This document shows, one piece after another, positions 1 through 22,232 of a stretch of 22,232 nt of DNA (positions are counted from its first letter, which is position 1; each line of letters begins with the position of its first letter). The notes under the pieces are model-generated. The model made no database searches, was not told where the DNA came from, and saw only the letters and a program-made list of their open reading frames with translations. Position numbers and translations under genes: made by a program. The stretch lies in the IMG/VR virus record IMGVR_UViG_2703718827_000007. One strand, written 5' to 3'. Source of the stretch: a virus. Lineage: Duplodnaviria; Heunggongvirae; Uroviricota; Caudoviricetes.

Positions 1-411
1 ATGCCTGCCCCCGTCGTCCTGATCCTTGCGGCCGGGCGTGGAGAGCGCTTTCTCGCCTCCGGGGGAAATACCCATAAGTGTATCGGCTGGCGTCAGTCCC
101 CGGAGGTTGCGCCTTATCGCTGGCCATTTGAAGAAAACGGGAGAACTTTCGACCTTGCGATTGAACCGCAGATTACGACTAATGATCTGCGTCTGATGTT
201 GAGGCTGGCTCTTGCCGGCGGAGGAATAACAATTGCCACTCAGGAAACTTTCAGGCCATATATTGAAAGCGGTAAGCTTGTATCGCTGCTTGATGACTTT
301 CTTCCACAATTTCCGGGCTTCTATCTGTATTTCCCACAGCGTCGCAATATTGCACCAAAGCTCCGCGCCCTGATTGACTACGTCAAAGAATGGCGGCAGC
401 AATTGGCTTAA
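1..411 (+). CDS. yagP: LysR-family transcriptional regulator, C-terminal effector-binding-domain fragment (136 codons)
   Basis: ORF starts with ATG at window position 1 and stops at 409-411. The translation has a LysR-type C-terminal domain (GGGITIATQETFRPYIESGKLVSLLDDF...YLYFPQRR) but no N-terminal HTH, so it is a truncated LysR gene. Size and position next to a tRNA-Thr att remnant match my recollection of E. coli yagP; this is unverified. Confidence 0.65.
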   Translation: MPAPVVLILAAGRGERFLASGGNTHKCIGWRQSPEVAPYRWPFEENGRTFDLAIEPQITTNDLRLMLRLALAGGGITIATQETFRPYIESGKLVSLLDDFLPQFPGFYLYFPQRRNIAPKLRALIDYVKEWRQQLA

Positions 412-536
412 ATGTCTGCACCTGCACTGCCTGATGTCAGAACAGTATTTTGATGAATTGCCAAGGTTACAATGGCACAAATACGGCACAGGAGGAAACG
501 TGGTGTATTTAAATATGGGGTAACTCTTTGATTTTA

Positions 537-553
537 ATGGTGCGATAATAGGA
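537..553. repeat. Distal att core copy (imperfect direct repeat of 16264-16281; lacks one C)
   Basis: 17 of 18 positions identical to the 3' acceptor/CCA end of the tRNA-Thr fragment at the other end of the element. Sits in the yagP-proximal intergenic region. Confidence 0.5.
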
Positions 554-615
554 ACAAAACAAACAATAAAAATACATTGATATATAAAGATATTTTCACG
601 TTACATCTTTGGAGA

Positions 616-635
616 TACCCCCAAAAGTACCCCCA
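616..635 (+). promoter_or_regulatory. Paired TACCCCCA motifs, putative integrase arm-type binding sites (distal arm)
   Basis: TACCCCCAAAAGTACCCCCA at 616-635. A near-identical pair TACCCCCATAAGTACCCCCA occurs at 16132-16151 next to int. Both pairs lie just inside the att repeats. Confidence 0.3.
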
Positions 636-895
636 AACAATTTTCTCTCACCACCATTTGCACATAAAGCAGCCATGTACAACTGGTAGTTGAACAGGCG
701 GGTAGACCGTTCGTTCAGTAAATACCTGATATTTCCGCCAACGAGAAATTGCGTTGGCTGGCAGAGTGCAAATTTGCACGATGACCTAACCCATTGATTC
801 TTTCGAAAACCTGCAATGCAGGAAGCCGGATAACACCATTTTTATAGCTCCGATCCCTTCAAAGTGAGGGGTAATTTGCCAAAACAGAGAGAGCA

Positions 896-1183
896 TTACT
901 GTCTCTGGCAATCTTTATCGCGATAACGCCTGAAGTACCCTCTCGCTTCCTCATCCATACCAAGAGCCGAATGAGTCCGCTTAACTGCCTGTCTTAAATC
1001 TCCGAATCTGTCTGTAGTTGCTGGTGGGCGTGCCGCCTTACGGATACATTCAGAGCGTCTGTTTGCTGCATGTTCACGTTCTTTATCGCCATCTGCCAGC
1101 ATCATGACTTCTGCCCATCGTGCGGCAGCTCTCCGGTATAGCCCTTTTGACTCCAGTTCTTCAGCTTTCCTGTCCCTTATCAT
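896..1183 (-). CDS. Small prophage regulatory protein, PerC-like (95 aa)
   Basis: ATG at 1183 preceded by GAGAGG; TATAAT-like -10 upstream. The N-terminus (MIRDRKAEELESKGLYRRAAARWAEVM) resembles the PerC-family proteins commonly annotated in P4-like prophages; this is recollection, not a search. Confidence 0.5.
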   Translation of the reverse strand: MIRDRKAEELESKGLYRRAAARWAEVMMLADGDKEREHAANRRSECIRKAARPPATTDRFGDLRQAVKRTHSALGMDEEARGYFRRYRDKDCQRQ

Positions 1184-1219
1184 TTCTGCCTCTCAGATTA
1201 TATAGATAAGCAAAAAGGT

Positions 1220-1340
1220 GTTGGTTCAGTTGGTTCAGTTGGTTCAATTTGTAAAGATCGTTGTTTTTATTGTGTTTTTTCTGAAATATTGAACCAACAT
1301 CAACTCATTTTGAACCAACACAGCCCAGCTCTGAACCAAC
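1220..1340. repeat. Iteron cluster 1: 3 tandem GTTGGTTCA (1220-1246) plus 3 inverted TGAACCAAC copies at 21-bp spacing (1290-1340)
   Basis: Directly visible 9-bp repeats in the divergent promoter region between the PerC-like gene and the RHH gene. Mirror image of cluster 2 at 7576-7686. Confidence 0.6.
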
Positions 1341-1393
1341 AACACAGCGATAGCTTTGTGATTGGTCCGTTATTTTCTGGCTGATATTTGAGC

Positions 1394-1425
1394 GTATAAC
1401 AGTGTTATACAGTGGTATACTGTAT
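1394..1425 (+). promoter_or_regulatory. Two adjacent inverted repeats (operator-like) upstream of the RHH gene
   Basis: ATAACAGTGTTAT (1394-1406) and ATACAGT-GGTAT-ACTGTAT (1407-1425), 18 bp upstream of the ATG at 1443. This is the typical position for an autoregulated RHH repressor operator. Confidence 0.35.
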
Positions 1426-1442
1426 GGATATTACTCACTGAT

Positions 1443-1898
1443 ATGGTCTTTGCAATGAGCAAATCTAATCTGGTCGCGTTCCGCATCCCATCTGAATTGC
1501 AGGATGAGTTTAATCGGTCTGTTCTCGCTTCTGGAGGGGATAAAACCTCCTGGCTTGTTGATGCGATTCGCATGAAGCTGGGACAGCCGGAAAAGTCTAT
1601 TGATTCACGAATGCTTGGGCTGGTGGAGCGCATGGAAAAAGCCGCTGCGTCGCTTATTGCCGGAAAGCCGAACATCCCACCAAAGCCATATAACGAAACG
1701 GCAGTTATAAAGATCATTGCCGATACCATCCGACAGGGATTTGATAATGGGCGCGTGATAGCTGAACGGATCAATGAAGCAGGCTATCAAACAAAAGCTG
1801 GTAAAGCGTGGGATAAAGATATTTACAGCGCGTGGAAGCGTCAGGGAAGCAATGCTGAAAAGTTAAAAGCGGTGATTGATTGTAAGGTCAGCGTATAA
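1443..1898 (+). CDS. Ribbon-helix-helix (Arc/CopG-like) domain protein, 151 aa
   Basis: N-terminal SNLVAFRIPSELQDEFNRSVL...WLVDAIRMKL fits the RHH beta-strand/helix pattern. The opposite-strand ORFs here translate to low-complexity sequence. Confidence 0.55.
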   Translation: MVFAMSKSNLVAFRIPSELQDEFNRSVLASGGDKTSWLVDAIRMKLGQPEKSIDSRMLGLVERMEKAAASLIAGKPNIPPKPYNETAVIKIIADTIRQGFDNGRVIAERINEAGYQTKAGKAWDKDIYSAWKRQGSNAEKLKAVIDCKVSV

Positions 1899-1977
1899 AC
1901 CTGAGTGCCCATTGGAAAACTGCTTGGGCCAATACCTTTATACACCAGCAGGTGGTGACGATGGGTGAGGATCAGGC

Positions 1978-2199
1978 ATGAAAGGCAGAACGCCACACAT
2001 TGAACATCAAGCCAACCACTTCTCGGATGTTCGCAATGAGATGATTGCCATTCGCGGTGATATGCACGGCTTGGAGCGTCGAATTATTGATAAGATTGAT
2101 GAAAATAGAGATAAGGCCAGTGAAAATCAAAAGTGGATCATCGGCCTGTTGATTTTATCAATGCTTATCCCGCTACTTATCGCATTGGTCACAAAATGA
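1978..2199 (+). CDS. Small tail-anchored membrane protein (coiled-coil N-terminus, C-terminal TM helix), hypothetical, 73 aa
   Basis: ATG at 1978 preceded by GGTGAGGA. C-terminal WIIGLLILSMLIPLLIALVTK is a single hydrophobic helix. Confidence 0.5.
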   Translation: MKGRTPHIEHQANHFSDVRNEMIAIRGDMHGLERRIIDKIDENRDKASENQKWIIGLLILSMLIPLLIALVTK

Positions 2200-2652
2200 A
2201 TATCCAATGTGTATGCTGTCGATGCTACGCGCGCGTACTTGTCGCAAAATATCAGACAAAAGCCAGATTCAGAACGTCGTGATAACCACCAGCACAACAG
2301 AGAGGTCATGTAACGCGATTTATCACACCAGATACATGTGATTGGTACACCCGCATAAAACATCGTCATAGCGCGTCCTGTGCGCATATACGCCGATAAT
2401 CAACACATCACCACCACTCTGTCTCGTGTAGAGAACAGTTTCATGGTATCCCCCGCCATCGTGTGCGTACTGGTCGGACGCAGTTGCAAAAAATTTTGCA
2501 ACTGATACCCCTCGCGCGCGTACTGGTCACGAAATTGGTGTTTTGCTGTGGCAGTGATATCAGAAAAATCTTGCTGTTTCACATAAAGCGGATATGCGCG
2601 TACTGTAACGGCCCCATCAACTGGGAGCGGATTTGAAATCCCGACCCAAGCT

Positions 2653-3072
2653 ATGTACCAAATGCCATGTCTTGGATATATGATGATTGCCATTCTAAAC
2701 AAAGCTAAAGGGAGGGTTGGTGTGAATGCTCAGGCTGTCATCATGGTTTTACTTGGTCTGATTGTCGCAAAACTATATCCAGACTGGTGGAAAGGGGCAT
2801 TAGCAACTGTCGCCATCTATTTGCTTTTATCCGTCGTTAAGCGATCGTTCGTTAAGACCGTAAATCAAGCAAAACGTTTCTCATTTAAGAATTTAATAAA
2901 CTATATTACTGGGCTTATTTTTTGCCTTTCAATTTTGATCGCTTCAGCTTTTTTGCCCGTATCAATAGCTAATTTTTTTGGCGCACCATATGAGGTAGGT
3001 TATCTATTCTCTGTTTTTTGTCTTGTTCTTTCCCTTCTTTACCTATGGATGAGAGCAAAGAACAAAAATTAG
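2653..3072 (+). CDS. Small polytopic inner-membrane protein, immunity-protein-like (maximal ORF; probable true start GTG 2722, about 117 aa)
   Basis: Three to four hydrophobic helices (AVIMVLLGLIVAKL, LATVAIYLLLSVV, ITGLIFCLSILIASAFL, LFSVFCLVLSLLYLW). GGAGGG lies 5 nt upstream of the in-frame GTG at 2722. The gene is AT-rich relative to its neighbours and converges on the 701-aa gene with only 18 bp between the stops. Confidence 0.6.
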   Translation: MYQMPCLGYMMIAILNKAKGRVGVNAQAVIMVLLGLIVAKLYPDWWKGALATVAIYLLLSVVKRSFVKTVNQAKRFSFKNLINYITGLIFCLSILIASAFLPVSIANFFGAPYEVGYLFSVFCLVLSLLYLWMRAKNKN

Positions 3073-3090
3073 CCATCCATGGCTAACCAG

Positions 3091-5196
3091 TTATTGAGAT
3101 TCTTTTTGTGATGCCTGTGCGACTCTGGTGAGCGATTGTGTGACCGTACTGATCGCTCTGTCATATGCTGTGCTACCTTTTGGCGTATTTGCCAGACGTA
3201 ACAAGGCATTTCGTATAACAGGGCTTTCGTATGCCTTCGCTGCTCCGCCTACGGCACCAGCAGCAGGAACAACAAACGCAGCCGTTTTTAGCATCCCCGC
3301 TAATACTGCTGCGTTTATGATGCCACCACCAACTAACAATCCATAAAGCTGCTGACCATTTAAGTTTTGAACGTTCGCTTTTGCCGCGTGTCTTGTATCG
3401 TTGAGGTATTTAATAACGCCGTCCAGTTCCTTTCCATGTACGCCTTTAAAGAAAGTTGCTGATTGCTTCCTGTTCCGGTGTAACGCATTAATAAACTTCT
3501 CAACACTGATATTTCCAGACGGATCAGTCGCCTTATCTACAGCATTCTGAACTATGGCTGCTCGTGCGTTTTGCCTACCATTGTCATCCAGAAGCCTGTA
3601 AAGCTGAGAACGTTCTGATGGGCTTTGGCTAAAAACGAGTTTTGTTACATCCTCAGGCGTGGCCTTGCCGCTGGCTATTGCCTTTTGAACGCGCGTTCTT
3701 CCCATCATGTCATTGAATTTAGACCATGAGCGATCAACCCTTGCCATATTAATGGCTTCGTCTGCTCCAAGATTTTTGGCTACGGCTTTTTTCATATCCG
3801 CCGTATATGCCTTGTAGATAATATCGCTGGCTTTCTGGAGCGTATCTTTATCAACAGTGTCAGATGACGCCATAAATCGCTTTCGAAGATCGGTTCTGTT
3901 TTCCCTCGCCAGACGCAGGTCATTTGGTCCGCTGGTGATATCGTCTTTAAATTGCTGCAAGACTTTTACCGCGGCTCTATCCTGAGATTTGCCCGGGCGG
4001 CTTAACACGGCAATCTGATTGTCGATAGCTTTTACCGTGTTTGAGAGATCGACAGGGGTATCCCCCATAGCGTCAATTATGCGGTTATATCGCTTTCCTG
4101 CTGCCTCAATGAATTTTTGTTGCCCTTTAGTCGCAGATTCATAAAGCTGTTTATCAGAAATGCCACCCAGACCATCGCTAAATGTTCTGACTAAATTTTC
4201 TCGTGCTTGTTGTTGATTCAGCCGATTCTTACCGGTTCCAAAAAAAGGAACTCTTTCGCCTAATGTCTGAGCCTGACTCTGCATAAAGGTTTTATCTTTC
4301 AGCATGTCACTGGTCATTAACGGCAGATTTCTTTCCGATGCAAAGTCGACAGCAGCCTTTGCTTCAGGCGACATATCACCACGAACAGCCCTCGAAACCG
4401 CACTCGCTGTATTTTCCAGCCCCTTACCAATACCACCAATGCCAGCAGAAATTACCGTTTGTAACGGATCAATATCTTCTCCACCAGCAAGGCTGGTGGC
4501 TCCCTGTAGTGCTAAATCTGTAGCTGCTGATTTTCCTATGGCACCAAGCACCGTTCCAGCCCTGCCCGCTGGTGTAAACGCCAACGCATTAGCAAGAAAC
4601 GAGGTCAGGTCTTGCGGTGATAAACCCGGCTTGTTCAGGGCATAATCACCTGATGGCAGAGAAACGATAGTATTCCCCTTCTCATCCTGCCTTAATGTCG
4701 CCCCCATTCCCTGAAGAATCTTTTCCTGAGACGCGTCAGAGCCGAAAAGTTGAGACCATCCAGCCTTTAGGGCATCCATGCTTAGTGAGTTCAATTCTGG
4801 GGCAGAGGCGACATTTTGCAGTCTCTCCATCTCTGGAGTCATTCGGCTTTCGCCTGTTATAGCATCGCGCATCGCAGCCCCAAGACTGGCTCCCTGTTCT
4901 GCTGAACGCTCAAGCCCCTCTCTTTGCTGAGTAGCTAACTTTGCATACCCTGACGCAAGAGAATTATCAGATGATGTATGTTGAATATTTTGAGTTGCTG
5001 ATTGGGATCGGTCTATTTCATTCGTTGATGGTAGTGGATAGGCAGCATAAAAAGCCTGCTTAGCCTGCTCTACACTTTCTCCGGCTTGCGGGGCCACGAC
5101 TTCATTGAAGTATTGCTCCTGAGCCTGCGCTTTTTGTTCTGGTGCTAACGCCTGATACTGTGGAGAGGCGATAACATCTTTCCATGCTTTAGCCAT
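3091..5196 (-). CDS. Hypothetical 701-aa protein: Ala/Gln/Gly-rich, predicted helical, with a C-terminal glycine-zipper hydrophobic hairpin
   Basis: Long ORF. ATG at 5196 is preceded by GGGGTGA and overlaps the upstream stop (TAATG). C-terminal LYGLLVGGGIINAAVLAGMLKTAAFVVPAAGAVGGAAKAY is a roughly 40-aa hydrophobic hairpin. No nucleotide-binding or catalytic motif recognised. Confidence 0.85.
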   Translation of the reverse strand: MAKAWKDVIASPQYQALAPEQKAQAQEQYFNEVVAPQAGESVEQAKQAFYAAYPLPSTNEIDRSQSATQNIQHTSSDNSLASGYAKLATQQREGLERSAEQGASLGAAMRDAITGESRMTPEMERLQNVASAPELNSLSMDALKAGWSQLFGSDASQEKILQGMGATLRQDEKGNTIVSLPSGDYALNKPGLSPQDLTSFLANALAFTPAGRAGTVLGAIGKSAATDLALQGATSLAGGEDIDPLQTVISAGIGGIGKGLENTASAVSRAVRGDMSPEAKAAVDFASERNLPLMTSDMLKDKTFMQSQAQTLGERVPFFGTGKNRLNQQQARENLVRTFSDGLGGISDKQLYESATKGQQKFIEAAGKRYNRIIDAMGDTPVDLSNTVKAIDNQIAVLSRPGKSQDRAAVKVLQQFKDDITSGPNDLRLARENRTDLRKRFMASSDTVDKDTLQKASDIIYKAYTADMKKAVAKNLGADEAINMARVDRSWSKFNDMMGRTRVQKAIASGKATPEDVTKLVFSQSPSERSQLYRLLDDNGRQNARAAIVQNAVDKATDPSGNISVEKFINALHRNRKQSATFFKGVHGKELDGVIKYLNDTRHAAKANVQNLNGQQLYGLLVGGGIINAAVLAGMLKTAAFVVPAAGAVGGAAKAYESPVIRNALLRLANTPKGSTAYDRAISTVTQSLTRVAQASQKESQ

Positions 5197-6662
5197 TAAT
5201 CACCCCATAGTGAAGAAAAGTTACTGCTGGCTGCTGGCTGTGATACCTGCTCAGATTGCGGCAATGTCTGCGACGAAGAAGCAGTTCCTCTGTCAACTGC
5301 TGAAATAACCCGCAAAGCATCATAAGTTCGACCAGAAGCAGCTTTCAGCGAATTGAACTGGTTTTCCATCTTCCGGCGCTTGGTATCAATGGTTTTTGTG
5401 GAATCACCAGGCTGAGGGAAATACATTTGATAATATTTGGACATTTCAGCTGGTAGGATAGATGCCCCTGTTTCCTGACGGAGTATTGCCATTATTGCGT
5501 CATTAGCATTAACAACGTATTGCTGCTCTGCTGGGCTGAGCGTTAAGTTAGCCAGCGTCCCATTACCCAAAGCATTATTAATGATCGCCACTCGCTGTGG
5601 GCTAAGCTGGTCTTTCAGTGTATCTATTGAATCAAGAGCATCCCTAACCCTGTATGCAAATCCAGCAGCTTTTTTAGCCCCTTCTGGCGACTTTTCCATG
5701 ATCTTTTGGGCTGTTGGCAAAGCTATTGGACGAAACCCATCTCCAGATATTGGCTGGTTTAGTTTTCCCTGCTCTTCACTTCCGTCTGTGTAGTATTTTG
5801 TGACAGTGCCATCATCGTTTTCTCTAACACTCATTAATTTTTTGGCGTTTGTATTAATTCCAGCCGCTGCCGCAAATGCCGCCGCCCCCTCTGGATCCGC
5901 CTTTAACATTTGCGCGTACTGATTGTAATTCTGCATTGCTGCTGTTGGTGCATATGCTGACGTTAACGCATTTGCTCGGCTAATATCCTGCCCTCTCGCC
6001 TGAAGTGCTTCGCCAGCCTGATTGCTGCGGATTGTCTCTGCCAACTTGCCACGCTCAATATCCCGACCTTCCATTTGATCTTTGATATCGAAATACTTCT
6101 CATGACCGAGAGAAAACAGCGCCAGATTACCTGCGAAATGCTGGAAGCCCTGCGGGTCATTAACCTGCATTTCAGCAATAGTTTCTGGAGGGATACCTAA
6201 ACGACGCATCTCCTGCTCATTATCCATCATGAACCTGCCAAATGCGCCCTGACCAAGCGATGAGGCTACCTGTGCTTTGAGCGCCAGATTGCCATAATCA
6301 TCCCTTTGAGCATCATCGACATAACTCATCCCTTTACGGACTTCCTCAAACTCTTCTGGGAATGCTGTAATAAGATTACGCATCTGCTCCCTGTCACCGG
6401 ACGCATAAGCATCTGCATAACCTTTCTGGAATGCCGCTTTACGCTCCTGCTGTTGCTGCTGCTTATAAATATCAGCAACGCCAGCCAGACCACGAAGACC
6501 TGTCAGAGCAACGTTATTTGCACCTGAGCGAGCCAGTTCATTGTTTTCGCGGATCAGACCAAGCGTTGCGTTAATGTCGCTTGCCTTTGGCGCATTCTCA
6601 TTTTGCGTACCGATGCCAGCCAGAAAACCACCAGAATTAATACCCTGTTGCCACGTAGCCAT
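5196..6662 (-). CDS. Hypothetical 488-aa protein: Gln/Ala-rich, predicted helical or coiled-coil (ORF track extends to a GTG at 6674)
   Basis: ATG at 6662 (MATWQQ...) lies 4 nt after the stop of the 57-aa ORF. Stop overlaps the start of the 701-aa gene, indicating translational coupling. No enzymatic motif recognised. Confidence 0.85.
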   Translation of the reverse strand: MATWQQGINSGGFLAGIGTQNENAPKASDINATLGLIRENNELARSGANNVALTGLRGLAGVADIYKQQQQQERKAAFQKGYADAYASGDREQMRNLITAFPEEFEEVRKGMSYVDDAQRDDYGNLALKAQVASSLGQGAFGRFMMDNEQEMRRLGIPPETIAEMQVNDPQGFQHFAGNLALFSLGHEKYFDIKDQMEGRDIERGKLAETIRSNQAGEALQARGQDISRANALTSAYAPTAAMQNYNQYAQMLKADPEGAAAFAAAAGINTNAKKLMSVRENDDGTVTKYYTDGSEEQGKLNQPISGDGFRPIALPTAQKIMEKSPEGAKKAAGFAYRVRDALDSIDTLKDQLSPQRVAIINNALGNGTLANLTLSPAEQQYVVNANDAIMAILRQETGASILPAEMSKYYQMYFPQPGDSTKTIDTKRRKMENQFNSLKAASGRTYDALRVISAVDRGTASSSQTLPQSEQVSQPAASSNFSSLWGD

Positions 6663-6666
6663 TGAT

Positions 6667-6840
6667 TTACCCACGTCCAGTTAAAGTGTAAGCCAGCGCC
6701 TTATCCATTAATCCCCGAGCAATTTCGTGGATCGTTGGCGCAACTCCTACCTCTGATTTTTTACGCTGCTCCTCCTGAATTTTCTTTATCGCTTCCATTT
6801 GCTTCTCACTTATCAATACTGGCTTTACTGAAATAGCCAT
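6667..6840 (-). CDS. Small 57-aa protein, first gene of the SOS-box operon (possible small DNA-binding or chaperone-like protein)
   Basis: ATG at 6840 preceded by AGGGGG. Translation MAISVKPVLISEKQMEAIKKIQEEQRKKSEVGVAPTIHEIARGLMDKALAYTLTGRG. Below the 60-aa cutoff of the ORF track, so found by manual translation. Confidence 0.45.
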   Translation of the reverse strand: MAISVKPVLISEKQMEAIKKIQEEQRKKSEVGVAPTIHEIARGLMDKALAYTLTGRG

Positions 6841-6854
6841 AACGCCCCCTTAGA

Positions 6855-6872
6855 ACTGTATAAAACAACAGT
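6855..6872. promoter_or_regulatory. LexA (SOS) box ACTGT-N8-ACAGT overlapping the operon promoter
   Basis: ACTGTATAAAACAACAGT matches the CTGT-N8-ACAG consensus with an AT-rich spacer. It lies between a TATAAT -10 (complement of 6875-6880) and the ATG at 6840. Confidence 0.55.
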
Positions 6873-6935
6873 CATTATAGTTTCATAAAACGCAACATTC
6901 ATAATTGTGATTGCAAAATATGAAACAAATAGCAC

Positions 6936-6968
6936 AAAAAAATGCCACCGTTCAGTAGCTGGTGGCAT
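6936..6968 (-). terminator. Rho-independent terminator (minus strand) ending the primase/153-aa transcript
   Basis: On the minus strand an 8-bp GC-rich stem (ATGCCACC...GGTGGCAT, 11-nt loop) is followed by a T7 run. Located 50-85 nt downstream of the stop of the 7021-7479 gene. Confidence 0.55.
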
Positions 6969-7020
6969 CGTTCTGTATGTCAGGTTTTGACAGTTTTTTT
7001 ATGGACTCTAAAAACTATAT

Positions 7021-7479
7021 TTATGGAGTCGCATTACTCTTCATGGCGTGAGCTTTCCTGTTCTCTCTTTGTTCCTGGTTCCATGGATAAGTGTAATTGC
7101 CACCAGCAAAGACCATATTGATTTTGTGAGGAACCATTAAAGCGATATCAGCACTCATGTCACTGAATGAAACACAGTGCAGGCGTTCAAGCCATTTGTA
7201 TGCTGCTGCCGCTTCTCCCCACAAATTAATCCCTGCAAGTTCAACAATATCTCTGATGGAGCAGATATCAACCATCCCGTTAACGCCTGTAAAACGGCGT
7301 TTAAAGTCGCCAAGATACTTTCTGAAAAGAGTTGCTTTCATTGGTTCAGAAAGGTCTATGTATGGGAACACAACCACATCAAGCAGCATCTCCCTTCTGT
7401 TGTTCATCGGTATTACAGATGGCAAATCGGATACTTTGCCAAATACATGATGAAAAGCCTTTGCGATTATCTTCATCAT
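7021..7479 (-). CDS. Hypothetical protein, about 152 aa
   Basis: ORF track start at 7482 is TTG; ATG codons at 7479 and 7476 follow GGGAGA. No family recognised. Confidence 0.6.
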   Translation of the reverse strand: MMKIIAKAFHHVFGKVSDLPSVIPMNNRREMLLDVVVFPYIDLSEPMKATLFRKYLGDFKRRFTGVNGMVDICSIRDIVELAGINLWGEAAAAYKWLERLHCVSFSDMSADIALMVPHKINMVFAGGNYTYPWNQEQRENRKAHAMKSNATP

Positions 7480-7575
7480 CAATCTCCCACTGAAACCAGT
7501 GATGTGGTGTTCAGATTTCGTAAAACACTCTCTAATGCCAGCCAGATGTTGTGCTCATCAATTCAGTCACGTTGT

Positions 7576-7686
7576 GTTGGTTCAAAATGCCGTGTTGTTG
7601 GTTCAGTGTTGGTTCAATAAAAAGAATAAAATCCTTATAAAACAATACTCTTTACAAATTGAACCAACTGAACCAACTGAACCAAC
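7576..7686. repeat. Iteron cluster 2: 3 GTTGGTTCA copies (7576, 7597, 7608) plus 3 tandem TGAACCAAC (7660-7686)
   Basis: Same 9-mer as cluster 1 in mirrored arrangement, immediately 3' of the primase-helicase stop at 7712. Analogous to the ori/crr repeats bound by P4 alpha protein, but with a different repeat unit. Confidence 0.6.
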
Positions 7687-7711
7687 ACCTTTTCTACGCA
7701 CATGAAGAAGC

Positions 7712-10468
7712 TCATTCTTCAGATGAGTTGTAATCTCCTGGCTGGTAATTGAGTACATAAACGTTTATTTGTCGTCCCTGAATACGTGGTGATTTTCTTT
7801 GGTATCCACGACCGCTGTTTGGTGGGGTTAGCATCCCGGCTTTTTTCAACACTTCAGCAAACTGTTTTGCGTTGAAACCACATGCGATCTCCTTTTCAAA
7901 TGTGGCCGGGAATGTGTAGAAAATCATTGGGCTTTCGTCATGTTCTCCACGCTGACGGTATCCGGCTAAATCTTTGATGGGCAAATCTGCCGGGCTGTAT
8001 GGAAATGGTGCAAAACGGCTAAGCCCATAGGCATTAAGAAATGCCTCCGTTTGTTCAATAATCTGCTGATGCTCTTTGTTACCTGTGCCGAACTCGCGCA
8101 ACCATGCGTTATAGCTGTGCTGTATCGCATCACGGCATGTCTGAGCATCCCAGCCTGTTACAACCTCGCCTAACAACAATGCGGCCTCCAGAATGGCAAA
8201 TCGCGCGGCTACACGGTGAACCTGCTCACCATAATCGGATGGGATCAGGCTTCTCCATCTGCTTTCGCAGTCACGAACAGTTTTAATAGCCTGTTGCTGG
8301 TGGTCTGCCAGCCATTTAATCCACTCACGCCCGGACGCGCCGTGGTGATGCTGGTAAGCGTCTTTCAGTGCGTCTGCGTGCTGTTTTCCGTTCTGGTAAT
8401 CGTGAAAGCGTACTGCTTTACTCAACGGAATATTCAGCAGTCGCACCAGTTGCCCGGCTTTGGTTTTTCGCCCGGAAGTAGCGATAAATGTTTCTAAATC
8501 CATTTCTCCGGTGCTGATTGCCACTGTACGCCAGCGTTTTAGATCCCGGTTTCCACCATCTTTAGCGCCTTGCAGTTTCCCTACACCGTTAAATAACGCA
8601 TAGGCAGACTGTGAAACACTGACAGGATCAGCGCCCTGACCAACTTCATCAAGCGGCATTAGTCCGTCATTGTGGGCGGCGGCTTCATTTGCCAGCCCCA
8701 GCGCGGTTCCGTACCACGTCAGCCGCAGTAAATCAGGGTTGCCGTATAAGCTGCTCGCCACGTTTGCCGTGGTGGTCTTACCTGCGCTCGACTGCTCATA
8801 GAAATGAATGCCGAACCCGTCAGCGCCCACCAGCCCAATCAATGGCGCTGCCAGTGCTGCGCCGATCCCGGTCATCATTGAATAGTTACCAAAGGCCAGA
8901 CGCGCCACGTTATCACGCCAGCTTTTCGCGCTCCCTGAGACGGTATATCCGGCTGCGGCTGAGCTTCTCCCGCTGAACAGCACAGGATTTTCAGGTGTTC
9001 CGATGATTTCCCCATCAGGCATGATGTACGCTCCGCATTGCCAGCCAGTGGCATGAGCAACACGCCACAATTCACGAGAGCCACTGCGTTGTAGCCAGTC
9101 TGCCAGTATTGCTCTGAGGCTGCTTTTGGTCGTGACATTTACCCCACCAGCTTTAAGTGTGCGCCATCCTTCACGTTCACCAATATCAGCCAGTGGAATG
9201 GCAGCGGTTGTCGGCGTTTCAGAACCAAACGACAGCCAGCGAAGAATGAGATACTGGTCTTTATCGTCTCTGCCAGTACCGATAACGCTTAACGGAGAAC
9301 ATAACCAGCTTTCGTTATTGATGATTTCTCCACTCTGGCTGTCAGCTCTCGGAGATACCCAATAAATACCATCCTCGCGGCTTTCTATTCTTGGTTTCAG
9401 TGGGTCGGTATCCATAACCTTAAAATCGCTTCCCTCAATGGTCTGTGGCTCCTGTTTCACGCCATTACCCTGTGGTTGGTACATTGACTTATTGAACGCT
9501 TCTGTGGCGCATTTAATGCCGTGTTTTTGGTGGTAATCATTCCAGTCTGCTTTGTGATCTGTCGGGGGTAATGCCACCCATCCAGAAACAGATAAAGCTG
9601 CCTTTTCTGCTGCTATTCTCCCCGTGTTTTGTCTTCCTTCGCTGTGGTCGTTATCCGCAGCAATGATGATTTGTGCTGAAGGAAATTTATCCCGCAGTAC
9701 CTGGGCGACATATAACAGGTTCCCGGCATCAATCGCCGCCACTGTCAGCGCCTCTGGACGAATTAAATGGGCAGATAATGCCGTTGCCAGCCCTTCTGCG
9801 ATTAAGATGCTCTGTGTTGTTTCTGGTGCGTTTATGGCGTGATATGCCCCCCGCTTTGCTGAACCTGTCAGGAGTCTTTTTTCACCATGTGAGGTAATAG
9901 TCTGTGCTGCTGTTACTGCGCCGGATTTATCCACCAGCGCCAGCAACAGAGATCCATCGGGCAACACGGGGAATGTAAAATCACCTACCCCTTTCGCAAC
10001 CAGATAATCAGATTTGCCGTTTACAGCCTTTCTGCGCATGTCATCAAACTGACGGGAAAACGTATCCCGTCTTTGCTGTTCGTCCTTCTCTGCCCTTTTC
10101 AGGCGCTCCTGTTCGCGTCGCTGGCGCTCGGTTTCCAGTTGTTCCCGTTTCTGGCTGGTGGCTTCTGGTGTTTCCGTTGTCCGGTAATCAATACCCAGAA
10201 CATCAGCGGCAAGAAGCGCCGCCTCTGTTGTGTCGCAGTTATTTACGCGTTTAATTAAATCCAGCCCATCACCAGCGCCGCACTGATTACAGATGAAGCT
10301 ACCGCGCCCGTTGTCATCGAACCGGAATCGATCTTTGCCCCCACATGCAGGGCAGGGAGCATGACGGCGCGGAGAGTCAGGGACATTTATGTTCAGGCAG
10401 CCCAGCACATGAGGCCAGTTGTTTTCAGACGCACTGATAACCTGACGGATAAGATCAATGTTTCGCAT
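7712..10468 (-). CDS. P4 alpha-like DNA primase-helicase (zinc ribbon + TOPRIM primase + P-loop helicase + C-terminal DNA-binding region), 918 aa
   Basis: N-terminal zinc ribbon CPACGG...FICNQCG; TOPRIM-like motifs (EGLATALS, IIIAADNDHSEG); Walker A-like SSAGKTT. ATG at 10468 preceded by a GGGGG stretch. Confidence 0.9.
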   Translation of the reverse strand: MRNIDLIRQVISASENNWPHVLGCLNINVPDSPRRHAPCPACGGKDRFRFDDNGRGSFICNQCGAGDGLDLIKRVNNCDTTEAALLAADVLGIDYRTTETPEATSQKREQLETERQRREQERLKRAEKDEQQRRDTFSRQFDDMRRKAVNGKSDYLVAKGVGDFTFPVLPDGSLLLALVDKSGAVTAAQTITSHGEKRLLTGSAKRGAYHAINAPETTQSILIAEGLATALSAHLIRPEALTVAAIDAGNLLYVAQVLRDKFPSAQIIIAADNDHSEGRQNTGRIAAEKAALSVSGWVALPPTDHKADWNDYHQKHGIKCATEAFNKSMYQPQGNGVKQEPQTIEGSDFKVMDTDPLKPRIESREDGIYWVSPRADSQSGEIINNESWLCSPLSVIGTGRDDKDQYLILRWLSFGSETPTTAAIPLADIGEREGWRTLKAGGVNVTTKSSLRAILADWLQRSGSRELWRVAHATGWQCGAYIMPDGEIIGTPENPVLFSGRSSAAAGYTVSGSAKSWRDNVARLAFGNYSMMTGIGAALAAPLIGLVGADGFGIHFYEQSSAGKTTTANVASSLYGNPDLLRLTWYGTALGLANEAAAHNDGLMPLDEVGQGADPVSVSQSAYALFNGVGKLQGAKDGGNRDLKRWRTVAISTGEMDLETFIATSGRKTKAGQLVRLLNIPLSKAVRFHDYQNGKQHADALKDAYQHHHGASGREWIKWLADHQQQAIKTVRDCESRWRSLIPSDYGEQVHRVAARFAILEAALLLGEVVTGWDAQTCRDAIQHSYNAWLREFGTGNKEHQQIIEQTEAFLNAYGLSRFAPFPYSPADLPIKDLAGYRQRGEHDESPMIFYTFPATFEKEIACGFNAKQFAEVLKKAGMLTPPNSGRGYQRKSPRIQGRQINVYVLNYQPGDYNSSEE

Positions 10469-10480
10469 TCTGGCCCCCGT

Positions 10481-11083
10481 TTAGTGCGTCACTGGTGCTT
10501 CTGGGATGCCGTTTTCGTTTAGTTCGGCAATAAAGCTGTTGTGAAGATCGGCAAGCACTTCTCGCCCAAACGAAGTGAGTGTTCCCTGTTCGACATCGAA
10601 CATGTTGCTGTAAAAAATGATGGCATTCTTTGTTCCGACATCAACACCATATTTCTCGATCATTGCGCCCTCAATGTTGTTTGCCATAGCGAGGCGCTCT
10701 GCTACTGGATACAGCGGCATGGCGACGATGCCATTGGAATAAACAGAAACCACGGAATGATTGCCACTGTCATCAATAATGCTGACGGTGCCGTTTTCCT
10801 TTCTCATTTCATTGATGAATGCTGTTGCTATCAGCCAGCGCCACATAATCACGTGATGCTGTGATGTGTAATCGAAATATCCCTGGTTGCCGCCACTGGC
10901 AATAGCGAGATGTATAAACATGCCTTCATCTGGTTTATCGTCATAATCCCCGGCATCCAGACGATTTACGGCATCAATATATGAGACGGTCTCAACGCGT
11001 TCTGTCATGCCATCGTTGCTGCGGTGCATGATGTTTACGCCGTCAGGCGTTGCTTCTGCATGGAAGGTTAAGAAATTATTCAT
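10481..11083 (-). CDS. Hypothetical protein, 200 aa
   Basis: ATG at 11083 overlaps the stop of the upstream ORF (ATGAATAA). Located immediately upstream of the primase-helicase in the same operon. Confidence 0.6.
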   Translation of the reverse strand: MNNFLTFHAEATPDGVNIMHRSNDGMTERVETVSYIDAVNRLDAGDYDDKPDEGMFIHLAIASGGNQGYFDYTSQHHVIMWRWLIATAFINEMRKENGTVSIIDDSGNHSVVSVYSNGIVAMPLYPVAERLAMANNIEGAMIEKYGVDVGTKNAIIFYSNMFDVEQGTLTSFGREVLADLHNSFIAELNENGIPEAPVTH

Positions 11084-11297
11084 GTTTCGCCTCGCCTGAA
11101 TGATTCTGTAACTCATATTTGCCCAACAATTCGTCTGCTTCCTGAATAGCTTCTGGTACGCCATTGAGCAGTGACATAACCGCGCCAATCATTAACTTGT
11201 CTCTGTTGCTGGGGCTGGCCCCTTCAAGCCAGAACCCTAAAACAGTCTGAACCTGTTCGATGCGACATTGCGCTTCAATGAGCTGGATGTTGGTCAT
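11076..11297 (-). CDS. Hypothetical small protein, 73 aa
   Basis: ATG at 11297 overlaps the upstream stop (ATGA), indicating translational coupling. Confidence 0.55.
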   Translation of the reverse strand: MTNIQLIEAQCRIEQVQTVLGFWLEGASPSNRDKLMIGAVMSLLNGVPEAIQEADELLGKYELQNHSGEAKHE

Positions 11298-11557
11298 TTC
11301 GCACTCTCCACATCGATTAAACTGATATCTATCAGGGAGGTAACTTTTTGTAGCCAGCTATTGATTACTGTCGCCTGTTCCCCTCCCACCGAGGGAATAA
11401 TCTCATTCATCACATGAACCAGACCTGTGCGCGCTCTGGTAAGCCGTTCAGTCGCGCAATCTGCGGGAGTGAATGTGTCTGGATATGGCTCTTCGCGCCC
11501 CAGCAATGATTCAATTTCCAGCTCACACGGATGACGATAAATTAAGTTGATATTCAT
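11294..11557 (-). CDS. Hypothetical small protein, 87 aa
   Basis: ATG at 11557 overlaps the upstream stop (ATGA). Confidence 0.55.
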   Translation of the reverse strand: MNINLIYRHPCELEIESLLGREEPYPDTFTPADCATERLTRARTGLVHVMNEIIPSVGGEQATVINSWLQKVTSLIDISLIDVESAK

Positions 11558-11748
11558 TTTTCACCCCCAAGAATTACCAGCTCGGCACGGGCATCGTTAA
11601 CCAAAGATGAGCACGCTTTAATCGCATCCACGACATCAGCAGCGTCCATTTCTTCAGCCGAAAGACTGACAGCAACCAGGACAGCCGCTGCTTGCTCGAT
11701 TAATTGAAGTGCGGACGTAAGGCGAGGGGTATTAATTGAGTTATTCAT
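11554..11748 (-). CDS. Hypothetical small protein, 64 aa (ORF track lists the longer 11554-11805 version)
   Basis: ATG at 11748 ([10 protein letters not shown]...) overlaps the stop of the upstream frame (ATGAATAA) and follows a G-rich stretch. Confidence 0.5.
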   Translation of the reverse strand: MNNSINTPRLTSALQLIEQAAAVLVAVSLSAEEMDAADVVDAIKACSSLVNDARAELVILGGEK

Positions 11749-12808
11749 TGGTTGCCCCCGTTTTGCATGGCATTTGTCCACCTTCCAGCAGGAAATGAAC
11801 GTCACGAACGGCGAGATCCAATATCGCGAGTAACGCCTTCAGTTTTTCGTCTCGTGAGGGAGAGTTGCTCACCAGAATGTCATTAATCACTTCTGTCAGT
11901 GTGATGATCTGGCTTGTGCGTTCGAGGGGATCCATATGCACATCGTAGGTTTTAATCATGTGCCACCTCCATGCGGATACGACCAGCAAAAAAGCAGACG
12001 TGATCGCGCACCAGAGAACGGCGAGCATCGCGTTCAGACTCGGCAGCAATATGATGAATTTTGGCGGTAATTGTCGGGCAATCGCGGCGAACTGCGGCGA
12101 TAATCCAGATAAATTGCGGTTTTTGGGTAGGGGTAGTAGCCAGCATGTGGCAGCCTCCATTCGATAGCATGTAACGCTACCACCGGAAACGCCAATTTCG
12201 CTGGTGGTAGCCCAGACAGGGTTGGCGTAACCGGCTCGAATGGATACCGGCGCTTCCGAAGAAGCCCCTGCCTGAGCCACCATTGATTGACAAAGGCGCT
12301 GGATTATACACCAACGCCCAAAAAATGGGTGAGTCAGACCTACGACATAAAAAAAGACGCTCGGCGCGTCATATGTCGCCATTCGATTTACCAGGACGCC
12401 AATCCCGGCACCCGTTTTATGAGGTGCCTTATAACCATAAACCGTGTTGCCGCATAACGGCAAGCTCTTTTTTATGGACTCCGAAAACTCACTATTGGAA
12501 GAACCAGAAGCACAGTACATCGCGCTCATTTCGTTAACGTCACGCGCGTGGACGAAGGTTTTTGTGGAGTCACTACGCGAGCAGAGAAAGCCATCTACGA
12601 CCAGAAATTCTCTGGCGCAGCCGCTGACCTTCTCAACGCTAACACCATCGACCGTAATTTCTGACATAGTTAAGGCATCCGCTCCTACCACCAGCAAATG
12701 ATAAACTTTGCTTGTATCTGCTGTATTAATGCCTGACTTTGCTGTCATATTGCTGGATTTTGGCGACATACCAGCCAGTGAAAATGTCTTCTTCTGGGCG
12801 GTTAGCAT
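11741..12808 (-). CDS. Hypothetical protein; 355-codon open frame with ambiguous internal organisation
   Basis: ATG at 12808 overlaps the stop of the 60-aa gene (ATGCTAA). The N-terminal two-thirds looks protein-like; the middle (about 11960-12170) is Leu/Pro-rich and looks out of frame. A strong internal start (GGAGGTGGCAC-ATG at 11958) would give a 72-aa product, and an alternative-frame ORF at 11952-12170 has its own GGAGG-ATG. Possibly a frameshifted gene or two to three genes. Confidence 0.4.
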
Positions 12809-12984
12809 TTGTTAACCTCCGCGAACTCCTTCATGAAACGTGCCAGCGGTTGTACGCATGGCGATTGATACCCGTCGCGATAAAACGTCACTCGGTTGTG
12901 AGACACGCTTTCGACAGTAACGAGTGCTCCGTGGGCATCTTTGTAGCGTTTTTGAGGTTGTGGTGTTCCTGTCGGCTTAAACAT
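12802..12984 (-). CDS. Hypothetical small protein, 60 aa
   Basis: ATG at 12984 preceded by GGAGG, 3 nt after the stop of the 277-aa gene. The ORF track extends it to 13071, overlapping the upstream gene. Confidence 0.45.
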   Translation of the reverse strand: MFKPTGTPQPQKRYKDAHGALVTVESVSHNRVTFYRDGYQSPCVQPLARFMKEFAEVNKC

Positions 12985-13810
12985 GGACCGCCTCCAGACG
13001 CTTAGCGAGCCAGCGTTGCGACAGGCGGGTGAGTTCTCCTTTGCGCTGCTCATATTCCATGCCCATATCAATTAACGTGATATTGGTGCTTTCGAGATAT
13101 GAGAGGTGCTCAAGCTGTTCTGCGTTCATATGGTCGCGAGGTTCGCCAGAATAGCCATTTATCCGCGCCCACTGCTTAGCAGTTAGCCCACCAAGAACGA
13201 TACGAGAAATCATATTGCTCTCGTTTGTGTAGTGGTGTTGCTGCGTCGTTTTCCCCATCTCGGCACGGGCCATATTCAGCGCATCGCACATTGGCTTAAA
13301 GTTGTTTGCGGCACTGATACGGGCTTTTAGCTGGCGACGATAGCGGGCGGCGATTTCAGGCACGCTACGCTGTAATTCTTCCTCGCACTGGATGAAATAA
13401 CGGCGGATAGCGCGCCCCTGATCATTGCGTTCGATCATTGCCAGTTCTTTCGCCATTCCGACACTTAACAGATAGTCTTTGCCGGGTCTTCCAGACTGCT
13501 TAATCTTGCTGTAAGCCGCGCCATTCGGGATTTTCCCCAAATTTGGGGAAATAGTTTTATGGACTGAGTAATCGTGCCCAATGGTGAAGTCATATTCAGA
13601 GATGCGATCAGTGATCCATGTAGAGAAGTCTTTTCCCACGCCCAACGCTTTGTGTAACGCTTTTGCGCTAACAATATTGGTTTCACGCCCACCGATATGA
13701 CCAGGAATAACCGGGACAATTGCGGCAAATTCATTACCGTTAATTGTGCCCAGAGAGGCGTTCAGATGAGGGGCAGCCTCAGAAATTAATCTGCTTTTTT
13801 CGATGTTCAT
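12977..13810 (-). CDS. Prophage protein, 277 aa, possibly antirepressor/KilA-C-like
   Basis: ATG at 13810 preceded by GGAG. Segments (NIVSAKALHKALGVGKDFSTWITDRI, GRPGKDYLLSVGMAKELAM, RRYFIQCEEEL) are reminiscent of phage antirepressor-type domains; recollection only. Confidence 0.6.
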   Translation of the reverse strand: MNIEKSRLISEAAPHLNASLGTINGNEFAAIVPVIPGHIGGRETNIVSAKALHKALGVGKDFSTWITDRISEYDFTIGHDYSVHKTISPNLGKIPNGAAYSKIKQSGRPGKDYLLSVGMAKELAMIERNDQGRAIRRYFIQCEEELQRSVPEIAARYRRQLKARISAANNFKPMCDALNMARAEMGKTTQQHHYTNESNMISRIVLGGLTAKQWARINGYSGEPRDHMNAEQLEHLSYLESTNITLIDMGMEYEQRKGELTRLSQRWLAKRLEAVHV

Positions 13811-13822
13811 TTTCAGTCTCCG

Positions 13823-14254
13823 TTAGGCGGCGTTAAACGCGTCCGGGTAGAGTTTCAGAATGTCGGCAATTTCCTGCTGAGAAAGTCCGTTGTGATCATT
13901 TATGTTCGCAAGATGGTTAATATGAGTGATCACTTTCAGAACATCACCACGGCAGGAGAAACGGTAGCGAAGGTGTGTTCCGATACCATCAGGATTCTTT
14001 TCGTCGATACGCTCCAGAGTGATTCCGAGCTGGCGTTCTAACTCTGTTGCATAGTTACGACCAGAAGACAGACGGCAGTAGCGAAGAATGTCATTTTCTG
14101 TCCATCCCTCTATACCAGTACGCAGCATATAGACTCGGGCACGATGCTTTTTCGGCGTGCGCTTTGGTGCTTGAAGGGATTTTGTCAGGGGCGTAACATC
14201 AGATACGCGAATATCTGAATTAGCCGCCTGTAATGGGCGGTTTTTCTTTTCCAT
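13823..14254 (-). CDS. Hypothetical prophage protein, 143 aa
   Basis: ATG at 14254 shares its A with the alpA stop (TGATG). No family recognised. Confidence 0.6.
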   Translation of the reverse strand: MEKKNRPLQAANSDIRVSDVTPLTKSLQAPKRTPKKHRARVYMLRTGIEGWTENDILRYCRLSSGRNYATELERQLGITLERIDEKNPDGIGTHLRYRFSCRGDVLKVITHINHLANINDHNGLSQQEIADILKLYPDAFNAA

Positions 14255-14457
14255 CAGGCCACCTCGTCTCTAGATTCTAATATACACTTCTCAATCCATT
14301 CATCTATTTCAGACTCAACAAAAGCAATTGCCCGACTTCCAATTTTTACCTGTTTAGGGAACCTCCCCTGACTAATAAGACGATAAATCCATGCTTTGCT
14401 ATAACCAGTTCGCCTTTGAACTTCAGAGAGACGAATTAATGAATTGTAATTAGCCAT
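14254..14457 (-). CDS. alpA: AlpA-family phage transcriptional regulator (excisionase-like winged HTH), 67 aa
   Basis: MANYNSLIRLSEVQRRTGYSKAWIYRLISQGRFPKQVKIGSRAIAFVESEIDEWIE is a classic AlpA/Xis-type HTH. First gene of the operon downstream of int. Confidence 0.8.
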   Translation of the reverse strand: MANYNSLIRLSEVQRRTGYSKAWIYRLISQGRFPKQVKIGSRAIAFVESEIDEWIEKCILESRDEVA

Positions 14458-14543
14458 TTATTAATATCCTGTACTAATGACGCAATAACCCCCTCCTGCA
14501 ACGAATGGCGAGAGTTTTATTTGCGTCAAATGTCGAATACGCC

Positions 14544-14578
14544 AAAGACCACAATATGAAAAACATATTGCGGTCTTT
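14544..14578. promoter_or_regulatory. 15-bp inverted repeat (operator or RNA hairpin) in the int-alpA intergenic region
   Basis: AAAGACCACAATATG-aaaaa-CATATTGCGGTCTTT, 14/15 complementary, about 90 nt upstream of the alpA start. Not followed by a T-run on the minus strand, so more likely an operator than a terminator. Confidence 0.3.
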
Positions 14579-14884
14579 TATAAAAGATAGTCAGATTGTT
14601 TTGGTTTGTTTGCTCCACAAGGGTAGAGCTACCCTGCATTTCGGCAGGATCACGCTATTAGGCGTGACATCCAGTAGTTTTAAAGAACAATTGCGCTTTG
14701 TCAGCGCCAAAGCCTGTTAAAGAACATTCCGCTTTTCAGCAGCGTAGAAGGCTCAATACACCTTCGTTTATAAAAGAGCGATTGCCCTTCTCCAGGGCTA
14801 ACTGTTAAATAGCAATCCTCTGTGAGTTTTTATCAATCTACTCCCCTATACTTTAGTAAACCTCTGTATACTTGTCCAGTTGTT

Positions 14885-16099
14885 TCATGCGTGTTTTTCA
14901 AACACCATATGCACCACATTTCCGCCATGCTCGAGAGAATCCATATAGTCGGCATACCATTGAAGCATCTCCCGCCGTCCATCCAGATATTGCGCATGGT
15001 TGTATGTGCCACGAATTGAGTTCTTATCAACGTGAGCGAGCTGCGTTTCTATCCACGCGGTGTTATAGCCCTGCTCATGCAAAATCGTGCTCATAGTGTG
15101 TCGGAACCCATGACCAGTTACACGTCCAGCGTAGCCAATGCGCTTAAACACTTGGTTTATGCTGGCCTCACTCATTGTTTTCCTTGGATCATTGCGCCCG
15201 GGAAACATAAGAGGGTAATTGCCTGTTATTTCTCTAATCTTCCCAATAAGCGAAAGAGCCTGCTCAGACAATGGCACAATATGAGGCCGCCGCATTTTCA
15301 TACGTGAAGCGGGTATCTCCCATATAGCCTTGTTGAAATCAATTTCATCCCATAATGCGCCACGTAGTTCGCCAGTTCGCAAGCCGGTGATAATCAGTAG
15401 GCGAGCCGCCATAACAACCAATGCGCTTCCTGAGTAACTGGATAATGCCTTGAAAAAATCAGGTAATTCTTTGGTCGTAAGGAAAGGGTAATGATTAGAT
15501 TCATGGCCTTGCATCGCGCTAGTAAGGTCTGGTGCAGGGTTATACTCTGCGCGACCAGTGACTATTGCATAGCGGAAAACTTCCCCGCACCGCTGCCTCA
15601 CTTTTTTGGCTTTTTCTGTCGCACCGCGCCCCTCGATGCGCCGCAGCACATTCAGAAGTTCAAGTGGTTTGATTTCGGCGATTGGTTTTTTGCCAATGTA
15701 AGGGAACACATCTTTGTTGAAGGCTTCGAGGATGTCTGAAGCATAACCAGCAGACCATTTTTTTAATTTGCTGCTGTGCCACTCAAGGGCAATATCTTTG
15801 AAGGTGTTGTTTAACTGCGTTTCCCGGGCAATCTTTTCCTCTCGTTTCGCTTCCATCGGATCGATACCACCAGCGATACCTCTTTTCGCATCTTCACGTT
15901 TTGCCCGAGCATCGGCTAGAGTAACCTCAGGATACACACCTAGTGCCAATAGCTTCTCTTTACCAGCTACACGATATTTAAGTCGCCAGTATTTACCTCC
16001 ATTAGGTTTTACCAAGAGATACAAACCGCCACCATCGGCCAGCTTGTAAGCCTTCTCTTTTGGCTTGGCTGTGTCTATTTGACGGGCATTGAGTTTCAC
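14885..16099 (-). CDS. int: P4-type tyrosine integrase (site-specific recombinase), 404 aa
   Basis: N-terminal arm-binding-type region (KLADGGGLYLLVKPNGGKYWRLKYR) and C-terminal catalytic region with the conserved HGFRHT and terminal Tyr context. GTG start at 16099 preceded by GGAGGT. Adjacent to the tRNA-Thr 3' fragment. Confidence 0.9.
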   Translation of the reverse strand: MKLNARQIDTAKPKEKAYKLADGGGLYLLVKPNGGKYWRLKYRVAGKEKLLALGVYPEVTLADARAKREDAKRGIAGGIDPMEAKREEKIARETQLNNTFKDIALEWHSSKLKKWSAGYASDILEAFNKDVFPYIGKKPIAEIKPLELLNVLRRIEGRGATEKAKKVRQRCGEVFRYAIVTGRAEYNPAPDLTSAMQGHESNHYPFLTTKELPDFFKALSSYSGSALVVMAARLLIITGLRTGELRGALWDEIDFNKAIWEIPASRMKMRRPHIVPLSEQALSLIGKIREITGNYPLMFPGRNDPRKTMSEASINQVFKRIGYAGRVTGHGFRHTMSTILHEQGYNTAWIETQLAHVDKNSIRGTYNHAQYLDGRREMLQWYADYMDSLEHGGNVVHMVFEKHA

Positions 16100-16101
16100 T
16101 T

Positions 16102-16247
16102 GGGGGTACCTCCACTAAACCGAACAGCAAATACCCCCATAAGTACCCCCATCTGACCGTAGATTTTGAGGGACTTTAGTAGACGTCAAAAGACGAACGG
16201 GGCTTTAATACGTGGATTATAAGGGGTTTTGAAAGACTTTAGTAGAC
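16102..16247. promoter_or_regulatory. Integrase arm-type repeat region: GGGGGTA (16102-16108), TACCCCCA x2 (16132-16151), GACTTTAGTAGAC x2 (16172-16184, 16235-16247)
   Basis: Direct and inverted short repeats between the int start and the att core. The TACCCCCA pair is duplicated at the distal end (616-635). Confidence 0.35.
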
Positions 16248-16264
16248 TTGGGGAGATGTTTGAA

Positions 16265-16310
16265 TGGTGCCGATAATAGGAGTCGAACCTACGACCTTCG
16301 CATTACGAAT
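16265..16310 (-). pseudogene. 3'-terminal 46 nt of a tRNA-Thr (thrW-like, anticodon CGT), prophage attachment-site remnant
   Basis: The minus strand reads ATTCGTAATGCGAAGGTCGTAGGTTCGACTCCTATTATCGGCACCA: anticodon loop TTCGTAA, T-stem GTAGG/CCTAT, T-loop TTCGACT, acceptor strand plus CCA. No matching 5' acceptor (GCCGATA) or D-arm upstream, so the tRNA is truncated at position 31. Identity to thrW is from memory. Confidence 0.7.
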
Positions 16311-16700
16311 TATAAGAATCCGCTTCTAATTCAAAGCATTACCCCATCAACACTGCGCTCACACGTCCCACCACATCAAAACATGTAAAGCCTTGCAAGC
16401 CATTGTGAGGCCTTATGTGTCTCAGTTTTGTCCCACCTTGTATTACGACTTGCATAGCCAATGAAGATCAACGTGACGACAAACGGCGCAGCAGTCTTCT
16501 TTTCCTTCATACTTTCCCTTCCCCTTCCCCACCATGCATACTTTTCTGCCATAACTAAAGTGAATGCCTGTTATAAGCAATAAACAGGCATTAGCGCCGC
16601 TAGCATATTAGCTACCATTCGACTGCCACACTTAAGATTGATTTCTTAAGTATAACCCGGTTTCTAATACCACTTATATATTCAGCTCTGAGATTCATTT

Positions 16701-19700
16701 TTATCTCGTAAAATTAGTTTTATGACTTCCTGTTAGCTGACTGTCTTCATAATAAAATGCCCCACTAAACTCCTGTCGACCATAATGATGACTTGATGTG
16801 AGTGAGCCCCCTATAACACCTTTTTCACCTAATAATGTCCAAACGATTTCAAAACCATTGTCCCTTAACATTGTTAAAAATGGTTCTTTTTTAACAAGTA
16901 GATGCGGCTTTGAAGCATATACAGCTTCAGCTGCAAAGCAAACCATAGTTCCATTTTCATCATTGAAGCTACCCTCTACTTCCCCATTTTTTAAGCCCAT
17001 CTTTTCAAAGATTAAGTTGCTAGGCTTCAAAAAATTCAAAGCTTCTATTTTTGATTTGTCGAACTCCTCTCCCCACAAATAATTAATCGAAGTGACACTA
17101 ACATCAGCTATCTTAGCTCCAGACTCCCGGTCTGTTACCGAAGTCCAGTCAGAACCACCATAATAATCTGATTTAAAAGACTTAAATGCTTCGGACCAAT
17201 AGTACTCCCTATTAAATAATTGGTATCTATCAGTACATTCCGGCATCCACCTGCCCATAAAGTCTTGAGCTATTGCCCAACATCTAAAATTTTCAAATTC
17301 TTGAACTTTAACGATATAACTTCTGATCTGATACCAAACCTCTTTTCGTGGGTGCCCCCAATCATCGTTTCCAATAATTTTTGGTTCTTTCCATGATGGA
17401 TAACTTTCTAATACTATCCATTCATCACCATTATCATCTTTAACTTCAATCAAAGCATATGGATTAGTTATAGTAGTAGAGCTTTTAACCCAGTCTTCAT
17501 TAGAGCAAGTCCAATCAAACACTTCATCATTAAGCCACCACATTTCTTTATTGCTTATTTTTTTCGTCCCAGTTTCTTTAAGTAAGATAGTGGGATCTAT
17601 ATCTCTTACGTAAGGCTCCCATGGCCCTTGGTATGGGTTTTCCTTTCGGTCGTCACCATAACCTTCAAAACGAATAAAATTATCGGCTAGCCTTGCCATG
17701 TATTCATAATAAGCAATCCATTGGTATTTTTTACCAATCCGTTCTTGGAATTCCTCTCTACGTCCACGTCCAGTTCCTATTTGTTGATCAAAATCACCAT
17801 GCTTCTCCGGATCCCAACCAAGTTCCAGAACACGATTGAATATAAATTGTTGAGCTAGTCGAAGATCAAAGTGTTTATCAGTTTCCAGCAGATTATTATT
17901 ATGATCTAGGTATGGCTCTATTTCATTTTCAAACTCACTTAACAGATCGTATGACAATGAATTCTTAAATAGCTTCTTGCTCGCCTTTATTTCTTCCTGT
18001 GCTTTTCTACCGACCACGCTACCAAATTTAATTCCTTCACATTTATCATCATAAATGAAAGGATCTGTAGCATCATACAATTTTTTTTGTTGGTCAGTTA
18101 GTTTACATTTGAAAGTTTTAAAAATTTTCTTACGGTCAATAGGAGTTTCATTAAACTTGCAACCAGACCAATCAGAATGATTGTAATTTGTTCCAATGGT
18201 ATATCGTGAAAAGTCACCACCTCCCATAATCGAGCTCCAGAGTGCCCGATAAGGTTCTTTATTATAAAGAGACTCTAGTTCCTCTTTTGGAGGAATCTCG
18301 TCAGGCCAAATGCTGTTGTAGGGTGGCCTAGTCTTGGATAATTCAATACTTTCAAGTTCCAGTCCAAGATGATTAGCAAATTCAATAATCTCTCTCGCAT
18401 AATCTCTAAGTAATATATTTGGATACACAGACTCAGAACAAAATACCTTTTGGTAAACAGTTTCGGCTAAATATTTTAGTTCTTTAATATTATCAGTTCG
18501 CAATGTACAACCCAATGCAACTGCAAATATTCTTTCCCAAACGTAAGGATCATTTACACCATAAAACTTATCAATTATTTTTCTCAATACAGGAATTCTT
18601 GGCTCGAGTAAACTCACTAAAGCCTTGGTTGAGCAATCTCGAAGTTCTCGGTTACTAGAAGTTAAAAACCAGCATAAACTAGTTGCAACTAGCTCGATTG
18701 ACTCATCCGAAACGAAGCTTTTATCTGTTCTGCCCCATGCCCAATCGATTAGATGCCTAAATGCTGAGTCTTCACTATATTTATATTTAAGTTTTGTAGT
18801 CCAACACGAATCTCGATTTCCCAAAGAGTAATCTTTTAGCCAATCATGCAAGAAATTAGCATTAAAGGGATGGTCAACTAAACCTGAAATAGAGATCACT
18901 GCCTCGAGAAAATGATCAAAACTACCTTTAAATTTAAAAACATGTTCATTGATGAAAGGTCTGATTTTTTCGAAATCAATAGCCTTAATATCTCGCCATA
19001 TCAAGCTATCAATAAAGGCTTCTAGTAATTTATGATTATTGCTGAACTCCGGCAGAAATTCATAAAGCTCTTTTCCATACTTTTCTGGCAATTGAATAGA
19101 AAGCGCCTCAACTATTCCCGAGTTTGTATAAAAATCACATTCATCATGAAAATATTTTTTCAGACGACCATCTGACTTAAATTCATTTTCGATATTTTCA
19201 ACATCATTTAATAAAAAATTAACGGTTAAATGATCATCAAACCTTTCAAAAGCCACATGAACTACTTCCTCAGTAGCATTATCATTATTTCTCACTATGC
19301 CTTTAGTCAATAATCCTTCGTCAATCAAGGCGCTGAGGAAATTTTTATCTGTAACATAATCATTAACTACAGATTGAACCACTGAGTGAGCATCTCTAAG
19401 TGAAATACTATTACTACCAATCTCTAATTTGAATTTTATGATTTCGTTGAGAGCATCTTTTACAAGAGGAAAACTGGGATCGAAATCATATTTTTTTGGC
19501 GATGCCAATGATTTATTCACCCCTTCCACTAAAAAGTTAAAAATATTTGAAATCCCATTAAACCCAACAGGTACTTTGGTTAAACCATTTTTCTTAATGC
19601 CTTCACACAATAACTTAAGAAATAGAGGGTTTTTAAACTCTGGATTAAGATTAGGTGATGAAGGCCTCTCTATATTGTAATAATCATAAAATAGACTAAC

Positions 19701-21155
19701 CGCTTCTAACTCAACATTCTGAAATCCAATATGTTCATGAATTTCAAAATTATTTCGCTCAACATTCTCATGTGAAATTGTTACATTTCTATATGTTGTT
19801 CTGACTGACATTATCAGACCAAGCCATTCAAAGCATCTGATTTCATCGACAAAACTGTTAATATTGTCATTCCAGAATTTATTTCCATTACCTTCATTAA
19901 TAGCATCAATGAAAACCAAGACTCTTTTTCCTGTTTTTTTGCCATATAAATTCAGTTTTTCCAGGAATTCACGAGAAGTGATTTTAAGCTGTAATCTCTT
20001 GAAGATCTGTGACCATGGAGATTCATCTGAAGTAAGTTGTTGCCCTAGTATGAGTAGAGAAGGATATCCAGAAGCAATTCGATTTTTAATCACATCAGCC
20101 AGTAAATGAGACTTACCAATTCCAGCTTTTCCTTCGAGAAGTAAGAATGGGTTGTTAGCCAACTTTACTGTTGTTGAATTAATGAATGTACGTAATTCAT
20201 TGCACGCATAGTCAAGTTCCCGAAGCATTCGCAGAGTAGATGAATACTTATCACTGTAATGCTTGGTTTCACCTACTTGTTCTGACTTTTCTCGGAGTTC
20301 CCACAATATTGATTCCGCTCCGCCAATAGCTGTCTGGCAGCTGTCAACATAGTTATTAAATTTATTTATAGGAATTTGATCTAATTTAGAAAAATTAAGC
20401 TCTTGATATATATCCGCAATTTGATTTAAGGACTCGTCTATTACAGATAATTCTGAGTAAATTACATCGCAACTATGTAACCTCTTTCTAGTCATCAGAA
20501 AATTATCTATATGTGAGTAAAATATTTTAGCAAAATCATCAGTTCTACCGAGACCATCAAATATCTCTGCTATTTCTAGCTTTACGTTGAGTTCGGGTGT
20601 GTATCGGCCTCCCAAGTCAGCTATTGCTTGACTATTTTTTTCATTTAACCAACCATCACTCAAGTGAAAAGTTAGTTTGTCATCTATAGACCGCAAAATA
20701 AGTTTAACTTGAATAAGCTCTTCATTAATATCGAATATTTTTTCTTTATACGTTTCTTCGATATGTAGCTTTTTTAACTTCGAACAATTATTGATTTTTA
20801 ACGATAACATCTCATAAAAAAGGCTGAGTTGTTGTTGAGTTGGGGGGGTGATGCTTGGATATTCTTTGAACTTGTCTAATAATATCCCTTTGTCAGGGAA
20901 CTCTTTAAACAAGATGTGTTCATTCAACATCTCAAACAATGGTTCAGAATGATAAAATGGAATTGCTCCACTTTCTACTGGATATGTTTCTTCAAACTCA
21001 ATTGCCGTCTCTTCAATTAGTTGATATAATCTATCCACATATCTTTTTTGGGGGAATAATGCTTTCTTAATACAACCATATCCTTCTTGAGAGATGAATT
21101 GATCAATAAGTTTAGTTGCTACATAAGTTGCCACTGTAATTGATATAGGTTCCAT
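16701..21155 (-). CDS. NACHT/STAND-like P-loop NTPase, 1484 aa, with unassigned N-terminal (about 335 aa) and C-terminal (about 950 aa) domains; candidate antiphage defence protein
   Basis: Walker A GKAGIGKS (residues 342-349, nt about 20109-20132); Walker B-like VLVFIDAINEG (residues 412-422), close to the NACHT hhhhD-x-h-[DN]-E pattern. The gene is markedly AT-rich compared with the P4-like region and sits between the att remnant and an invertase gene. Confidence 0.85.
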   Translation of the reverse strand: MEPISITVATYVATKLIDQFISQEGYGCIKKALFPQKRYVDRLYQLIEETAIEFEETYPVESGAIPFYHSEPLFEMLNEHILFKEFPDKGILLDKFKEYPSITPPTQQQLSLFYEMLSLKINNCSKLKKLHIEETYKEKIFDINEELIQVKLILRSIDDKLTFHLSDGWLNEKNSQAIADLGGRYTPELNVKLEIAEIFDGLGRTDDFAKIFYSHIDNFLMTRKRLHSCDVIYSELSVIDESLNQIADIYQELNFSKLDQIPINKFNNYVDSCQTAIGGAESILWELREKSEQVGETKHYSDKYSSTLRMLRELDYACNELRTFINSTTVKLANNPFLLLEGKAGIGKSHLLADVIKNRIASGYPSLLILGQQLTSDESPWSQIFKRLQLKITSREFLEKLNLYGKKTGKRVLVFIDAINEGNGNKFWNDNINSFVDEIRCFEWLGLIMSVRTTYRNVTISHENVERNNFEIHEHIGFQNVELEAVSLFYDYYNIERPSSPNLNPEFKNPLFLKLLCEGIKKNGLTKVPVGFNGISNIFNFLVEGVNKSLASPKKYDFDPSFPLVKDALNEIIKFKLEIGSNSISLRDAHSVVQSVVNDYVTDKNFLSALIDEGLLTKGIVRNNDNATEEVVHVAFERFDDHLTVNFLLNDVENIENEFKSDGRLKKYFHDECDFYTNSGIVEALSIQLPEKYGKELYEFLPEFSNNHKLLEAFIDSLIWRDIKAIDFEKIRPFINEHVFKFKGSFDHFLEAVISISGLVDHPFNANFLHDWLKDYSLGNRDSCWTTKLKYKYSEDSAFRHLIDWAWGRTDKSFVSDESIELVATSLCWFLTSSNRELRDCSTKALVSLLEPRIPVLRKIIDKFYGVNDPYVWERIFAVALGCTLRTDNIKELKYLAETVYQKVFCSESVYPNILLRDYAREIIEFANHLGLELESIELSKTRPPYNSIWPDEIPPKEELESLYNKEPYRALWSSIMGGGDFSRYTIGTNYNHSDWSGCKFNETPIDRKKIFKTFKCKLTDQQKKLYDATDPFIYDDKCEGIKFGSVVGRKAQEEIKASKKLFKNSLSYDLLSEFENEIEPYLDHNNNLLETDKHFDLRLAQQFIFNRVLELGWDPEKHGDFDQQIGTGRGRREEFQERIGKKYQWIAYYEYMARLADNFIRFEGYGDDRKENPYQGPWEPYVRDIDPTILLKETGTKKISNKEMWWLNDEVFDWTCSNEDWVKSSTTITNPYALIEVKDDNGDEWIVLESYPSWKEPKIIGNDDWGHPRKEVWYQIRSYIVKVQEFENFRCWAIAQDFMGRWMPECTDRYQLFNREYYWSEAFKSFKSDYYGGSDWTSVTDRESGAKIADVSVTSINYLWGEEFDKSKIEALNFLKPSNLIFEKMGLKNGEVEGSFNDENGTMVCFAAEAVYASKPHLLVKKEPFLTMLRDNGFEIVWTLLGEKGVIGGSLTSSHHYGRQEFSGAFYYEDSQLTGSHKTNFTR

Positions 21156-21677
21156 GATTAGCTTCTTCCAATAATTAAAATTTTACCAAGCGTTTATGCC
21201 TTACAATATGTATTGTATCTCACCGTAAAACATATTTATGTGGTTTTAAACCTATCTGTAAATCTTGCCACCTTGGCAAGAACCTAATCCTACATTTTAA
21301 TATCAGTCTATATAATATAGCCAGTGTCATAATAATCGGGCTTGTCATAGTTAAGTATTCGCCTCCGATATCCCAATGAGATAAGTAAGTCATCAGTGTT
21401 ATAAATGAAAAGATCACATTTTTCAAAGAGTTATTATGATGGAATATTATTCAAAACGCAATGTAGCTGAAACGAGTCTGAGTTTAACATCCGCTCCTAG
21501 TACATAGTAGTCCCAGGGACAGTGGCGTAAAGTCATAGATGGCCGGTGGGAGGTGGTGGAAATCCTCTCATGCAAAAAATACATAAAATCGATAACGGCT
21601 GGAAATCATTCAATACTCGCACCATCGAAAGTTCACCAGCCAACCGCGCACGATCTTGCATACGACATGCTACGGTT

Positions 21678-22232
21678 TCATTTATCTCCGACCGGAAACT
21701 TCTTATACAGTGTCGATACTCCAACATCATAGATGATCGCCACCTTCTGGCGAGGAACGCCTGATGCAATTAATCGCCCGGCCTGCGCCCATTGTTCTGG
21801 TGTAAGTTTGGGACGACGTCCACCAATTCGTCCCTGTGCGCGAGCAACTTCCAGTCCAGCTTTTGTTCGTTCAACAATCAGTTCTCGTTCCATTTCAGCC
21901 AGGGCACCCATCACATGAAAGAAAAAACGCCCCATCGGTGTGCTGGTATCAATAGCATCCGTCAGGCTGCGAAAATTAACGCCACGTTCGCGCAACTCCT
22001 CAACCAGAATGACCAGATGCCGCATACTACGCCCCAGCCGATCCAGCTTCCAGACAACCAGAGTGTCACCTGCCGATAATGTCCTGAGCAGTTTTTTCAG
22101 TCCCGGCCTTTCGGACTTTGTACCGCTTATCTTGTCTTCAAAAATCAGCTCGCATCCTGCACAGTTCAGCGCATTACGTTGTAGATCTGTGTTCTGGTCA
22201 TTTGTTGACACACGTACATAGCCAATAAGCAT
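21678..22232 (-). CDS. Serine recombinase, Hin/Gin/Pin-family DNA invertase, 184 aa
   Basis: MLIGYVRVSTNDQNTDLQRNAL...VVWKLDRLGRS...MGRFFFHVMGALAEMERELIVERT...GVSTLYKKF has the catalytic Ser region and C-terminal HTH typical of Hin/Gin/PinE. The start codon is the last triplet of the window. Confidence 0.9.
   Translation of the reverse strand: MLIGYVRVSTNDQNTDLQRNALNCAGCELIFEDKISGTKSERPGLKKLLRTLSAGDTLVVWKLDRLGRSMRHLVILVEELRERGVNFRSLTDAIDTSTPMGRFFFHVMGALAEMERELIVERTKAGLEVARAQGRIGGRRPKLTPEQWAQAGRLIASGVPRQKVAIIYDVGVSTLYKKFPVGDK

Follow-up and report, generated by a model that had tools for sequence, protein, structure and literature searches.

The tRNA gene thrW is known as a hotspot of integration (PMC7545054). 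Among the phages that use it, SfI, SfII, SfV, SfX and P22 share one 46-bp attP core (PMC3636060), and a tandem lysogeny of SfX and SfI at thrW has been made experimentally (PMC3306764). For phage satellites, SatelliteFinder defines a P4-like element by seven core components, of which no more than two may be missing, and a PICI, or phage-inducible chromosomal island, by five, with at most one missing (PMC8628076, PMC10085698). Defence hotspots are also known in prophages and satellites, for instance those of P2 and P4 (PMC9122126).

The DNA stretch analysed here (IMGVR_UViG_2703718827_000007; 22,232 nucleotides, hereafter the window) is the Escherichia coli thrW locus (tRNA-Thr CGU), and it very probably records two integrative elements that inserted independently and lie one after the other at the thrW 3' end, an SfV/SfI-family prophage and a P4-related island. 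It resembles the SfX and SfI tandem in the tRNA gene used, in the 46-nt core and in an attP arm that is about 97% identical, as well as in having integrase and cargo at opposite prophage ends and a displaced att copy between the elements. It differs in its downstream partner, which is here an island with a P4-type integrase and a nested 17-nt core. Stacking of this kind at thrW is common and well understood and the architecture is ordinary, a textbook outcome where tRNA att sites are nested at a known hotspot. The array is chiefly of value for annotation: the truncated tRNA is explained, exact borders are set for the elements, and Avs2 and pin are assigned to the phage.

Integration sites at thrW

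On the minus strand the window carries 46 nt that match the thrW 3' end exactly; the adjoining 30 nt are unmatched and the 5' half of the gene is missing. ARAGORN found no tRNA in the whole window, in agreement with the initial annotation, which had described a tRNA 3' end lacking its 5' half. The thrW reference sequence was checked against the tRNA-Thr annotated in ATCC 8739 and agrees with it at 100%. An element bounded by a direct repeat of 17-18 bp had also been proposed, and the two copies (AATGGTGC-GATAATAGGA on the left and AATGGTGCCGATAATAGGA on the right) do mark both borders of an island of about 15.7 kb. In the left copy the last 17 nt of thrW lie at 538-553 without one C, and because of this 1-nt indel a plain repeat search passed over the pair. 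Taken alone, the repeat is statistically unremarkable. It is nevertheless real, since many E. coli genomes are exactly identical to the window up to 16310, or from 536 onwards, and break there, and since the empty site joins both flanks. The one-C deletion is common to three loci (L001, L002 and L003). The host flank at the left end of the window is the chromosomal side distal to thrW.

Table 1. Coordinates of the features in the window, with the evidence for each
Feature	Position	Strand	Evidence
Host flank: paoD 3' end (1-22), LysR-family pseudogene fragment (73-411)	1-411	+	Annotation in relatives; Pfam LysR_substrate; contiguous with thrW in the ATCC 8739 empty site
Island distal att copy (attR)	536-553		thrW 3' 17 nt with one C deleted, AATGGTGC-GATAATAGGA; genome matches start at 536
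Arm-type repeat pair ATACCCCCAAAAGTACCCCCA	615-635	+	Distal attP arm of island; pair recurs at 16131-16151 on the other arm
PerC-family regulator gene	896-1183	-	PHROG/NCBIfam; annotated in relatives
Iteron cluster 1, GTTGGTTCA, 3 direct + 3 inverted, ori-like	1220-1340		Repeat count
P22 gp16-like DNA-ejection (E) protein gene, 701 aa	3091-5196	-	PHROG 770 DNA transfer protein, E 2.5e-163
P22 gp20-like DNA-ejection protein gene, 492 aa	5196-6674	-	Pfam Inj_translocase, E 1.6e-83
Iteron cluster 2, GTTGGTTCA, 3 direct + 3 inverted, crr-like	7576-7686		Directly downstream of primase gene
Primase/replicase gene, Zn-ribbon + Toprim + DUF927, 918 aa	7712-10468	-	Pfam; PHROG 1139; P4 alpha similarity
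P4-type RNA immunity region: C4 antisense RNA (12200-12287), isrK-like RNA (12350-12427)	12200-12427	-	Rfam
AntA/AntB-type antirepressor-like gene	12977-13810	-	Pfam AntA; PHROG
AlpA-family regulator/excisionase gene	14254-14457	-	Pfam Phage_AlpA, E 7e-20
P4-type tyrosine integrase gene, 404 aa	14885-16099	-	Pfam Arm-DNA-bind_3 + Phage_int_M + Phage_integrase
Int-side att arm: GTACCCCCA-type repeats (16101-16151), two 21-nt repeats TTTTGARRGACTTTAGTAGAC (16164-16247)	16101-16247		Repeat analysis
Island int-proximal att copy (attL core)	16263-16281		Within 46-nt relic; fused to distal arm in circularly permuted contig L011
thrW 3' fragment, 46 nt = prophage att core (attR)	16265-16310	-	Exact thrW match; identical to published SfI/SfII/SfV/SfX/P22 core (PMC3636060; annotated in JX509734)
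Cargo-side arm of SfV-family attP = prophage end	16311 to ~16436		~97% identity to SfI, SfII, SfIV, SfV attP regions; ~83% to P22-like phages
Avs2 (AVAST type 2) anti-phage STAND NTPase gene	16701-21155	-	PADLOC 1751 bits; NCBIfam NF041813
Pin/Hin-type DNA invertase gene (tail-fibre switch)	21678-22232	-	Pfam Resolvase + HTH_7; pinE beside tail-fibre genes in relatives

The two elements use att sites of unequal length. The phage integrase acts on a 46-bp core that begins in the anticodon loop, and the P4-type integrase of the island on the last 17 nt only, where we infer the crossover to lie inside GATAATAGGA. Since the 17-nt site is nested in the 46-nt site, the relic displaced by the phage can still serve the island in full, and the phage likewise finds its whole site in a thrW rebuilt by the island; the nesting thus yields the same map for either arrival order. 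Along the tRNA direction the array would read intact thrW (outside the window), SfV/SfI-family prophage, 46-nt relic, island, 17-nt relic, LysR fragment and paoD. The element with the longer core must always lie nearer the tRNA, a rule by which physical order in such arrays tracks att-core length and not arrival time.

Single, tandem, empty and circular states in relatives

The junction sequences and att-core identities were observed directly, as were the occupancy states of the site in relatives. FMU073332 (L003) represents the single state: proA precedes an intact thrW, beside which lie int and the rest of the island, and the 17-nt copy separates the island from LysR'-paoD; a single integration indeed leaves an intact tRNA beside int, as the initial annotation had supposed. 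In GF8, proA and an intact thrW are followed by a tyrosine integrase and by a complete prophage with an HK97-type head, a contractile tail and pinE, and after it come the 46-nt relic and the same island, which bears out the proposal of tandem elements at one att site; the tandem state was seen in the relatives L002 and L004. The comparison with an empty site that had been suggested gave a clear result in ATCC 8739 (H121), where both flanks are joined with a 100% match. The phage occurs alone as the prophage of Z0117EC0040 and as a circular replicon (L008). As for the island, an IMG/VR contig (L011) is circularly permuted, joining int-arm, intact core and distal arm, with neither chromosomal flanks nor internal duplication; it is a variant island and not an exact copy of this one. 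The permuted copy points to mobility of the island, and it is the one indirect hint at a presumed dependence on a helper phage for induction, replication and packaging. No circular junction of the island was found in metagenomes.

Two att copies lie in the window itself, and GF8 shows where the third one is, in its intact thrW; all are co-oriented. Because intact thrW and the phage integrase lie beyond the window, the array of the source genome is reconstructed from relatives, and no genome in the collection carries both window halves at more than 97% identity. An integrase beside intact thrW and a complete phage genome are seen in the relatives GF8 and Z0117EC0040. In the latter the prophage is preceded by a further element and not by an intact tRNA, and therefore the source array may hold more than two elements.

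Order of arrival and alternative explanations

By a small margin, the island is the likelier first resident. According to the reading that we judge somewhat better than even, the island was in place first and an SfV-type phage then entered the thrW that the island had regenerated, displacing the island together with the 46-nt relic downstream. Experimentally, SfI integrates in this manner on the attL (tRNA) side of a resident SfX (PMC3306764). An island 99.6% identical to this one stands beside intact thrW without a prophage in several strains, and the island arm adjoins intact thrW in 707 genomes, compared with 148 of 5,426 complete E. coli genomes that have the tandem junction. Moreover, every island attR inspected has the same 1-nt deletion (254-nt spans for a 255-nt query) and the core is intact in the attP-type junction, so that the deletion would belong to the host-derived relic and the island junction would be old and inherited. 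However, the deletion may have travelled with the flank by homologous recombination, or may have recurred, and the base-by-base inspection covers a handful of junctions. The initial annotation had preferred the opposite order, with an older prophage whose distal 46-nt att copy was entered by the P4-type element, which we consider a less probable but serious competitor. The 46-nt relic with the host flank holds the full 17-nt core and its downstream context and is thus a competent target, and many genomes have an SfV-type attR placed straight on the host flank (1-284 class). This order leads to an identical map, but the shared deletion would have to arise anew after each integration, and a prophage-only attR without it exists (H128, 100% identity). 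The greater age claimed for the second element was therefore not upheld, the shared deletion suggesting that the satellite junction is the older one.

Two readings dispense with independent stacking. A single composite element, made of prophage end and island and mobile as a unit through its outermost att copies, is formally conceivable, given that each of the three copies includes the 17-nt core; it is very unlikely, considering that the intact thrW copy is flanked by a phage arm and not by the arm-type repeats of the island, that island and phage are each found alone, and that the permuted contig contains only the island. Still harder to credit is a deletion, inversion or IS event that cut thrW next to an unrelated AT-rich defence island around Avs2, with no att logic involved. 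A DNA invertase does lie nearby and the GC content falls sharply at about 16.5 kb, but the break coincides exactly with the boundary of the 46-nt SfI/P22 core, 125 nt of Sf-phage attP arm come next, the invertase is a phage tail-fibre pin gene, and no IS or inverted-repeat scar was found. Truncation by such an event is contradicted by these observations, and two stacked elements remain the preferred explanation.

Gene content of the island

The island has a P4-type backbone. Its integrase is 42.5% identical to P4 Int over the full length (407 aa), and its primase is 34% identical to P4 alpha in an alignment limited to alpha aa 5-339. The C4 and isrK-like RNAs score 79.5 and 67.1 bits, each over the Rfam gathering score, and the RNA immunity region has nucleotide similarity to P4 8347-8645. 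The iteron clusters mentioned in the initial annotation consist of 12 exact copies of GTTGGTTCA, against 0.17 expected in the whole window, arranged as two mirror clusters in a bipartite layout analogous to the ori and crr repeats of P4. Likewise, the P4 attP has arm repeats analogous to the ATACCCCCAAAAGTACCCCCA pair. The AlpA-family gene gave no BLAST match to P4 orf88.

The absence of sid, delta and psu, the operon by which P4 controls the capsid and the late genes of its helper, noted earlier, was confirmed, as tblastn on the window gave nothing below E=0.69 and searches of Pfam, PHROG and NCBIfam were empty; these genes are also absent from 61 IMG/VR loci carrying GTTGGTTCA iterons. For epsilon, gop and beta the three databases were equally empty and all tblastn values were above 0.09, the best being epsilon, the gene for derepression of the helper, at E=0.094, inside the gp16-like gene. 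The window has no match to the P2/P4 cos site with up to 4 mismatches allowed. The 25 ORFs that are largest or best supported, a set that takes in every ORF annotated as a gene in relatives, were compared with Pfam, PHROG and NCBIfam and yielded no small terminase/Rpp-type packaging or capsid-morphogenesis family.

Like P4, the island has arm-type repeats and an integrase that targets the 3' end of a tRNA gene, together with an AlpA-family gene, an alpha-type N-terminal Zn-ribbon/Toprim region, C4/isrK RNA immunity and bipartite iterons. Unlike P4, it lacks sid, delta, psu, epsilon and cos, the C-terminal half of its primase is DUF927 instead of the alpha helicase region, it carries P22-type gp20 and gp16 genes, and it is integrated at thrW. 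With at most three of the seven core components, alpha being matched in its N-terminal part, it falls outside the published P4-like definition; the earlier label of P4-family thus suits the backbone (integrase, primase N-terminus, C4/isrK and iterons) and not the formal class. It is similar to Gram-negative PICIs in the succession of int, alpA and primase-replicase, in the co-orientation of the core genes from int to gp16, and in being an element of the 10-16 kb type without tail or lysis genes, often found beside prophages. It differs from them in that terS/Rpp and a capsid-morphogenesis gene were not found, leaving at most three of five core components, and in its P4-type RNA immunity region. 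The cryptic 'CP4' prophages of E. coli K-12, CP4-6 among them, share with the island the site between thrW and pao and the integrase family. However, their gene content differs and K-12 gives a short match only, whereas in the island int, alpA, the primase, the iterons and the two att sites are all intact, and a circularly permuted relative exists.

P22-type ejection genes

The gp16-like protein is 30% identical to P22 gp16 (aa 151-592) and the gp20-like protein 55% identical to P22 gp20 (aa 1-239). The gp16-like gene is intact in all five island copies compared, with a dN/dS of 0.16-0.46, and the gp20-like gene has a dN/dS of 0.20-0.32. Judging from these sequence comparisons, the ejection genes are an unexpected cargo that is selectively maintained. 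The set comprises gp20 and gp16 in this island, to which gp14 and gp7 are added in some variants, and about 5% of complete E. coli genomes carry a member of the island family. A satellite-like family with ejection genes appears to be undescribed and uncharacterised.

We propose only tentatively, as a rather doubtful interpretation, that the island belongs to an undescribed P4-related satellite family in which the P2-directed sid-delta-psu module was swapped for P22-type ejection genes, and which parasitises P22/HK620/Sf6-like podoviruses. The island's own E-proteins could be loaded into hijacked virions, for example bypassing SieA-type exclusion, which targets gp16 and gp20. Alternatively, mismatched E-proteins could poison the helper progeny. 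A common satellite-like family with such genes would represent a new route to exploit or sabotage a helper.

The prophage end and its cargo

The AT-rich region beyond the tRNA fragment had been taken for a second island with a STAND gene and an invertase. Both genes were recovered, as Avs2 and a Pin/Hin-type invertase, but the region is not an island: the right 5.9 kb of the window is a prophage terminus made of the pin invertase, the Avs2 cargo and an attP arm. It is 100% identical to the end of the complete 40-kb prophage of Z0117EC0040 (L007), and it runs on into int in the 44.8-kb circular phage replicon; in both, Avs2 lies between attP and pinE, followed by the tail fibres. The identity of the att core and the similarity of the attP arm mark this region as the cargo end of a prophage of the SfV family, a group with a P22-type integrase. 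By their sequence context, Avs2 and pin are phage genes beside attP and not part of a chromosomal defence island. The Avs2 match is full length and reaches 1692.8 bits with the NF041813 equivalog (cutoff 1000).

As in the P2 and P4 defence hotspots, Avs2 is an exchangeable low-GC anti-phage cargo by the att site of a temperate phage. What sets this case apart is its carrier, a phage of the SfV/e14 type, and a slot known to house gtr genes that modify the O antigen. Avs2 occupies the place that gtrABC has in Sf phages (gtrA/B/I in the SfI layout), which distinguishes this prophage from other SfV-type phages and indicates that defence and surface-modification cargo compete for one locus.

A tandem array of elements at thrW

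ARAGORN found no tRNA gene in the entire window. As the initial annotation had read it, the int-proximal end of the island carries a 3' end of thrW; this copy matches the gene exactly, and the 30 nt past this relic show no likeness to the thrW 5' half. The thrW sequence used was validated with a synthetic query of host flank plus full thrW, which matched E. coli ATCC 8739 at 100% over its annotated tRNA-Thr. Truncation of the gene through a rearrangement was rejected, as the break point is the boundary of the att core of Shigella phage SfI. The direct repeat that was said to bound the element is real but imperfect, and taken alone it would be non-significant; the repeat finder did not detect it because its copies differ by a 1-nt indel. 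It is the comparison across genomes that makes it meaningful, since many of the matches in 5,426 complete E. coli genomes end exactly at 16310 or begin exactly at 536.

Coordinates of the main features (window positions unless a relative is named)
Feature	Position	Strand	Description
Copy of thrW 3' end, 46 nt	16265-16310	minus	exact match to the last 46 nt of E. coli thrW (tRNA-Thr CGU)
Direct repeat, left copy	536-553		AATGGTGC-GATAATAGGA, 1-nt gap
Direct repeat, right copy	16263-16281		AATGGTGCCGATAATAGGA
C-deleted distal att versus intact junction	536-553 versus L011 (circularly permuted IMG/VR contig) 9684-9714		
gp20 + gp16 module	3091-6674; L002 (tandem-state relative) 15644-20302; L011 786-5444		
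GTTGGTTCA iterons	1220-1340; 7576-7686		two mirror-symmetric clusters, the latter just downstream of the primase gene
Avs2 slot	16437-22232; L007 (Z0117EC0040 prophage) 5951-11482; L008 (pCE-O153H30-A) 38886-44753		between attP core and pin/tail-fibre genes
CTTCCC hexamer array	16512-16530		downstream of Avs2

The deduction of a tandem array at one att site was borne out by relatives in which the locus is seen in its single, tandem and empty states. In FMU073332 (single state) the order is proB-proA, intact tRNA-Thr, integrase, island, 17-nt copy, LysR fragment and paoD; its island is 99.6% identical to window 1-16310 over about 70% of the window, with an Abi gene and IS1 replacing part of the distal region. 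In GF8 (tandem state) proA and an intact tRNA-Thr are followed by a different tyrosine integrase and then by a complete prophage with an HNH/P27-type terminase, an HK97-type head, a Mu-like contractile tail, tail fibres and pinE, past which variable cargo is followed by the 46-nt relic and then by the same island as in the window. The comparison with an empty site that had been suggested is provided by ATCC 8739, where thrW is joined directly to the LysR fragment. Of the 5,426 genomes, 148 have the exact tandem junction of island arm, 46 nt and phage arm, and 707 have the island arm adjoining an intact thrW. Moreover, the attR remnants at thrW fall into classes of 17 nt (query 1-255), 46 nt (1-284) and about 49-52 nt (1-287/290), and therefore several element types with nested cores use this gene.

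Both att copies of the Z0117EC0040 prophage (L007 5513-5560 and 45693-45806) are neighboured by other elements. At the int-proximal copy, about 49 nt of thrW are followed by another element of integrase/conjugation type, without the thrW 5' half, in a region annotated with a 112-nt "tRNA-Ser"; the distal 46-nt copy adjoins a third element with a 645-aa integrase. Thus, arrays of at least three elements occur at thrW. This gene was already known as an integration hotspot (PMC7545054), and satellites are so commonly found beside prophages that SatelliteFinder includes a post-processing step for such cases (PMC10085698). The 46-bp SfV/P22 core, the carriage of defence genes by prophages and the integration of elements in tandem at tRNA genes are all established; the array is an ordinary architecture, correctly deduced in the initial annotation.

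The neighbouring element is a phage with Avs2 as cargo

The sequence from 16312 onward had been taken for a second island. Over window 16255-16436, identity to the attP regions of the Shigella phages SfI, SfII, SfIV and SfV is about 97%, versus about 83% to P22-like phages. The SfI record has an annotated 46-bp attP core, with int-xis to one side and, opposite, gtrA-gtrB-gtrI and then tail-fibre genes; the core as printed, ATTCGTAATGCGAAGGTCGTAGGTTCGACTCCTATTATCGGCACCA, is common to SfII, SfV, SfX and P22 (PMC3636060) and equals the 46-nt fragment of the window exactly. Divergence from SfI starts past about 16436. The right-hand 5.9 kb of the window, which encodes a Pin-type invertase and Avs2 (PADLOC, 1751 bits; NCBIfam equivalog, 1693 bits, cutoff 1000), matches the end of the complete 40-kb prophage of Z0117EC0040 with 100% identity, and the integrase, att remnant, Avs2, pinE and tail-fibre genes are contiguous in a single phage genome, the 44.8-kb circular replicon pCE-O153H30-A. 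This homology and contiguity make the AT-rich region with the STAND gene and invertase the cargo end of an SfV-family phage rather than an island.

The Shigella phages of the SfV/SfI family carry gtrA-gtrB-gtr(type), for O-antigen modification, in the slot where the phage in the window has Avs2. Of the 5,426 E. coli genomes, 87 contain the Avs2 and pin segment with coverage of ≥80%. The literature searched yielded no account of Avs2 in a moron slot of the gtr type. In GF8 the same slot holds an AraC regulator and a transposase fragment instead.

The "plasmid" pCE-O153H30-A is a complete SfV-type phage genome with Avs2. It was dropped as a clean attP example: comparison of its positions 38882-38925 with window 16263-16420 reveals a deletion of 132 bp, which took away the half of the att core on the anticodon side together with the neighbouring arm. 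This replicon proves the contiguity of int, Avs2 and pin, with an attP that lacks an intact core, and the deletion may be the reason why it persists unintegrated. The CTTCCC array has three copies in the window, three in Z0117EC0040 and six in pCE-O153H30-A, and is a length-variable microsatellite. Window 16353-16434, in the Sf attP arm, also has a 96% identity match in K-12 MG1655 at about 3.295 Mb and matches many other genomes at places away from thrW, which may represent a dispersed prophage-end remnant.

Order of arrival

The map alone is compatible with both orders of integration. Had the phage come first, its attR would keep the 46 nt and host flank, a full target for the island; had the island come first, thrW would have been rebuilt as a full target for the phage. 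In either case the phage would come to lie with thrW on one side and the island on the other. The opposite arrangement would be impossible if the phage crossover is at the anticodon-loop end of the 46-bp core, as usual, because this end is absent from the island's 17-nt relic. The initial annotation considered the second element the older one, which is unsupported, as the map is the same either way and three points tilt modestly to the island as the earlier resident. Incoming SfI was shown experimentally to integrate on the attL (tRNA) side of a resident SfX (PMC3306764), the attR deletion common to the island copies suggests an old island junction, and near-identical islands occur without the prophage.

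Mobility of the island and position of the crossover

A circle closed across 553 and 16264, for which PCR had been proposed, is expected to have the junction GATGTTTGAATGGTGCCGATAATAGGAACAAAAC. Such an excision junction is present in a relative, the 21.4-kb IMG/VR contig L011, which holds the island circularly permuted (alpA, primase, gp20/gp16, distal arm, core, int), without chromosomal flanks or internal duplication and with an intact junction core (…TGGTGCCGATAATAGGA…). A search of metagenomes for the attP junction gave 0 matches.

One C is absent from every chromosomal distal att copy examined (254-nt spans for the 255-nt query). That this deletion is a feature of attP was rejected, since the attP-type junction core is intact; therefore it travels with the host-flank side. 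The crossover would thus lie to the right of the deletion, within GATAATAGGA, and the deleted stretch would be the displaced end of the host tRNA, now functionless. It would follow that the distal junction is of old date and has been inherited, not formed anew each time. It would also follow that thrW acquires the deletion when the island is excised precisely from a genome with a single integration; in the tandem configuration only the 46-nt relic would be altered.

Backbone and class of the island

By sequence comparison, the backbone of the island is related to P4. Its integrase is 42.5% identical to P4 Int over the full length, its primase matches P4 alpha in the Zn-ribbon/Toprim N-terminal third and is DUF927 in the remainder, and it has similarity to the P4 immunity region at nucleotide and peptide level, with C4 antisense RNA and isrK found there, both above Rfam gathering scores. 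The 9-mer GTTGGTTCA has 12 exact copies in the window versus 0.17 expected, in two clusters that recall the ori and crr of P4, and the core has arm-type repeats ATACCCCCAnAAGTACCCCCA on either arm. In a 355-aa "Ash family" ORF (11741-12808), the stretch that matches Pfam Ash (aa 124-232, about nt 12113-12439) directly overlaps the C4 and isrK genes (12200-12427). This ORF, and possibly the protein family, may result from translating conserved RNA genes, in parallel to the historical "cI" ORF of P4.

No homologue of sid, delta or psu was found in the island, as initially noted for the part between the iteron clusters, nor epsilon, gop/beta, a cos site, or terminase, capsid or lysis genes. The published definition of P4-like satellites allows at most two of seven core components to be missing (PMC8628076); the island has three of the seven and is therefore not a P4-like satellite in this sense. 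The description as a P4-family element holds for the backbone only. The island also lacks two of the five components of the PICI core (definition in PMC10085698). In a search of the phage collection with the whole island, P22-like phages matched at the gp20/gp16 patch only, so that no named record, of phage or satellite, corresponds to it. PADLOC, run on eight proteins (Avs2 and seven island ORF products), matched only Avs2 and found no known defence system among the seven.

The triple GTTGGTTCA iteron was found in 61 IMG/VR stretches (including L012-L071), 33 with a TOPRIM/DUF927 primase at 60-100% identity and none with sid, delta, psu or P22 head genes. These loci suggest a broad family of replicons that differ in integrase and cargo and never carry sid, delta or psu.

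Ejection-protein genes in the island

The island encodes homologues of P22 gp20 (Pfam Inj_translocase, E 1.6e-83; 55% identity) and gp16 (PHROG DNA transfer protein, E 2.5e-163; 30% identity). No head, portal, terminase or tail genes accompany this module, and tblastn with P22 sieA, gp7, gp14, head, portal and terminase genes gave no match in the window; the island is therefore without P22 head genes. The small membrane ORF beside gp16 (2653-3072) was considered as a SieA homologue, with no homology detectable by tblastn with P22 sieA. Each of the five island copies examined has the gp20 and gp16 genes intact, and dN/dS is 0.16-0.46 overall and 0.16-0.32 for all pairs that differ appreciably; judged from these sequences, both genes are under purifying selection.

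We found no description of a satellite-like element or PICI with P22-type ejection genes in the literature searched. Sensitivity to exclusion by SieA is determined by gp16 and gp20; when mismatched, the two are assembled into virions, which then fail to infect (PMC10883804). Given these properties, two roles can be envisaged, and we speculate that the island genes might equip hijacked virions or sabotage the progeny of the helper. The module lies beside the primase, at ≥80% coverage, in 298 of the 5,426 genomes, and some variants, that of GF8 among them, add gp7 and a gp14-family gene (DUF2824 in GF8).

Follow-up and report, generated by a model that had tools for sequence, protein, structure and literature searches.

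The island and its two iteron clusters

The window, that is, the whole 22,232-bp stretch of DNA analyzed here, holds an EcCIMP1-like phage-inducible chromosomal island (PICI) at positions 544–16281. The att core TCCTATTATC marks its two ends, with two exact copies in the window compared to 0.01 expected. As in other PICIs, an integrase, att repeats, an AlpA-type regulator and pri-rep are present, and a structural or lysis module is absent. EcCIMP1 of Escherichia coli MP1 is the same kind of island (PMC11773190). It has the same att core, and the genes common to both comprise the integrase, an AlpA-like HTH gene, an antirepressor, ash, a TOPRIM-DUF927 primase, P22-type ejection genes and perC. 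EcCIMP1 is reported to excise and circularize, and helper mobilization is known from the literature for EcCIMP1 only (PMC11773190). The origin and iterons are undescribed in that paper, where the term "iteron" occurs 0 times (PMC11773190). The features discussed below are as follows, with cluster 1 called unit B and cluster 2 called unit A.

544..553, minus strand: att core direct repeat TCCTATTATC, one island end
896..1183, minus strand: perC-family gene, reading away from the unit B tandem iterons (Pfam PerC, E 2.6e-33; RefSeq)
1196..1219, minus strand: conserved flank of unit B, ACCTTTTTGCTTATCTATATAA on the minus strand
1220..1246, plus strand: unit B (distal, cluster 1) tandem iterons, three GTTGGTTCA
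1247..1289, no strand: unit B AT-rich spacer, 43 bp, putative unwinding region
1290..1340, minus strand: unit B inverted iterons, three, 21-bp spacing
1341..7575, no strand: cargo between the units, 6,235 bp, two convergent gene blocks
1376..1384, plus strand: TCTGGCTGA motif past the unit B spaced iterons, mirroring 7537–7547
1443..1898, plus strand: 151-aa ORF with RHH-like N terminus, reading away from unit B
3091..5196, minus strand: P22 gp16-like DNA-transfer/ejection protein, 701 aa (phrog_770, E 2.5e-163; RefSeq "injection protein")
5196..6674, minus strand: P22 gp20-like ejection protein, 492 aa (Pfam Inj_translocase, E 1.6e-83; phrog_917)
7537..7547, minus strand: TCTGGCTGGCA motif past the unit A spaced iterons
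7576..7616, plus strand: unit A (proximal, cluster 2) spaced iterons, three, 21 then 11 bp
7617..7659, no strand: unit A AT-rich spacer, 43 bp, 16% G+C
7660..7686, minus strand: unit A tandem iterons, three, 25 bp to the pri-rep stop codon
7712..10468, minus strand: Pri-Rep, 918 aa, with Zn-ribbon and Toprim primase, DUF927 helicase and C-terminal winged-helix domain
7781..7813, minus strand: codons for Pri-Rep residues 886–896 (GRGYQRKSPRI), the patch that varies with iteron class
14885..16099, minus strand: tyrosine integrase of the island
16272..16281, minus strand: att core direct repeat, opposite island end

An earlier, sequence-only reading had described two mirror-image iteron clusters bracketing a cargo of 6.2 kb, and our analyses bear this out. 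The window contains 12 exact copies of the 9-mer GTTGGTTCA, all within 1220–1340 and 7576–7686. When up to one mismatch is allowed, the count is 21 (5.2 ± 2.2 expected), which 0 of 100 dinucleotide shuffles reach. In cluster 1 the iterons start at 1220, 1229 and 1238 on the plus strand and at 1290, 1311 and 1332 on the minus strand, which is the arrangement of three tandem copies followed by three at 21-bp spacing that had been claimed. Those of cluster 2 start at 7576, 7597 and 7608 on the plus strand and at 7660, 7669 and 7678 on the minus strand. Each cluster consists of three tandem iterons, a 43-bp AT-rich spacer and three spaced inverted iterons, and the spacers have G+C contents of 21% (unit B) and 16% (unit A) versus 47% for the island. 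The clusters are mutually inverted, with 55-nt arms (1213–1267 and 7639–7693) that are 95% complementary. Over ~220 aligned nucleotides, cluster 1 and the reverse complement of cluster 2 show 78% column identity. The claim that cluster 2 is the reverse complement of cluster 1 holds for the inverted order but not for a uniform 21-bp spacing, as a 10-bp gap relative to cluster 1 places the spaced iterons of cluster 2 21 and 11 bp apart. The similar flanking bases were both located, TGAACCAACAACACAGC at 1332–1348 and TGAACCAACAACACGGC as the reverse complement of 7589–7605. The intervening cargo (1341–7575) measures 6,235 bp, and cluster 2 adjoins the 3′ end of the primase-helicase gene as described. 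Scans of both cluster regions for sigma-70 promoters and terminators found none, and a literature search for GTTGGTTCA returned unrelated papers only.

The cargo had also been thought to include an SOS operon. None is evident; the cargo encodes the P22 gp20- and gp16-like ejection proteins. A LexA-box search gave 9 matches versus 6.6 expected, with a single perfect site (6856–6871) that is itself expected by chance, which is too little for calling an SOS operon. Searches of Pfam, NCBIfam and PHROGs with ORFs 1443–1898, 2400–2702, 2653–3072 and 7021–7482 returned nothing useful, and the first of these appears RHH-like as judged from its sequence. Direct repeats lie upstream of it at 1398–1425. 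In five relatives (L059, L020, L018, L025 and L060), a homolog lies beside the distal unit in the same orientation. We dropped the idea of a strict linkage between this ORF and the distal unit, which is broken both ways: no distal unit lies next to the ORF in L003, L023 and L039, and MP1 lacks the ORF but carries the unit.

Pri-Rep and the iterons it may read

The gene beside unit A had been read as an alpha-like primase-helicase, a description that fits its primase half. The Zn-ribbon and Toprim primase region (Pri-Rep residues 7–361) shares 33% identity with P4 alpha (E 2e-41). The helicase, however, is of the DUF927 type, without D5_N/DUF5906/Pox_D5, and together with the C-terminal domain it matches SaPI Rep (8tch) and SCCmec Cch (5dgk) in sequence and in predicted fold, the structure model being based on a shallow alignment of 30 sequences of at least 48% identity. 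Pri-Rep also matches NCBIfam SCCmet_Cch1 (E 1.5e-9). The self-loading helicases Cch and Cch2 of SCCmec belong to the same helicase domain family, although SCCmec is a different type of element. Thus, with a helicase and C-terminal domain that are SaPI-Rep-like, the PICI/SaPI Rep-ori is a closer known system than P4.

A PICI origin lies just 3′ of rep and consists of an AT-rich region with a set of iterons on each side (PMC6092414), and the C-terminal winged helix of SaPI Rep binds iterons that are opposed across the AT region (PMC9371898). Similar to the origins of SaPI1, SaPIbov1, SaPI5 (PriRep) and EcCICFT073 (pri-rep-ori), the candidate origin here lies directly 3′ of rep, and its short iterons form two sets that face each other across an AT-rich region. 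The initiator resembles SaPI Rep, a self-loading helicase whose winged-helix C terminus would here likewise read the iterons, and iteron sequence and Rep C terminus vary together, suggesting class-specific iterons. As in SaPI5, the primase is fused to Rep. The island differs in its 9-mer iterons, as SaPI iterons are 5-6-mers (PMC9371898), and in its primase domain, which is of the P4-alpha (Zn-ribbon/Toprim) type. It also differs in having two complete inverted units, separated by 6.2 kb of cargo, where a SaPI has one.

The layout had been likened to the ori and crr sites of P4, a comparison that we based on the annotated record X51522 and its sequence. In both systems, the same iteron is found in two cis regions several kilobases apart on a small circular satellite, each region has iterons on either side of an AT-rich stretch, and the N-terminal primase domains are homologous. 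Moreover, P4 crr (4291–4590) lies directly 3′ of alpha, with ori at 9310–9413, and unit A likewise lies 3′ of pri-rep. However, the P4 iteron in X51522 is TGTTCACC, confirming the expectation that the island 9-mer GTTGGTTCA differs from the P4 octamer. P4 crr contains two direct 120-bp repeats, whereas the island sites are one unit each and mutually inverted. P4 alpha has D5_N/DUF5906/Pox_D5 in place of the DUF927 and SaPI-Rep-like C-terminal domains of Pri-Rep, and the P4 sites flank the alpha operon whereas the island units flank cargo. Finally, the two units are contiguous in relatives of the island, unlike the separated P4 ori and crr. The two distant iteron regions are present, but an alpha-type protein and the TGTTCACC iteron are not. 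P4 ori/crr thus offers a reasonable analogy for the layout, in that the regions are separated and one lies 3′ of the replication gene, but the island is not a member of the P4 family.

We compared ~58 homologous loci from many enterobacterial genera, which fall into at least seven iteron sequence classes. Throughout, the iterons start 22–45 bp past the rep stop codon. Between iteron classes, Rep identity drops solely in residues ~810–918, and an 11-residue wing motif at 886–896 separates the classes without exception: RG[YF]QRKS-PR[IV] is found in 39/39 Reps of the GTTGGTTCA class and RGYQGRV--RE in 5/5 of the GTTGTCTCA class, with further classes differing again. As iteron class and wing patch change together, this covariation argues that the C-terminal winged helix of Pri-Rep reads GTTGGTTCA, with specificity probably residing in the wing (~886–896). 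The earlier proposal that the clusters belong with the adjacent primase-helicase is likewise supported.

Contiguous, split and lone units among relatives

In at least 24 loci, representing seven iteron classes, units A and B are contiguous, lying within 250–420 bp, and in these they are always inverted and always of the locus's own iteron class. In ~14 elements, including this window and EcCIMP1, they are split by 1.1–9 kb of variable cargo. The genes in the slot differ among relatives, with P22-type ejection genes here and tape-measure or SLT-domain proteins elsewhere. In MP1, both inverted GTTGGTTCA units are present with 8.4 kb of cargo between them, and MP1 differs from the present island in lacking the RHH-like ORF and in a unit A spacing of 21+21. 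A third group of ~16 relatives has unit A alone within sequence of up to 10 kb; unit B may therefore be dispensable.

An intact, inverted unit B occurs in elements of at least 10 genera and seven iteron classes. Across genera, distal units keep a spacing of 0/21/42 and proximal units one of 0/11/32. Within unit B, the iterons are conserved and the bases between them have diverged, and the spacer of split B units is AT-rich (12–26% G+C) in 11/11. These conserved iterons and spacing types, and the AT-rich spacer of split units, suggest that selection acts on unit B. In 10 of the 24 contiguous elements, however, the unit B spacer is G+C-rich (55–69%) and hence not origin-like, and there another role may apply. 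An A(C/T)nTTTTGCTTATATATA-like flank follows the unit B tandem iterons in most relatives and in all seven classes, and CTGGCTGG is found at the A/B junction of contiguous relatives. The latter also adjoins the DUF5906-type origin of L080, a near-clonal variant found in 68 E. coli genomes, which has a DUF5906 replication protein with its own iterons and has kept a GTTGGTTCA unit B. Unit B can therefore outlast its cognate Rep, at least briefly. Circular records 12,152 and 19,229 bp in length also contain the module; these, together with the reported excision and circularization of EcCIMP1, are circumstantial evidence that the rep-ori may replicate autonomously. A megablast search of a phage collection with pri-rep and unit A gave no match.

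A probable bipartite origin split by cargo

We consider it likely that clusters 2 and 1 are units A and B of a bipartite PICI/SaPI-type origin that is read by Pri-Rep and has been split by cargo. In this mechanism, Pri-Rep would assemble on the iterons, melt the AT-rich spacer, load itself as the helicase and then prime synthesis. The ancestral layout, also the commonest, would have A and B back to back directly after rep, and in this island 6.2 kb comprising the P22-type ejection genes and a small RHH-like regulator block would have been inserted between them. With the cargo between the units, unit B adjoins perC. Given its full origin-like anatomy and iterons that follow the Rep class, unit B is most likely still bound by Rep, serving either as an additional loading site or, like crr in P4, as a partner of unit A. 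An independent crr-like site, by contrast, was dropped as a candidate: because A and B are contiguous in many relatives, the earlier notion of a separate ori and crr does not carry over.

An alternative that we regard as unlikely is that unit B is a Rep-operated control region rather than an origin, either regulating perC and the RHH-like ORF or handcuffing unit A. In iteron plasmids, handcuffing limits copy number, which would be the effect here as well. This alternative is compatible with Rep binding and so competes only over the role assigned to unit B. Consistent with it, unit B occupies the 259 bp that separate the divergent perC and ORF 1443–1898, a class-independent TTTTGCTTATATATA-like flank lies between its tandem iterons and the next gene, the G+C-rich B spacers of contiguous relatives are unlike an unwinding element, and some relatives seemingly have no B within 10 kb. 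However, a sigma-70-like promoter is absent from 1100–1500, and the one TATAAT-like box, 13 nt from the perC ATG, overlaps the ribosome-binding site and is therefore unlikely to be the perC promoter. Furthermore, split B units all retain the complete origin-like anatomy, with a low-G+C spacer homologous to that of A.

It is very unlikely that cluster 1 is a functionless relic of a second, decayed island or of a recombination event that imported the cargo. Replication and cargo modules have clearly been swapped by recombination, as the foreign rep beside an intact GTTGGTTCA unit B in L080 illustrates, and the relatives in which B is missing within 10 kb would also fit. Against this, B is intact, inverted and matched to the Rep class in the genera and classes listed above, its iterons are kept while the bases between them drift, and the island has one integrase and one att core pair only. 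We regard as least probable of all, with a very slight chance of being correct, a reading in which recombination between the inverted clusters, as suggested earlier, flips the 6.2-kb cargo to act as a switch or a 2-micron-like amplification device. The 55-nt arms (~130 nt overall) would be enough for occasional RecA-dependent exchange. However, among 551 matching E. coli genomes, the inverted junction, for which we required at least 80% coverage, was found in none and the native junction in 255. Split relatives share one polarity (large virion genes away from A, RHH-like ORF away from B), and adjacent units in many relatives leave nothing between them to invert. No invertase is annotated in the island, where the distant tyrosine integrase, at the far end, is the sole annotated recombinase, and the cargo ORFs gave no recombinase domain in Pfam or NCBIfam.

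A bipartite, split origin remains our preferred interpretation. As a tentative elaboration that we would not favor, units A and B might form a looped pair bridged by Pri-Rep, the gap between them serving as a cargo slot and the origin doubling as a site of cassette exchange. Helper-matched DNA-delivery genes would then be swapped through exchange at the conserved units, whether replication-associated or homology-driven, and, if true, this PICI lineage would swap in delivery genes suited to its current helper.

Until now, the PICI origin has been portrayed as a single iteron/AT-rich/iteron unit that follows rep. What is new here is the presence of two inverted units, either adjacent or kilobases apart with a variable module between them. 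SaPIs already provide the precedent for a Rep-iteron origin with a winged-helix reader, and the advance therefore concerns architecture and not kind. The lineage includes the experimentally mobilized EcCIMP1 and is found in hundreds of E. coli genomes, and our analyses provide a predicted origin and specificity patch (886–896) for this abundant, poorly annotated satellite family. The contiguous, split and mismatched elements constitute a natural series for study of the second unit as a crr-like partner, second origin or regulator. The unit pair also provides a landmark for the cargo slot, which appears to carry DNA-delivery proteins specific to the type of helper.

Paired iteron clusters in an EcCIMP1-like island

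Our analyses revealed 12 exact copies of the 9-mer GTTGGTTCA in the window, all of them inside two clusters, which are arranged as follows relative to the primase-helicase gene:

1220-1340: cluster 1 (unit B, distal), beside perC; GTTGGTTCA starts at 1220, 1229 and 1238 (+) and at 1290, 1311 and 1332 (-)
7576-7686: cluster 2 (unit A, proximal); GTTGGTTCA starts at 7576, 7597 and 7608 (+) and at 7660, 7669 and 7678 (-)
7712-10468 (-): primase-helicase gene, encoding Pri-Rep (918 aa); its stop codon lies 25 bp from cluster 2

When one mismatch was allowed, 21 matches were found versus 5.2 ± 2.2 expected, and 0 of 100 shuffles gave as many as 21. In each cluster, three copies run head to tail and, beyond a 43-bp spacer, three more are spaced out along the opposite strand. 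The spacers have G+C contents of 21% (cluster 1) and 16% (cluster 2) compared to 47% for the island. The exact 9-mer positions and self-alignment bear out the sequence-only reading that iteron clusters occupy these two intervals and are mutually inverted. Specifically, the inverted arms 1213-1267 and 7639-7693 (55 nt) are 95% complementary, and the whole of cluster 1, aligned to cluster 2 in reverse complement, is 78% identical. That reading had cluster 2 as the reverse complement of the cluster 1 arrangement; the inversion stands, but the spaced copies of cluster 2 are separated by 21 bp and then 11 bp rather than by 21 bp each time.

The region matches a chromosomal island present in hundreds of complete Escherichia coli genomes. 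For a copy with 99.5% identity, RefSeq lists genes that, in - strand order from the integrase end, encode an integrase, an HTH (AlpA-like) regulator, an antirepressor, an ash-family protein, a TOPRIM+DUF927 protein, two "ejection/injection" proteins and small ORFs, followed by perC. The window has just two exact copies of the 10-bp core TCCTATTATC (544-553 and 16272-16281), which is the att core reported for EcCIMP1, a phage-inducible chromosomal island (PICI) of E. coli MP1 that was excised and transduced with the P22-like helper Kapi1 (PMC11773190). The EcCIMP1 paper makes no mention of iterons or an origin (PMC11773190). Both inverted clusters are also present in E. coli MP1, where 8.4 kb separate the one adjoining perC from the other, 26 bp after the primase stop codon. 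Just beyond the island att site in the window lies a 1,484-aa ORF (16701-21155, -); in MP1, a Vat autotransporter gene lies within the island adjacent to EcCIMP1. Islands of this kind are also recorded in circular form, as two "plasmid" entries: L083 (NZ_CP148430.1, E. coli, 12,152 bp), with units 1.8 kb apart and no ejection genes, and L084 (CP031370.2, Klebsiella, 19,229 bp), with contiguous units. These records show that such islands can be assembled as separate circles; they do not indicate which unit fires.

The replication protein and its iteron classes

Pfam analysis identified Zn_Ribbon_Prim, Toprim_3 and DUF927 domains in Pri-Rep. Residues 7-361 align with the primase domain of P4 alpha (33% identity, E 2e-41), the remainder being unaligned, and P4 alpha has D5_N, DUF5906 and Pox_D5 in place of DUF927. 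Further along, residues 402-813 resemble SaPI Rep (structure 8tch, E 1.4e-11) and, to a lesser degree, the SCCmec helicase Cch (5dgk). These matches argue that Pri-Rep is a P4-type primase fused to a SaPI-Rep-type self-loading helicase and origin-binding domain. At the Yersinia pekkanenii locus L033 (10001-13866), the primase match spans 3.9 kb rather than 2.75 kb and a related protein, P0085, is named HNH endonuclease; this gene may carry an HNH or intein-like insertion. The same locus has three origin clusters, which may represent tandem elements.

SaPI Reps bind iterons through a C-terminal winged helix, and their iterons are oppositely oriented on the two sides of an AT region (PMC9371898). 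Cluster 2 appears to be an origin of this PICI type, as it fits the descriptions of the origin in this element class given by two papers. We surveyed 77 loci encoding primase-helicase homologs, with one genome per species. A repeated 9-mer in both orientations begins 22-45 bp past the stop codon in ∼58 of the 77, and these 9-mers sort into at least seven classes.

Iteron classes following rep (∼58 loci)
GTTGGTTCA: most loci
GTTGTCTCA: 5 loci
GTCGGTTCA: 5 loci
AACGGGTTA: 3 loci
ACTTATCCC: 2-3 loci
ATAACCCAC: 1 locus
GGTCGGGTA: 1 locus

Over residues 360-809, the identity of GTTGTCTCA- and AACGGGTTA-class Reps to GTTGGTTCA Reps is 0.95-1.13 times the similarity within the GTTGGTTCA class. Divergence is confined to the last 50-110 residues, with the ratio falling to 0.50-0.87 at 870-899. 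A patch at residues 886-896 splits the iteron classes without exception: it reads RG[YF]QRKS-PR[IV] in 39 of 39 GTTGGTTCA Reps and RGYQGRV--RE in 5 of 5 GTTGTCTCA Reps, with different motifs in the remaining classes. Pri-Rep of the window has GRGYQRKSPRI at this position. In a predicted structure model, the patch falls after the last helix and before the last strand, and corresponds to the wing of a winged helix. Such covariation, which is distinct from a binding assay, is the pattern expected if the Rep C-terminal domain recognizes the 9-mer.

Unit B and the proposed split origin

Ten loci (L012, L018, L020, L025, L034, L037, L054, L059, L060 and L061) from Lonsdalea, Chimaeribacter, Rosenbergiella, Pantoea, Serratia, Leclercia, Cedecea and Erwinia have a further cluster built of the same 9-mers 1.1-9 kb downstream, as do three E. 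coli copies (L079, L082 and L083). In every locus aligned, including the window, the distal cluster is inverted relative to the proximal one. The "proximal" cluster of at least 24 other loci comprises both units, adjoining within 250-420 bp, in the order: tandem iterons, spacer, spaced iterons, CTGGCTGG motif, spaced iterons, spacer, tandem iterons on the opposite strand and a conserved TTTTGCTTATATATA-like flank, which corresponds to 1196-1219 of the window. This contiguous layout is found in all seven iteron classes, and the unit B iteron is always that of its own locus, arguing that units A and B constitute one bipartite, inverted origin region. Cargo lies between the origin halves in ∼14 elements, the window among them. 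The spacing of the spaced iterons is kept across genera (0/11/32 in unit A, 0/21/42 in unit B), and the iterons are conserved while the bases between them drift, which points to an old duplication of the origin unit with both halves under selection.

The findings favor a real function of unit B in Rep binding: its iterons match the class in all seven classes, it is conserved across genera, and it has full origin-like anatomy wherever it is split off. The spacer is AT-rich (12-26% G+C) in 11 of 11 split B units tabulated. Against unit B being indispensable, ∼16 loci show unit A only within the sequence examined, and among 24 contiguous B units the spacer is AT-rich in 14 and G+C-rich (48-69%) in 10. 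Moreover, 68 E. coli genomes share a near-clonal variant in which a DUF5906 protein, accompanied by iterons of its own (TGGTATAGGTGGTACAGGT), stands in place of the rep module. This variant (L080, NZ_CP024232.1; 16380-16500, 23423-23598) combines the same island frame with a P4-alpha-type DUF5906 primase and leaves the perC-side GTTGGTTCA unit B intact without a cognate Rep.

Further motifs accompany the units. A CTGGCTG(G) motif at 1376-1384 (+) and 7537-7547 (-) lies ∼30-35 bp past the spaced iterons of units B and A in mirror orientation. Where relatives have contiguous units, the motif sits at the A/B junction; it is also found beside the unrelated DUF5906-type origin of L080, and in some relatives it overlaps a Chi sequence (GCTGGTGG). 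The flank at 1196-1219, after the tandem iterons of unit B, is A(C/T)nTTTTGCTTATATATA-like and too near the perC start codon for an obvious promoter. It is kept in most loci of all seven iteron classes and is thus independent of Rep specificity.

Recombination between the clusters had been proposed to flip the cargo. As a query against 5,426 complete E. coli genomes, we used the junction expected after inversion, composed of perC, a hybrid cluster and the ORF-153 side; no genome covered ≥80% of it, compared to 255 covering the native junction. Nor does gene polarity in the slot vary among the split relatives examined, and the circular 12.15-kb record shares it. The proposal is thus unsupported; inversion may still occur rarely within a culture, although nothing supports it.

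The cargo slot and the relation to P4

In the window, the genes of the slot (1341-7575) form two blocks that converge:

Directed away from unit A: 153-aa ORF; P22 gp20-like protein (Pfam Inj_translocase, E 1.6e-83); gp16-like protein (phrog_770, E 2.5e-163)
Directed away from unit B: ORF whose N terminus is RHH-like; small ORFs

Relatives have other products encoded in the slot: tape-measure proteins, ∼590-aa SLT-domain proteins, a Fic protein or a P4 Beta-like protein. The term "cargo" is apt. DNA-delivery genes occupy 3091-6674 in the window, 16228-18912 in L054, 14632-18042 in L018, 16258-18012 in L059 and 14445-16247 in L020. This variation by element suggests that satellites bring ejection or tail-length proteins matched to the helper type.

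The RHH-like ORF (1443-1898, 151 aa, NLVAFRIPSEL...) had no family match in Pfam or NCBIfam. Direct repeats ACAGTGTTATAC / ACAGTGGTATAC lie upstream of it at 1398-1425, and its homologs in other genera have two to three copies of TGTCTTAC upstream; it is probably an autoregulated small repressor. No SOS operon, as had been placed in the cargo, was found. A single perfect LexA-box-like site (CTGTATAAAACAACAG, 6856-6871) lies upstream of the ejection-protein genes and is not significant alone, as the search gave nine matches with ≤1 mismatch versus 6.6 expected.

In the annotated P4 record, crr, a pair of 120-bp direct repeats, immediately follows the 3' end of alpha, and 4.7 kb separate it from ori. 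In each of these regions, copies of TGTTCACC flank AT-rich stretches on both sides. The P4-like layout recognized from sequence is therefore a fair analogy, and the primase domains are homologous. In contrast, the helicase and C-terminal domain family, the iteron and the repeat structure differ, which rules out membership in the P4 ori/crr-alpha system. Thus, of the view that the clusters are ori/crr-like iterons of the adjacent primase-helicase, the iterons and layout hold, and the framing gives way to a putative PICI-type bipartite origin split by cargo. The nearest family is the PICI/SaPI Rep-ori replicon, and the advance is a new architectural variant of an already known kind of replicon.

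Follow-up and report, generated by a model that had tools for sequence, protein, structure and literature searches.

P22-type DNA-injection genes behind a putative LexA box in an EcCIMP1-like phage satellite

An operon of three genes (57, 488 and 701 aa), headed by a LexA-type box and facing a small membrane-protein gene, raises the question of what its products are for. The locus lies in a stretch of 22,232 nucleotides from a tailed-phage record (the window). The original prediction saw here a colicin-like pore former of unknown family with a convergent immunity gene, and named as an alternative that a P4-like element had taken up ejection proteins of the podovirus type. The open reading frames, the TAATG stop/start overlap that joins the 488-aa and 701-aa frames (5194–5198), the 18 bp (3073–3090) separating the stop of the 701-aa frame from that of the plus-strand frame 2653–3072, and the CTGT-N8-ACAG box all lie where they had been placed, and homology and the gene content of the element bear out the alternative. 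Judged by homology, the region is a set of two DNA-injection genes and a small membrane-protein gene from a P22-like phage inside a phage satellite, and the identity of these parts is close to certain. The features are collected in Table 1.

Table 1. Features of the operon, its control region and the surrounding satellite.
Feature	Position	Strand	Evidence
Phage cassette: ribosome-binding site and membrane gene, gp16, gp20 with 10-nt leader	2701–6672		blastn
Small membrane protein, about four hydrophobic helices, 116 aa from GTG 2722	2722–3072	+	hydropathy, allele comparison
Hairpin (9-bp stem) in the gap between the convergent stop codons, shared terminator	3067–3088		conserved across E143 allele swap
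P22 ejection protein gp16 homolog, 701 aa, with hydrophobic Gly-rich segment	3091–5196	-	PHROG, BLASTP, hydropathy
P22 ejection protein gp20 homolog, 488 aa	5196–6662	-	Pfam, PHROG, alignment
57-aa protein, first operon gene, satellite-specific slot head	6667–6840	-	family and nucleotide comparison
Putative LexA (SOS) box ACTGTATAAAACAACAGT, core CTGT-N8-ACAG 6856–6871	6855–6872		single window match; arms conserved
-10 hexamer TATAAT of operon promoter, weak -35	6874–6879	-	read from minus strand
Two conserved imperfect dyads TTKCA-N6-TGMAA, 30 bp apart	6880–6895 and 6910–6925 (6880–6925)	-	conserved alignment columns
Terminator-like hairpin and T-run, ends upstream transcription unit	6944–6959	-	hairpin scan and sequence
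Satellite backbone	7021–16310	-	annotation
Backbone: 153-aa ORF	within 7021–16310	-	annotation
Backbone: iterons	7570–7688		
Backbone: TOPRIM/DUF927 primase	7712–10468	-	
Backbone: small ORFs, ash, C4 RNA, AntA antirepressor	within 7021–16310		annotation
Backbone: AlpA	14254–14457		
Backbone: integrase	14885–16099		

Neither of the two large proteins belongs to an unknown family, as had been supposed; they are homologs of P22 gp20 and gp16. The 488-aa protein matches Pfam PF16928 (Inj_translocase, 1.6e-83) and, over its full length, PHROG 917 (2.7e-142); it shares 55% identity with the N-terminal half of P22 gp20 (94% in the first 50 residues) and 92.8% with gp20 from an intact E. coli P22-like prophage. 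Its longest frame comprises 492 aa from GTG 6674, and ATG 6662 is taken as the start because of the alignment to P22 gp20. The 701-aa protein matches PHROG 770 ('DNA transfer protein', 2.5e-163) and P22 gp16 by BLASTP (5e-53 over residues 210–683), and is 97.7% identical to gp16 of the E. coli P22-like prophage L028. The hydrophobic glycine-rich segment predicted at its C-terminus is present, at residues 617–649 rather than at the very end. The P22 gp16 SieA-escape sites G532 and P546 align to G614, at the edge of this segment, and to K637, inside it; such mutations fall in the C-terminal regions of gp16 and gp20, with none in gp7 (PMC10883804). The dN/dS is 0.155 for the gp16 homolog (168 nucleotide differences), 0.04 and 0.11 in two Serratia satellites and 0.22–0.41 for the gp20 homolog; the ORFs are intact and, on these ratios, the genes are maintained under purifying selection and are not decaying.

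The three phage genes form a cassette that gives one contiguous 3972-bp blastn match (93.8% identity) to prophage L028, with clean borders at two ribosome-binding sites and satellite sequence on both flanks. Near-identical gp20 and gp16 genes occur elsewhere in intact P22-like prophages; the window itself holds no morphogenesis cluster, the setting in which virion homologs would, by the original prediction, have spoken against it. The small membrane gene occupies the sieA position, and E. coli and Yersinia P22-like prophages carry the same gene convergent to gene 16. Its product has about four hydrophobic segments, where three to four had been predicted; the start is probably GTG 2722 and not 2653, from which the longest frame comprises 139 aa: a GGGAGGG ribosome-binding site precedes this GTG, and both are shared with strain E143, in which the coding sequence alone has been cleanly replaced by that of a true SieA homolog. 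A search of 5426 E. coli genomes found the gene in 229. Its product was rejected as a SieA family member (BLASTP E = 0.99; hhalign probability 0.13%) and is most likely a prophage-style protein for entry exclusion or another form of lysogenic conversion, expressed on its own.

The element that carries the cassette holds a C4/CI-type antisense RNA, ash, an antirepressor, AlpA, a primase and an integrase, and its backbone is 96–99% identical in nucleotides to EcCIMP1 of E. coli MP1; by gene content and nucleotide identity it is a phage satellite like EcCIMP1, a PICI whose regulatory parts resemble those of P4. EcCIMP1 excises only on induction of Kapi1, a P22-like phage, which transduces it inefficiently (PMC11773190). 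The promoter, the box and the 57-aa gene belong, on comparison of loci, to the satellite. This head is found in 501 of 5426 E. coli genomes and, across 76 related loci, always precedes virion DNA-delivery genes, a statement that covers the loci with identifiable cargo, nearly all 76. The cargo is either P22-type (gp20 and gp16, or gp14, gp7, gp20 and gp16), tail-type (a 108-aa protein and tape measure; tape measure, Dit and hub; or hub) or a set of three internal virion proteins. The region had been described as a cargo position; phage genes have indeed been inserted, but the slot, together with the promoter and 57-aa gene ahead of it, is conserved in this family of satellites, and what fills it is not random. 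The 57-aa gene is identical in nucleotides across four E. coli loci, and its protein family is confined to Enterobacterales (45 matches) with only 56 representatives among 1.8 billion proteins. An AlphaFold2 model (pLDDT 73) has an extended N-terminus and two helices, PDB sequence and fold searches gave no significant match, and the protein may be a small DNA-binding regulator.

The CTGT-N8-ACAG core occurs once in the 22.2 kb of the window against 0.2 expected by chance, and is by itself only suggestive, because at least one match arises in 19 of 100 shuffles. On the coding strand the box begins 2 nt past a perfect TATAAT and finishes 15 nt ahead of the ATG of the 57-aa gene, with an AGGGGG ribosome-binding site in between, and in a 40.8 kb control locus the same pattern matches solely this box and the one just upstream of dinD, the gene for DNA damage-inducible protein D. 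An intact box lies at the same place in 24 of the 76 related loci, where the arms are preserved and the spacer takes five or more forms; conserved arms with varied spacers are found in satellites of Escherichia, Serratia, Erwinia, Pantoea and Lonsdalea. Among 18 loci with P22-type cargo, 17 have the box, with three distinct spacers, and EcCIMP1, a published island, carries exactly this sequence. In 33 of the 76 loci one base is missing (CTG-N9-CAG), a form that LexA would not be expected to bind if its spacing requirement is strict, and in 19 no box was found; for these reasons, LexA control as read from the boxes is lineage-specific. The predicted SOS box thus holds at the level of sequence, and we consider LexA control of the operon likely. 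The TATAAT hexamer is invariant in an eight-locus alignment and is found in most further loci; a strict two-hexamer scan called no promoter at the operon because the -35 is poor. The upstream dyads, a motif that is not enriched elsewhere in the window, are probably the site of a second regulator, and given the weak -35 and the conservation of both dyads another regulator may dominate. The hairpin beyond them sets the operon apart from the upstream gene.

We propose, with a probability of about 0.5, that the operon, derepressed in the SOS response, provides virions built by the helper with gp20 and gp16 specified by the satellite. In an undamaged cell, LexA on the box, covering the transcription start, would keep the operon off; on DNA damage, LexA would be cleaved while a resident P22-like helper prophage is induced, and the satellite would then produce its own gp20 and gp16. 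Like their P22 counterparts, these would be loaded into the procapsid and later ejected, forming a conduit that takes the DNA through the periplasm and inner membrane; particles without gp20 and gp16 fail at DNA delivery, as followed by potassium release (PMC10883804). Particles made of helper parts would in this way receive satellite-specified conduit proteins, with gp7, which contacts the conserved tail, still supplied by the helper. The gp20 and gp16 of EcCIMP1 share only 21.6% and 19.4% identity with those of Kapi1, compared with 80% for gp14 and 57% for gp7. Where a satellite lacks gp7, its gp20 retains the common N-terminus (over this part the protein of the window is 94–98% identical to those of P22, N7 and Kapi1, and 76–78% to those of Serratia and Edwardsiella satellites), and satellites with a divergent N-terminus carry their own gp14 and gp7. 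That the two proteins are incorporated and change DNA delivery is, from these comparisons, at best an even call. If ejection proteins form a common pool, helper particles would take up those of the satellite as well, unless loading discriminates between them. Some real prophages have gp20 and gp16 that hardly differ from those of the window, and with such a helper nothing would change.

The SOS-induced pore-forming bacteriocin of the original prediction drew on the LexA-type box, the hydrophobic segment and the adjoining convergent membrane gene. In P22, however, genes 20 and 16 share one base at their junction, sieA lies convergently 22 bp past gene 16, and intact P22-like prophages have the same three-gene layout in their late operon, outside any LexA box context. 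A Pfam search of both large proteins detected no colicin domain, a lysis gene is absent, and in E143 the supposed immunity gene has been exchanged while the gp16 gene is still 99.9% identical. The full-length homology of both proteins to virion ejection proteins contradicts a colicin, and we regard this reading as extremely improbable. The cassette might instead be a by-product of recombination with P22-like phages, a passenger or homology patch (for example for helper recombination) whose proteins have no satellite function. The single clean block with its high nucleotide identity would fit, as would the different cassette alleles of otherwise near-identical satellites (the window versus EcCIMP1 and versus the L005 element) and the PGAP flagging of some copies as partial, such as that of strain K56-43-un. 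The flagged E143 copy, however, is in fact a full 701 aa; the purifying selection on intact ORFs, the precise fusion to the promoter and 57-aa gene of the satellite, seen again with unrelated delivery genes across 11 or more genera, and the number of E. coli genomes with the head further make a by-product improbable.

Ejection proteins of P22 are assembled into the procapsid, which could be counted towards a role in satellite DNA packaging or head morphogenesis, and the gp14-like protein of slot loci matches PHROG 651 'head morphogenesis'. The genes lie downstream of the primase, where PICIs hold packaging genes (PMC11773190; PMC6092414), and a packaging role was proposed for EcCIMP1_017–019 (PMC11773190). 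Against this, the defect of particles lacking gp20 and gp16 is in delivery, the window yielded no gene resembling a terminase or setting capsid size, and the tape measures and baseplate hubs of sister loci are tail parts and not packaging parts, so that we consider such a role very unlikely. Interference or defence is somewhat more plausible, though still unlikely: gp20 and gp16 could be mismatched 'poison' subunits that spoil ejection by a helper or superinfecting P22-like phage or, with the membrane protein, be the source of EcCIMP1 superinfection immunity. Satellites commonly interfere with their helpers, SaPI operon I being described as an interference operon (PMC5052747), and the proteins of the satellite are very unlike those of its helper. 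Kapi1 lysogens are more immune to Kapi1 when they also carry EcCIMP1, an island with no known defence system detected, but the island does not reduce Kapi1 titres after induction (PMC11773190); PADLOC likewise found no defence system among the proteins of the window. The satellite too would ride in poisoned particles, expression on SOS only would give an undamaged cell no protection from an incoming phage, and the sister-locus combinations of 108-aa protein with tape measure and of tape measure, Dit and hub look like productive assembly modules.

The proposed supply of gp20 and gp16 to helper virions would be a podovirus counterpart of the chimeric tails of PLE satellites, which use their own tape measure, chaperone and hub (20–41% identity to those of the helper; 10.1101/2025.01.29.635557), and, through its predicted LexA box, of the LexA-controlled SaPI operon I (PMC5052747). 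Because SieA-type exclusion stops P22-like entry through exactly gp20 and gp16, the benefit would most likely be the passing of exclusion, although we put forward Sie evasion as the selective reason only tentatively. If this is true, satellite DNA would enter cells, helper lysogens included, that exclude the helper's own ejection-protein type and, more generally, entry would be tuned to the hosts of the satellite.

The two large proteins encoded by the operon are homologues of the P22 ejection proteins gp20 and gp16. The 488-residue protein matches Pfam PF16928 (Inj_translocase, 'DNA/protein translocase of phage P22 injectosome') at 280 bits (E = 1.6e-83; curated cut-off 29.7 bits), P22 gp20 in BLASTP (8e-85) and PHROG 917 over its full length. 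It is 55% identical to P22 gp20 in the N-terminal half, rising to 94% over the first 50 residues, and its C-terminal half is unrelated to that of P22. The 701-residue protein matches P22 gp16 (BLASTP 5e-53, residues 210-683 versus 151-592) and PHROG 770, 'DNA transfer protein' (2.5e-163), and a prophage copy 97.7% identical to it carries Pfam Phage_P22_gp16. The labels used by RefSeq in hundreds of E. coli genomes are 'phage DNA ejection protein', 'injection protein' and 'P22-gp16 family'. Profile matches, homology and gene overlap all place the two proteins in the gp20 and gp16 families. The P22 ejection set (gp7, gp20 and gp16) is nevertheless incomplete in the window, since neither a gp7 homologue nor a remnant of one is present there and the gene preceding gp20 is an unrelated gene of 57 codons. 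Both gp14 and gp7 are found in sister satellites (L015 and L036-L044) and in EcCIMP1, the published PICI of E. coli MP1.

The original prediction had read this region as an SOS-controlled module of the colicin/immunity type. The reading frames, TAATG overlap, 18-bp gap and LexA-type box on which it was built are all present with correct coordinates on re-reading of the sequence. The headline interpretation is wrong: Pfam (E up to 0.1) reports no colicin pore-forming, translocation or receptor domain and no immunity family for the large proteins or the small one. It was the alternative offered alongside, podovirus ejection proteins held by a satellite, that the gp20 and gp16 homology bears out. 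Like the window, pore-forming colicin operons combine a promoter-associated SOS box with a protein that has a hydrophobic stretch and an opposite-strand gene for a small membrane protein. They differ in that the window has no colicin domains, lysis gene or homology to them, and the full-length homology to ejection proteins excludes a colicin or bacteriocin. P22 itself has the order gene 20, gene 16, sieA, with a one-base overlap between genes 20 and 16 and a convergent sieA 22 bp after gene 16; the apparent toxin with convergent immunity gene is thus the ordinary P22-like layout. PADLOC matched no known defence system among eight window proteins.

Features of the satellite operon, its flanks and the regulatory regions
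Feature	Position	Strand	Remarks
57-aa ORF	6667-6840	-	First gene of the operon
488-aa ORF (gp20)	ATG at 6662	-	Mechanical ORF of 492 aa from GTG; ATG fixed by alignment to P22 gp20
701-aa ORF (gp16)	3091-5196	-	TAATG stop/start overlap with the 488-aa ORF
Small hydrophobic ORF	stop at 3072	+	18 bp from the stop of the 701-aa ORF
Hairpin, 9-bp stem	3067-3088		Fills the gap between the convergent stops
Imperfect dyads TTKCA-N6-TGMAA, 30 bp apart	6880-6895 and 6910-6925	-	Abut the -10 hexamer; kept across genera in the promoter alignment A1
Terminator-like hairpin	6944-6959		Ends the gene upstream of the operon
Iteron GTTGGTTCA, six copies in two inverted arrays	7570-7617 and 7654-7688		Directly 3' of the primase gene
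C4 antisense RNA	12200-12287	-	Rfam 79.5 bits, above gathering score; inside/beside ash
isrK	12350-12427	-	Rfam 67.1 bits, above gathering score; inside/beside ash
PerC-family regulator	896-1183	-	Far end of the satellite

Over its first 50 residues the window gp20 shares 94-98% identity with its counterparts in P22, N7 and Kapi1, the last being the P22-like helper phage of EcCIMP1. Satellites devoid of gp7 retain this common N-terminus and those with a divergent one carry their own gp14 and gp7, a sequence pattern consistent with a requirement for docking to the gp7 and tail of the helper. Exclusion by SieA, the superinfection-exclusion protein of P22, and by proteins of its type acts via gp16 and gp20, with escape mutations in their C-terminal regions and no involvement of gp7 (PMC10883804). 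P22 residues G532 and P546 align with G614 and K637 of the window gp16, respectively at the start of and inside its hydrophobic Gly-rich segment. The dN/dS ratio is 0.155 for gp16 (168 differences) and 0.22-0.41 for gp20, where differences are few; two Serratia satellites give 0.04 (gp20) and 0.11 (gp16). Every examined copy is intact, and decay of the genes was rejected on the grounds of intact reading frames and low dN/dS. The gp16-like gene of the E. coli E143 satellite (L002, 7683-9498), listed by RefSeq as 'incomplete; missing C-terminus', reads as an intact 701 codons, and the flag is an annotation artefact. A flag of this kind would make the module resemble a decayed prophage; the gp16-like gene of K56-43-un (L001, 18980-20795) bears the same one. 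A P22-type gp7 match (69% identity) also occurs in the 1889-bp phage record OR850267.1, 'Staphylococcus phage SA 1298 Kay', probably through contamination or mislabelling of the public record.

The small gene convergent to gene 16 occupies the position of sieA and encodes a membrane protein with about four hydrophobic segments by hydropathy. At the same spot, the otherwise 99.6%-identical satellite of E143 carries a different gene, whose 204-residue product has the SieA signature RYPGEA and 29% identity to P22 SieA (E = 8e-8), a true SieA homologue placed as in P22. Identity between the two DNAs extends through the GGGAGGG ribosome-binding site (RBS) and a GTG and resumes at the stop codon and the hairpin; the swap in E143 is limited to the coding sequence. 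This boundary puts the probable true start of the window gene at the GTG at 2722, giving a protein of 116 residues. Membership of this protein in the SieA family was rejected: BLASTP gives E = 0.99 against P22 SieA and E = 0.2 against the SieA-like protein of E143, the motif FxRYPxEAxxFNK is absent, and the hhalign probability against SieA is 0.13%. A tblastn search of 50,697 phage records found no match, although prophage copies exist. Homologues stand in the sieA position, convergent to gene 16, in the intact E. coli P22-like prophages L028 and L029 (84% identity), at argW in a CUS-3-like remnant (L014; 93% nucleotide identity), in a Yersinia P22-like prophage (L026; 67%) and in an Edwardsiella satellite. 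Judged by these sequence contexts, the protein is a positional, and probably also a functional, sieA analogue, and its family is uncharacterised. The AlphaFold2 model of it (pLDDT 58) was too poor for a fold search. In Serratia satellites and in phage N7 the sieA position encodes other small proteins, of 91 and 106 residues (L006, 13378-13653, minus strand; L004, 6902-7222, minus strand), with a single N-terminal transmembrane helix. The variety of small proteins encoded after gene 16 marks the spot as one where genes for small membrane proteins generally accumulate.

These genes form a cassette of phage origin. A single contiguous blastn match of 93.8% connects window positions 2701-6672 with the prophage L028, and the encoded proteins are 92.8% (gp20) and 97.7% (gp16) identical. 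One end of the cassette is the RBS of the membrane gene and the other lies 10 nt 5' of the gp20 start, where the phage homology stops; everything beyond these borders is satellite sequence. So clean a block within satellite DNA indicates that the cassette was taken from a P22-like phage, either evolutionarily recently or with exchange still continuing. A second satellite with the same gp20/gp16/membrane-gene module lies near 3.86 Mb in E. coli Res13-Lact-PEB17-18 (L030); the satellites of that genome have different integrases, sites (dinD-yicC for L030) and primases (DUF5906 for L030). The presence of one module in two satellites of a single genome indicates that it moves between satellite backbones.

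The backbone encodes an integrase, AlpA, an AntA-type antirepressor, ash, a C4/CI-type antisense RNA, isrK, a TOPRIM/DUF927 primase and PerC. It is 96-99% identical in nucleotide sequence to EcCIMP1 from primase to integrase. PICI replication origins lie 3' of the primase, and the window architecture is of the Gram-negative PICI type (PMC6092414). Integrase, alpA and a primase with a 3' origin are present and capsid and lysis genes are absent, as in EcCIMP1-like PICIs, for which a size of about 15-20 kb was also a criterion. C4 and isrK form an RNA immunity module of the P1/P4 type, which supports a P4-like regulatory character, and from its sequence the element is a Gram-negative PICI architecture combined with P4-like regulatory parts. 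The PerC counterpart in EcCIMP1 is a reported repressor of the LEE virulence island. Just past the integrase end, a 1484-codon ORF (16701-21155, minus strand) matches a gene annotated as Avs2 (AVAST type 2) in near-identical genomes; as it lies outside the satellite, it points to a second island in tandem between the satellite and thrW. The window contains no tRNA and no convincing attachment-site repeats.

The operon promoter reads TATAAT-GA-CTGTTGTTTTATACAG-T-N8-AGGGGG-N5-ATG on the coding strand 5' of the 57-aa gene. A LexA box with two perfect arms and an AT-rich spacer (CTGT-N8-ACAG) thus begins 2 nt after a perfect -10 hexamer and is followed by the RBS and start codon. The core occurs once in the window (0.2 expected) and at least once in 19 of 100 shuffles; alone it is consequently weak evidence, and its weight comes from promoter position, a dinD control and conservation. 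In the control, a 40.8-kb E. coli locus where a sister satellite lies beside dinD, exactly two matches were found, the box upstream of dinD and that of the satellite. The MP1 genome has the identical box AACTGTTGTTTTATACAGTT at the same promoter, before a 53-residue homologue of the small protein. In the promoter alignment A1, of eight loci, TATAAT is invariant and is followed by ACTGT. With the 57-aa protein as handle, 76 loci (the window included) were gathered from genomes and IMG/VR. A full CTG-N10-CAG box is present in 24 of these loci, among them 17 of the 18 with P22-type cargo, and at least five different spacers occur between intact arms. An element one base short (CTG-N9-CAG) is found in 33 loci, and the same pattern search finds no box in 19. 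Given this split, LexA control is not family-wide; sequence evidence makes it well supported for the lineage of the window. The shorter element, CTGTATAAATATCAG, is sharply conserved at the place of the LexA box, about 10-30 nt 5' of the small gene (L008, L009, L012, L013, L017, L018, L022-L025 and many IMG/VR loci), has its CTG and CAG one base closer together, and recurs unchanged in many loci whose cargo differs. Two readings are offered, a dead SOS box retained for reasons of the 5' leader or RBS, or an operator for something else.

A second regulator of the operon is likely. The -35 region is weak, and the conserved dyads next to the -10 hexamer probably form the operator of this regulator, for which the 57-aa protein, AlpA and a helper factor are candidates. 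The dyad motif was rejected as a regulon marker, its matches in the window being at chance level (13 versus 13.8 expected), and no dyad-like site was seen upstream of alpA. The 57-aa protein belongs to a small family confined to Enterobacterales, with 56 short relatives in an exhaustive HMM search. Its AlphaFold2 model (pLDDT 73) has an extended N-terminus and two helices and is compatible with a ribbon-helix-helix fold; a PDB profile search and Foldseek gave no significant match, NikR ranking second at E = 4.

The promoter and small gene head a conserved slot whose cargo, wherever identifiable (nearly all of the 76 loci), consists of virion parts that open the envelope and conduct DNA. The slot holds gp20 and gp16 in Escherichia, Serratia and Edwardsiella; gp14, gp7, gp20 and gp16 together; a 108-aa protein with a tape measure of 857-1162 residues in Erwinia, Pantoea, Chimaeribacter and others; an SLT-bearing tape measure with a Dit-like protein, a baseplate hub and partners in the Klebsiella group; hub sets in Rahnella; or three large internal virion proteins. 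Among 5426 complete E. coli genomes, 501 (about 9%) contain this head, in up to three copies each, and in one genome the two satellites that bear it differ in primase.

The closest described relative is EcCIMP1, which excises only on induction of Kapi1 and is transduced by that phage (Pick, Stadel and Raivio, ISME J 2025, PMC11773190). It confers an unexplained superinfection immunity and does not lower Kapi1 titres; its 'DNA transfer' genes were left uncharacterised with a guess at packaging, LexA is unmentioned, and alpA was not induced by damage alone, a result for alpA and not for the delivery operon (PMC11773190). EcCIMP1 and the window share the backbone, the thrW/CP4-6 chromosome region, the promoter, the LexA box, the small first gene, P22-type 'DNA transfer' genes in the slot after the primase, and PerC at the far end. 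They differ in cargo: EcCIMP1 carries gp14, gp7, gp20 (439 aa), an SLT-type gp16 (906 aa) and a 232-aa lipoprotein, and the window only gp20, gp16 and the 116-aa membrane protein. The gp20 and gp16 pairs of the two elements are 16-21% identical. Relative to the helper Kapi1, the EcCIMP1 proteins are 21.6% (gp20), 19.4% (gp16), 80% (gp14) and 57% (gp7) identical, and those of the window 31.7% (gp20) and 20.6% (gp16). The 232-aa protein of EcCIMP1 (L087, 12632-13330, minus strand), encoded co-directionally after the SLT-type gp16 and bearing the lipoprotein signal LLAGC, is a candidate for the superinfection immunity of the island.

The window shares with P22 the homologous gp20 and gp16, the one-base overlap and a convergent gene of inner-membrane type about 20 bp after gene 16 (Leavitt et al., mBio 2024, PMC10883804). 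Unlike those of P22, its genes are not part of a late operon; gp7 and all head and tail genes are missing, and the promoter ahead of the ejection genes carries a LexA box. The PLE satellites of Vibrio cholerae encode tape-measure, chaperone and baseplate-hub proteins that share about 20-40% identity with their helper counterparts; PLE particles incorporate the satellite versions selectively and depend on them for transduction, which was called the first such case (10.1101/2025.01.29.635557; Nature 2026, PMC12987554). The window and EcCIMP1 likewise encode divergent homologues of the conduit proteins of Kapi1, and sister loci carry the 108-aa protein with a tape measure, or a tape measure with Dit and hub. 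PLE differs in satellite family, host, a myovirus helper, and the use of tail proteins rather than podovirus ejection proteins; incorporation and a deletion defect were demonstrated there, the window counterpart is known from its genes, and LexA control is unreported for PLE. For SaPI operon I, a virion-directed operon 3' of the replication module, direct repression by LexA has been demonstrated, so that the operon fires when SOS induces the helper prophage (Ubeda et al. 2007, cited in PMC5052747), which resembles the predicted repression of the window operon. Operon I differs in encoding small terminase, capsid-size and interference proteins rather than DNA-delivery proteins, and in belonging to Gram-positive hosts with another LexA motif.

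From the identities, layout, conservation and selection of these genes we infer LexA binding, incorporation into virions and a benefit to the satellite. SOS induction would remove LexA from the operon, so that satellite gp20 and gp16 would be expressed during induction of the helper prophage and loaded into helper procapsids. The resulting particles would inject through a conduit specified by the satellite, and the benefit would most plausibly be entry into cells that exclude the helper's own type. The SaPI and PLE precedents, the divergence between EcCIMP1 and Kapi1, the targets of SieA and the gp20 N-terminus pattern together led to this proposal. Selective loading of the satellite proteins is putative, and with a helper resembling the prophages whose alleles are near-identical to those of the window nothing would change.

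Other roles fit these observations less well. The genes might serve interference with the helper, or defence, which is possible and yet disfavoured by the unchanged Kapi1 titres (PMC11773190), the penalty for the particles of the satellite itself and expression confined to SOS conditions. That the cassette is a passive remnant of recombination is likewise disfavoured: the genes are under selection and precisely fused to a satellite promoter, and unrelated delivery genes recur behind that promoter in many genera. A packaging role, as guessed for EcCIMP1, does not fit, for it clashes with the action of gp20 and gp16 in P22 (PMC10883804) and with the tape-measure and hub cargo of sister loci.

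We give roughly one chance in three to the following reading as a whole. Widespread Enterobacterales satellites would possess a dedicated, exchangeable slot, SOS-controlled in many lineages, for delivery proteins specific to the helper type: P22 ejection proteins, a putative chaperone with a tape measure, a tape measure with Dit and hub, or internal virion proteins of podoviruses. The injection device of stolen particles would then be rebuilt routinely. The window would be the first podovirus case, a 'chimeric ejectosome', with gp20 and gp16 as an adaptation for passing SieA-type exclusion in helper lysogens, and its membrane gene would represent a new exclusion family that might explain superinfection immunity of the EcCIMP1 kind. 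Both the type of element and the protein families were known before, and the same genes had been seen unexplained in EcCIMP1. The searched literature yielded no identification of the gp20/gp16/sieA-locus cassette, no LexA-box promoter with the conserved small gene and no family-wide rule of delivery proteins in the slot, nor anything directly relevant on satellites or PICIs with ejection or injection proteins.

The gp20 and gp16 genes beside interchangeable membrane-protein alleles offer natural variants for studies of conduit recognition by SieA-type proteins, and they provide testable candidates for two open points of the EcCIMP1/Kapi1 system, the role of the 'DNA transfer' genes and the cause of superinfection immunity. 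If the reading is true, the 'chimeric tail' principle of PLE would extend from one Vibrio myovirus system to podovirus, siphovirus and myovirus helpers in Enterobacterales. If satellites supply injection proteins, the cells entered by a transducing particle would be set partly by the satellite and not by the helper alone, and predictions of host range, superinfection exclusion and island spread would change, the islands in question being carriers of PerC-type regulators and defence genes.

Follow-up and report, generated by a model that had tools for sequence, protein, structure and literature searches.

An "ash family" reading frame spanning two regulatory RNA genes in an EcCIMP1-type chromosomal island

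The Coupled Gene Chain

The window (the whole stretch of DNA analyzed, 22,232 nucleotides; IMG/VR record IMGVR_UViG_2703718827_000007) carries a long chain of coupled genes, and all of the features described here lie on its minus strand. At the head of the chain is an alpA-type gene for a helix-turn-helix protein of 67 aa (14254..14457; Pfam Phage_AlpA, E = 7e-20), the counterpart of which in P4 is orf88. It is followed by a 143-aa gene (13823..14254), taken from the ORF list and annotated in RefSeq homologues, whose product matches no family in Pfam, PHROGs, or NCBIfam. Next are a 277-aa AntA/AntB-type antirepressor-like gene (12977..13810; Pfam AntA, E = 1.4e-21) and a 60-aa DUF4222 gene (12802..12984; Pfam DUF4222, E = 1.9e-24; pN/pS 0.15). 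These lead into an ORF of 355 codons (11741..12808), the counterpart of P4 eta, which matches Pfam Phage_ASH and is annotated in RefSeq as "ash family protein." Below it lie p64 (64 aa, 11554..11748) and p87 (87 aa, 11294..11557), both from the ORF list, p73 (73 aa, 11076..11297; phrog_20558), and p200 (200 aa, 10481..11083), a member of phrog_1515 (E = 1e-47), a family without assigned function. The chain's last gene is a 918-aa primase/helicase (7712..10468) with the Pfam domains Zn_Ribbon_Prim, Toprim_3, and DUF927. In Pfam, PHROGs, and NCBIfam, the N-terminal 122 aa of the long ORF and the 72-, 64-, and 87-aa proteins match either nothing or families without a function.

From alpA (14457) to the primase (10468), each junction is an overlap of 1–8 nt or a gap of 12 nt. 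The alpA and 143-aa genes share 1 nt in TGATG, and a 12-nt gap separates the latter from the antirepressor-like gene, which overlaps the DUF4222 gene by 8 nt (ATGTTTAA). The DUF4222 stop and the start of the long ORF overlap by 7 nt in ATGCTAA, and the long ORF has GGAGG at 12820-12816 ahead of its ATG at 12808. It hands over to p64 through the 8-nt overlap ATGAATAA; p64 and p87, and then p87 and p73, are joined by ATGA, ATGAATAA recurs between p73 and p200, and a 12-nt gap precedes the primase. The junction sequences bear out the view of an earlier note on this DNA that every junction from the 277-aa gene to the primase overlaps or nearly abuts, and the chain also reaches upstream to alpA.

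By its sequence, the island is a phage-inducible chromosomal island (PICI) of the EcCIMP1 type. EcCIMP1 is the PICI of Escherichia coli MP1; it is mobilized by phage Kapi1, and helper induction and packaging have been shown for it (PMC11773190). The two share gene order and the same 355-codon ORF; identity is 96% over the segment that runs from int through the 200-aa gene and 98.9% for the primase. In EcCIMP1 the immunity cassette is of another type (L005), the late zone differs, and two additional small genes precede the primase. The zone order in the window by Pfam (int, alpA, Bro zone, primase, late zone) is that of Gram-negative PICIs, and psu, sid, and delta are absent from the 10 large ORFs, part of the window's total, that were scanned with Pfam. 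The label "P4-like" given in the earlier note fits the regulatory module but not the island itself, which is 96–99% identical to EcCIMP1. The EcCIMP1 paper annotates an "Ash family protein," and a search of it for the term "Icd" found none (PMC11773190).

Two RNA Genes Within the Long ORF

The middle of the long ORF holds two RNA genes, on the same strand and significant in Rfam, that the earlier note missed. One is an isrK or P4 seqA-like leader RNA (12350..12427; RF01394, 67.1 bits against a gathering threshold of 50). It includes two C4 targets, ATTGGCGT (12403-12396) and TCGAATGG (12386-12379), and an intrinsic terminator with its stem at 12370-12356 and a T7 run at 12355-12349. The other is a C4 or P4 CI-like antisense RNA (12200..12287; RF01695, 79.5 bits against a gathering threshold of 45) that covers model positions 1–87 of 87. 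Two segments serve in recognition: the loop TCCATTCGA (12244-12236) and ACGCCAA (12228-12222). RNAs of the C4 kind are released from a longer transcript by processing, with a role for RNase P in P1 and P4, and act as repressors in vivo. The 65-nt spacer from the isrK terminator to C4 (12284..12348) may form a hairpin with a TATAAT loop, although this is weakly supported. Compensatory changes occur in 6 of 16 isrK pairs and in 16 of 28 C4 pairs (18 sequences).

A putative internal promoter similar to P4 PLE lies just upstream (12434..12463). Alignment with the P4 arrangement TTGCCT-18-TATAGT places a −35 element TTGCCG at 12463-12458, an 18-nt spacer, a −10 element TATGGT at 12439-12434, and a start near 12427. 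The sequence is conserved across loci; it agrees with the consensus at only 8 of 12 positions, and a strict promoter scan of the window did not report it.

The isrK and C4 pair is found upstream of icd, the Icd/Kil-like gene described below, in P4, in EcCIMP1, and in 18 of 19 loci from other genera. The 19th, L027, has C4 only; its ORF of 656 codons includes C4 and has neither an isrK nor an Ash match. For c4-a1b1, the window match reaches only 17.9 bits against a gathering threshold of 46.7, and there are RF03163 matches in the related loci L021 and L023. The int-alpA RNA (RF02996) is not in the window and is present upstream in L013, L021, L023, L025, and L026.

The icd Gene and the 72-aa Gene

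Two further genes occupy the last part of the long ORF. The Icd/Kil-like gene (icd, 64 aa, 11952..12146) uses the +1 frame of the long ORF and scores 71.3 bits with NCBIfam NF033153 (cutoff 25). A tblastn search with its product finds the P4 kil region at 43% identity (E = 7e-9). The gene has a pN/pS of 0.35. Icd/Kil proteins inhibit cell division or kill the cell on expression, and the product here may be toxin-like. The alternative-frame ORF reported earlier (12170-11952) is present; its probable start is the ATG at 12146, 7 nt past GGAGG, and PGAP sometimes uses 12170. The 72-aa gene (11741..11959) is in the frame of the long ORF and is called as a separate protein in public data. Its pN/pS is 0.26, compared with 1.25–3.5 for the other frames. 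It has GGAGG at 11970-11966, and its ATG at 11959 overlaps the icd stop as ATGATTAA. Homology of this gene to P4 epsilon was considered and ruled out, with no similarity found.

The earlier note had drawn attention to two similar ribosome-binding motifs that start alternative products, one of them out of frame. Both exist, within 1–2 nt of its estimates, at 12144-12160 (ATGGAGGCTGCCACATG) and 11957-11972 (ATGGAGGTGGCACATG); they precede the icd ATG at 12146 in the +1 frame and the 72-aa ATG at 11959 in the long frame. The pattern was matched in none of 100 window shuffles, a result that adds little beyond confirming the motifs because the pattern was taken from those two sites. The idea that the motifs are duplicates with a common role does not hold. 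The first overlaps a C4 target, and its flank covaries with the C4 loop. The second is the coupling Shine–Dalgarno at the 3′ end of icd and is conserved in all genera; as a further C4 target it was rejected, being the same in all three immunity types described below while the C4 loop changes. The suggestion of overlapping genes stands: The alternative frame is a conserved Icd/Kil-like gene and the second motif starts a real gene.

The frame of icd relative to the long ORF varies among related loci. It is +1 in the window and in 7 of 19 related loci (8 of 20 scored), and in all 8 the long ORF stays open, either to the downstream gene or, in L022, to just past icd. In the other 12 of the 19, as in P4 and two lambdoid phages, the internal Icd-like or other gene that follows the conserved GGAGGCTGCC is in frame with the long ORF. 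The spacer from the Shine–Dalgarno to the ATG is ACATGC in the window type and ATCA or GCTATGC elsewhere.

C4 Pairing and Immunity Specificity

Exact complements of the C4 segments define a downstream target region (12144..12195), the equivalent of P4 seqC or P1 a2/b2. It consists of TTGGCGT at 12195-12189 and TCGAATGGA at 12164-12156, and the latter overlaps the icd Shine–Dalgarno GGAGG at 12158-12154. The C4 loop of the window is the exact complement of TCGAATGGA at the icd Shine–Dalgarno and of TCGAATGG in isrK. The two-segment complementarity of the RF01695 family, with the downstream site over the ribosome-binding site of the first gene, is present here and covaries in 16 specificity types.

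The 16 distinct C4 cores form more stable duplexes with their own targets (averages of −36.5 and −38.6 kcal/mol) than with non-own targets (−24.9 and −27.7 kcal/mol). The second value of each pair is for the icd side. For the two target sets, the best-ranked target is the core's own in 14 of 16 and 13 of 16 cases. Three immunity types occur among otherwise near-identical E. coli copies, and the loop and both targets change together.

Why the Long Frame Is Open

The frame of the long ORF is indeed open over 12808-11741, and the Pro/Leu-rich middle noted earlier is real: The icd-overlapping part is 30% Leu plus Pro, compared with 14% across the whole ORF. The frame takes in the putative internal promoter, both RNA genes, icd (read in the +1 frame), and the 72-aa gene (read in the long frame). 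It starts upstream of the predicted internal promoter, is coupled to the preceding gene, and is open across seqA/isrK and cI/C4, as expected of an eta-type ORF, but the kil-like gene is not nested in frame in the window. The most probable explanation is that the long ORF is a real, selected reading frame, for which translation matters and the protein product does not.

A rival explanation is that a true regulatory protein of the Ash family, part of the Bro network, is made from the ORF, with amino acids that matter and RNA genes that merely overlap. Annotation as a 355-aa ash family protein in RefSeq, a PF10554 Phage_ASH match of 105.3 bits (gathering threshold 26; residues 124-232, nt 12439-12113), a strong Shine–Dalgarno, an ORF intact in thousands of sequences, and the treatment of Phage_ASH as a Bro-network domain (PMC10111431) all favor this view. 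The sequence belongs to PF10554 by HMM score, but its amino acids do not show the purifying selection expected of a protein domain. In every locus, P4 Eta included, the Pfam domain maps exactly onto isrK plus C4, and the amino acids of the Ash part evolve neutrally, with a pN/pS of 0.92 compared with 0.35 for icd. Variable sites lack codon periodicity (34:30:32). The parts ahead of the Ash domain (28–132 codons) share neither length nor sequence between genera. The C-terminal third of the ORF is the +1 frame of icd. A functional Ash protein is therefore improbable. The opposite possibility, that the frame is accidental, never translated, and open only since conserved RNA sequences chance to be stop-free there, is judged equally improbable. 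Much of the stretch is constrained as RNA with a G+C content of 0.52–0.59, and in shuffled sequence at least one of the three frames is open in 6–47% of cases. However, from isrK to icd the same frame is stop-free in 22 of 22 loci and two lambdoid phages, a 24 of 24 count that overstates the independent observations because related loci share ancestry, and none of the 44 alternative forward frames is open; in shuffled sequence a given frame is open with a frequency of 0.02–0.18. In the divergent, unconstrained isrK–C4 spacers, stops are absent from the long frame but number 19 and 12 in the other two, and the isrK-to-C4 distances (102, 105, 129, 132, 144, and 189 nt) are all divisible by three. 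The long-ORF ATG overlaps the stop of a sizeable upstream gene, whichever gene that is, in 18 of 22 loci. Public data contain few frameshifts at the T7 run, and the +1 frame of icd lacks stops in all 6 loci that use it, compared with 2 of 13 that do not (Fisher p = 0.001).

The earlier note also raised a frameshifted or decaying gene, and this reading is largely refuted. An ancestral ash–icd fusion resembling P4 eta/kil, disrupted by a change of 2 nt between the Shine–Dalgarno and the ATG, would fit the in-frame arrangement in P4, the 12 related loci, and the two lambdoid phages, the differing window spacer, and the occasional PGAP call of the ORF as a pseudogene. It is nevertheless very unlikely, since PGAP "pseudogene" records contain the same open 355-codon ORF, the out-of-frame arrangement recurs with the ORF open in every case, and purifying selection acts on both icd and the 72-aa gene. 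No break in the long ORF occurs in any of the 9 close E. coli copies or in any related locus examined, and intact forms fill protein clusters with 1393, 681, and 456 distinct sequences. A search with the N-terminal 122 aa finds close relatives only. Truncated forms make up small clusters (37, 45, 11, and 5 members, many of them contig-end fragments), and the point of divergence is in every case the T7 run of the isrK terminator or close to it. A last rival borrows the logic of Salmonella Gifsy-1, in which orf45 lies over a C4-like RNA and is translated and coupled to the next gene, and IsrK activates orf45–anrP translation (PMC4825925). By this logic, isrK would act in trans to unmask an internal ATG at 12283 and switch on the coupled genes, with C4 repression secondary. 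The conserved ATGGTGG at the 5′ end of C4 places this ATG in the long frame, and its geometry fits the orf45 AUGs (+107 and +119). The likeness extends to an isrK-family RNA with its own promoter (predicted in the window) and terminator and to an ORF across the C4-like RNA STnc1160 with conserved nucleotides, variable amino acids, and onward coupling (PMC4825925). In Gifsy-1, however, orf45 begins after isrK rather than upstream of the promoter, the antirepressor is downstream, and IsrK is described as a trans-acting activator. The ATG at 12283 also has no preceding Shine–Dalgarno, the hypervariable loop covarying with its targets is what a specificity-determining repressor would be expected to show, and the layout, from promoter through seqA-like leader, CI-like RNA, and kil-like gene to primase operon, agrees with that of P4 at every point. 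These observations leave the Gifsy-1 logic with little probability. The direction of regulation in the window is still not certain because the Gifsy-1 isrK RNA acts as an activator and not only as a target.

A Probable P4-Type Immunity Switch

The preferred reading, held to be likely, is that the region is the early operon of an EcCIMP1-type PICI under the control of a P4-type RNA immunity module. In P4, according to Forti 1999 as presented in PMC10111431, eta extends over the constitutive promoter, seqA, and cI, shows coupling with the alpA homologue, and prevents termination when translated. The window has the same order and geometry. An alpA-type gene comes before a coupled long ORF that crosses the predicted internal promoter; a seqA-like leader bearing a terminator and a C4/CI RNA follow, and GGAGGCTGCC lies under a target ahead of a Kil/Icd homologue. 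The next gene is reached through an 8-nt overlap, and the operon ends in a primase. The differences are that P4 kil is in frame within eta, whereas the window icd is +1 and the long ORF continues in frame into the 72-aa gene; that 127 codons precede isrK, compared with ~25 in P4; and that three extra genes (143 aa, AntA-like, and DUF4222) separate alpA from the ORF. In addition, the gene after icd is unrelated to P4 epsilon and the primase is of the DUF927 type. The immI system of P1 and P7 also has a C4-family RNA with two-segment recognition, targets upstream of and over the icd ribosome-binding site, an Icd-like first gene, and downstream translational coupling. Unlike immI, the window has its antirepressor-like gene upstream of the RNA module instead of downstream of icd, and small ORFs and a primase follow.

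In the repressed state, transcripts would start at isrK from the constitutive internal promoter (~12463-12434), and most would end at the isrK terminator or be processed into the ~88-nt C4 RNA. Through its two single-stranded segments, C4 would pair with the isrK sites and with the region just upstream of icd and mask the icd Shine–Dalgarno. If icd is not translated, every gene of the coupled chain as far as the primase would be silent, and by analogy with P4 premature (Rho-dependent) transcription termination would follow. On helper-phage induction, transcripts would come from the upstream alpA promoter, and ribosomes on them would enter the 355-codon ORF by stop–start coupling. These ribosomes would read across the terminator, C4, and the targets, melting structures and shielding the RNA, and would hand over at ATGAATAA toward the primase. 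Read-through translation probably overrides termination in this way, and P4 is likewise the model from which promoter use, C4 processing, termination, and override are inferred for this element. The P4 model may not transfer exactly because icd here, in contrast to P4 kil within eta, lies out of frame. A further point against the reading is the weak coding signal of the N-terminal 127 codons, whose pN/pS of 0.47 compares with 0.58 and 1.15 in the other frames.

A more tentative proposal, thought less likely to be right than wrong, is that the +1 position of icd separates antitermination from toxin production and that the Ash family is the neutral translation of two RNA genes. If so, the 2-nt difference between the Shine–Dalgarno and the ATG would let overriding ribosomes cross icd without making Icd. 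They would make an Ash–p72 fusion instead and pass straight into the replication genes, a separation that would be impossible with the in-frame eta/kil nesting of P4. The Pfam Ash frame would then be kept open solely for being translated.

Implications

The window carries a further example of the satellite P4-type RNA immunity switch, a kind of system that is already known. The analysis corrects the reading of a gene whose annotation varies across thousands of Enterobacteriaceae genomes between "ash family protein" and a pseudogene accompanied by an Icd-like gene. The conserved part of the "ash family protein" is a pair of regulatory RNA genes. Pfam PF10554 has served as a marker of P4 "epsilon" (PMC8628076); in fact it detects the RNA locus, and the reading of satellite census results is therefore affected. 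The immunity switch is now located in the EcCIMP1-type islands, a widespread and experimentally tractable family, with three interchangeable specificity cassettes in E. coli alone. Satellite-type loci from about a dozen enterobacterial genera, together with two lambdoid phages and P4, give comparative support for the idea from P4 that translation across RNA regulators serves as an override.

The gene chain and its long open frame

The chain opens with alpA (14457) and ends with the primase (start at 10468), and all genes of the region lie on the minus strand. alpA overlaps a gene of 143 aa by 1 nt (TGATG), a 12-nt gap leads to an AntA/AntB-type antirepressor-like gene, and ATGTTTAA joins this gene to a DUF4222 gene (pN/pS 0.15). 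The DUF4222 gene meets a 355-codon open reading frame (12808–11741), here called the long ORF, at ATGCTAA. Downstream, ATGAATAA joins the long ORF to a gene of 64 aa, ATGA stands at the junctions of this gene with one of 87 aa and of the latter with one of 73 aa, ATGAATAA recurs between the 73-aa gene and one of 200 aa, and a 12-nt gap precedes the primase. GGAGG followed by ATG is found at four consecutive genes of the chain. Inspection of the junctions and the frame bears out the chain of overlapping or abutting genes and the open 355-codon ORF described in the earlier note, as well as its Leu/Pro-rich middle (30% Leu+Pro where the long ORF overlaps the alternative frame versus 14% over the whole ORF). 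The two motifs combining a ribosome-binding site and a start codon that it reported are present at 12144–12160 and 11957–11972, 1–2 nt from the positions it gave; the two-motif pattern, itself derived from these two sites, had no occurrence in 100 shuffles.

Ahead of its primase, after the 200-aa gene, EcCIMP1 (L029, 21282–21987) has two additional small genes (~123 and ~113 aa), which are absent from the window at the corresponding gap (10469–10480). Two RefSeq records of the 87-aa protein (11294–11557; homologues from L003 and L008), WP_200986729.1 and WP_135129246.1, bear the name "nicotinic acetylcholine receptor subunit beta", an obvious name-propagation error.

Two RNA genes beneath the Phage_ASH match

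Only two Rfam matches in the window reach gathering score, and both lie within the long ORF and share its orientation: isrK (RF01394; 12427–12350, minus strand, 67.1 bits) and the C4 antisense RNA (RF01695; 12287–12200, minus strand, 79.5 bits). C4 has strong structural covariation, with compensatory changes in 16 of 28 pairs, and isrK has some as well (6 of 16). IsrK and P4 SeqA are structural homologues, and CI has two pairing partners, seqA on the upstream side and seqC on the downstream side (PMC4825925). The Pfam Phage_ASH match, residues 124–232 of the long ORF (nt 12439–12113), is exactly isrK plus C4. P4 Eta (199 aa) likewise has Phage_ASH over the P4 isrK and C4 matches, and in the 1984 P4 record the C4 match lies under a "putative ash gene". 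In every locus, P4 included (L009, 1303–1678), PF10554 coincides with translated isrK plus C4, and it lacks constraint at the protein level. This profile served as the "epsilon" marker in the detection of P4-like satellites (PMC8628076). PGAP labels the identical intact ORF in two ways (window 11741–12808; L002, L004, L006, L029), either as "ash family protein", leaving icd and the 72-aa gene at its 3' end (both described below) unannotated, or as "ash family protein, pseudogene, missing C-terminus" plus "Icd-like protein".

Directly 5' of isrK lies a promoter-like TTGCCG-18-TATGGT, which aligns with P4 TTGCCT-18-TATAGT; the string KKGLP...VYGYS in long ORFs is the translation of the promoter −35 and −10. 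A seemingly lineage-specific palindrome, TTGCCGTTATGCGGCAA at 12447–12463, overlaps the −35 of this putative internal promoter and is possibly an operator. The 65-nt spacer from the isrK terminator to C4 (12284–12348) contains a second T-run and a hairpin with a perfect TATAAT loop, kept in most loci with 65-nt spacers. Covariation supports this hairpin weakly (5 of 13 pairs compensatory); its role may be in processing or as a second promoter. The int-alpA RNA motif (RF02996) was not found in window positions 10400–15000, even at a permissive threshold; it is present 5' of the operon in L013, L021, L023, L025, and L026, near positions 50–450.

A frame under selection

The earlier note had left open a decaying or frameshifted gene, and truncated versions of the long ORF do occur, in clusters of 37, 45, 11, and 5 distinct sequences against full-length clusters of 1393, 681, and 456. 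Many members of the truncated clusters are contig-end fragments, and the complete truncated forms examined diverge mostly at the T7 run. The ORF is not decaying: the nine close copies, "pseudogene" records of PGAP included, all retain it at 355 or 342 codons. The comparison with homologues that the note proposed shows the same long frame open in all 22 loci: from the first base of isrK it has no stop through to the ATG of the downstream gene icd in 22/22, and the other two forward frames carry 1–7 stops each (0/44 open). Reverse frames are open across this stretch in 5/66 cases, and per-frame openness in its shuffles is 0.02–0.18. The isrK–C4 distance takes six values among the loci, every one a multiple of three, and the divergent spacers hold no stops in the long frame, compared with 19 and 12 in the two alternatives. 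Phages SfV and 118970_sal3 have annotated ORFs across isrK and C4 in the same frame. In 18/22 loci a substantial gene, of any identity, precedes the long ORF, and its stop overlaps the ORF start. The 19 loci from other genera were gathered with Icd alone as the query and were therefore sampled without bias toward an open upstream frame; 5' of icd, C4 is found in 19/19 and isrK in 18/19, L027 having C4 only. In L027 (Escherichia, 1766–3733), C4 and icd lie within an open frame of 656 codons that has neither an isrK nor a Phage_ASH match, which may be a different fusion architecture.

The Ash stretch of the long ORF has a pN/pS of 0.92, versus 0.35 for icd, and variable sites are spread evenly over the codon positions (34:30:32). 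The N-terminal 127 codons have a weak coding signal (pN/pS 0.47, the other frames giving 0.58 and 1.15). Since the frame is conserved across loci and the amino-acid sequence itself is not, the frame is under selection and its protein product is not, which is what the P4 eta model predicts. In the account of Forti et al. (1999) relayed by PMC10111431, eta extends over seqA, cI, and the constitutive promoter, contains kil nested within it, is coupled to the alpA homologue, and prevents termination when translated. Gifsy-1 orf45, which is translated and has conserved nucleotides and variable amino acids, fits the same pattern (PMC4825925); judged by geometry, it starts at the AUGGUGG conserved in C4.

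The part of the long ORF 5' of isrK varies from 28 to 132 codons among loci. Motifs recurring in these upstream parts, F-x-L-A-G-L and a repeated F-x-TST-R-x-REG (L017, 2365–2757; L014–L016; the N-terminal segment in the window), may reflect DNA or RNA repeats and not protein domains.

Antisense recognition and immunity types

The C4 loop TCCATTCGA (12244–12236) is the exact complement of two sites, TCGAATGG in isrK (12386–12379) and TCGAATGGA (12164–12156), which overlaps the GGAGG of icd. A second C4 segment, ACGCCAA (12228–12222), matches TTGGCGT at 12195–12189 and again inside ATTGGCGT (12403–12396) in isrK. Close E. coli copies carry three different cassettes at ~12150–12400 with near-identical DNA on either side, and in each cassette the C4 loop and both targets change jointly, with G:U wobbles at the upstream site. 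For 16 distinct C4 cores, mean duplex energies with their own targets are −36.5 kcal/mol (isrK site) and −38.6 kcal/mol (downstream site), versus −24.9 and −27.7 kcal/mol with other targets; the own target ranks top for 14/16 and 13/16 cores, respectively. The cassette is hypervariable, ~35% divergent from L005/L006 and L007/L008, and one type has a 39-nt in-frame deletion. Such hypervariability between near-identical flanks suggests that immunity cassettes are exchanged by recombination between islands.

The overlapping icd gene and the second motif

The alternative-frame ORF (12170–11952) of the earlier note proved to be icd, with its probable start at ATG 12146, encoding an Icd-like protein (NCBIfam NF033153, 71 bits) homologous to the 65-aa P4 Kil. 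In 12 loci, P4, and the two phages, the long ORF shares its frame with the gene starting after GGAGGCTGCC; in the window and 7/19 related loci this gene is in the +1 frame. For most of the latter, the window among them, what differs is the spacer from the Shine-Dalgarno sequence to the ATG (ACATGC versus ATCA or GCTATGC). Stops are absent from the +1 frame of icd in 6/6 distinct loci using +1 versus 2/13 of those that do not (p = 0.001, ignoring relatedness). In the window, the long ORF merges in frame into a 72-aa gene (11959–11741; pN/pS 0.26) that has its own Shine-Dalgarno sequence and ATG within the 3' end of icd. The second motif, at this start, is conserved in all genera and invariant with immunity type. 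A role as a C4 target was rejected on these grounds; being conserved across genera independently of immunity type, the motif is a coupling signal.

Island setting and proposed switch

Alongside alpA and a primase of the DUF927 type, the window has an integrase, a Bro-type zone, a P22-type injection protein, and PerC. Its int-to-primase stretch is 96–99% identical to EcCIMP1, a PICI mobilised by phage Kapi1, with the helper inducing its alpA promoter (PMC11773190). Two large ORFs, of 1484 aa (16701–21155) and 701 aa (3091–5196), have no Pfam match; the former probably lies outside the island, since it is beyond the end of EcCIMP1 similarity (~16310). Matches to isrK and C4 in PICI Bro zones were reported previously (PMC10111431).

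The data support a model in which a P4-type RNA immunity switch heads the replication operon. The analysis shows the RNA genes and their pairing, the conservation of the frame, and the neutral evolution of the protein; that the internal promoter is used, its RNAs are processed, and transcription terminates is inferred, as is the override. Ribosomes from the helper-induced alpA transcript would override the switch by way of the read-through ORF. The switch follows a familiar design, from which it departs modestly in structure.

Follow-up and report, generated by a model that had tools for sequence, protein, structure and literature searches.

The Escherichia coli protein EcAvs2 defends against the phages PhiV-1, T7, ZL19 and Pal009, and this one gene suffices in heterologous E. 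coli hosts (Evans et al., bioRxiv 10.64898/2026.04.30.721860). When the whole genomes of two phages were screened, the terminase emerged as its sole trigger; what is sensed is the ATPase domain of the large terminase, together with a bridging ATP (bioRxiv 10.64898/2026.04.30.721860). EcAvs2 oligomerises on terminase in SEC and forms a C4 tetramer, solved at 2.3 A, in whose cryo-EM map the effector is invisible; an alanine mutant of residue E1362 is partly defective (bioRxiv 10.64898/2026.04.30.721860). With regard to the effector, a motif termed 'MEPIS' is common to Bab, Bell, Hell and Avast2, and Avast2 mutated in this motif protects less well against T4 (Ibarlosa et al., bioRxiv 10.1101/2024.11.07.622273). 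Bab moves to the periphery of the cell, and the membrane is altered (bioRxiv 10.1101/2024.11.07.622273).

We analysed a stretch of 22,232 nucleotides of a Caudoviricetes record (IMGVR_UViG_2703718827_000007), which is referred to as a whole as the window. It contains a gene that encodes, with high confidence, an Avs2 (AVAST type 2) protein, which senses phage infection as a single NLR-like protein.

Identity and layout of the avs2 gene

The assignment is based on full-length matches to curated models and on 95% identity to the solved EcAvs2. The NCBIfam equivalog model for Avs2 (NF041813) matches with 1692.8 bits against a cutoff of 1000, covering profile positions 1-1317 of 1317, and six PADLOC Avs2 models match as well, the best being PDLC02164 with 1751 bits over aa 22-1483. 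The PADLOC models of Avs1 and Avs3 gave no match to the protein at E up to 1. Aligned to EcAvs2 (PDB 9o4e_A) it shows 95.01% identity, with 74 substitutions and no indels, both proteins having 1484 aa. The profile search suggested in the original prediction thus returned a full-length Avs2 match in both PADLOC and NCBIfam, and the proposal of a horizontally acquired single-gene STAND defence against phages, akin to bNACHT or Avs, was borne out in favor of Avs2. The word “candidate” fits less well: the defence role stood, but we are dealing with a naturally occurring E. coli variant within a family that is already characterised, structurally solved and annotated, and the finding is not new. PGAP assigns the name avs2 in 87 of 5426 complete E. 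coli genomes, and the protein of genome H1 is 100% identical to that of the window.

The features discussed in the following are:

16265..16311, minus strand: 3' fragment (47 nt) of the tRNA-Thr(CGU) gene thrW, identical to the annotated genes of two other E. coli genomes
16701..21155, minus strand: avs2 coding sequence, ATG start, intact, 1484 aa plus stop
16704..19475, minus strand: C-terminal sensor, about aa 561-1484, predicted to be TPR-like helical and then beta-rich, with a residue check against EcAvs2
19476..20150, minus strand: STAND NTPase, about aa 336-560 (C-terminal bound approximate), with Walker A and B and sub-threshold Pfam matches
20151..20660, minus strand: helical extension, aa 166-335 (approximate bounds), its putative role in the terminase-binding surface taken from the EcAvs2 paper
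20661..21155, minus strand: N-terminal effector, aa 1-165, predicted to be helical, outside the curated Avs2 models, which begin at aa 163-178
21156..21677, minus strand: intergenic region upstream of avs2, 522 bp, AT-rich, GC 0.377
21678..22232, minus strand: pinE, serine invertase (Resolvase E=3.4e-51, plus HTH_7), named pinE in related genomes

The motif check on the translation places Walker A (GKAGIGKS) at aa 342-349, nt 20109-20132, and Walker B (VLVFIDAINEG) at aa 412-422, nt 19890-19922; the positions given earlier for these motifs and the 1484-aa frame were exact. Both motifs are identical in 9o4e. The Walker A lysine is K348, and the exchange K348A, put forward earlier as a control, is already published for EcAvs2, where it abolishes defence (bioRxiv 10.64898/2026.04.30.721860). 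The residues that contact the bridging ATP (D981, T1128, R1130, R1132, E1364) are all kept in the window protein. Among four terminase-contact residues checked, W1266, E1444 and E1462 are kept and the fourth is changed (E1362G, codon 17070-17072); in total, 9 of 10 residues are kept.

A Pfam search of the whole protein gave only sub-threshold P-loop matches of nSTAND6, NB-ARC and NACHT at aa 324-427, and at E up to 1 nothing was found N-terminal of aa 324 or in the C-terminal part. The earlier statement that both terminal parts escape assignment therefore agrees with Pfam, but with defence-specific libraries the protein is assigned over its full length, and the suggested division into an N-terminal effector and a C-terminal sensor matches the Avs2 layout.

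With a GC content of 0.347 (GC3 0.273) the coding sequence is more AT-rich than the P4-like satellite next to it, as originally noted; the latter has 0.471 if positions 412-16099 are counted and 0.489 for 7712-16099. For pinE the value is 0.499. The gene's own promoter presumably lies in the upstream intergenic region; since a consensus promoter scan of the region upstream of avs2 showed no enrichment over shuffles, no promoter is claimed.

From the published steps for EcAvs2 a mechanism may be proposed for the window allele. The helical extension and the C-terminal sensor, with its TPR and beta-rich parts, would jointly bind the ATPase domain of the large terminase, relying on complementary shape and charge and on a bridging ATP. 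The bound terminase would then induce an ATP-dependent flat C4 tetramer through the STAND NTPase, and the tetramer would gather four N-terminal effectors, so that the cell might be killed or arrested before phage progeny appear (abortive infection). Up to this point we regard the explanation, drawn by analogy, as at least very likely. The hydrophobic N-terminal 'MEPIS' helix is probably freed on oligomerisation and could damage the membrane; the same has been suggested for Bab/Bell, HeLo and the coiled-coil domain of ZAR1. Membrane damage by the released helix is a step whose chances we regard as evenly balanced.

Prophage setting and allelic divergence

The gene lies between a tRNA att remnant and a DNA invertase, as had been stated, with the thrW fragment on one side and pinE on the other. 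The fragment was recognised by aligning it with annotated thrW genes; ARAGORN reported no tRNA gene in the window, and the Rfam search of the att region gave a chance match only (E=1). Its 44-nt core occurs only once in the window (0 chance matches expected), and a second att copy at the far end of the satellite was not found with up to 3 mismatches. It is the displaced att fragment that marks the avs2-side end of a prophage, with the satellite integrase directly across. Intact thrW adjoins the satellite integrase in genome H19 and the prophage integrase in H8.

The left flank of avs2 varies among strains, and the arrangement of avs2 and pinE is constant. In H7, a circular phage genome of 44.8 kb deposited as a “plasmid”, avs2 is found between int/attP and pinE. 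Both observations assign the gene to a lambdoid prophage integrated at thrW, where it occupies a slot between the tail-fibre/invertase module and attP; carriage by the P4-like satellite was rejected. The “island junction” of the original prediction is correct as a position, but the gene belongs to this prophage and not to the junction as such. The invertase pinE belongs to the tail-fibre switch of the carrier prophage and is a neighbour of avs2 outside the defence system. A search of 50,697 deposited phage genomes with avs2 (megablast) gave no match, and carriage by phages is documented by prophages and one circular “plasmid” record. The carrier prophage in H1 and H7 encodes its own large terminase.

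Of the 74 differences from EcAvs2, 19 are crowded into aa 201-300, within the helical extension (P=3e-7 per bin), where dS also peaks (0.199 compared to 0.104 overall). The overall dN/dS is 0.21. It is 0.03 in the NTPase, with a range of 0.03-0.06 for NTPase and effector, and it reaches 0.26-0.46 in the target-binding parts (0.45 in the helical extension, 0.26-0.27 in the C-terminal sensor). Such a pattern would be expected for a working sensor.

Because E1362G concerns a contact residue, and E978G and D979G adjoin the bridging-ATP residue D981, the trigger range of the window allele may differ from that of EcAvs2. A stronger version of this idea is that the 74 substitutions, concentrated on terminase-facing surfaces, retune which terminases or terminase-like proteins trigger the system, with tolerance of the carrier prophage's own terminase as a possible effect. 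The cluster in the helical extension and the three exchanges just named are in agreement with it. A further hint arises from the strains: the window-type allele is found on apparently complete prophages encoding TerL (H1, H7), and the EcAvs2-type allele on degraded ones that lack a terminase (H8, H16; in H16, strain 98195, the same-locus protein is one residue away from 9o4e). However, only two strains per allele were inspected, which leaves this association anecdotal. Recognition by EcAvs2 is redundant, single contact mutants being of little effect (bioRxiv 10.64898/2026.04.30.721860), and the dN/dS of the target-binding regions corresponds to relaxed and not to positive selection. The high dS at aa 201-300 suggests a recombined segment instead of local adaptation. 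We therefore consider a shifted recognition range possible but rather unlikely. It is more doubtful still that the substitutions retune self/non-self discrimination and so let an inducible prophage carry a terminase sensor without being harmed by its own terminase. If true, the two E. coli alleles would be a ready-made system for mapping the specificity determinants of a bacterial pattern-recognition receptor.

The N-terminal effector

Because the curated Avs2 models begin only around its C-terminal end, the segment aa 1-165 was regarded as a variable module. The window protein starts with MEPISITVATYVATK, which places a 'MEPIS'-type motif at the head of helix 1, a hydrophobic helix of aa 6-23; the pattern is kept across homologues. 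The best 19-aa window of this helix has a Kyte-Doolittle hydropathy of 1.09, which is under the usual transmembrane threshold of about 1.6. A word-indexed homologue search with the effector yielded mostly short gene fragments, and an exhaustive profile search was needed for the domain architectures. By this means the domain was found in 319 cluster representatives, invariably at the extreme N-terminus.

In 103 homologous effector domains, conservation is confined to hydrophobic or aromatic positions, F67 being invariant, and no charged residue is invariant. The AF2 model is all-helical with a pLDDT of 79.6; a first model from 14 sequences was discarded as too poor (63.6). No significant solved structural relative was found by structure or profile, including members of the Bell, Babybell and HeLo type, and a search of the effector profile against PDB sequences matched EcAvs2 alone. 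A nuclease was rejected given the empty Pfam search before aa 324 and the lack of conserved residues of a catalytic type. Model and alignment together point to a helical, non-enzymatic module.

Agp-like PIN-TPR-GreABC proteins make up 15 of 38 sampled effector hosts, and sensors of this type activate Bab in trans. An alternative reading is that the effector is a signalling or templating module, which calls in or switches on another factor of the host or prophage via an amyloid-like or death-fold-like assembly and does not attack the membrane directly. Amyloid-based signalling between Bab and Agp and the modest hydropathy of helix 1 speak for this, and yet EcAvs2 needs no second gene in heterologous E. 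coli. The execution helix of Bab is its MEPIS region, and the amyloid motif BASS11 is a separate C-terminal segment; no amyloid (BASS) motif was identified in the window effector. The domain is moreover fused directly to sensors that otherwise reach Bab by amyloid signalling, which argues that it is the executioner itself. A signalling role thus seems unlikely to us. That the MEPIS effector is often fused to sensors which otherwise signal to Bab gives independent support for a non-enzymatic executioner module, and this represents one of the leads from our analysis.

Remaining readings and relation to known systems

That the gene is a decaying, non-functional remnant carried passively at the prophage end is very improbable: the surrounding prophage is heavily degraded in some strains, but the 4455-nt frame is unbroken despite the AT-rich DNA, its length is equal in five of five sequences compared, dN/dS is low and every motif residue is kept, and the pseudogene reading was rejected accordingly. 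A NACHT-clade defence NTPase of the bNACHT type, with which the tripartite NLR-like layout would be compatible, is as good as refuted, as the weak match to Pfam NACHT (PF05729) reaches 12.4 bits against a cutoff of 26.7 and is confined to 20 residues of the P-loop (aa 338-357), compared with the decisive full-length matches to curated Avs2 models. The earlier term “NACHT-like” lacks support at the Pfam level and had to be given up, and “STAND” is the safe label for the NTPase.

As a discovery the locus carries little weight: gene family, trigger, structure and Walker A control are published, and the NCBI pipeline names the gene. Besides the effector fusions, the leads are a second natural allele that differs mainly on target-binding surfaces, and a terminase sensor carried by a prophage with a terminase of its own.

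With EcAvs2 (WP_063118745.1; PDB 9o4e) the window protein shares the MEPIS-type effector, Walker A and B, the bridging-ATP residues and most contacts, and it differs by the substitutions described above. KpAvs2 and most Avs2 proteins, which carry an Mrr-nuclease effector, belong to the same NTPase and C-terminal sensor family and have the same trigger class, the large terminase; Ksap1 is an alternative trigger for both EcAvs2 and KpAvs2. In contrast, KpAvs2 kills by non-specific DNA degradation with an N-terminal Mrr-type endonuclease (K71), whereas the window protein is without a nuclease domain. KpAvs2 is encoded in a three-gene operon and some Mrr-effector Avs2 systems have the accessory genes Avap1 and Avap2, whereas avs2 of the window stands alone between pinE and att.

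SeAvs3 and Avs1 share the tripartite logic, terminase-induced tetramerisation, the recognition of bound ATP and a C-terminal sensor on the same face of the terminase ATPase (bioRxiv 10.64898/2026.04.30.721860). They differ in another TPR architecture, an elongated instead of a flat tetramer and a nuclease effector, and SeAvs3 binds the folded nuclease domain of the terminase (bioRxiv 10.64898/2026.04.30.721860).

The membrane-targeting domains compared with the effector were Bell, HeLo, Hell, MLKL-4HB and ZAR1-CC. With about 165 aa the effector is larger than Babybell (about 80) and Bell (about 100). The Bab/Agp system combines a Babybell cell-death protein with a TPR-GreA/B-C-PIN sensor, and in Bab, as in the window effector, a MEPIS-type motif heads a small helical domain.

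The gene and its family

The avs2 gene is a single long open reading frame of the window (16701..21155, minus strand, ATG start, 1484 codons). The original prediction had read its product as a single-gene defence NTPase with two nucleotide-binding motifs, and both were recovered at the positions it had given:

aa 342-349: Walker A, GKAGIGKS
aa 412-422: Walker B, VLVFIDAINEG

The AT-richness claimed for the gene holds as well, with a GC of 0.347 (GC3 0.273) versus 0.47-0.49 in the adjoining P4-like element; the invertase gene has 0.50.

Pfam returned sub-threshold P-loop/STAND matches only, at aa 324-427 (nSTAND6, E=0.0016; NB-ARC, 0.088; NACHT, 0.14), and no match for the regions flanking them. 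As this general-purpose collection gives sub-threshold NTPase matches alone, the flanking domains could not be placed originally. Six PADLOC Avs2 models match the protein, the best with 1751 bits over aa 22-1483, and the NCBI equivalog NF041813 (“AVAST type 2 anti-phage system protein Avs2”) scores 1692.8 bits at a cutoff of 1000 bits, with the whole profile covered. A PDB sequence search yielded one entry, chain A of 9o4e, which is the E. coli Avs2 of known structure (EcAvs2, 1484 aa). Its sequence was rebuilt from the printed alignments for the residue comparison and differs from the window protein at 74 positions with no indels (95.01% identity). The full-length NF041813 and PADLOC matches together with this identity support the defence NTPase reading and identify the protein as Avs2. 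The window gene is a natural allele of a defence gene that is already characterised, structurally solved and routinely annotated; the object as such was known before.

Prophage cargo beside a P4-like satellite

An “island junction” had been proposed as the setting of avs2. The gene does adjoin the P4-like element, but the comparison with other E. coli genomes shows phage cargo whose juxtaposition results from tandem integration. In the genomes H19-H24, which are without avs2, the integrase stands at the end of the satellite, directly adjoining an intact tRNA-Thr; proA and proB come next. In genome H1 a different integrase island borders avs2 on the left, and avs2 and the invertase gene pinE run on into a complete prophage with a contractile tail, an HK97-type head, portal and large terminase. 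The record H7 (L003, NZ_CP172337.1), deposited as a 44.8 kb circular E. coli “plasmid”, is an entire lambdoid phage genome that encodes a repressor, O/P replication genes, Q, a lysis cassette, terS/terL, head and tail proteins and pinE; avs2 sits between integrase/attP and pinE. The circular form suggests that the prophage had been excised, or was episomal, in the culture that was sequenced. In genome H8 the integrated order is LysR remnant, att fragment, avs2, pinE, degraded prophage, int, intact thrW and proA. From these layouts it follows that avs2 is phage cargo, located in a non-essential slot between the tail-fibre/invertase module and attP, and its place beside the satellite is the outcome of tandem integration at thrW. 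A megablast-sensitivity search of INPHARED found no match to avs2 in deposited phage genomes. The H7 record also has iss, an emrE gene and an IS2 insertion.

Both neighbours named in the original prediction were confirmed. The 47 nt of the tRNA att remnant (16265-16311) match the 3' end of the tRNA-Thr(CGU) gene, as annotated in two other E. coli genomes, at every position; its 44-nt core occurs once in the window, with 0 chance matches expected, and ARAGORN reported no tRNA gene in the window. The product of the open reading frame at 21678-22232 is a serine invertase; it has a Resolvase domain (E=3.4e-51) and an HTH_7 domain, and the gene is annotated as pinE in other genomes.

The P4-like satellite extends from 412 to about 16260 and gave no PADLOC match. 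Its assigned genes are:

3091-5196: 701-aa open reading frame adjoining the next; its H19 counterpart is annotated as P22-gp16 family
5196-6674: P22 ejection-protein homologue (Inj_translocase, E=1.6e-83)
7712-10468: TOPRIM/DUF927 primase
11741-12808: Ash
12977-13810: AntA
14885-16099: satellite integrase

The variable end (3091-6674) thus holds homologues of phage P22 DNA-ejection proteins, and in H19 an Abi-family gene lies in the same region.

Several smaller features were observed around the att site. A 21-nt direct repeat, TTTTGARRGACTTTAGTAGAC, occurs twice in the interval from the satellite integrase gene to the att core (16164-16184 and 16227-16247; 90% identical, 63 bp apart), and its copies are plausibly arm-type integrase binding sites. 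About 146 bp (about 16292-16418) separate the 26-nt att core from the phage arm, consisting of 19 more nt of tRNA-Thr and then unrelated sequence; the window, H1 and genome H16 have this stretch and the circular H7 record lacks it. It may be left over from an earlier integrant or represent a variant form of attP. A CCCTT/CCCCTT simple-repeat tract (16516-16530), which lies about 170 bp past the avs2 stop codon, differs in length from strain to strain (H7 +18 bp, H16 -7 bp).

Terminase sensing and the two alleles

EcAvs2 defends against PhiV-1, T7, ZL19 and Pal009, and K348A in its Walker A motif abolishes protection (Evans et al., bioRxiv 10.64898/2026.04.30.721860). When the whole genomes of PhiV-1 and ZL19 were screened by co-expression in the same study, the large terminase was the sole trigger, its ATPase domain alone being sufficient; Ksap1 and the T4 terminase-like protein vs.8 were further activators. 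Terminase binding induces oligomerisation, and the 2.3 A cryo-EM structure is a flat C4 tetramer. Three parts of EcAvs2 enclose the terminase ATPase domain in it: the TPR domain, the beta-rich C-terminal sensor and a helical extension that precedes the NTPase. Four residues (D981, T1128, R1132 and E1364) hold a “bridging” ATP, and R1130 contacts the terminase ATP (Evans et al.).

The window protein keeps K348, D981, T1128, R1130, R1132 and E1364 as well as the contacts W1266, E1444 and E1462; the contact residue E1362 is Gly (codon 17070-17072). From the conservation of these key residues we infer that the window allele shares the sensing and assembly mechanism of EcAvs2, its trigger range being set aside. 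Terminase binding would accordingly be expected to lead to an EcAvs2-type tetramer.

The five avs2 sequences compared fall into two alleles, one in the window, H1 and H7 (0-2 residue differences) and one in H16 and 9o4e (one residue apart), with 73-74 residues between the groups. The stretch aa 201-300 (20256-20555), within the helical extension facing the terminase, holds 19 of the 74 substitutions (P=3e-7 per given 100-residue bin; 5e-6 corrected for 15 bins). Beside D981, the window allele has E978G and D979G relative to EcAvs2.

Regional dN/dS between the window and H16 alleles
Effector: 0.06
Helical extension: about 0.45
NTPase: 0.03
TPR: 0.27
C-terminal sensor: 0.26

A working receptor would be expected to show this pattern, its signalling core being constrained and its recognition surfaces freer to evolve. 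As every regional value is below 1, the pattern gives no evidence of positive selection on avs2. The raised dS in aa 201-300 (0.199) hints at recombination there.

Avs2 senses large terminases, and the avs2-carrying prophages of H1 and H7 encode one of their own (H1: L001 41273-41972, TerL WP_000088174.1; H7: L003 16797-18530, TerL WP_000088153.1). The window-type allele is found on these terminase-encoding prophages, and the EcAvs2 type on degraded ones without terminase (H8, H16); with two strains each, four of the 87 avs2-positive complete E. coli genomes, this link is an anecdote. It nevertheless frames the sole reading with some novelty for this gene, a rather improbable one in which the window allele would be retuned so as to tolerate the terminase of its carrier. 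The killing step and the coexistence of the sensor with the terminase of its carrier concern the whole EcAvs2 subtype and are not specific to the window.

The N-terminal effector

In most Avs2 proteins, KpAvs2 among them, the N-terminal part is an Mrr-type nuclease, and killing proceeds through DNA degradation. EcAvs2 and the window protein lack this nuclease. [quoted passage not shown] The curated Avs2 profiles start at aa 163-178 of the window protein, therefore aa 1-165 form an exchangeable module. A set of 1.84 billion cluster representatives, searched with a profile (E up to 0.001), contained 319 proteins with this domain; they fall into several length classes and have it in every case at the extreme N-terminus. 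By Pfam scans the hosts are Avs2-like STANDs, NB-ARC+TPR proteins, nSTAND3 NTPases and PIN-TPR-GreABC proteins. The positions that are well conserved across 103 fusions hold hydrophobic or aromatic residues (F67, which is invariant, followed by Y68, L43, L77, P105, F113, F117, L127, I140 and F141), and no acidic, basic or histidine residue is invariant. An AlphaFold2 model from 43 diverse sequences is all-helical (pLDDT 79.6; helices at aa 6-23, 28-32, 36-57, 71-83, 89-97, 107-123 and 125-163).

The best lead on effector action comes from Ibarlosa et al (bioRxiv 10.1101/2024.11.07.622273), who describe a “MEPIS” motif in the first ~15 residues of “Avast2” that is common to E. coli Bab, the cell-death protein of the two-gene Bab/Agp system, and the Bell/Hell (HeLo-like) membrane-targeting domains. 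Mutations in this region weaken Avast2 defence against T4, and infection brings Bab to the cell periphery, with alterations of the membranes (Ibarlosa et al.). The window protein begins with M-E-P-I-S. Given this shared motif and the Agp-like fusions described below, the likeliest killing step, which we hold at about even confidence, would be membrane damage: oligomerisation of the effectors could release the hydrophobic helix 1, which would then attack the membrane. Caution is advised because helix 1 is moderately hydrophobic (maximum 19-aa Kyte-Doolittle mean 1.09) and no fold match in support of this model was found for the effector.

The fusion architecture adds an independent argument alongside the MEPIS link to Bab. 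Agp-like PIN-TPR-GreABC proteins (P0023 and 14 other representatives) account for 15 of the 38 hosts of the EcAvs2-type effector sampled at a length of 1200-1300 aa. The effector is joined directly at the place where Bab would otherwise be recruited, and these proteins are single-protein forms of the Bab/Agp amyloid-signalling defence system, which otherwise takes two genes.

Follow-up and report, generated by a model that had tools for sequence, protein, structure and literature searches.

When the gene of a DNA invertase lies beside a defence gene, phase-variable immunity suggests itself, and the question is whether the recombinase acts on its neighbour or on another substrate. We followed this question in a stretch of 22,232 nucleotides of viral DNA (the window throughout), in which a pin-type invertase gene lies upstream of a STAND gene. 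A preliminary description had left two options: that the invertible segment lay beyond the window end, upstream of the invertase start at 22232, or that the invertase acted on the promoter of the STAND gene. Crossover sites were found to flank a tail-fibre segment, the spacer between the two genes is fixed and the cargo next to it varies; we are therefore highly confident that Pin is the tail-fibre invertase of a thrW-integrated prophage and avs2 a separate cargo cassette with its own upstream region. For phase-variable Avs2 defence the result was negative, as comparison of the available genomes does not support it, and the adjacency of the two genes is positional.

The invertase gene and the defence gene

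The Hin/Gin/Pin-type invertase gene reported upstream of the STAND gene was confirmed, and found to be complete, by its open reading frame of 555 bases, which begins with an ATG formed by the last three letters of the window (ending at 22232), by Pfam and by alignments with Gin and PinE. Pin combines an N-terminal resolvase catalytic domain carrying the catalytic serine (Resolvase, 3.4e-51, residues 3-135) with a C-terminal helix-turn-helix (HTH_7, 3.6e-14, residues 138-180), the architecture of a small serine recombinase. It shares 176 of 184 residues (96%) with PinE of the K-12 element e14 and aligns over its full length with Mu Gin (PDB 3UJ3; E = 5e-93), the catalytic serine lying in MLIGYVRVSTNDQ and the motif YVRVSTNDQ aligning with Gin. 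We read the gene as the PinE-type serine invertase of an SfV/e14-like prophage that has a Mu-type baseplate and tail and is integrated at the thrW site. Systems of this type are expected to have a Fis-dependent recombinational enhancer within the 5' part of the invertase gene; a scan of pin with a Fis pattern too degenerate to be informative returned a single strict hit (gene position 71) besides several looser ones.

The STAND gene encodes EcAvs2. The protein scores 1692.8 bits with the NCBIfam Avs2 equivalog model NF041813 (cut-off 1000) and 1751 bits with the PADLOC Avs2 model, and it matches the EcAvs2 cryo-EM entry (AVAST type 2, PDB 9O4E) over residues 1-1484 of 1484 with 3281.7 bits. 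At the protein level no difference was detected, and what is described here is the genomic context alone. EcAvs2 is a STAND NTPase that senses the phage large terminase, then oligomerises and kills the cell, and it is active and confers defence when carried on a plasmid with its native promoter (PMC13601566). Pfam gave no match on the whole protein. The NCBIfam Avs2 model begins only at residue 178, leaving residues 1-177 (window 20625-21155) outside it; the literature calls the N-terminal effector uncharacterised, and the cryo-EM structure did not resolve it (PMC13601566). The features of the locus, including those located in relatives beyond the window end, are collected in Table 1.

Table 1. 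Coordinates of the features discussed (window positions unless L001 is named; L001 = window + 3740)
Feature	Position	Strand	Basis or remark
Prophage attachment-site core, 3' fragment of thrW-like tRNA	16259-16306	-	48-bp direct repeat with L001 7836-7883
Perfect 10-bp hairpin AATGCCTGTT-(10 nt)-AACAGGCATT	16555-16590	-	~110 bp past avs2 stop
avs2 (EcAvs2), STAND NTPase anti-phage sensor of phage large terminase, 1484 aa	16701-21155	-	NCBIfam, PADLOC, PDB match
AT-rich region upstream of avs2	21156-21573	-	33-39% GC vs ~50% in pin; 3 short palindromes
Conserved ~100-bp sequence directly after pin stop	21574-21677		Recurs at prophage late-module ends
pinE-type DNA invertase gene, intact, 184 aa	21678-22232	-	Pfam, PinE/Gin alignment, RefSeq pinE annotation
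Proximal crossover site TTTTCATAAACGTTGGTTTGGGAGAA, 26 bp	L001 26027-26052 = window-equivalent 22287-22312		~55 bp beyond window end
Distal crossover site TTCTCCCAAACCAAGGTTTTCGAGAG, 26 bp	L001 27972-27997 = window-equivalent 24232-24257		~2.0 kb beyond window end

The spacer between pin and avs2

An AT-rich intergenic region of 520 bp had been reported between the two genes; the gap and its AT-richness hold, and its length is corrected here to 522 bp (21156-21677). Both palindromes named in that account lie where it had placed them (TCTTGCCA-CCT-TGGCAAGA at 21263-21281 and CTATATAATATAG at 21308-21320), and a third, TACAATATGTATTGTA, was found at 21202-21217. They exceed chance expectation only weakly: of 1000 dinucleotide-shuffled versions of the spacer, 70 (7%) contain a perfect 8-bp stem. 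The palindrome at 21263-21281 is imperfect in six of nine related copies, which carry A rather than C at 21268 and no compensating change; the remaining two palindromes are disrupted in the lineage of L007. Being neither significantly enriched nor conserved, and lacking compensatory change, the palindromes were rejected as functional elements. Folding of the avs2 leader RNA was likewise unremarkable (z = -2.0), and an Rfam scan of the spacer returned no family, the best hit (CssrB, E = 0.43) falling far under its gathering score.

Crossover sites were sought with the exact e14 site and with the family consensus TTNTCNNAAACCNNGGTTTNNGANAA, using a search tool that allowed up to 3 mismatches and a script that extended to 5 and beyond; neither query yielded a site in the spacer. 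At up to 3 mismatches the consensus has no match anywhere in the window, in agreement with the earlier remark that the recombination sites are not visible in it. The best match in the entire window has 5 mismatches and lies at 3625, and the best one around the spacer (21106-21727) has 7 mismatches in 18 positions, the value most common in shuffled sequence (248 of 500). A search for inverted repeats from 16000 to 22232 returned 63 weak pairs of the sort expected from AT-rich sequence, none of them bracketing the spacer. The longest pair touching it (16003-16024 with 21213-21234, 82%) was rejected as a product of chance because one of its arms lies inside the integrase gene of a neighbouring element that is missing from other avs2 loci.

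The promoter of avs2 is presumed to sit in the AT-rich part of the spacer, at a position that we can only infer because a consensus scan of the minus strand found no sigma-70 promoter reaching the scan threshold. The remaining part of the spacer, directly after the pin stop, is of a different kind: its sequence has matches in roughly 2250 (more than 2000) E. coli genomes, and its minus-strand RNA folds better than shuffled versions (z = -2.9). Two junctions at which the cargo changes between prophages, at 21642 and 21669, fall within it, and we suggest for this sequence a putative role as a hinge at which cargo cassettes differ. A further copy is present in the chromosomal spacer between ecpE and ykgJ (L001 783-869).

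Crossover sites and inversion of the tail-fibre segment

The window is E. coli DNA, and the E. coli strain Z0117EC0040 (NZ_CP098211), which continues past the pin ATG, is 99.98% identical to window positions 16261-22232. In that genome pinE is followed by an open reading frame for an alternative tail-fibre C-terminus and a tail-fibre assembly gene, and further on by a second assembly gene (tfaE) on the opposite strand, the tail-fibre gene, ymfQ and Mu-type baseplate genes. The top inverted repeat of the extended locus comprises 20 nt with 95% complementarity and arms 1917 nt apart, and a consensus search of 46 kb found two sites and no more, where chance would give 0.02. They stand in inverted orientation and share the central dinucleotide AA/TT, the pin-side copy (given as TTCTCCCAAACCAACGTTTATGAAAA) lying about 55 bp upstream of the pin ATG and the other (TTCTCCCAAACCAAGGTTTTCGAGAG) inside the tail-fibre gene. 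Both are identical to the pair that flanks the P segment of e14 in K-12, and the e14 repeats quoted in the literature (PMC12529663) are contained within both site sequences.

The same pair, and no other, was present in every pin-bearing locus that was fetched, and loci devoid of pin have none. Wherever this Pin is encoded, the sites lie upstream of the pin start and flank the alternative tail-fibre C-termini with their assembly genes. In the relatives, the suggestion that the invertible segment lay beyond the window end has thus proved correct, with paired 26-bp sites upstream of 22232 on either side of a tail-fibre segment. As the window stops at the pin ATG, the segment is not seen in the source genome itself; we infer from relatives with 100% identity over the shared 6 kb that this genome probably carries the same segment past 22232. 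Draft contigs with pin and avs2 (L020 1-123, L021 1-103 and four similar places) end 77-97 bp past the proximal site. Contig ends within the invertible segment would be expected if the segment were heterogeneous or repeated in those genomes, and a related cause may lie behind the end of the window at the start codon of pin.

Inversion itself is evident from two isolates, L014 (LM997040.1) and L017 (CP098211), that carry the same prophage with the segment in opposite orientations and with breakpoints at the site centres. As deposited, the two differ by 1424 mismatches over 11.9 kb; after an in-silico flip between the site centres, 3 SNPs remain over the same distance. Over the shared part the window is 100% identical to the former and has one mismatch to the latter. 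Among the other loci, five (L003, L006, L007, L012 and L015) have the segment as it stands in L001 and three (L004, L005 and L013) have it flipped, and in all of these (L003-L007, L012, L013 and L015) the 5' end of avs2, the spacer and pin are collinear whichever way the segment is turned. A flipped query found a single-piece match of 97.7% (H96), and the unflipped query matched H37-H43; the alternative tail-fibre ends vary between strains. PinE-driven inversion of the e14 P segment in culture is experimentally established (PMC4272514; PMC12529663).

We take the substrate of Pin to be this tail-fibre segment of about 1.95 kb, starting 55 bp beyond the window end. Pin binds the two 26-bp sites, exchanges strands at their shared central dinucleotide and flips the segment, a step shown here by the comparison of genomes and for e14 by experiment. 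The constant N-terminal portion of the tail fibre is thereby fused to either of two alternative C-termini; this receptor-binding end is exchanged together with its assembly chaperone. The outcome is host-range or surface variation, as for the Mu G, P1 C and e14 P segments.

Two side observations concern the segment in individual strains. An IS3-family element lies within the invertible segment at L004 13220-14397 and L013 3596-4773, where the segment is flipped; this strain is the closest to the window after Z0117EC0040. At L007 12269-12867 (NZ_CP068155.1) the tail-fibre segment beside avs2 and pinE is truncated, and its far side carries a second pinE in the opposite orientation, together with a proximal-type crossover site and, from another prophage, the AraC/GIY-YIG cargo. 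The same arrangement is likely in H8-H20. This constellation points to recombination of two different prophages at their pix sites or pin genes, and possibly to a large chromosomal rearrangement.

A cargo slot at the prophage end

The distribution of the spacer separates avs2 from the invertase. The part from 21156 to 21500 occurs only in avs2-bearing genomes, 87 complete E. coli genomes with one copy each, and in all 87 it is collinear with the 5' end of avs2 in one piece, as it is in nine of nine aligned copies. Pin adjoins the spacer in only 26 of these genomes, leaving 61 in which no collinear pin lies beside it. In the ST131 strain MB1341 and the bovine strain CE0011b (L008 and L009), a block corresponding to 16259-21669, which comprises the attachment-site core, avs2 and the whole spacer and ends 9 bp short of the pin stop, lies at the end of lambdoid prophages and follows immediately on J, lom, stfR and tfa; neither an invertase nor a crossover site was found at these two loci. 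Three other genomes, including L002, have kept avs2 and the spacer but have lost pin along with most of the tail-fibre region.

Conversely, the same Pin is accompanied by other cargo: an AraC protein and a GIY-YIG protein in L003, with junctions at window positions 16580 and 21642, a DUF6602 protein in L016, and DinI with a protein of 437 aa in L018; in K-12, McrA occupies the slot after PinE. The cassette has a GC content of 30-39%, against about 50% in its flanks. Its distinct composition, its conserved flanks, its replacement in related prophages and its presence in unrelated ones are the features of a moron cassette. From these comparisons, avs2 with some 490-510 bp upstream forms an independent, swappable cargo cassette (moron) at the thrW-side prophage end, and the cassette, about 5.1-5.4 kb in length, is self-contained and moves between SfV/e14-like and lambdoid prophages. 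It occupies a variable slot, bounded on one side by the late or tail-fibre module and on the other by the attachment site, and avs2 is presumably expressed in the lysogen from a promoter of its own within the AT-rich spacer. A megablast search for avs2 in sequenced phage genomes matched the attachment-side flank alone and not avs2 itself. The hairpin past the avs2 stop, seen by eye, falls on the left cargo junction (16580) and is a putative terminator of the avs2 cassette; the terminator scan missed it because its loop exceeds 8 nt.

These data allow the other readings of the locus to be weighed. The least probable of them is the one raised in the preliminary description, in which Pin would invert a promoter-bearing piece of the spacer in the manner of fimS or hin and thereby render Avs2 defence phase variable. 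The adjacency and common orientation of pin and avs2, with 522 bp of AT-rich sequence and its short palindromes between them, fit this reading, as does the frequent occurrence of recombinases beside defence genes (PMC12529663). However, the palindromes are not conserved, the spacer holds no crossover-type site (and the window none within 3 mismatches), no repeats or sites bracket it (21106-21727), and the 87 complete genomes show it in a single orientation relative to avs2. Nor is the linkage of avs2 to pin consistent, given the 61 genomes with no collinear pin and the two lambdoid examples devoid of invertase and sites. What is found instead is a tail-fibre segment with paired sites wholly upstream of 22232, next to a region (21156-21677) that is uniform among the 87 genomes. 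The preliminary description had itself named this outcome as its refutation, and at the level of comparative genomics the action of the invertase on the STAND promoter is refuted. Somewhat less remote, and still highly improbable, is the idea that pin is here an orphan remnant which, its segment having been deleted beyond the window end, has no substrate and does nothing. The window does end at the ATG with the segment out of sight, and decay occurs at this locus, as seen from the deletion in L002 and the truncated segment in L007. Against this, the reading frame is intact, loci encoding an identical Pin protein have both sites in all 8 sufficiently long contexts and the proximal site in 2 truncated contigs, and over the shared region the window matches the two isolates between which the segment is inverted.

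A more indirect coupling, in which transcription would run through from pin into avs2 and the orientation of the segment or autoregulation by Pin would tune the Avs2 level with no inversion of a promoter, seems to us very unlikely. The two genes have the same orientation, and a consensus scan of the minus strand between them found no intrinsic terminator, that is, no hairpin with a T-run, so that some read-through from pin into avs2 is conceivable; in addition, the proximal site lies just ~54 bp upstream of the pin ATG, and this reading would place the pin promoter at or across it. A consensus scan of the region upstream of pin, however, detected no pin promoter spanning the site, and the structured conserved sequence after the pin stop may halt transcription. 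The cassette also occurs with the same upstream region in contexts devoid of pin (L008 and L009), and when placed on a plasmid with its native promoter it confers defence (PMC13601566). We give a similarly small chance to the broader view that either such transcriptional coupling exists or tail-fibre inversion and Avs2 make up, at the end of the prophage, the two layers of one co-selected defence module; tail-fibre inversion is reported to block adsorption of T2 in K-12 (PMC12529663).

With Pin taken as a tail-fibre invertase and avs2 as separate cargo, the locus combines elements that are already known, namely PinE with a P-type tail-fibre segment, a defence gene next to it that is itself known, and a cargo slot of a familiar kind. 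The nearest counterpart is e14 of K-12, which, in addition to the 96% identical invertase and the two identical 26-bp sites, has the same gene order (ymfQ, the constant tail-fibre portion, two alternative C-termini and their chaperones, and pin) and likewise places a defence gene between pin and the attachment site. The two differ in that e14 carries mcrA in the slot, which here holds the 4.5-kb avs2, and in that e14 is a remnant integrated in icd, whereas the present element uses a thrW-type site and is a complete SfV-like prophage, not a remnant, in some strains. The Gin/G system of Mu, Cin/C of P1 and Hin/H of Salmonella share with it a small serine invertase with a C-terminal HTH and inverted 26-bp imperfect palindromes of the type TTxTCxxAAACC-NN-GGTTTxxGAxAA. 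In Mu and P1, as in e14 and here, the switch exchanges coding ends, those of the tail fibre; what Hin flips is a promoter.

The serotype-converting Shigella phages SfI, SfII, SfIV and SfV resemble the prophage in another respect. They share its baseplate and tail module at 96-97% identity, the attachment-site core region matches the att region of SfIV at 98.3%, and they too carry accessory genes between the tail-fibre genes and the attachment site. In the Sf phages, however, this slot is filled by the gtrABC genes for O-antigen modification rather than by pin and avs2, and SfIV has no annotated invertase gene. The tail-fibre end next to the attachment site unites a classical host-range switch with a slot for McrA, Avs2, the GIY-YIG protein, the DUF6602 protein, DinI or, in the Sf phages, the gtr genes, and the locus supplies a natural context for EcAvs2, a protein of solved structure.

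The end of the pin/avs2 prophage is marked by the attachment-site core, which reads ...GGTTCGACTCCTATTATCGGCACCA on the minus strand and at which ARAGORN predicts no complete tRNA. To its left lies a separate P4-like mobile element (window 1-16258) with an integrase of its own (14885-16099). Its genes include those for AlpA-like, AntA and Ash proteins and a TOPRIM/DUF927 primase (7712-10468), and the primase is followed by P22-type ejection-protein genes (3091-6674). Since this element is found in other strains in the absence of avs2 (H24-H29), the elements are stacked in tandem at the thrW-side attachment site. Within the P4-like element, upstream of the Ash-family gene, Rfam recognised the C4 antisense RNA (79.5 bits) and isrK (67.1 bits) on the minus strand at 12200-12427.
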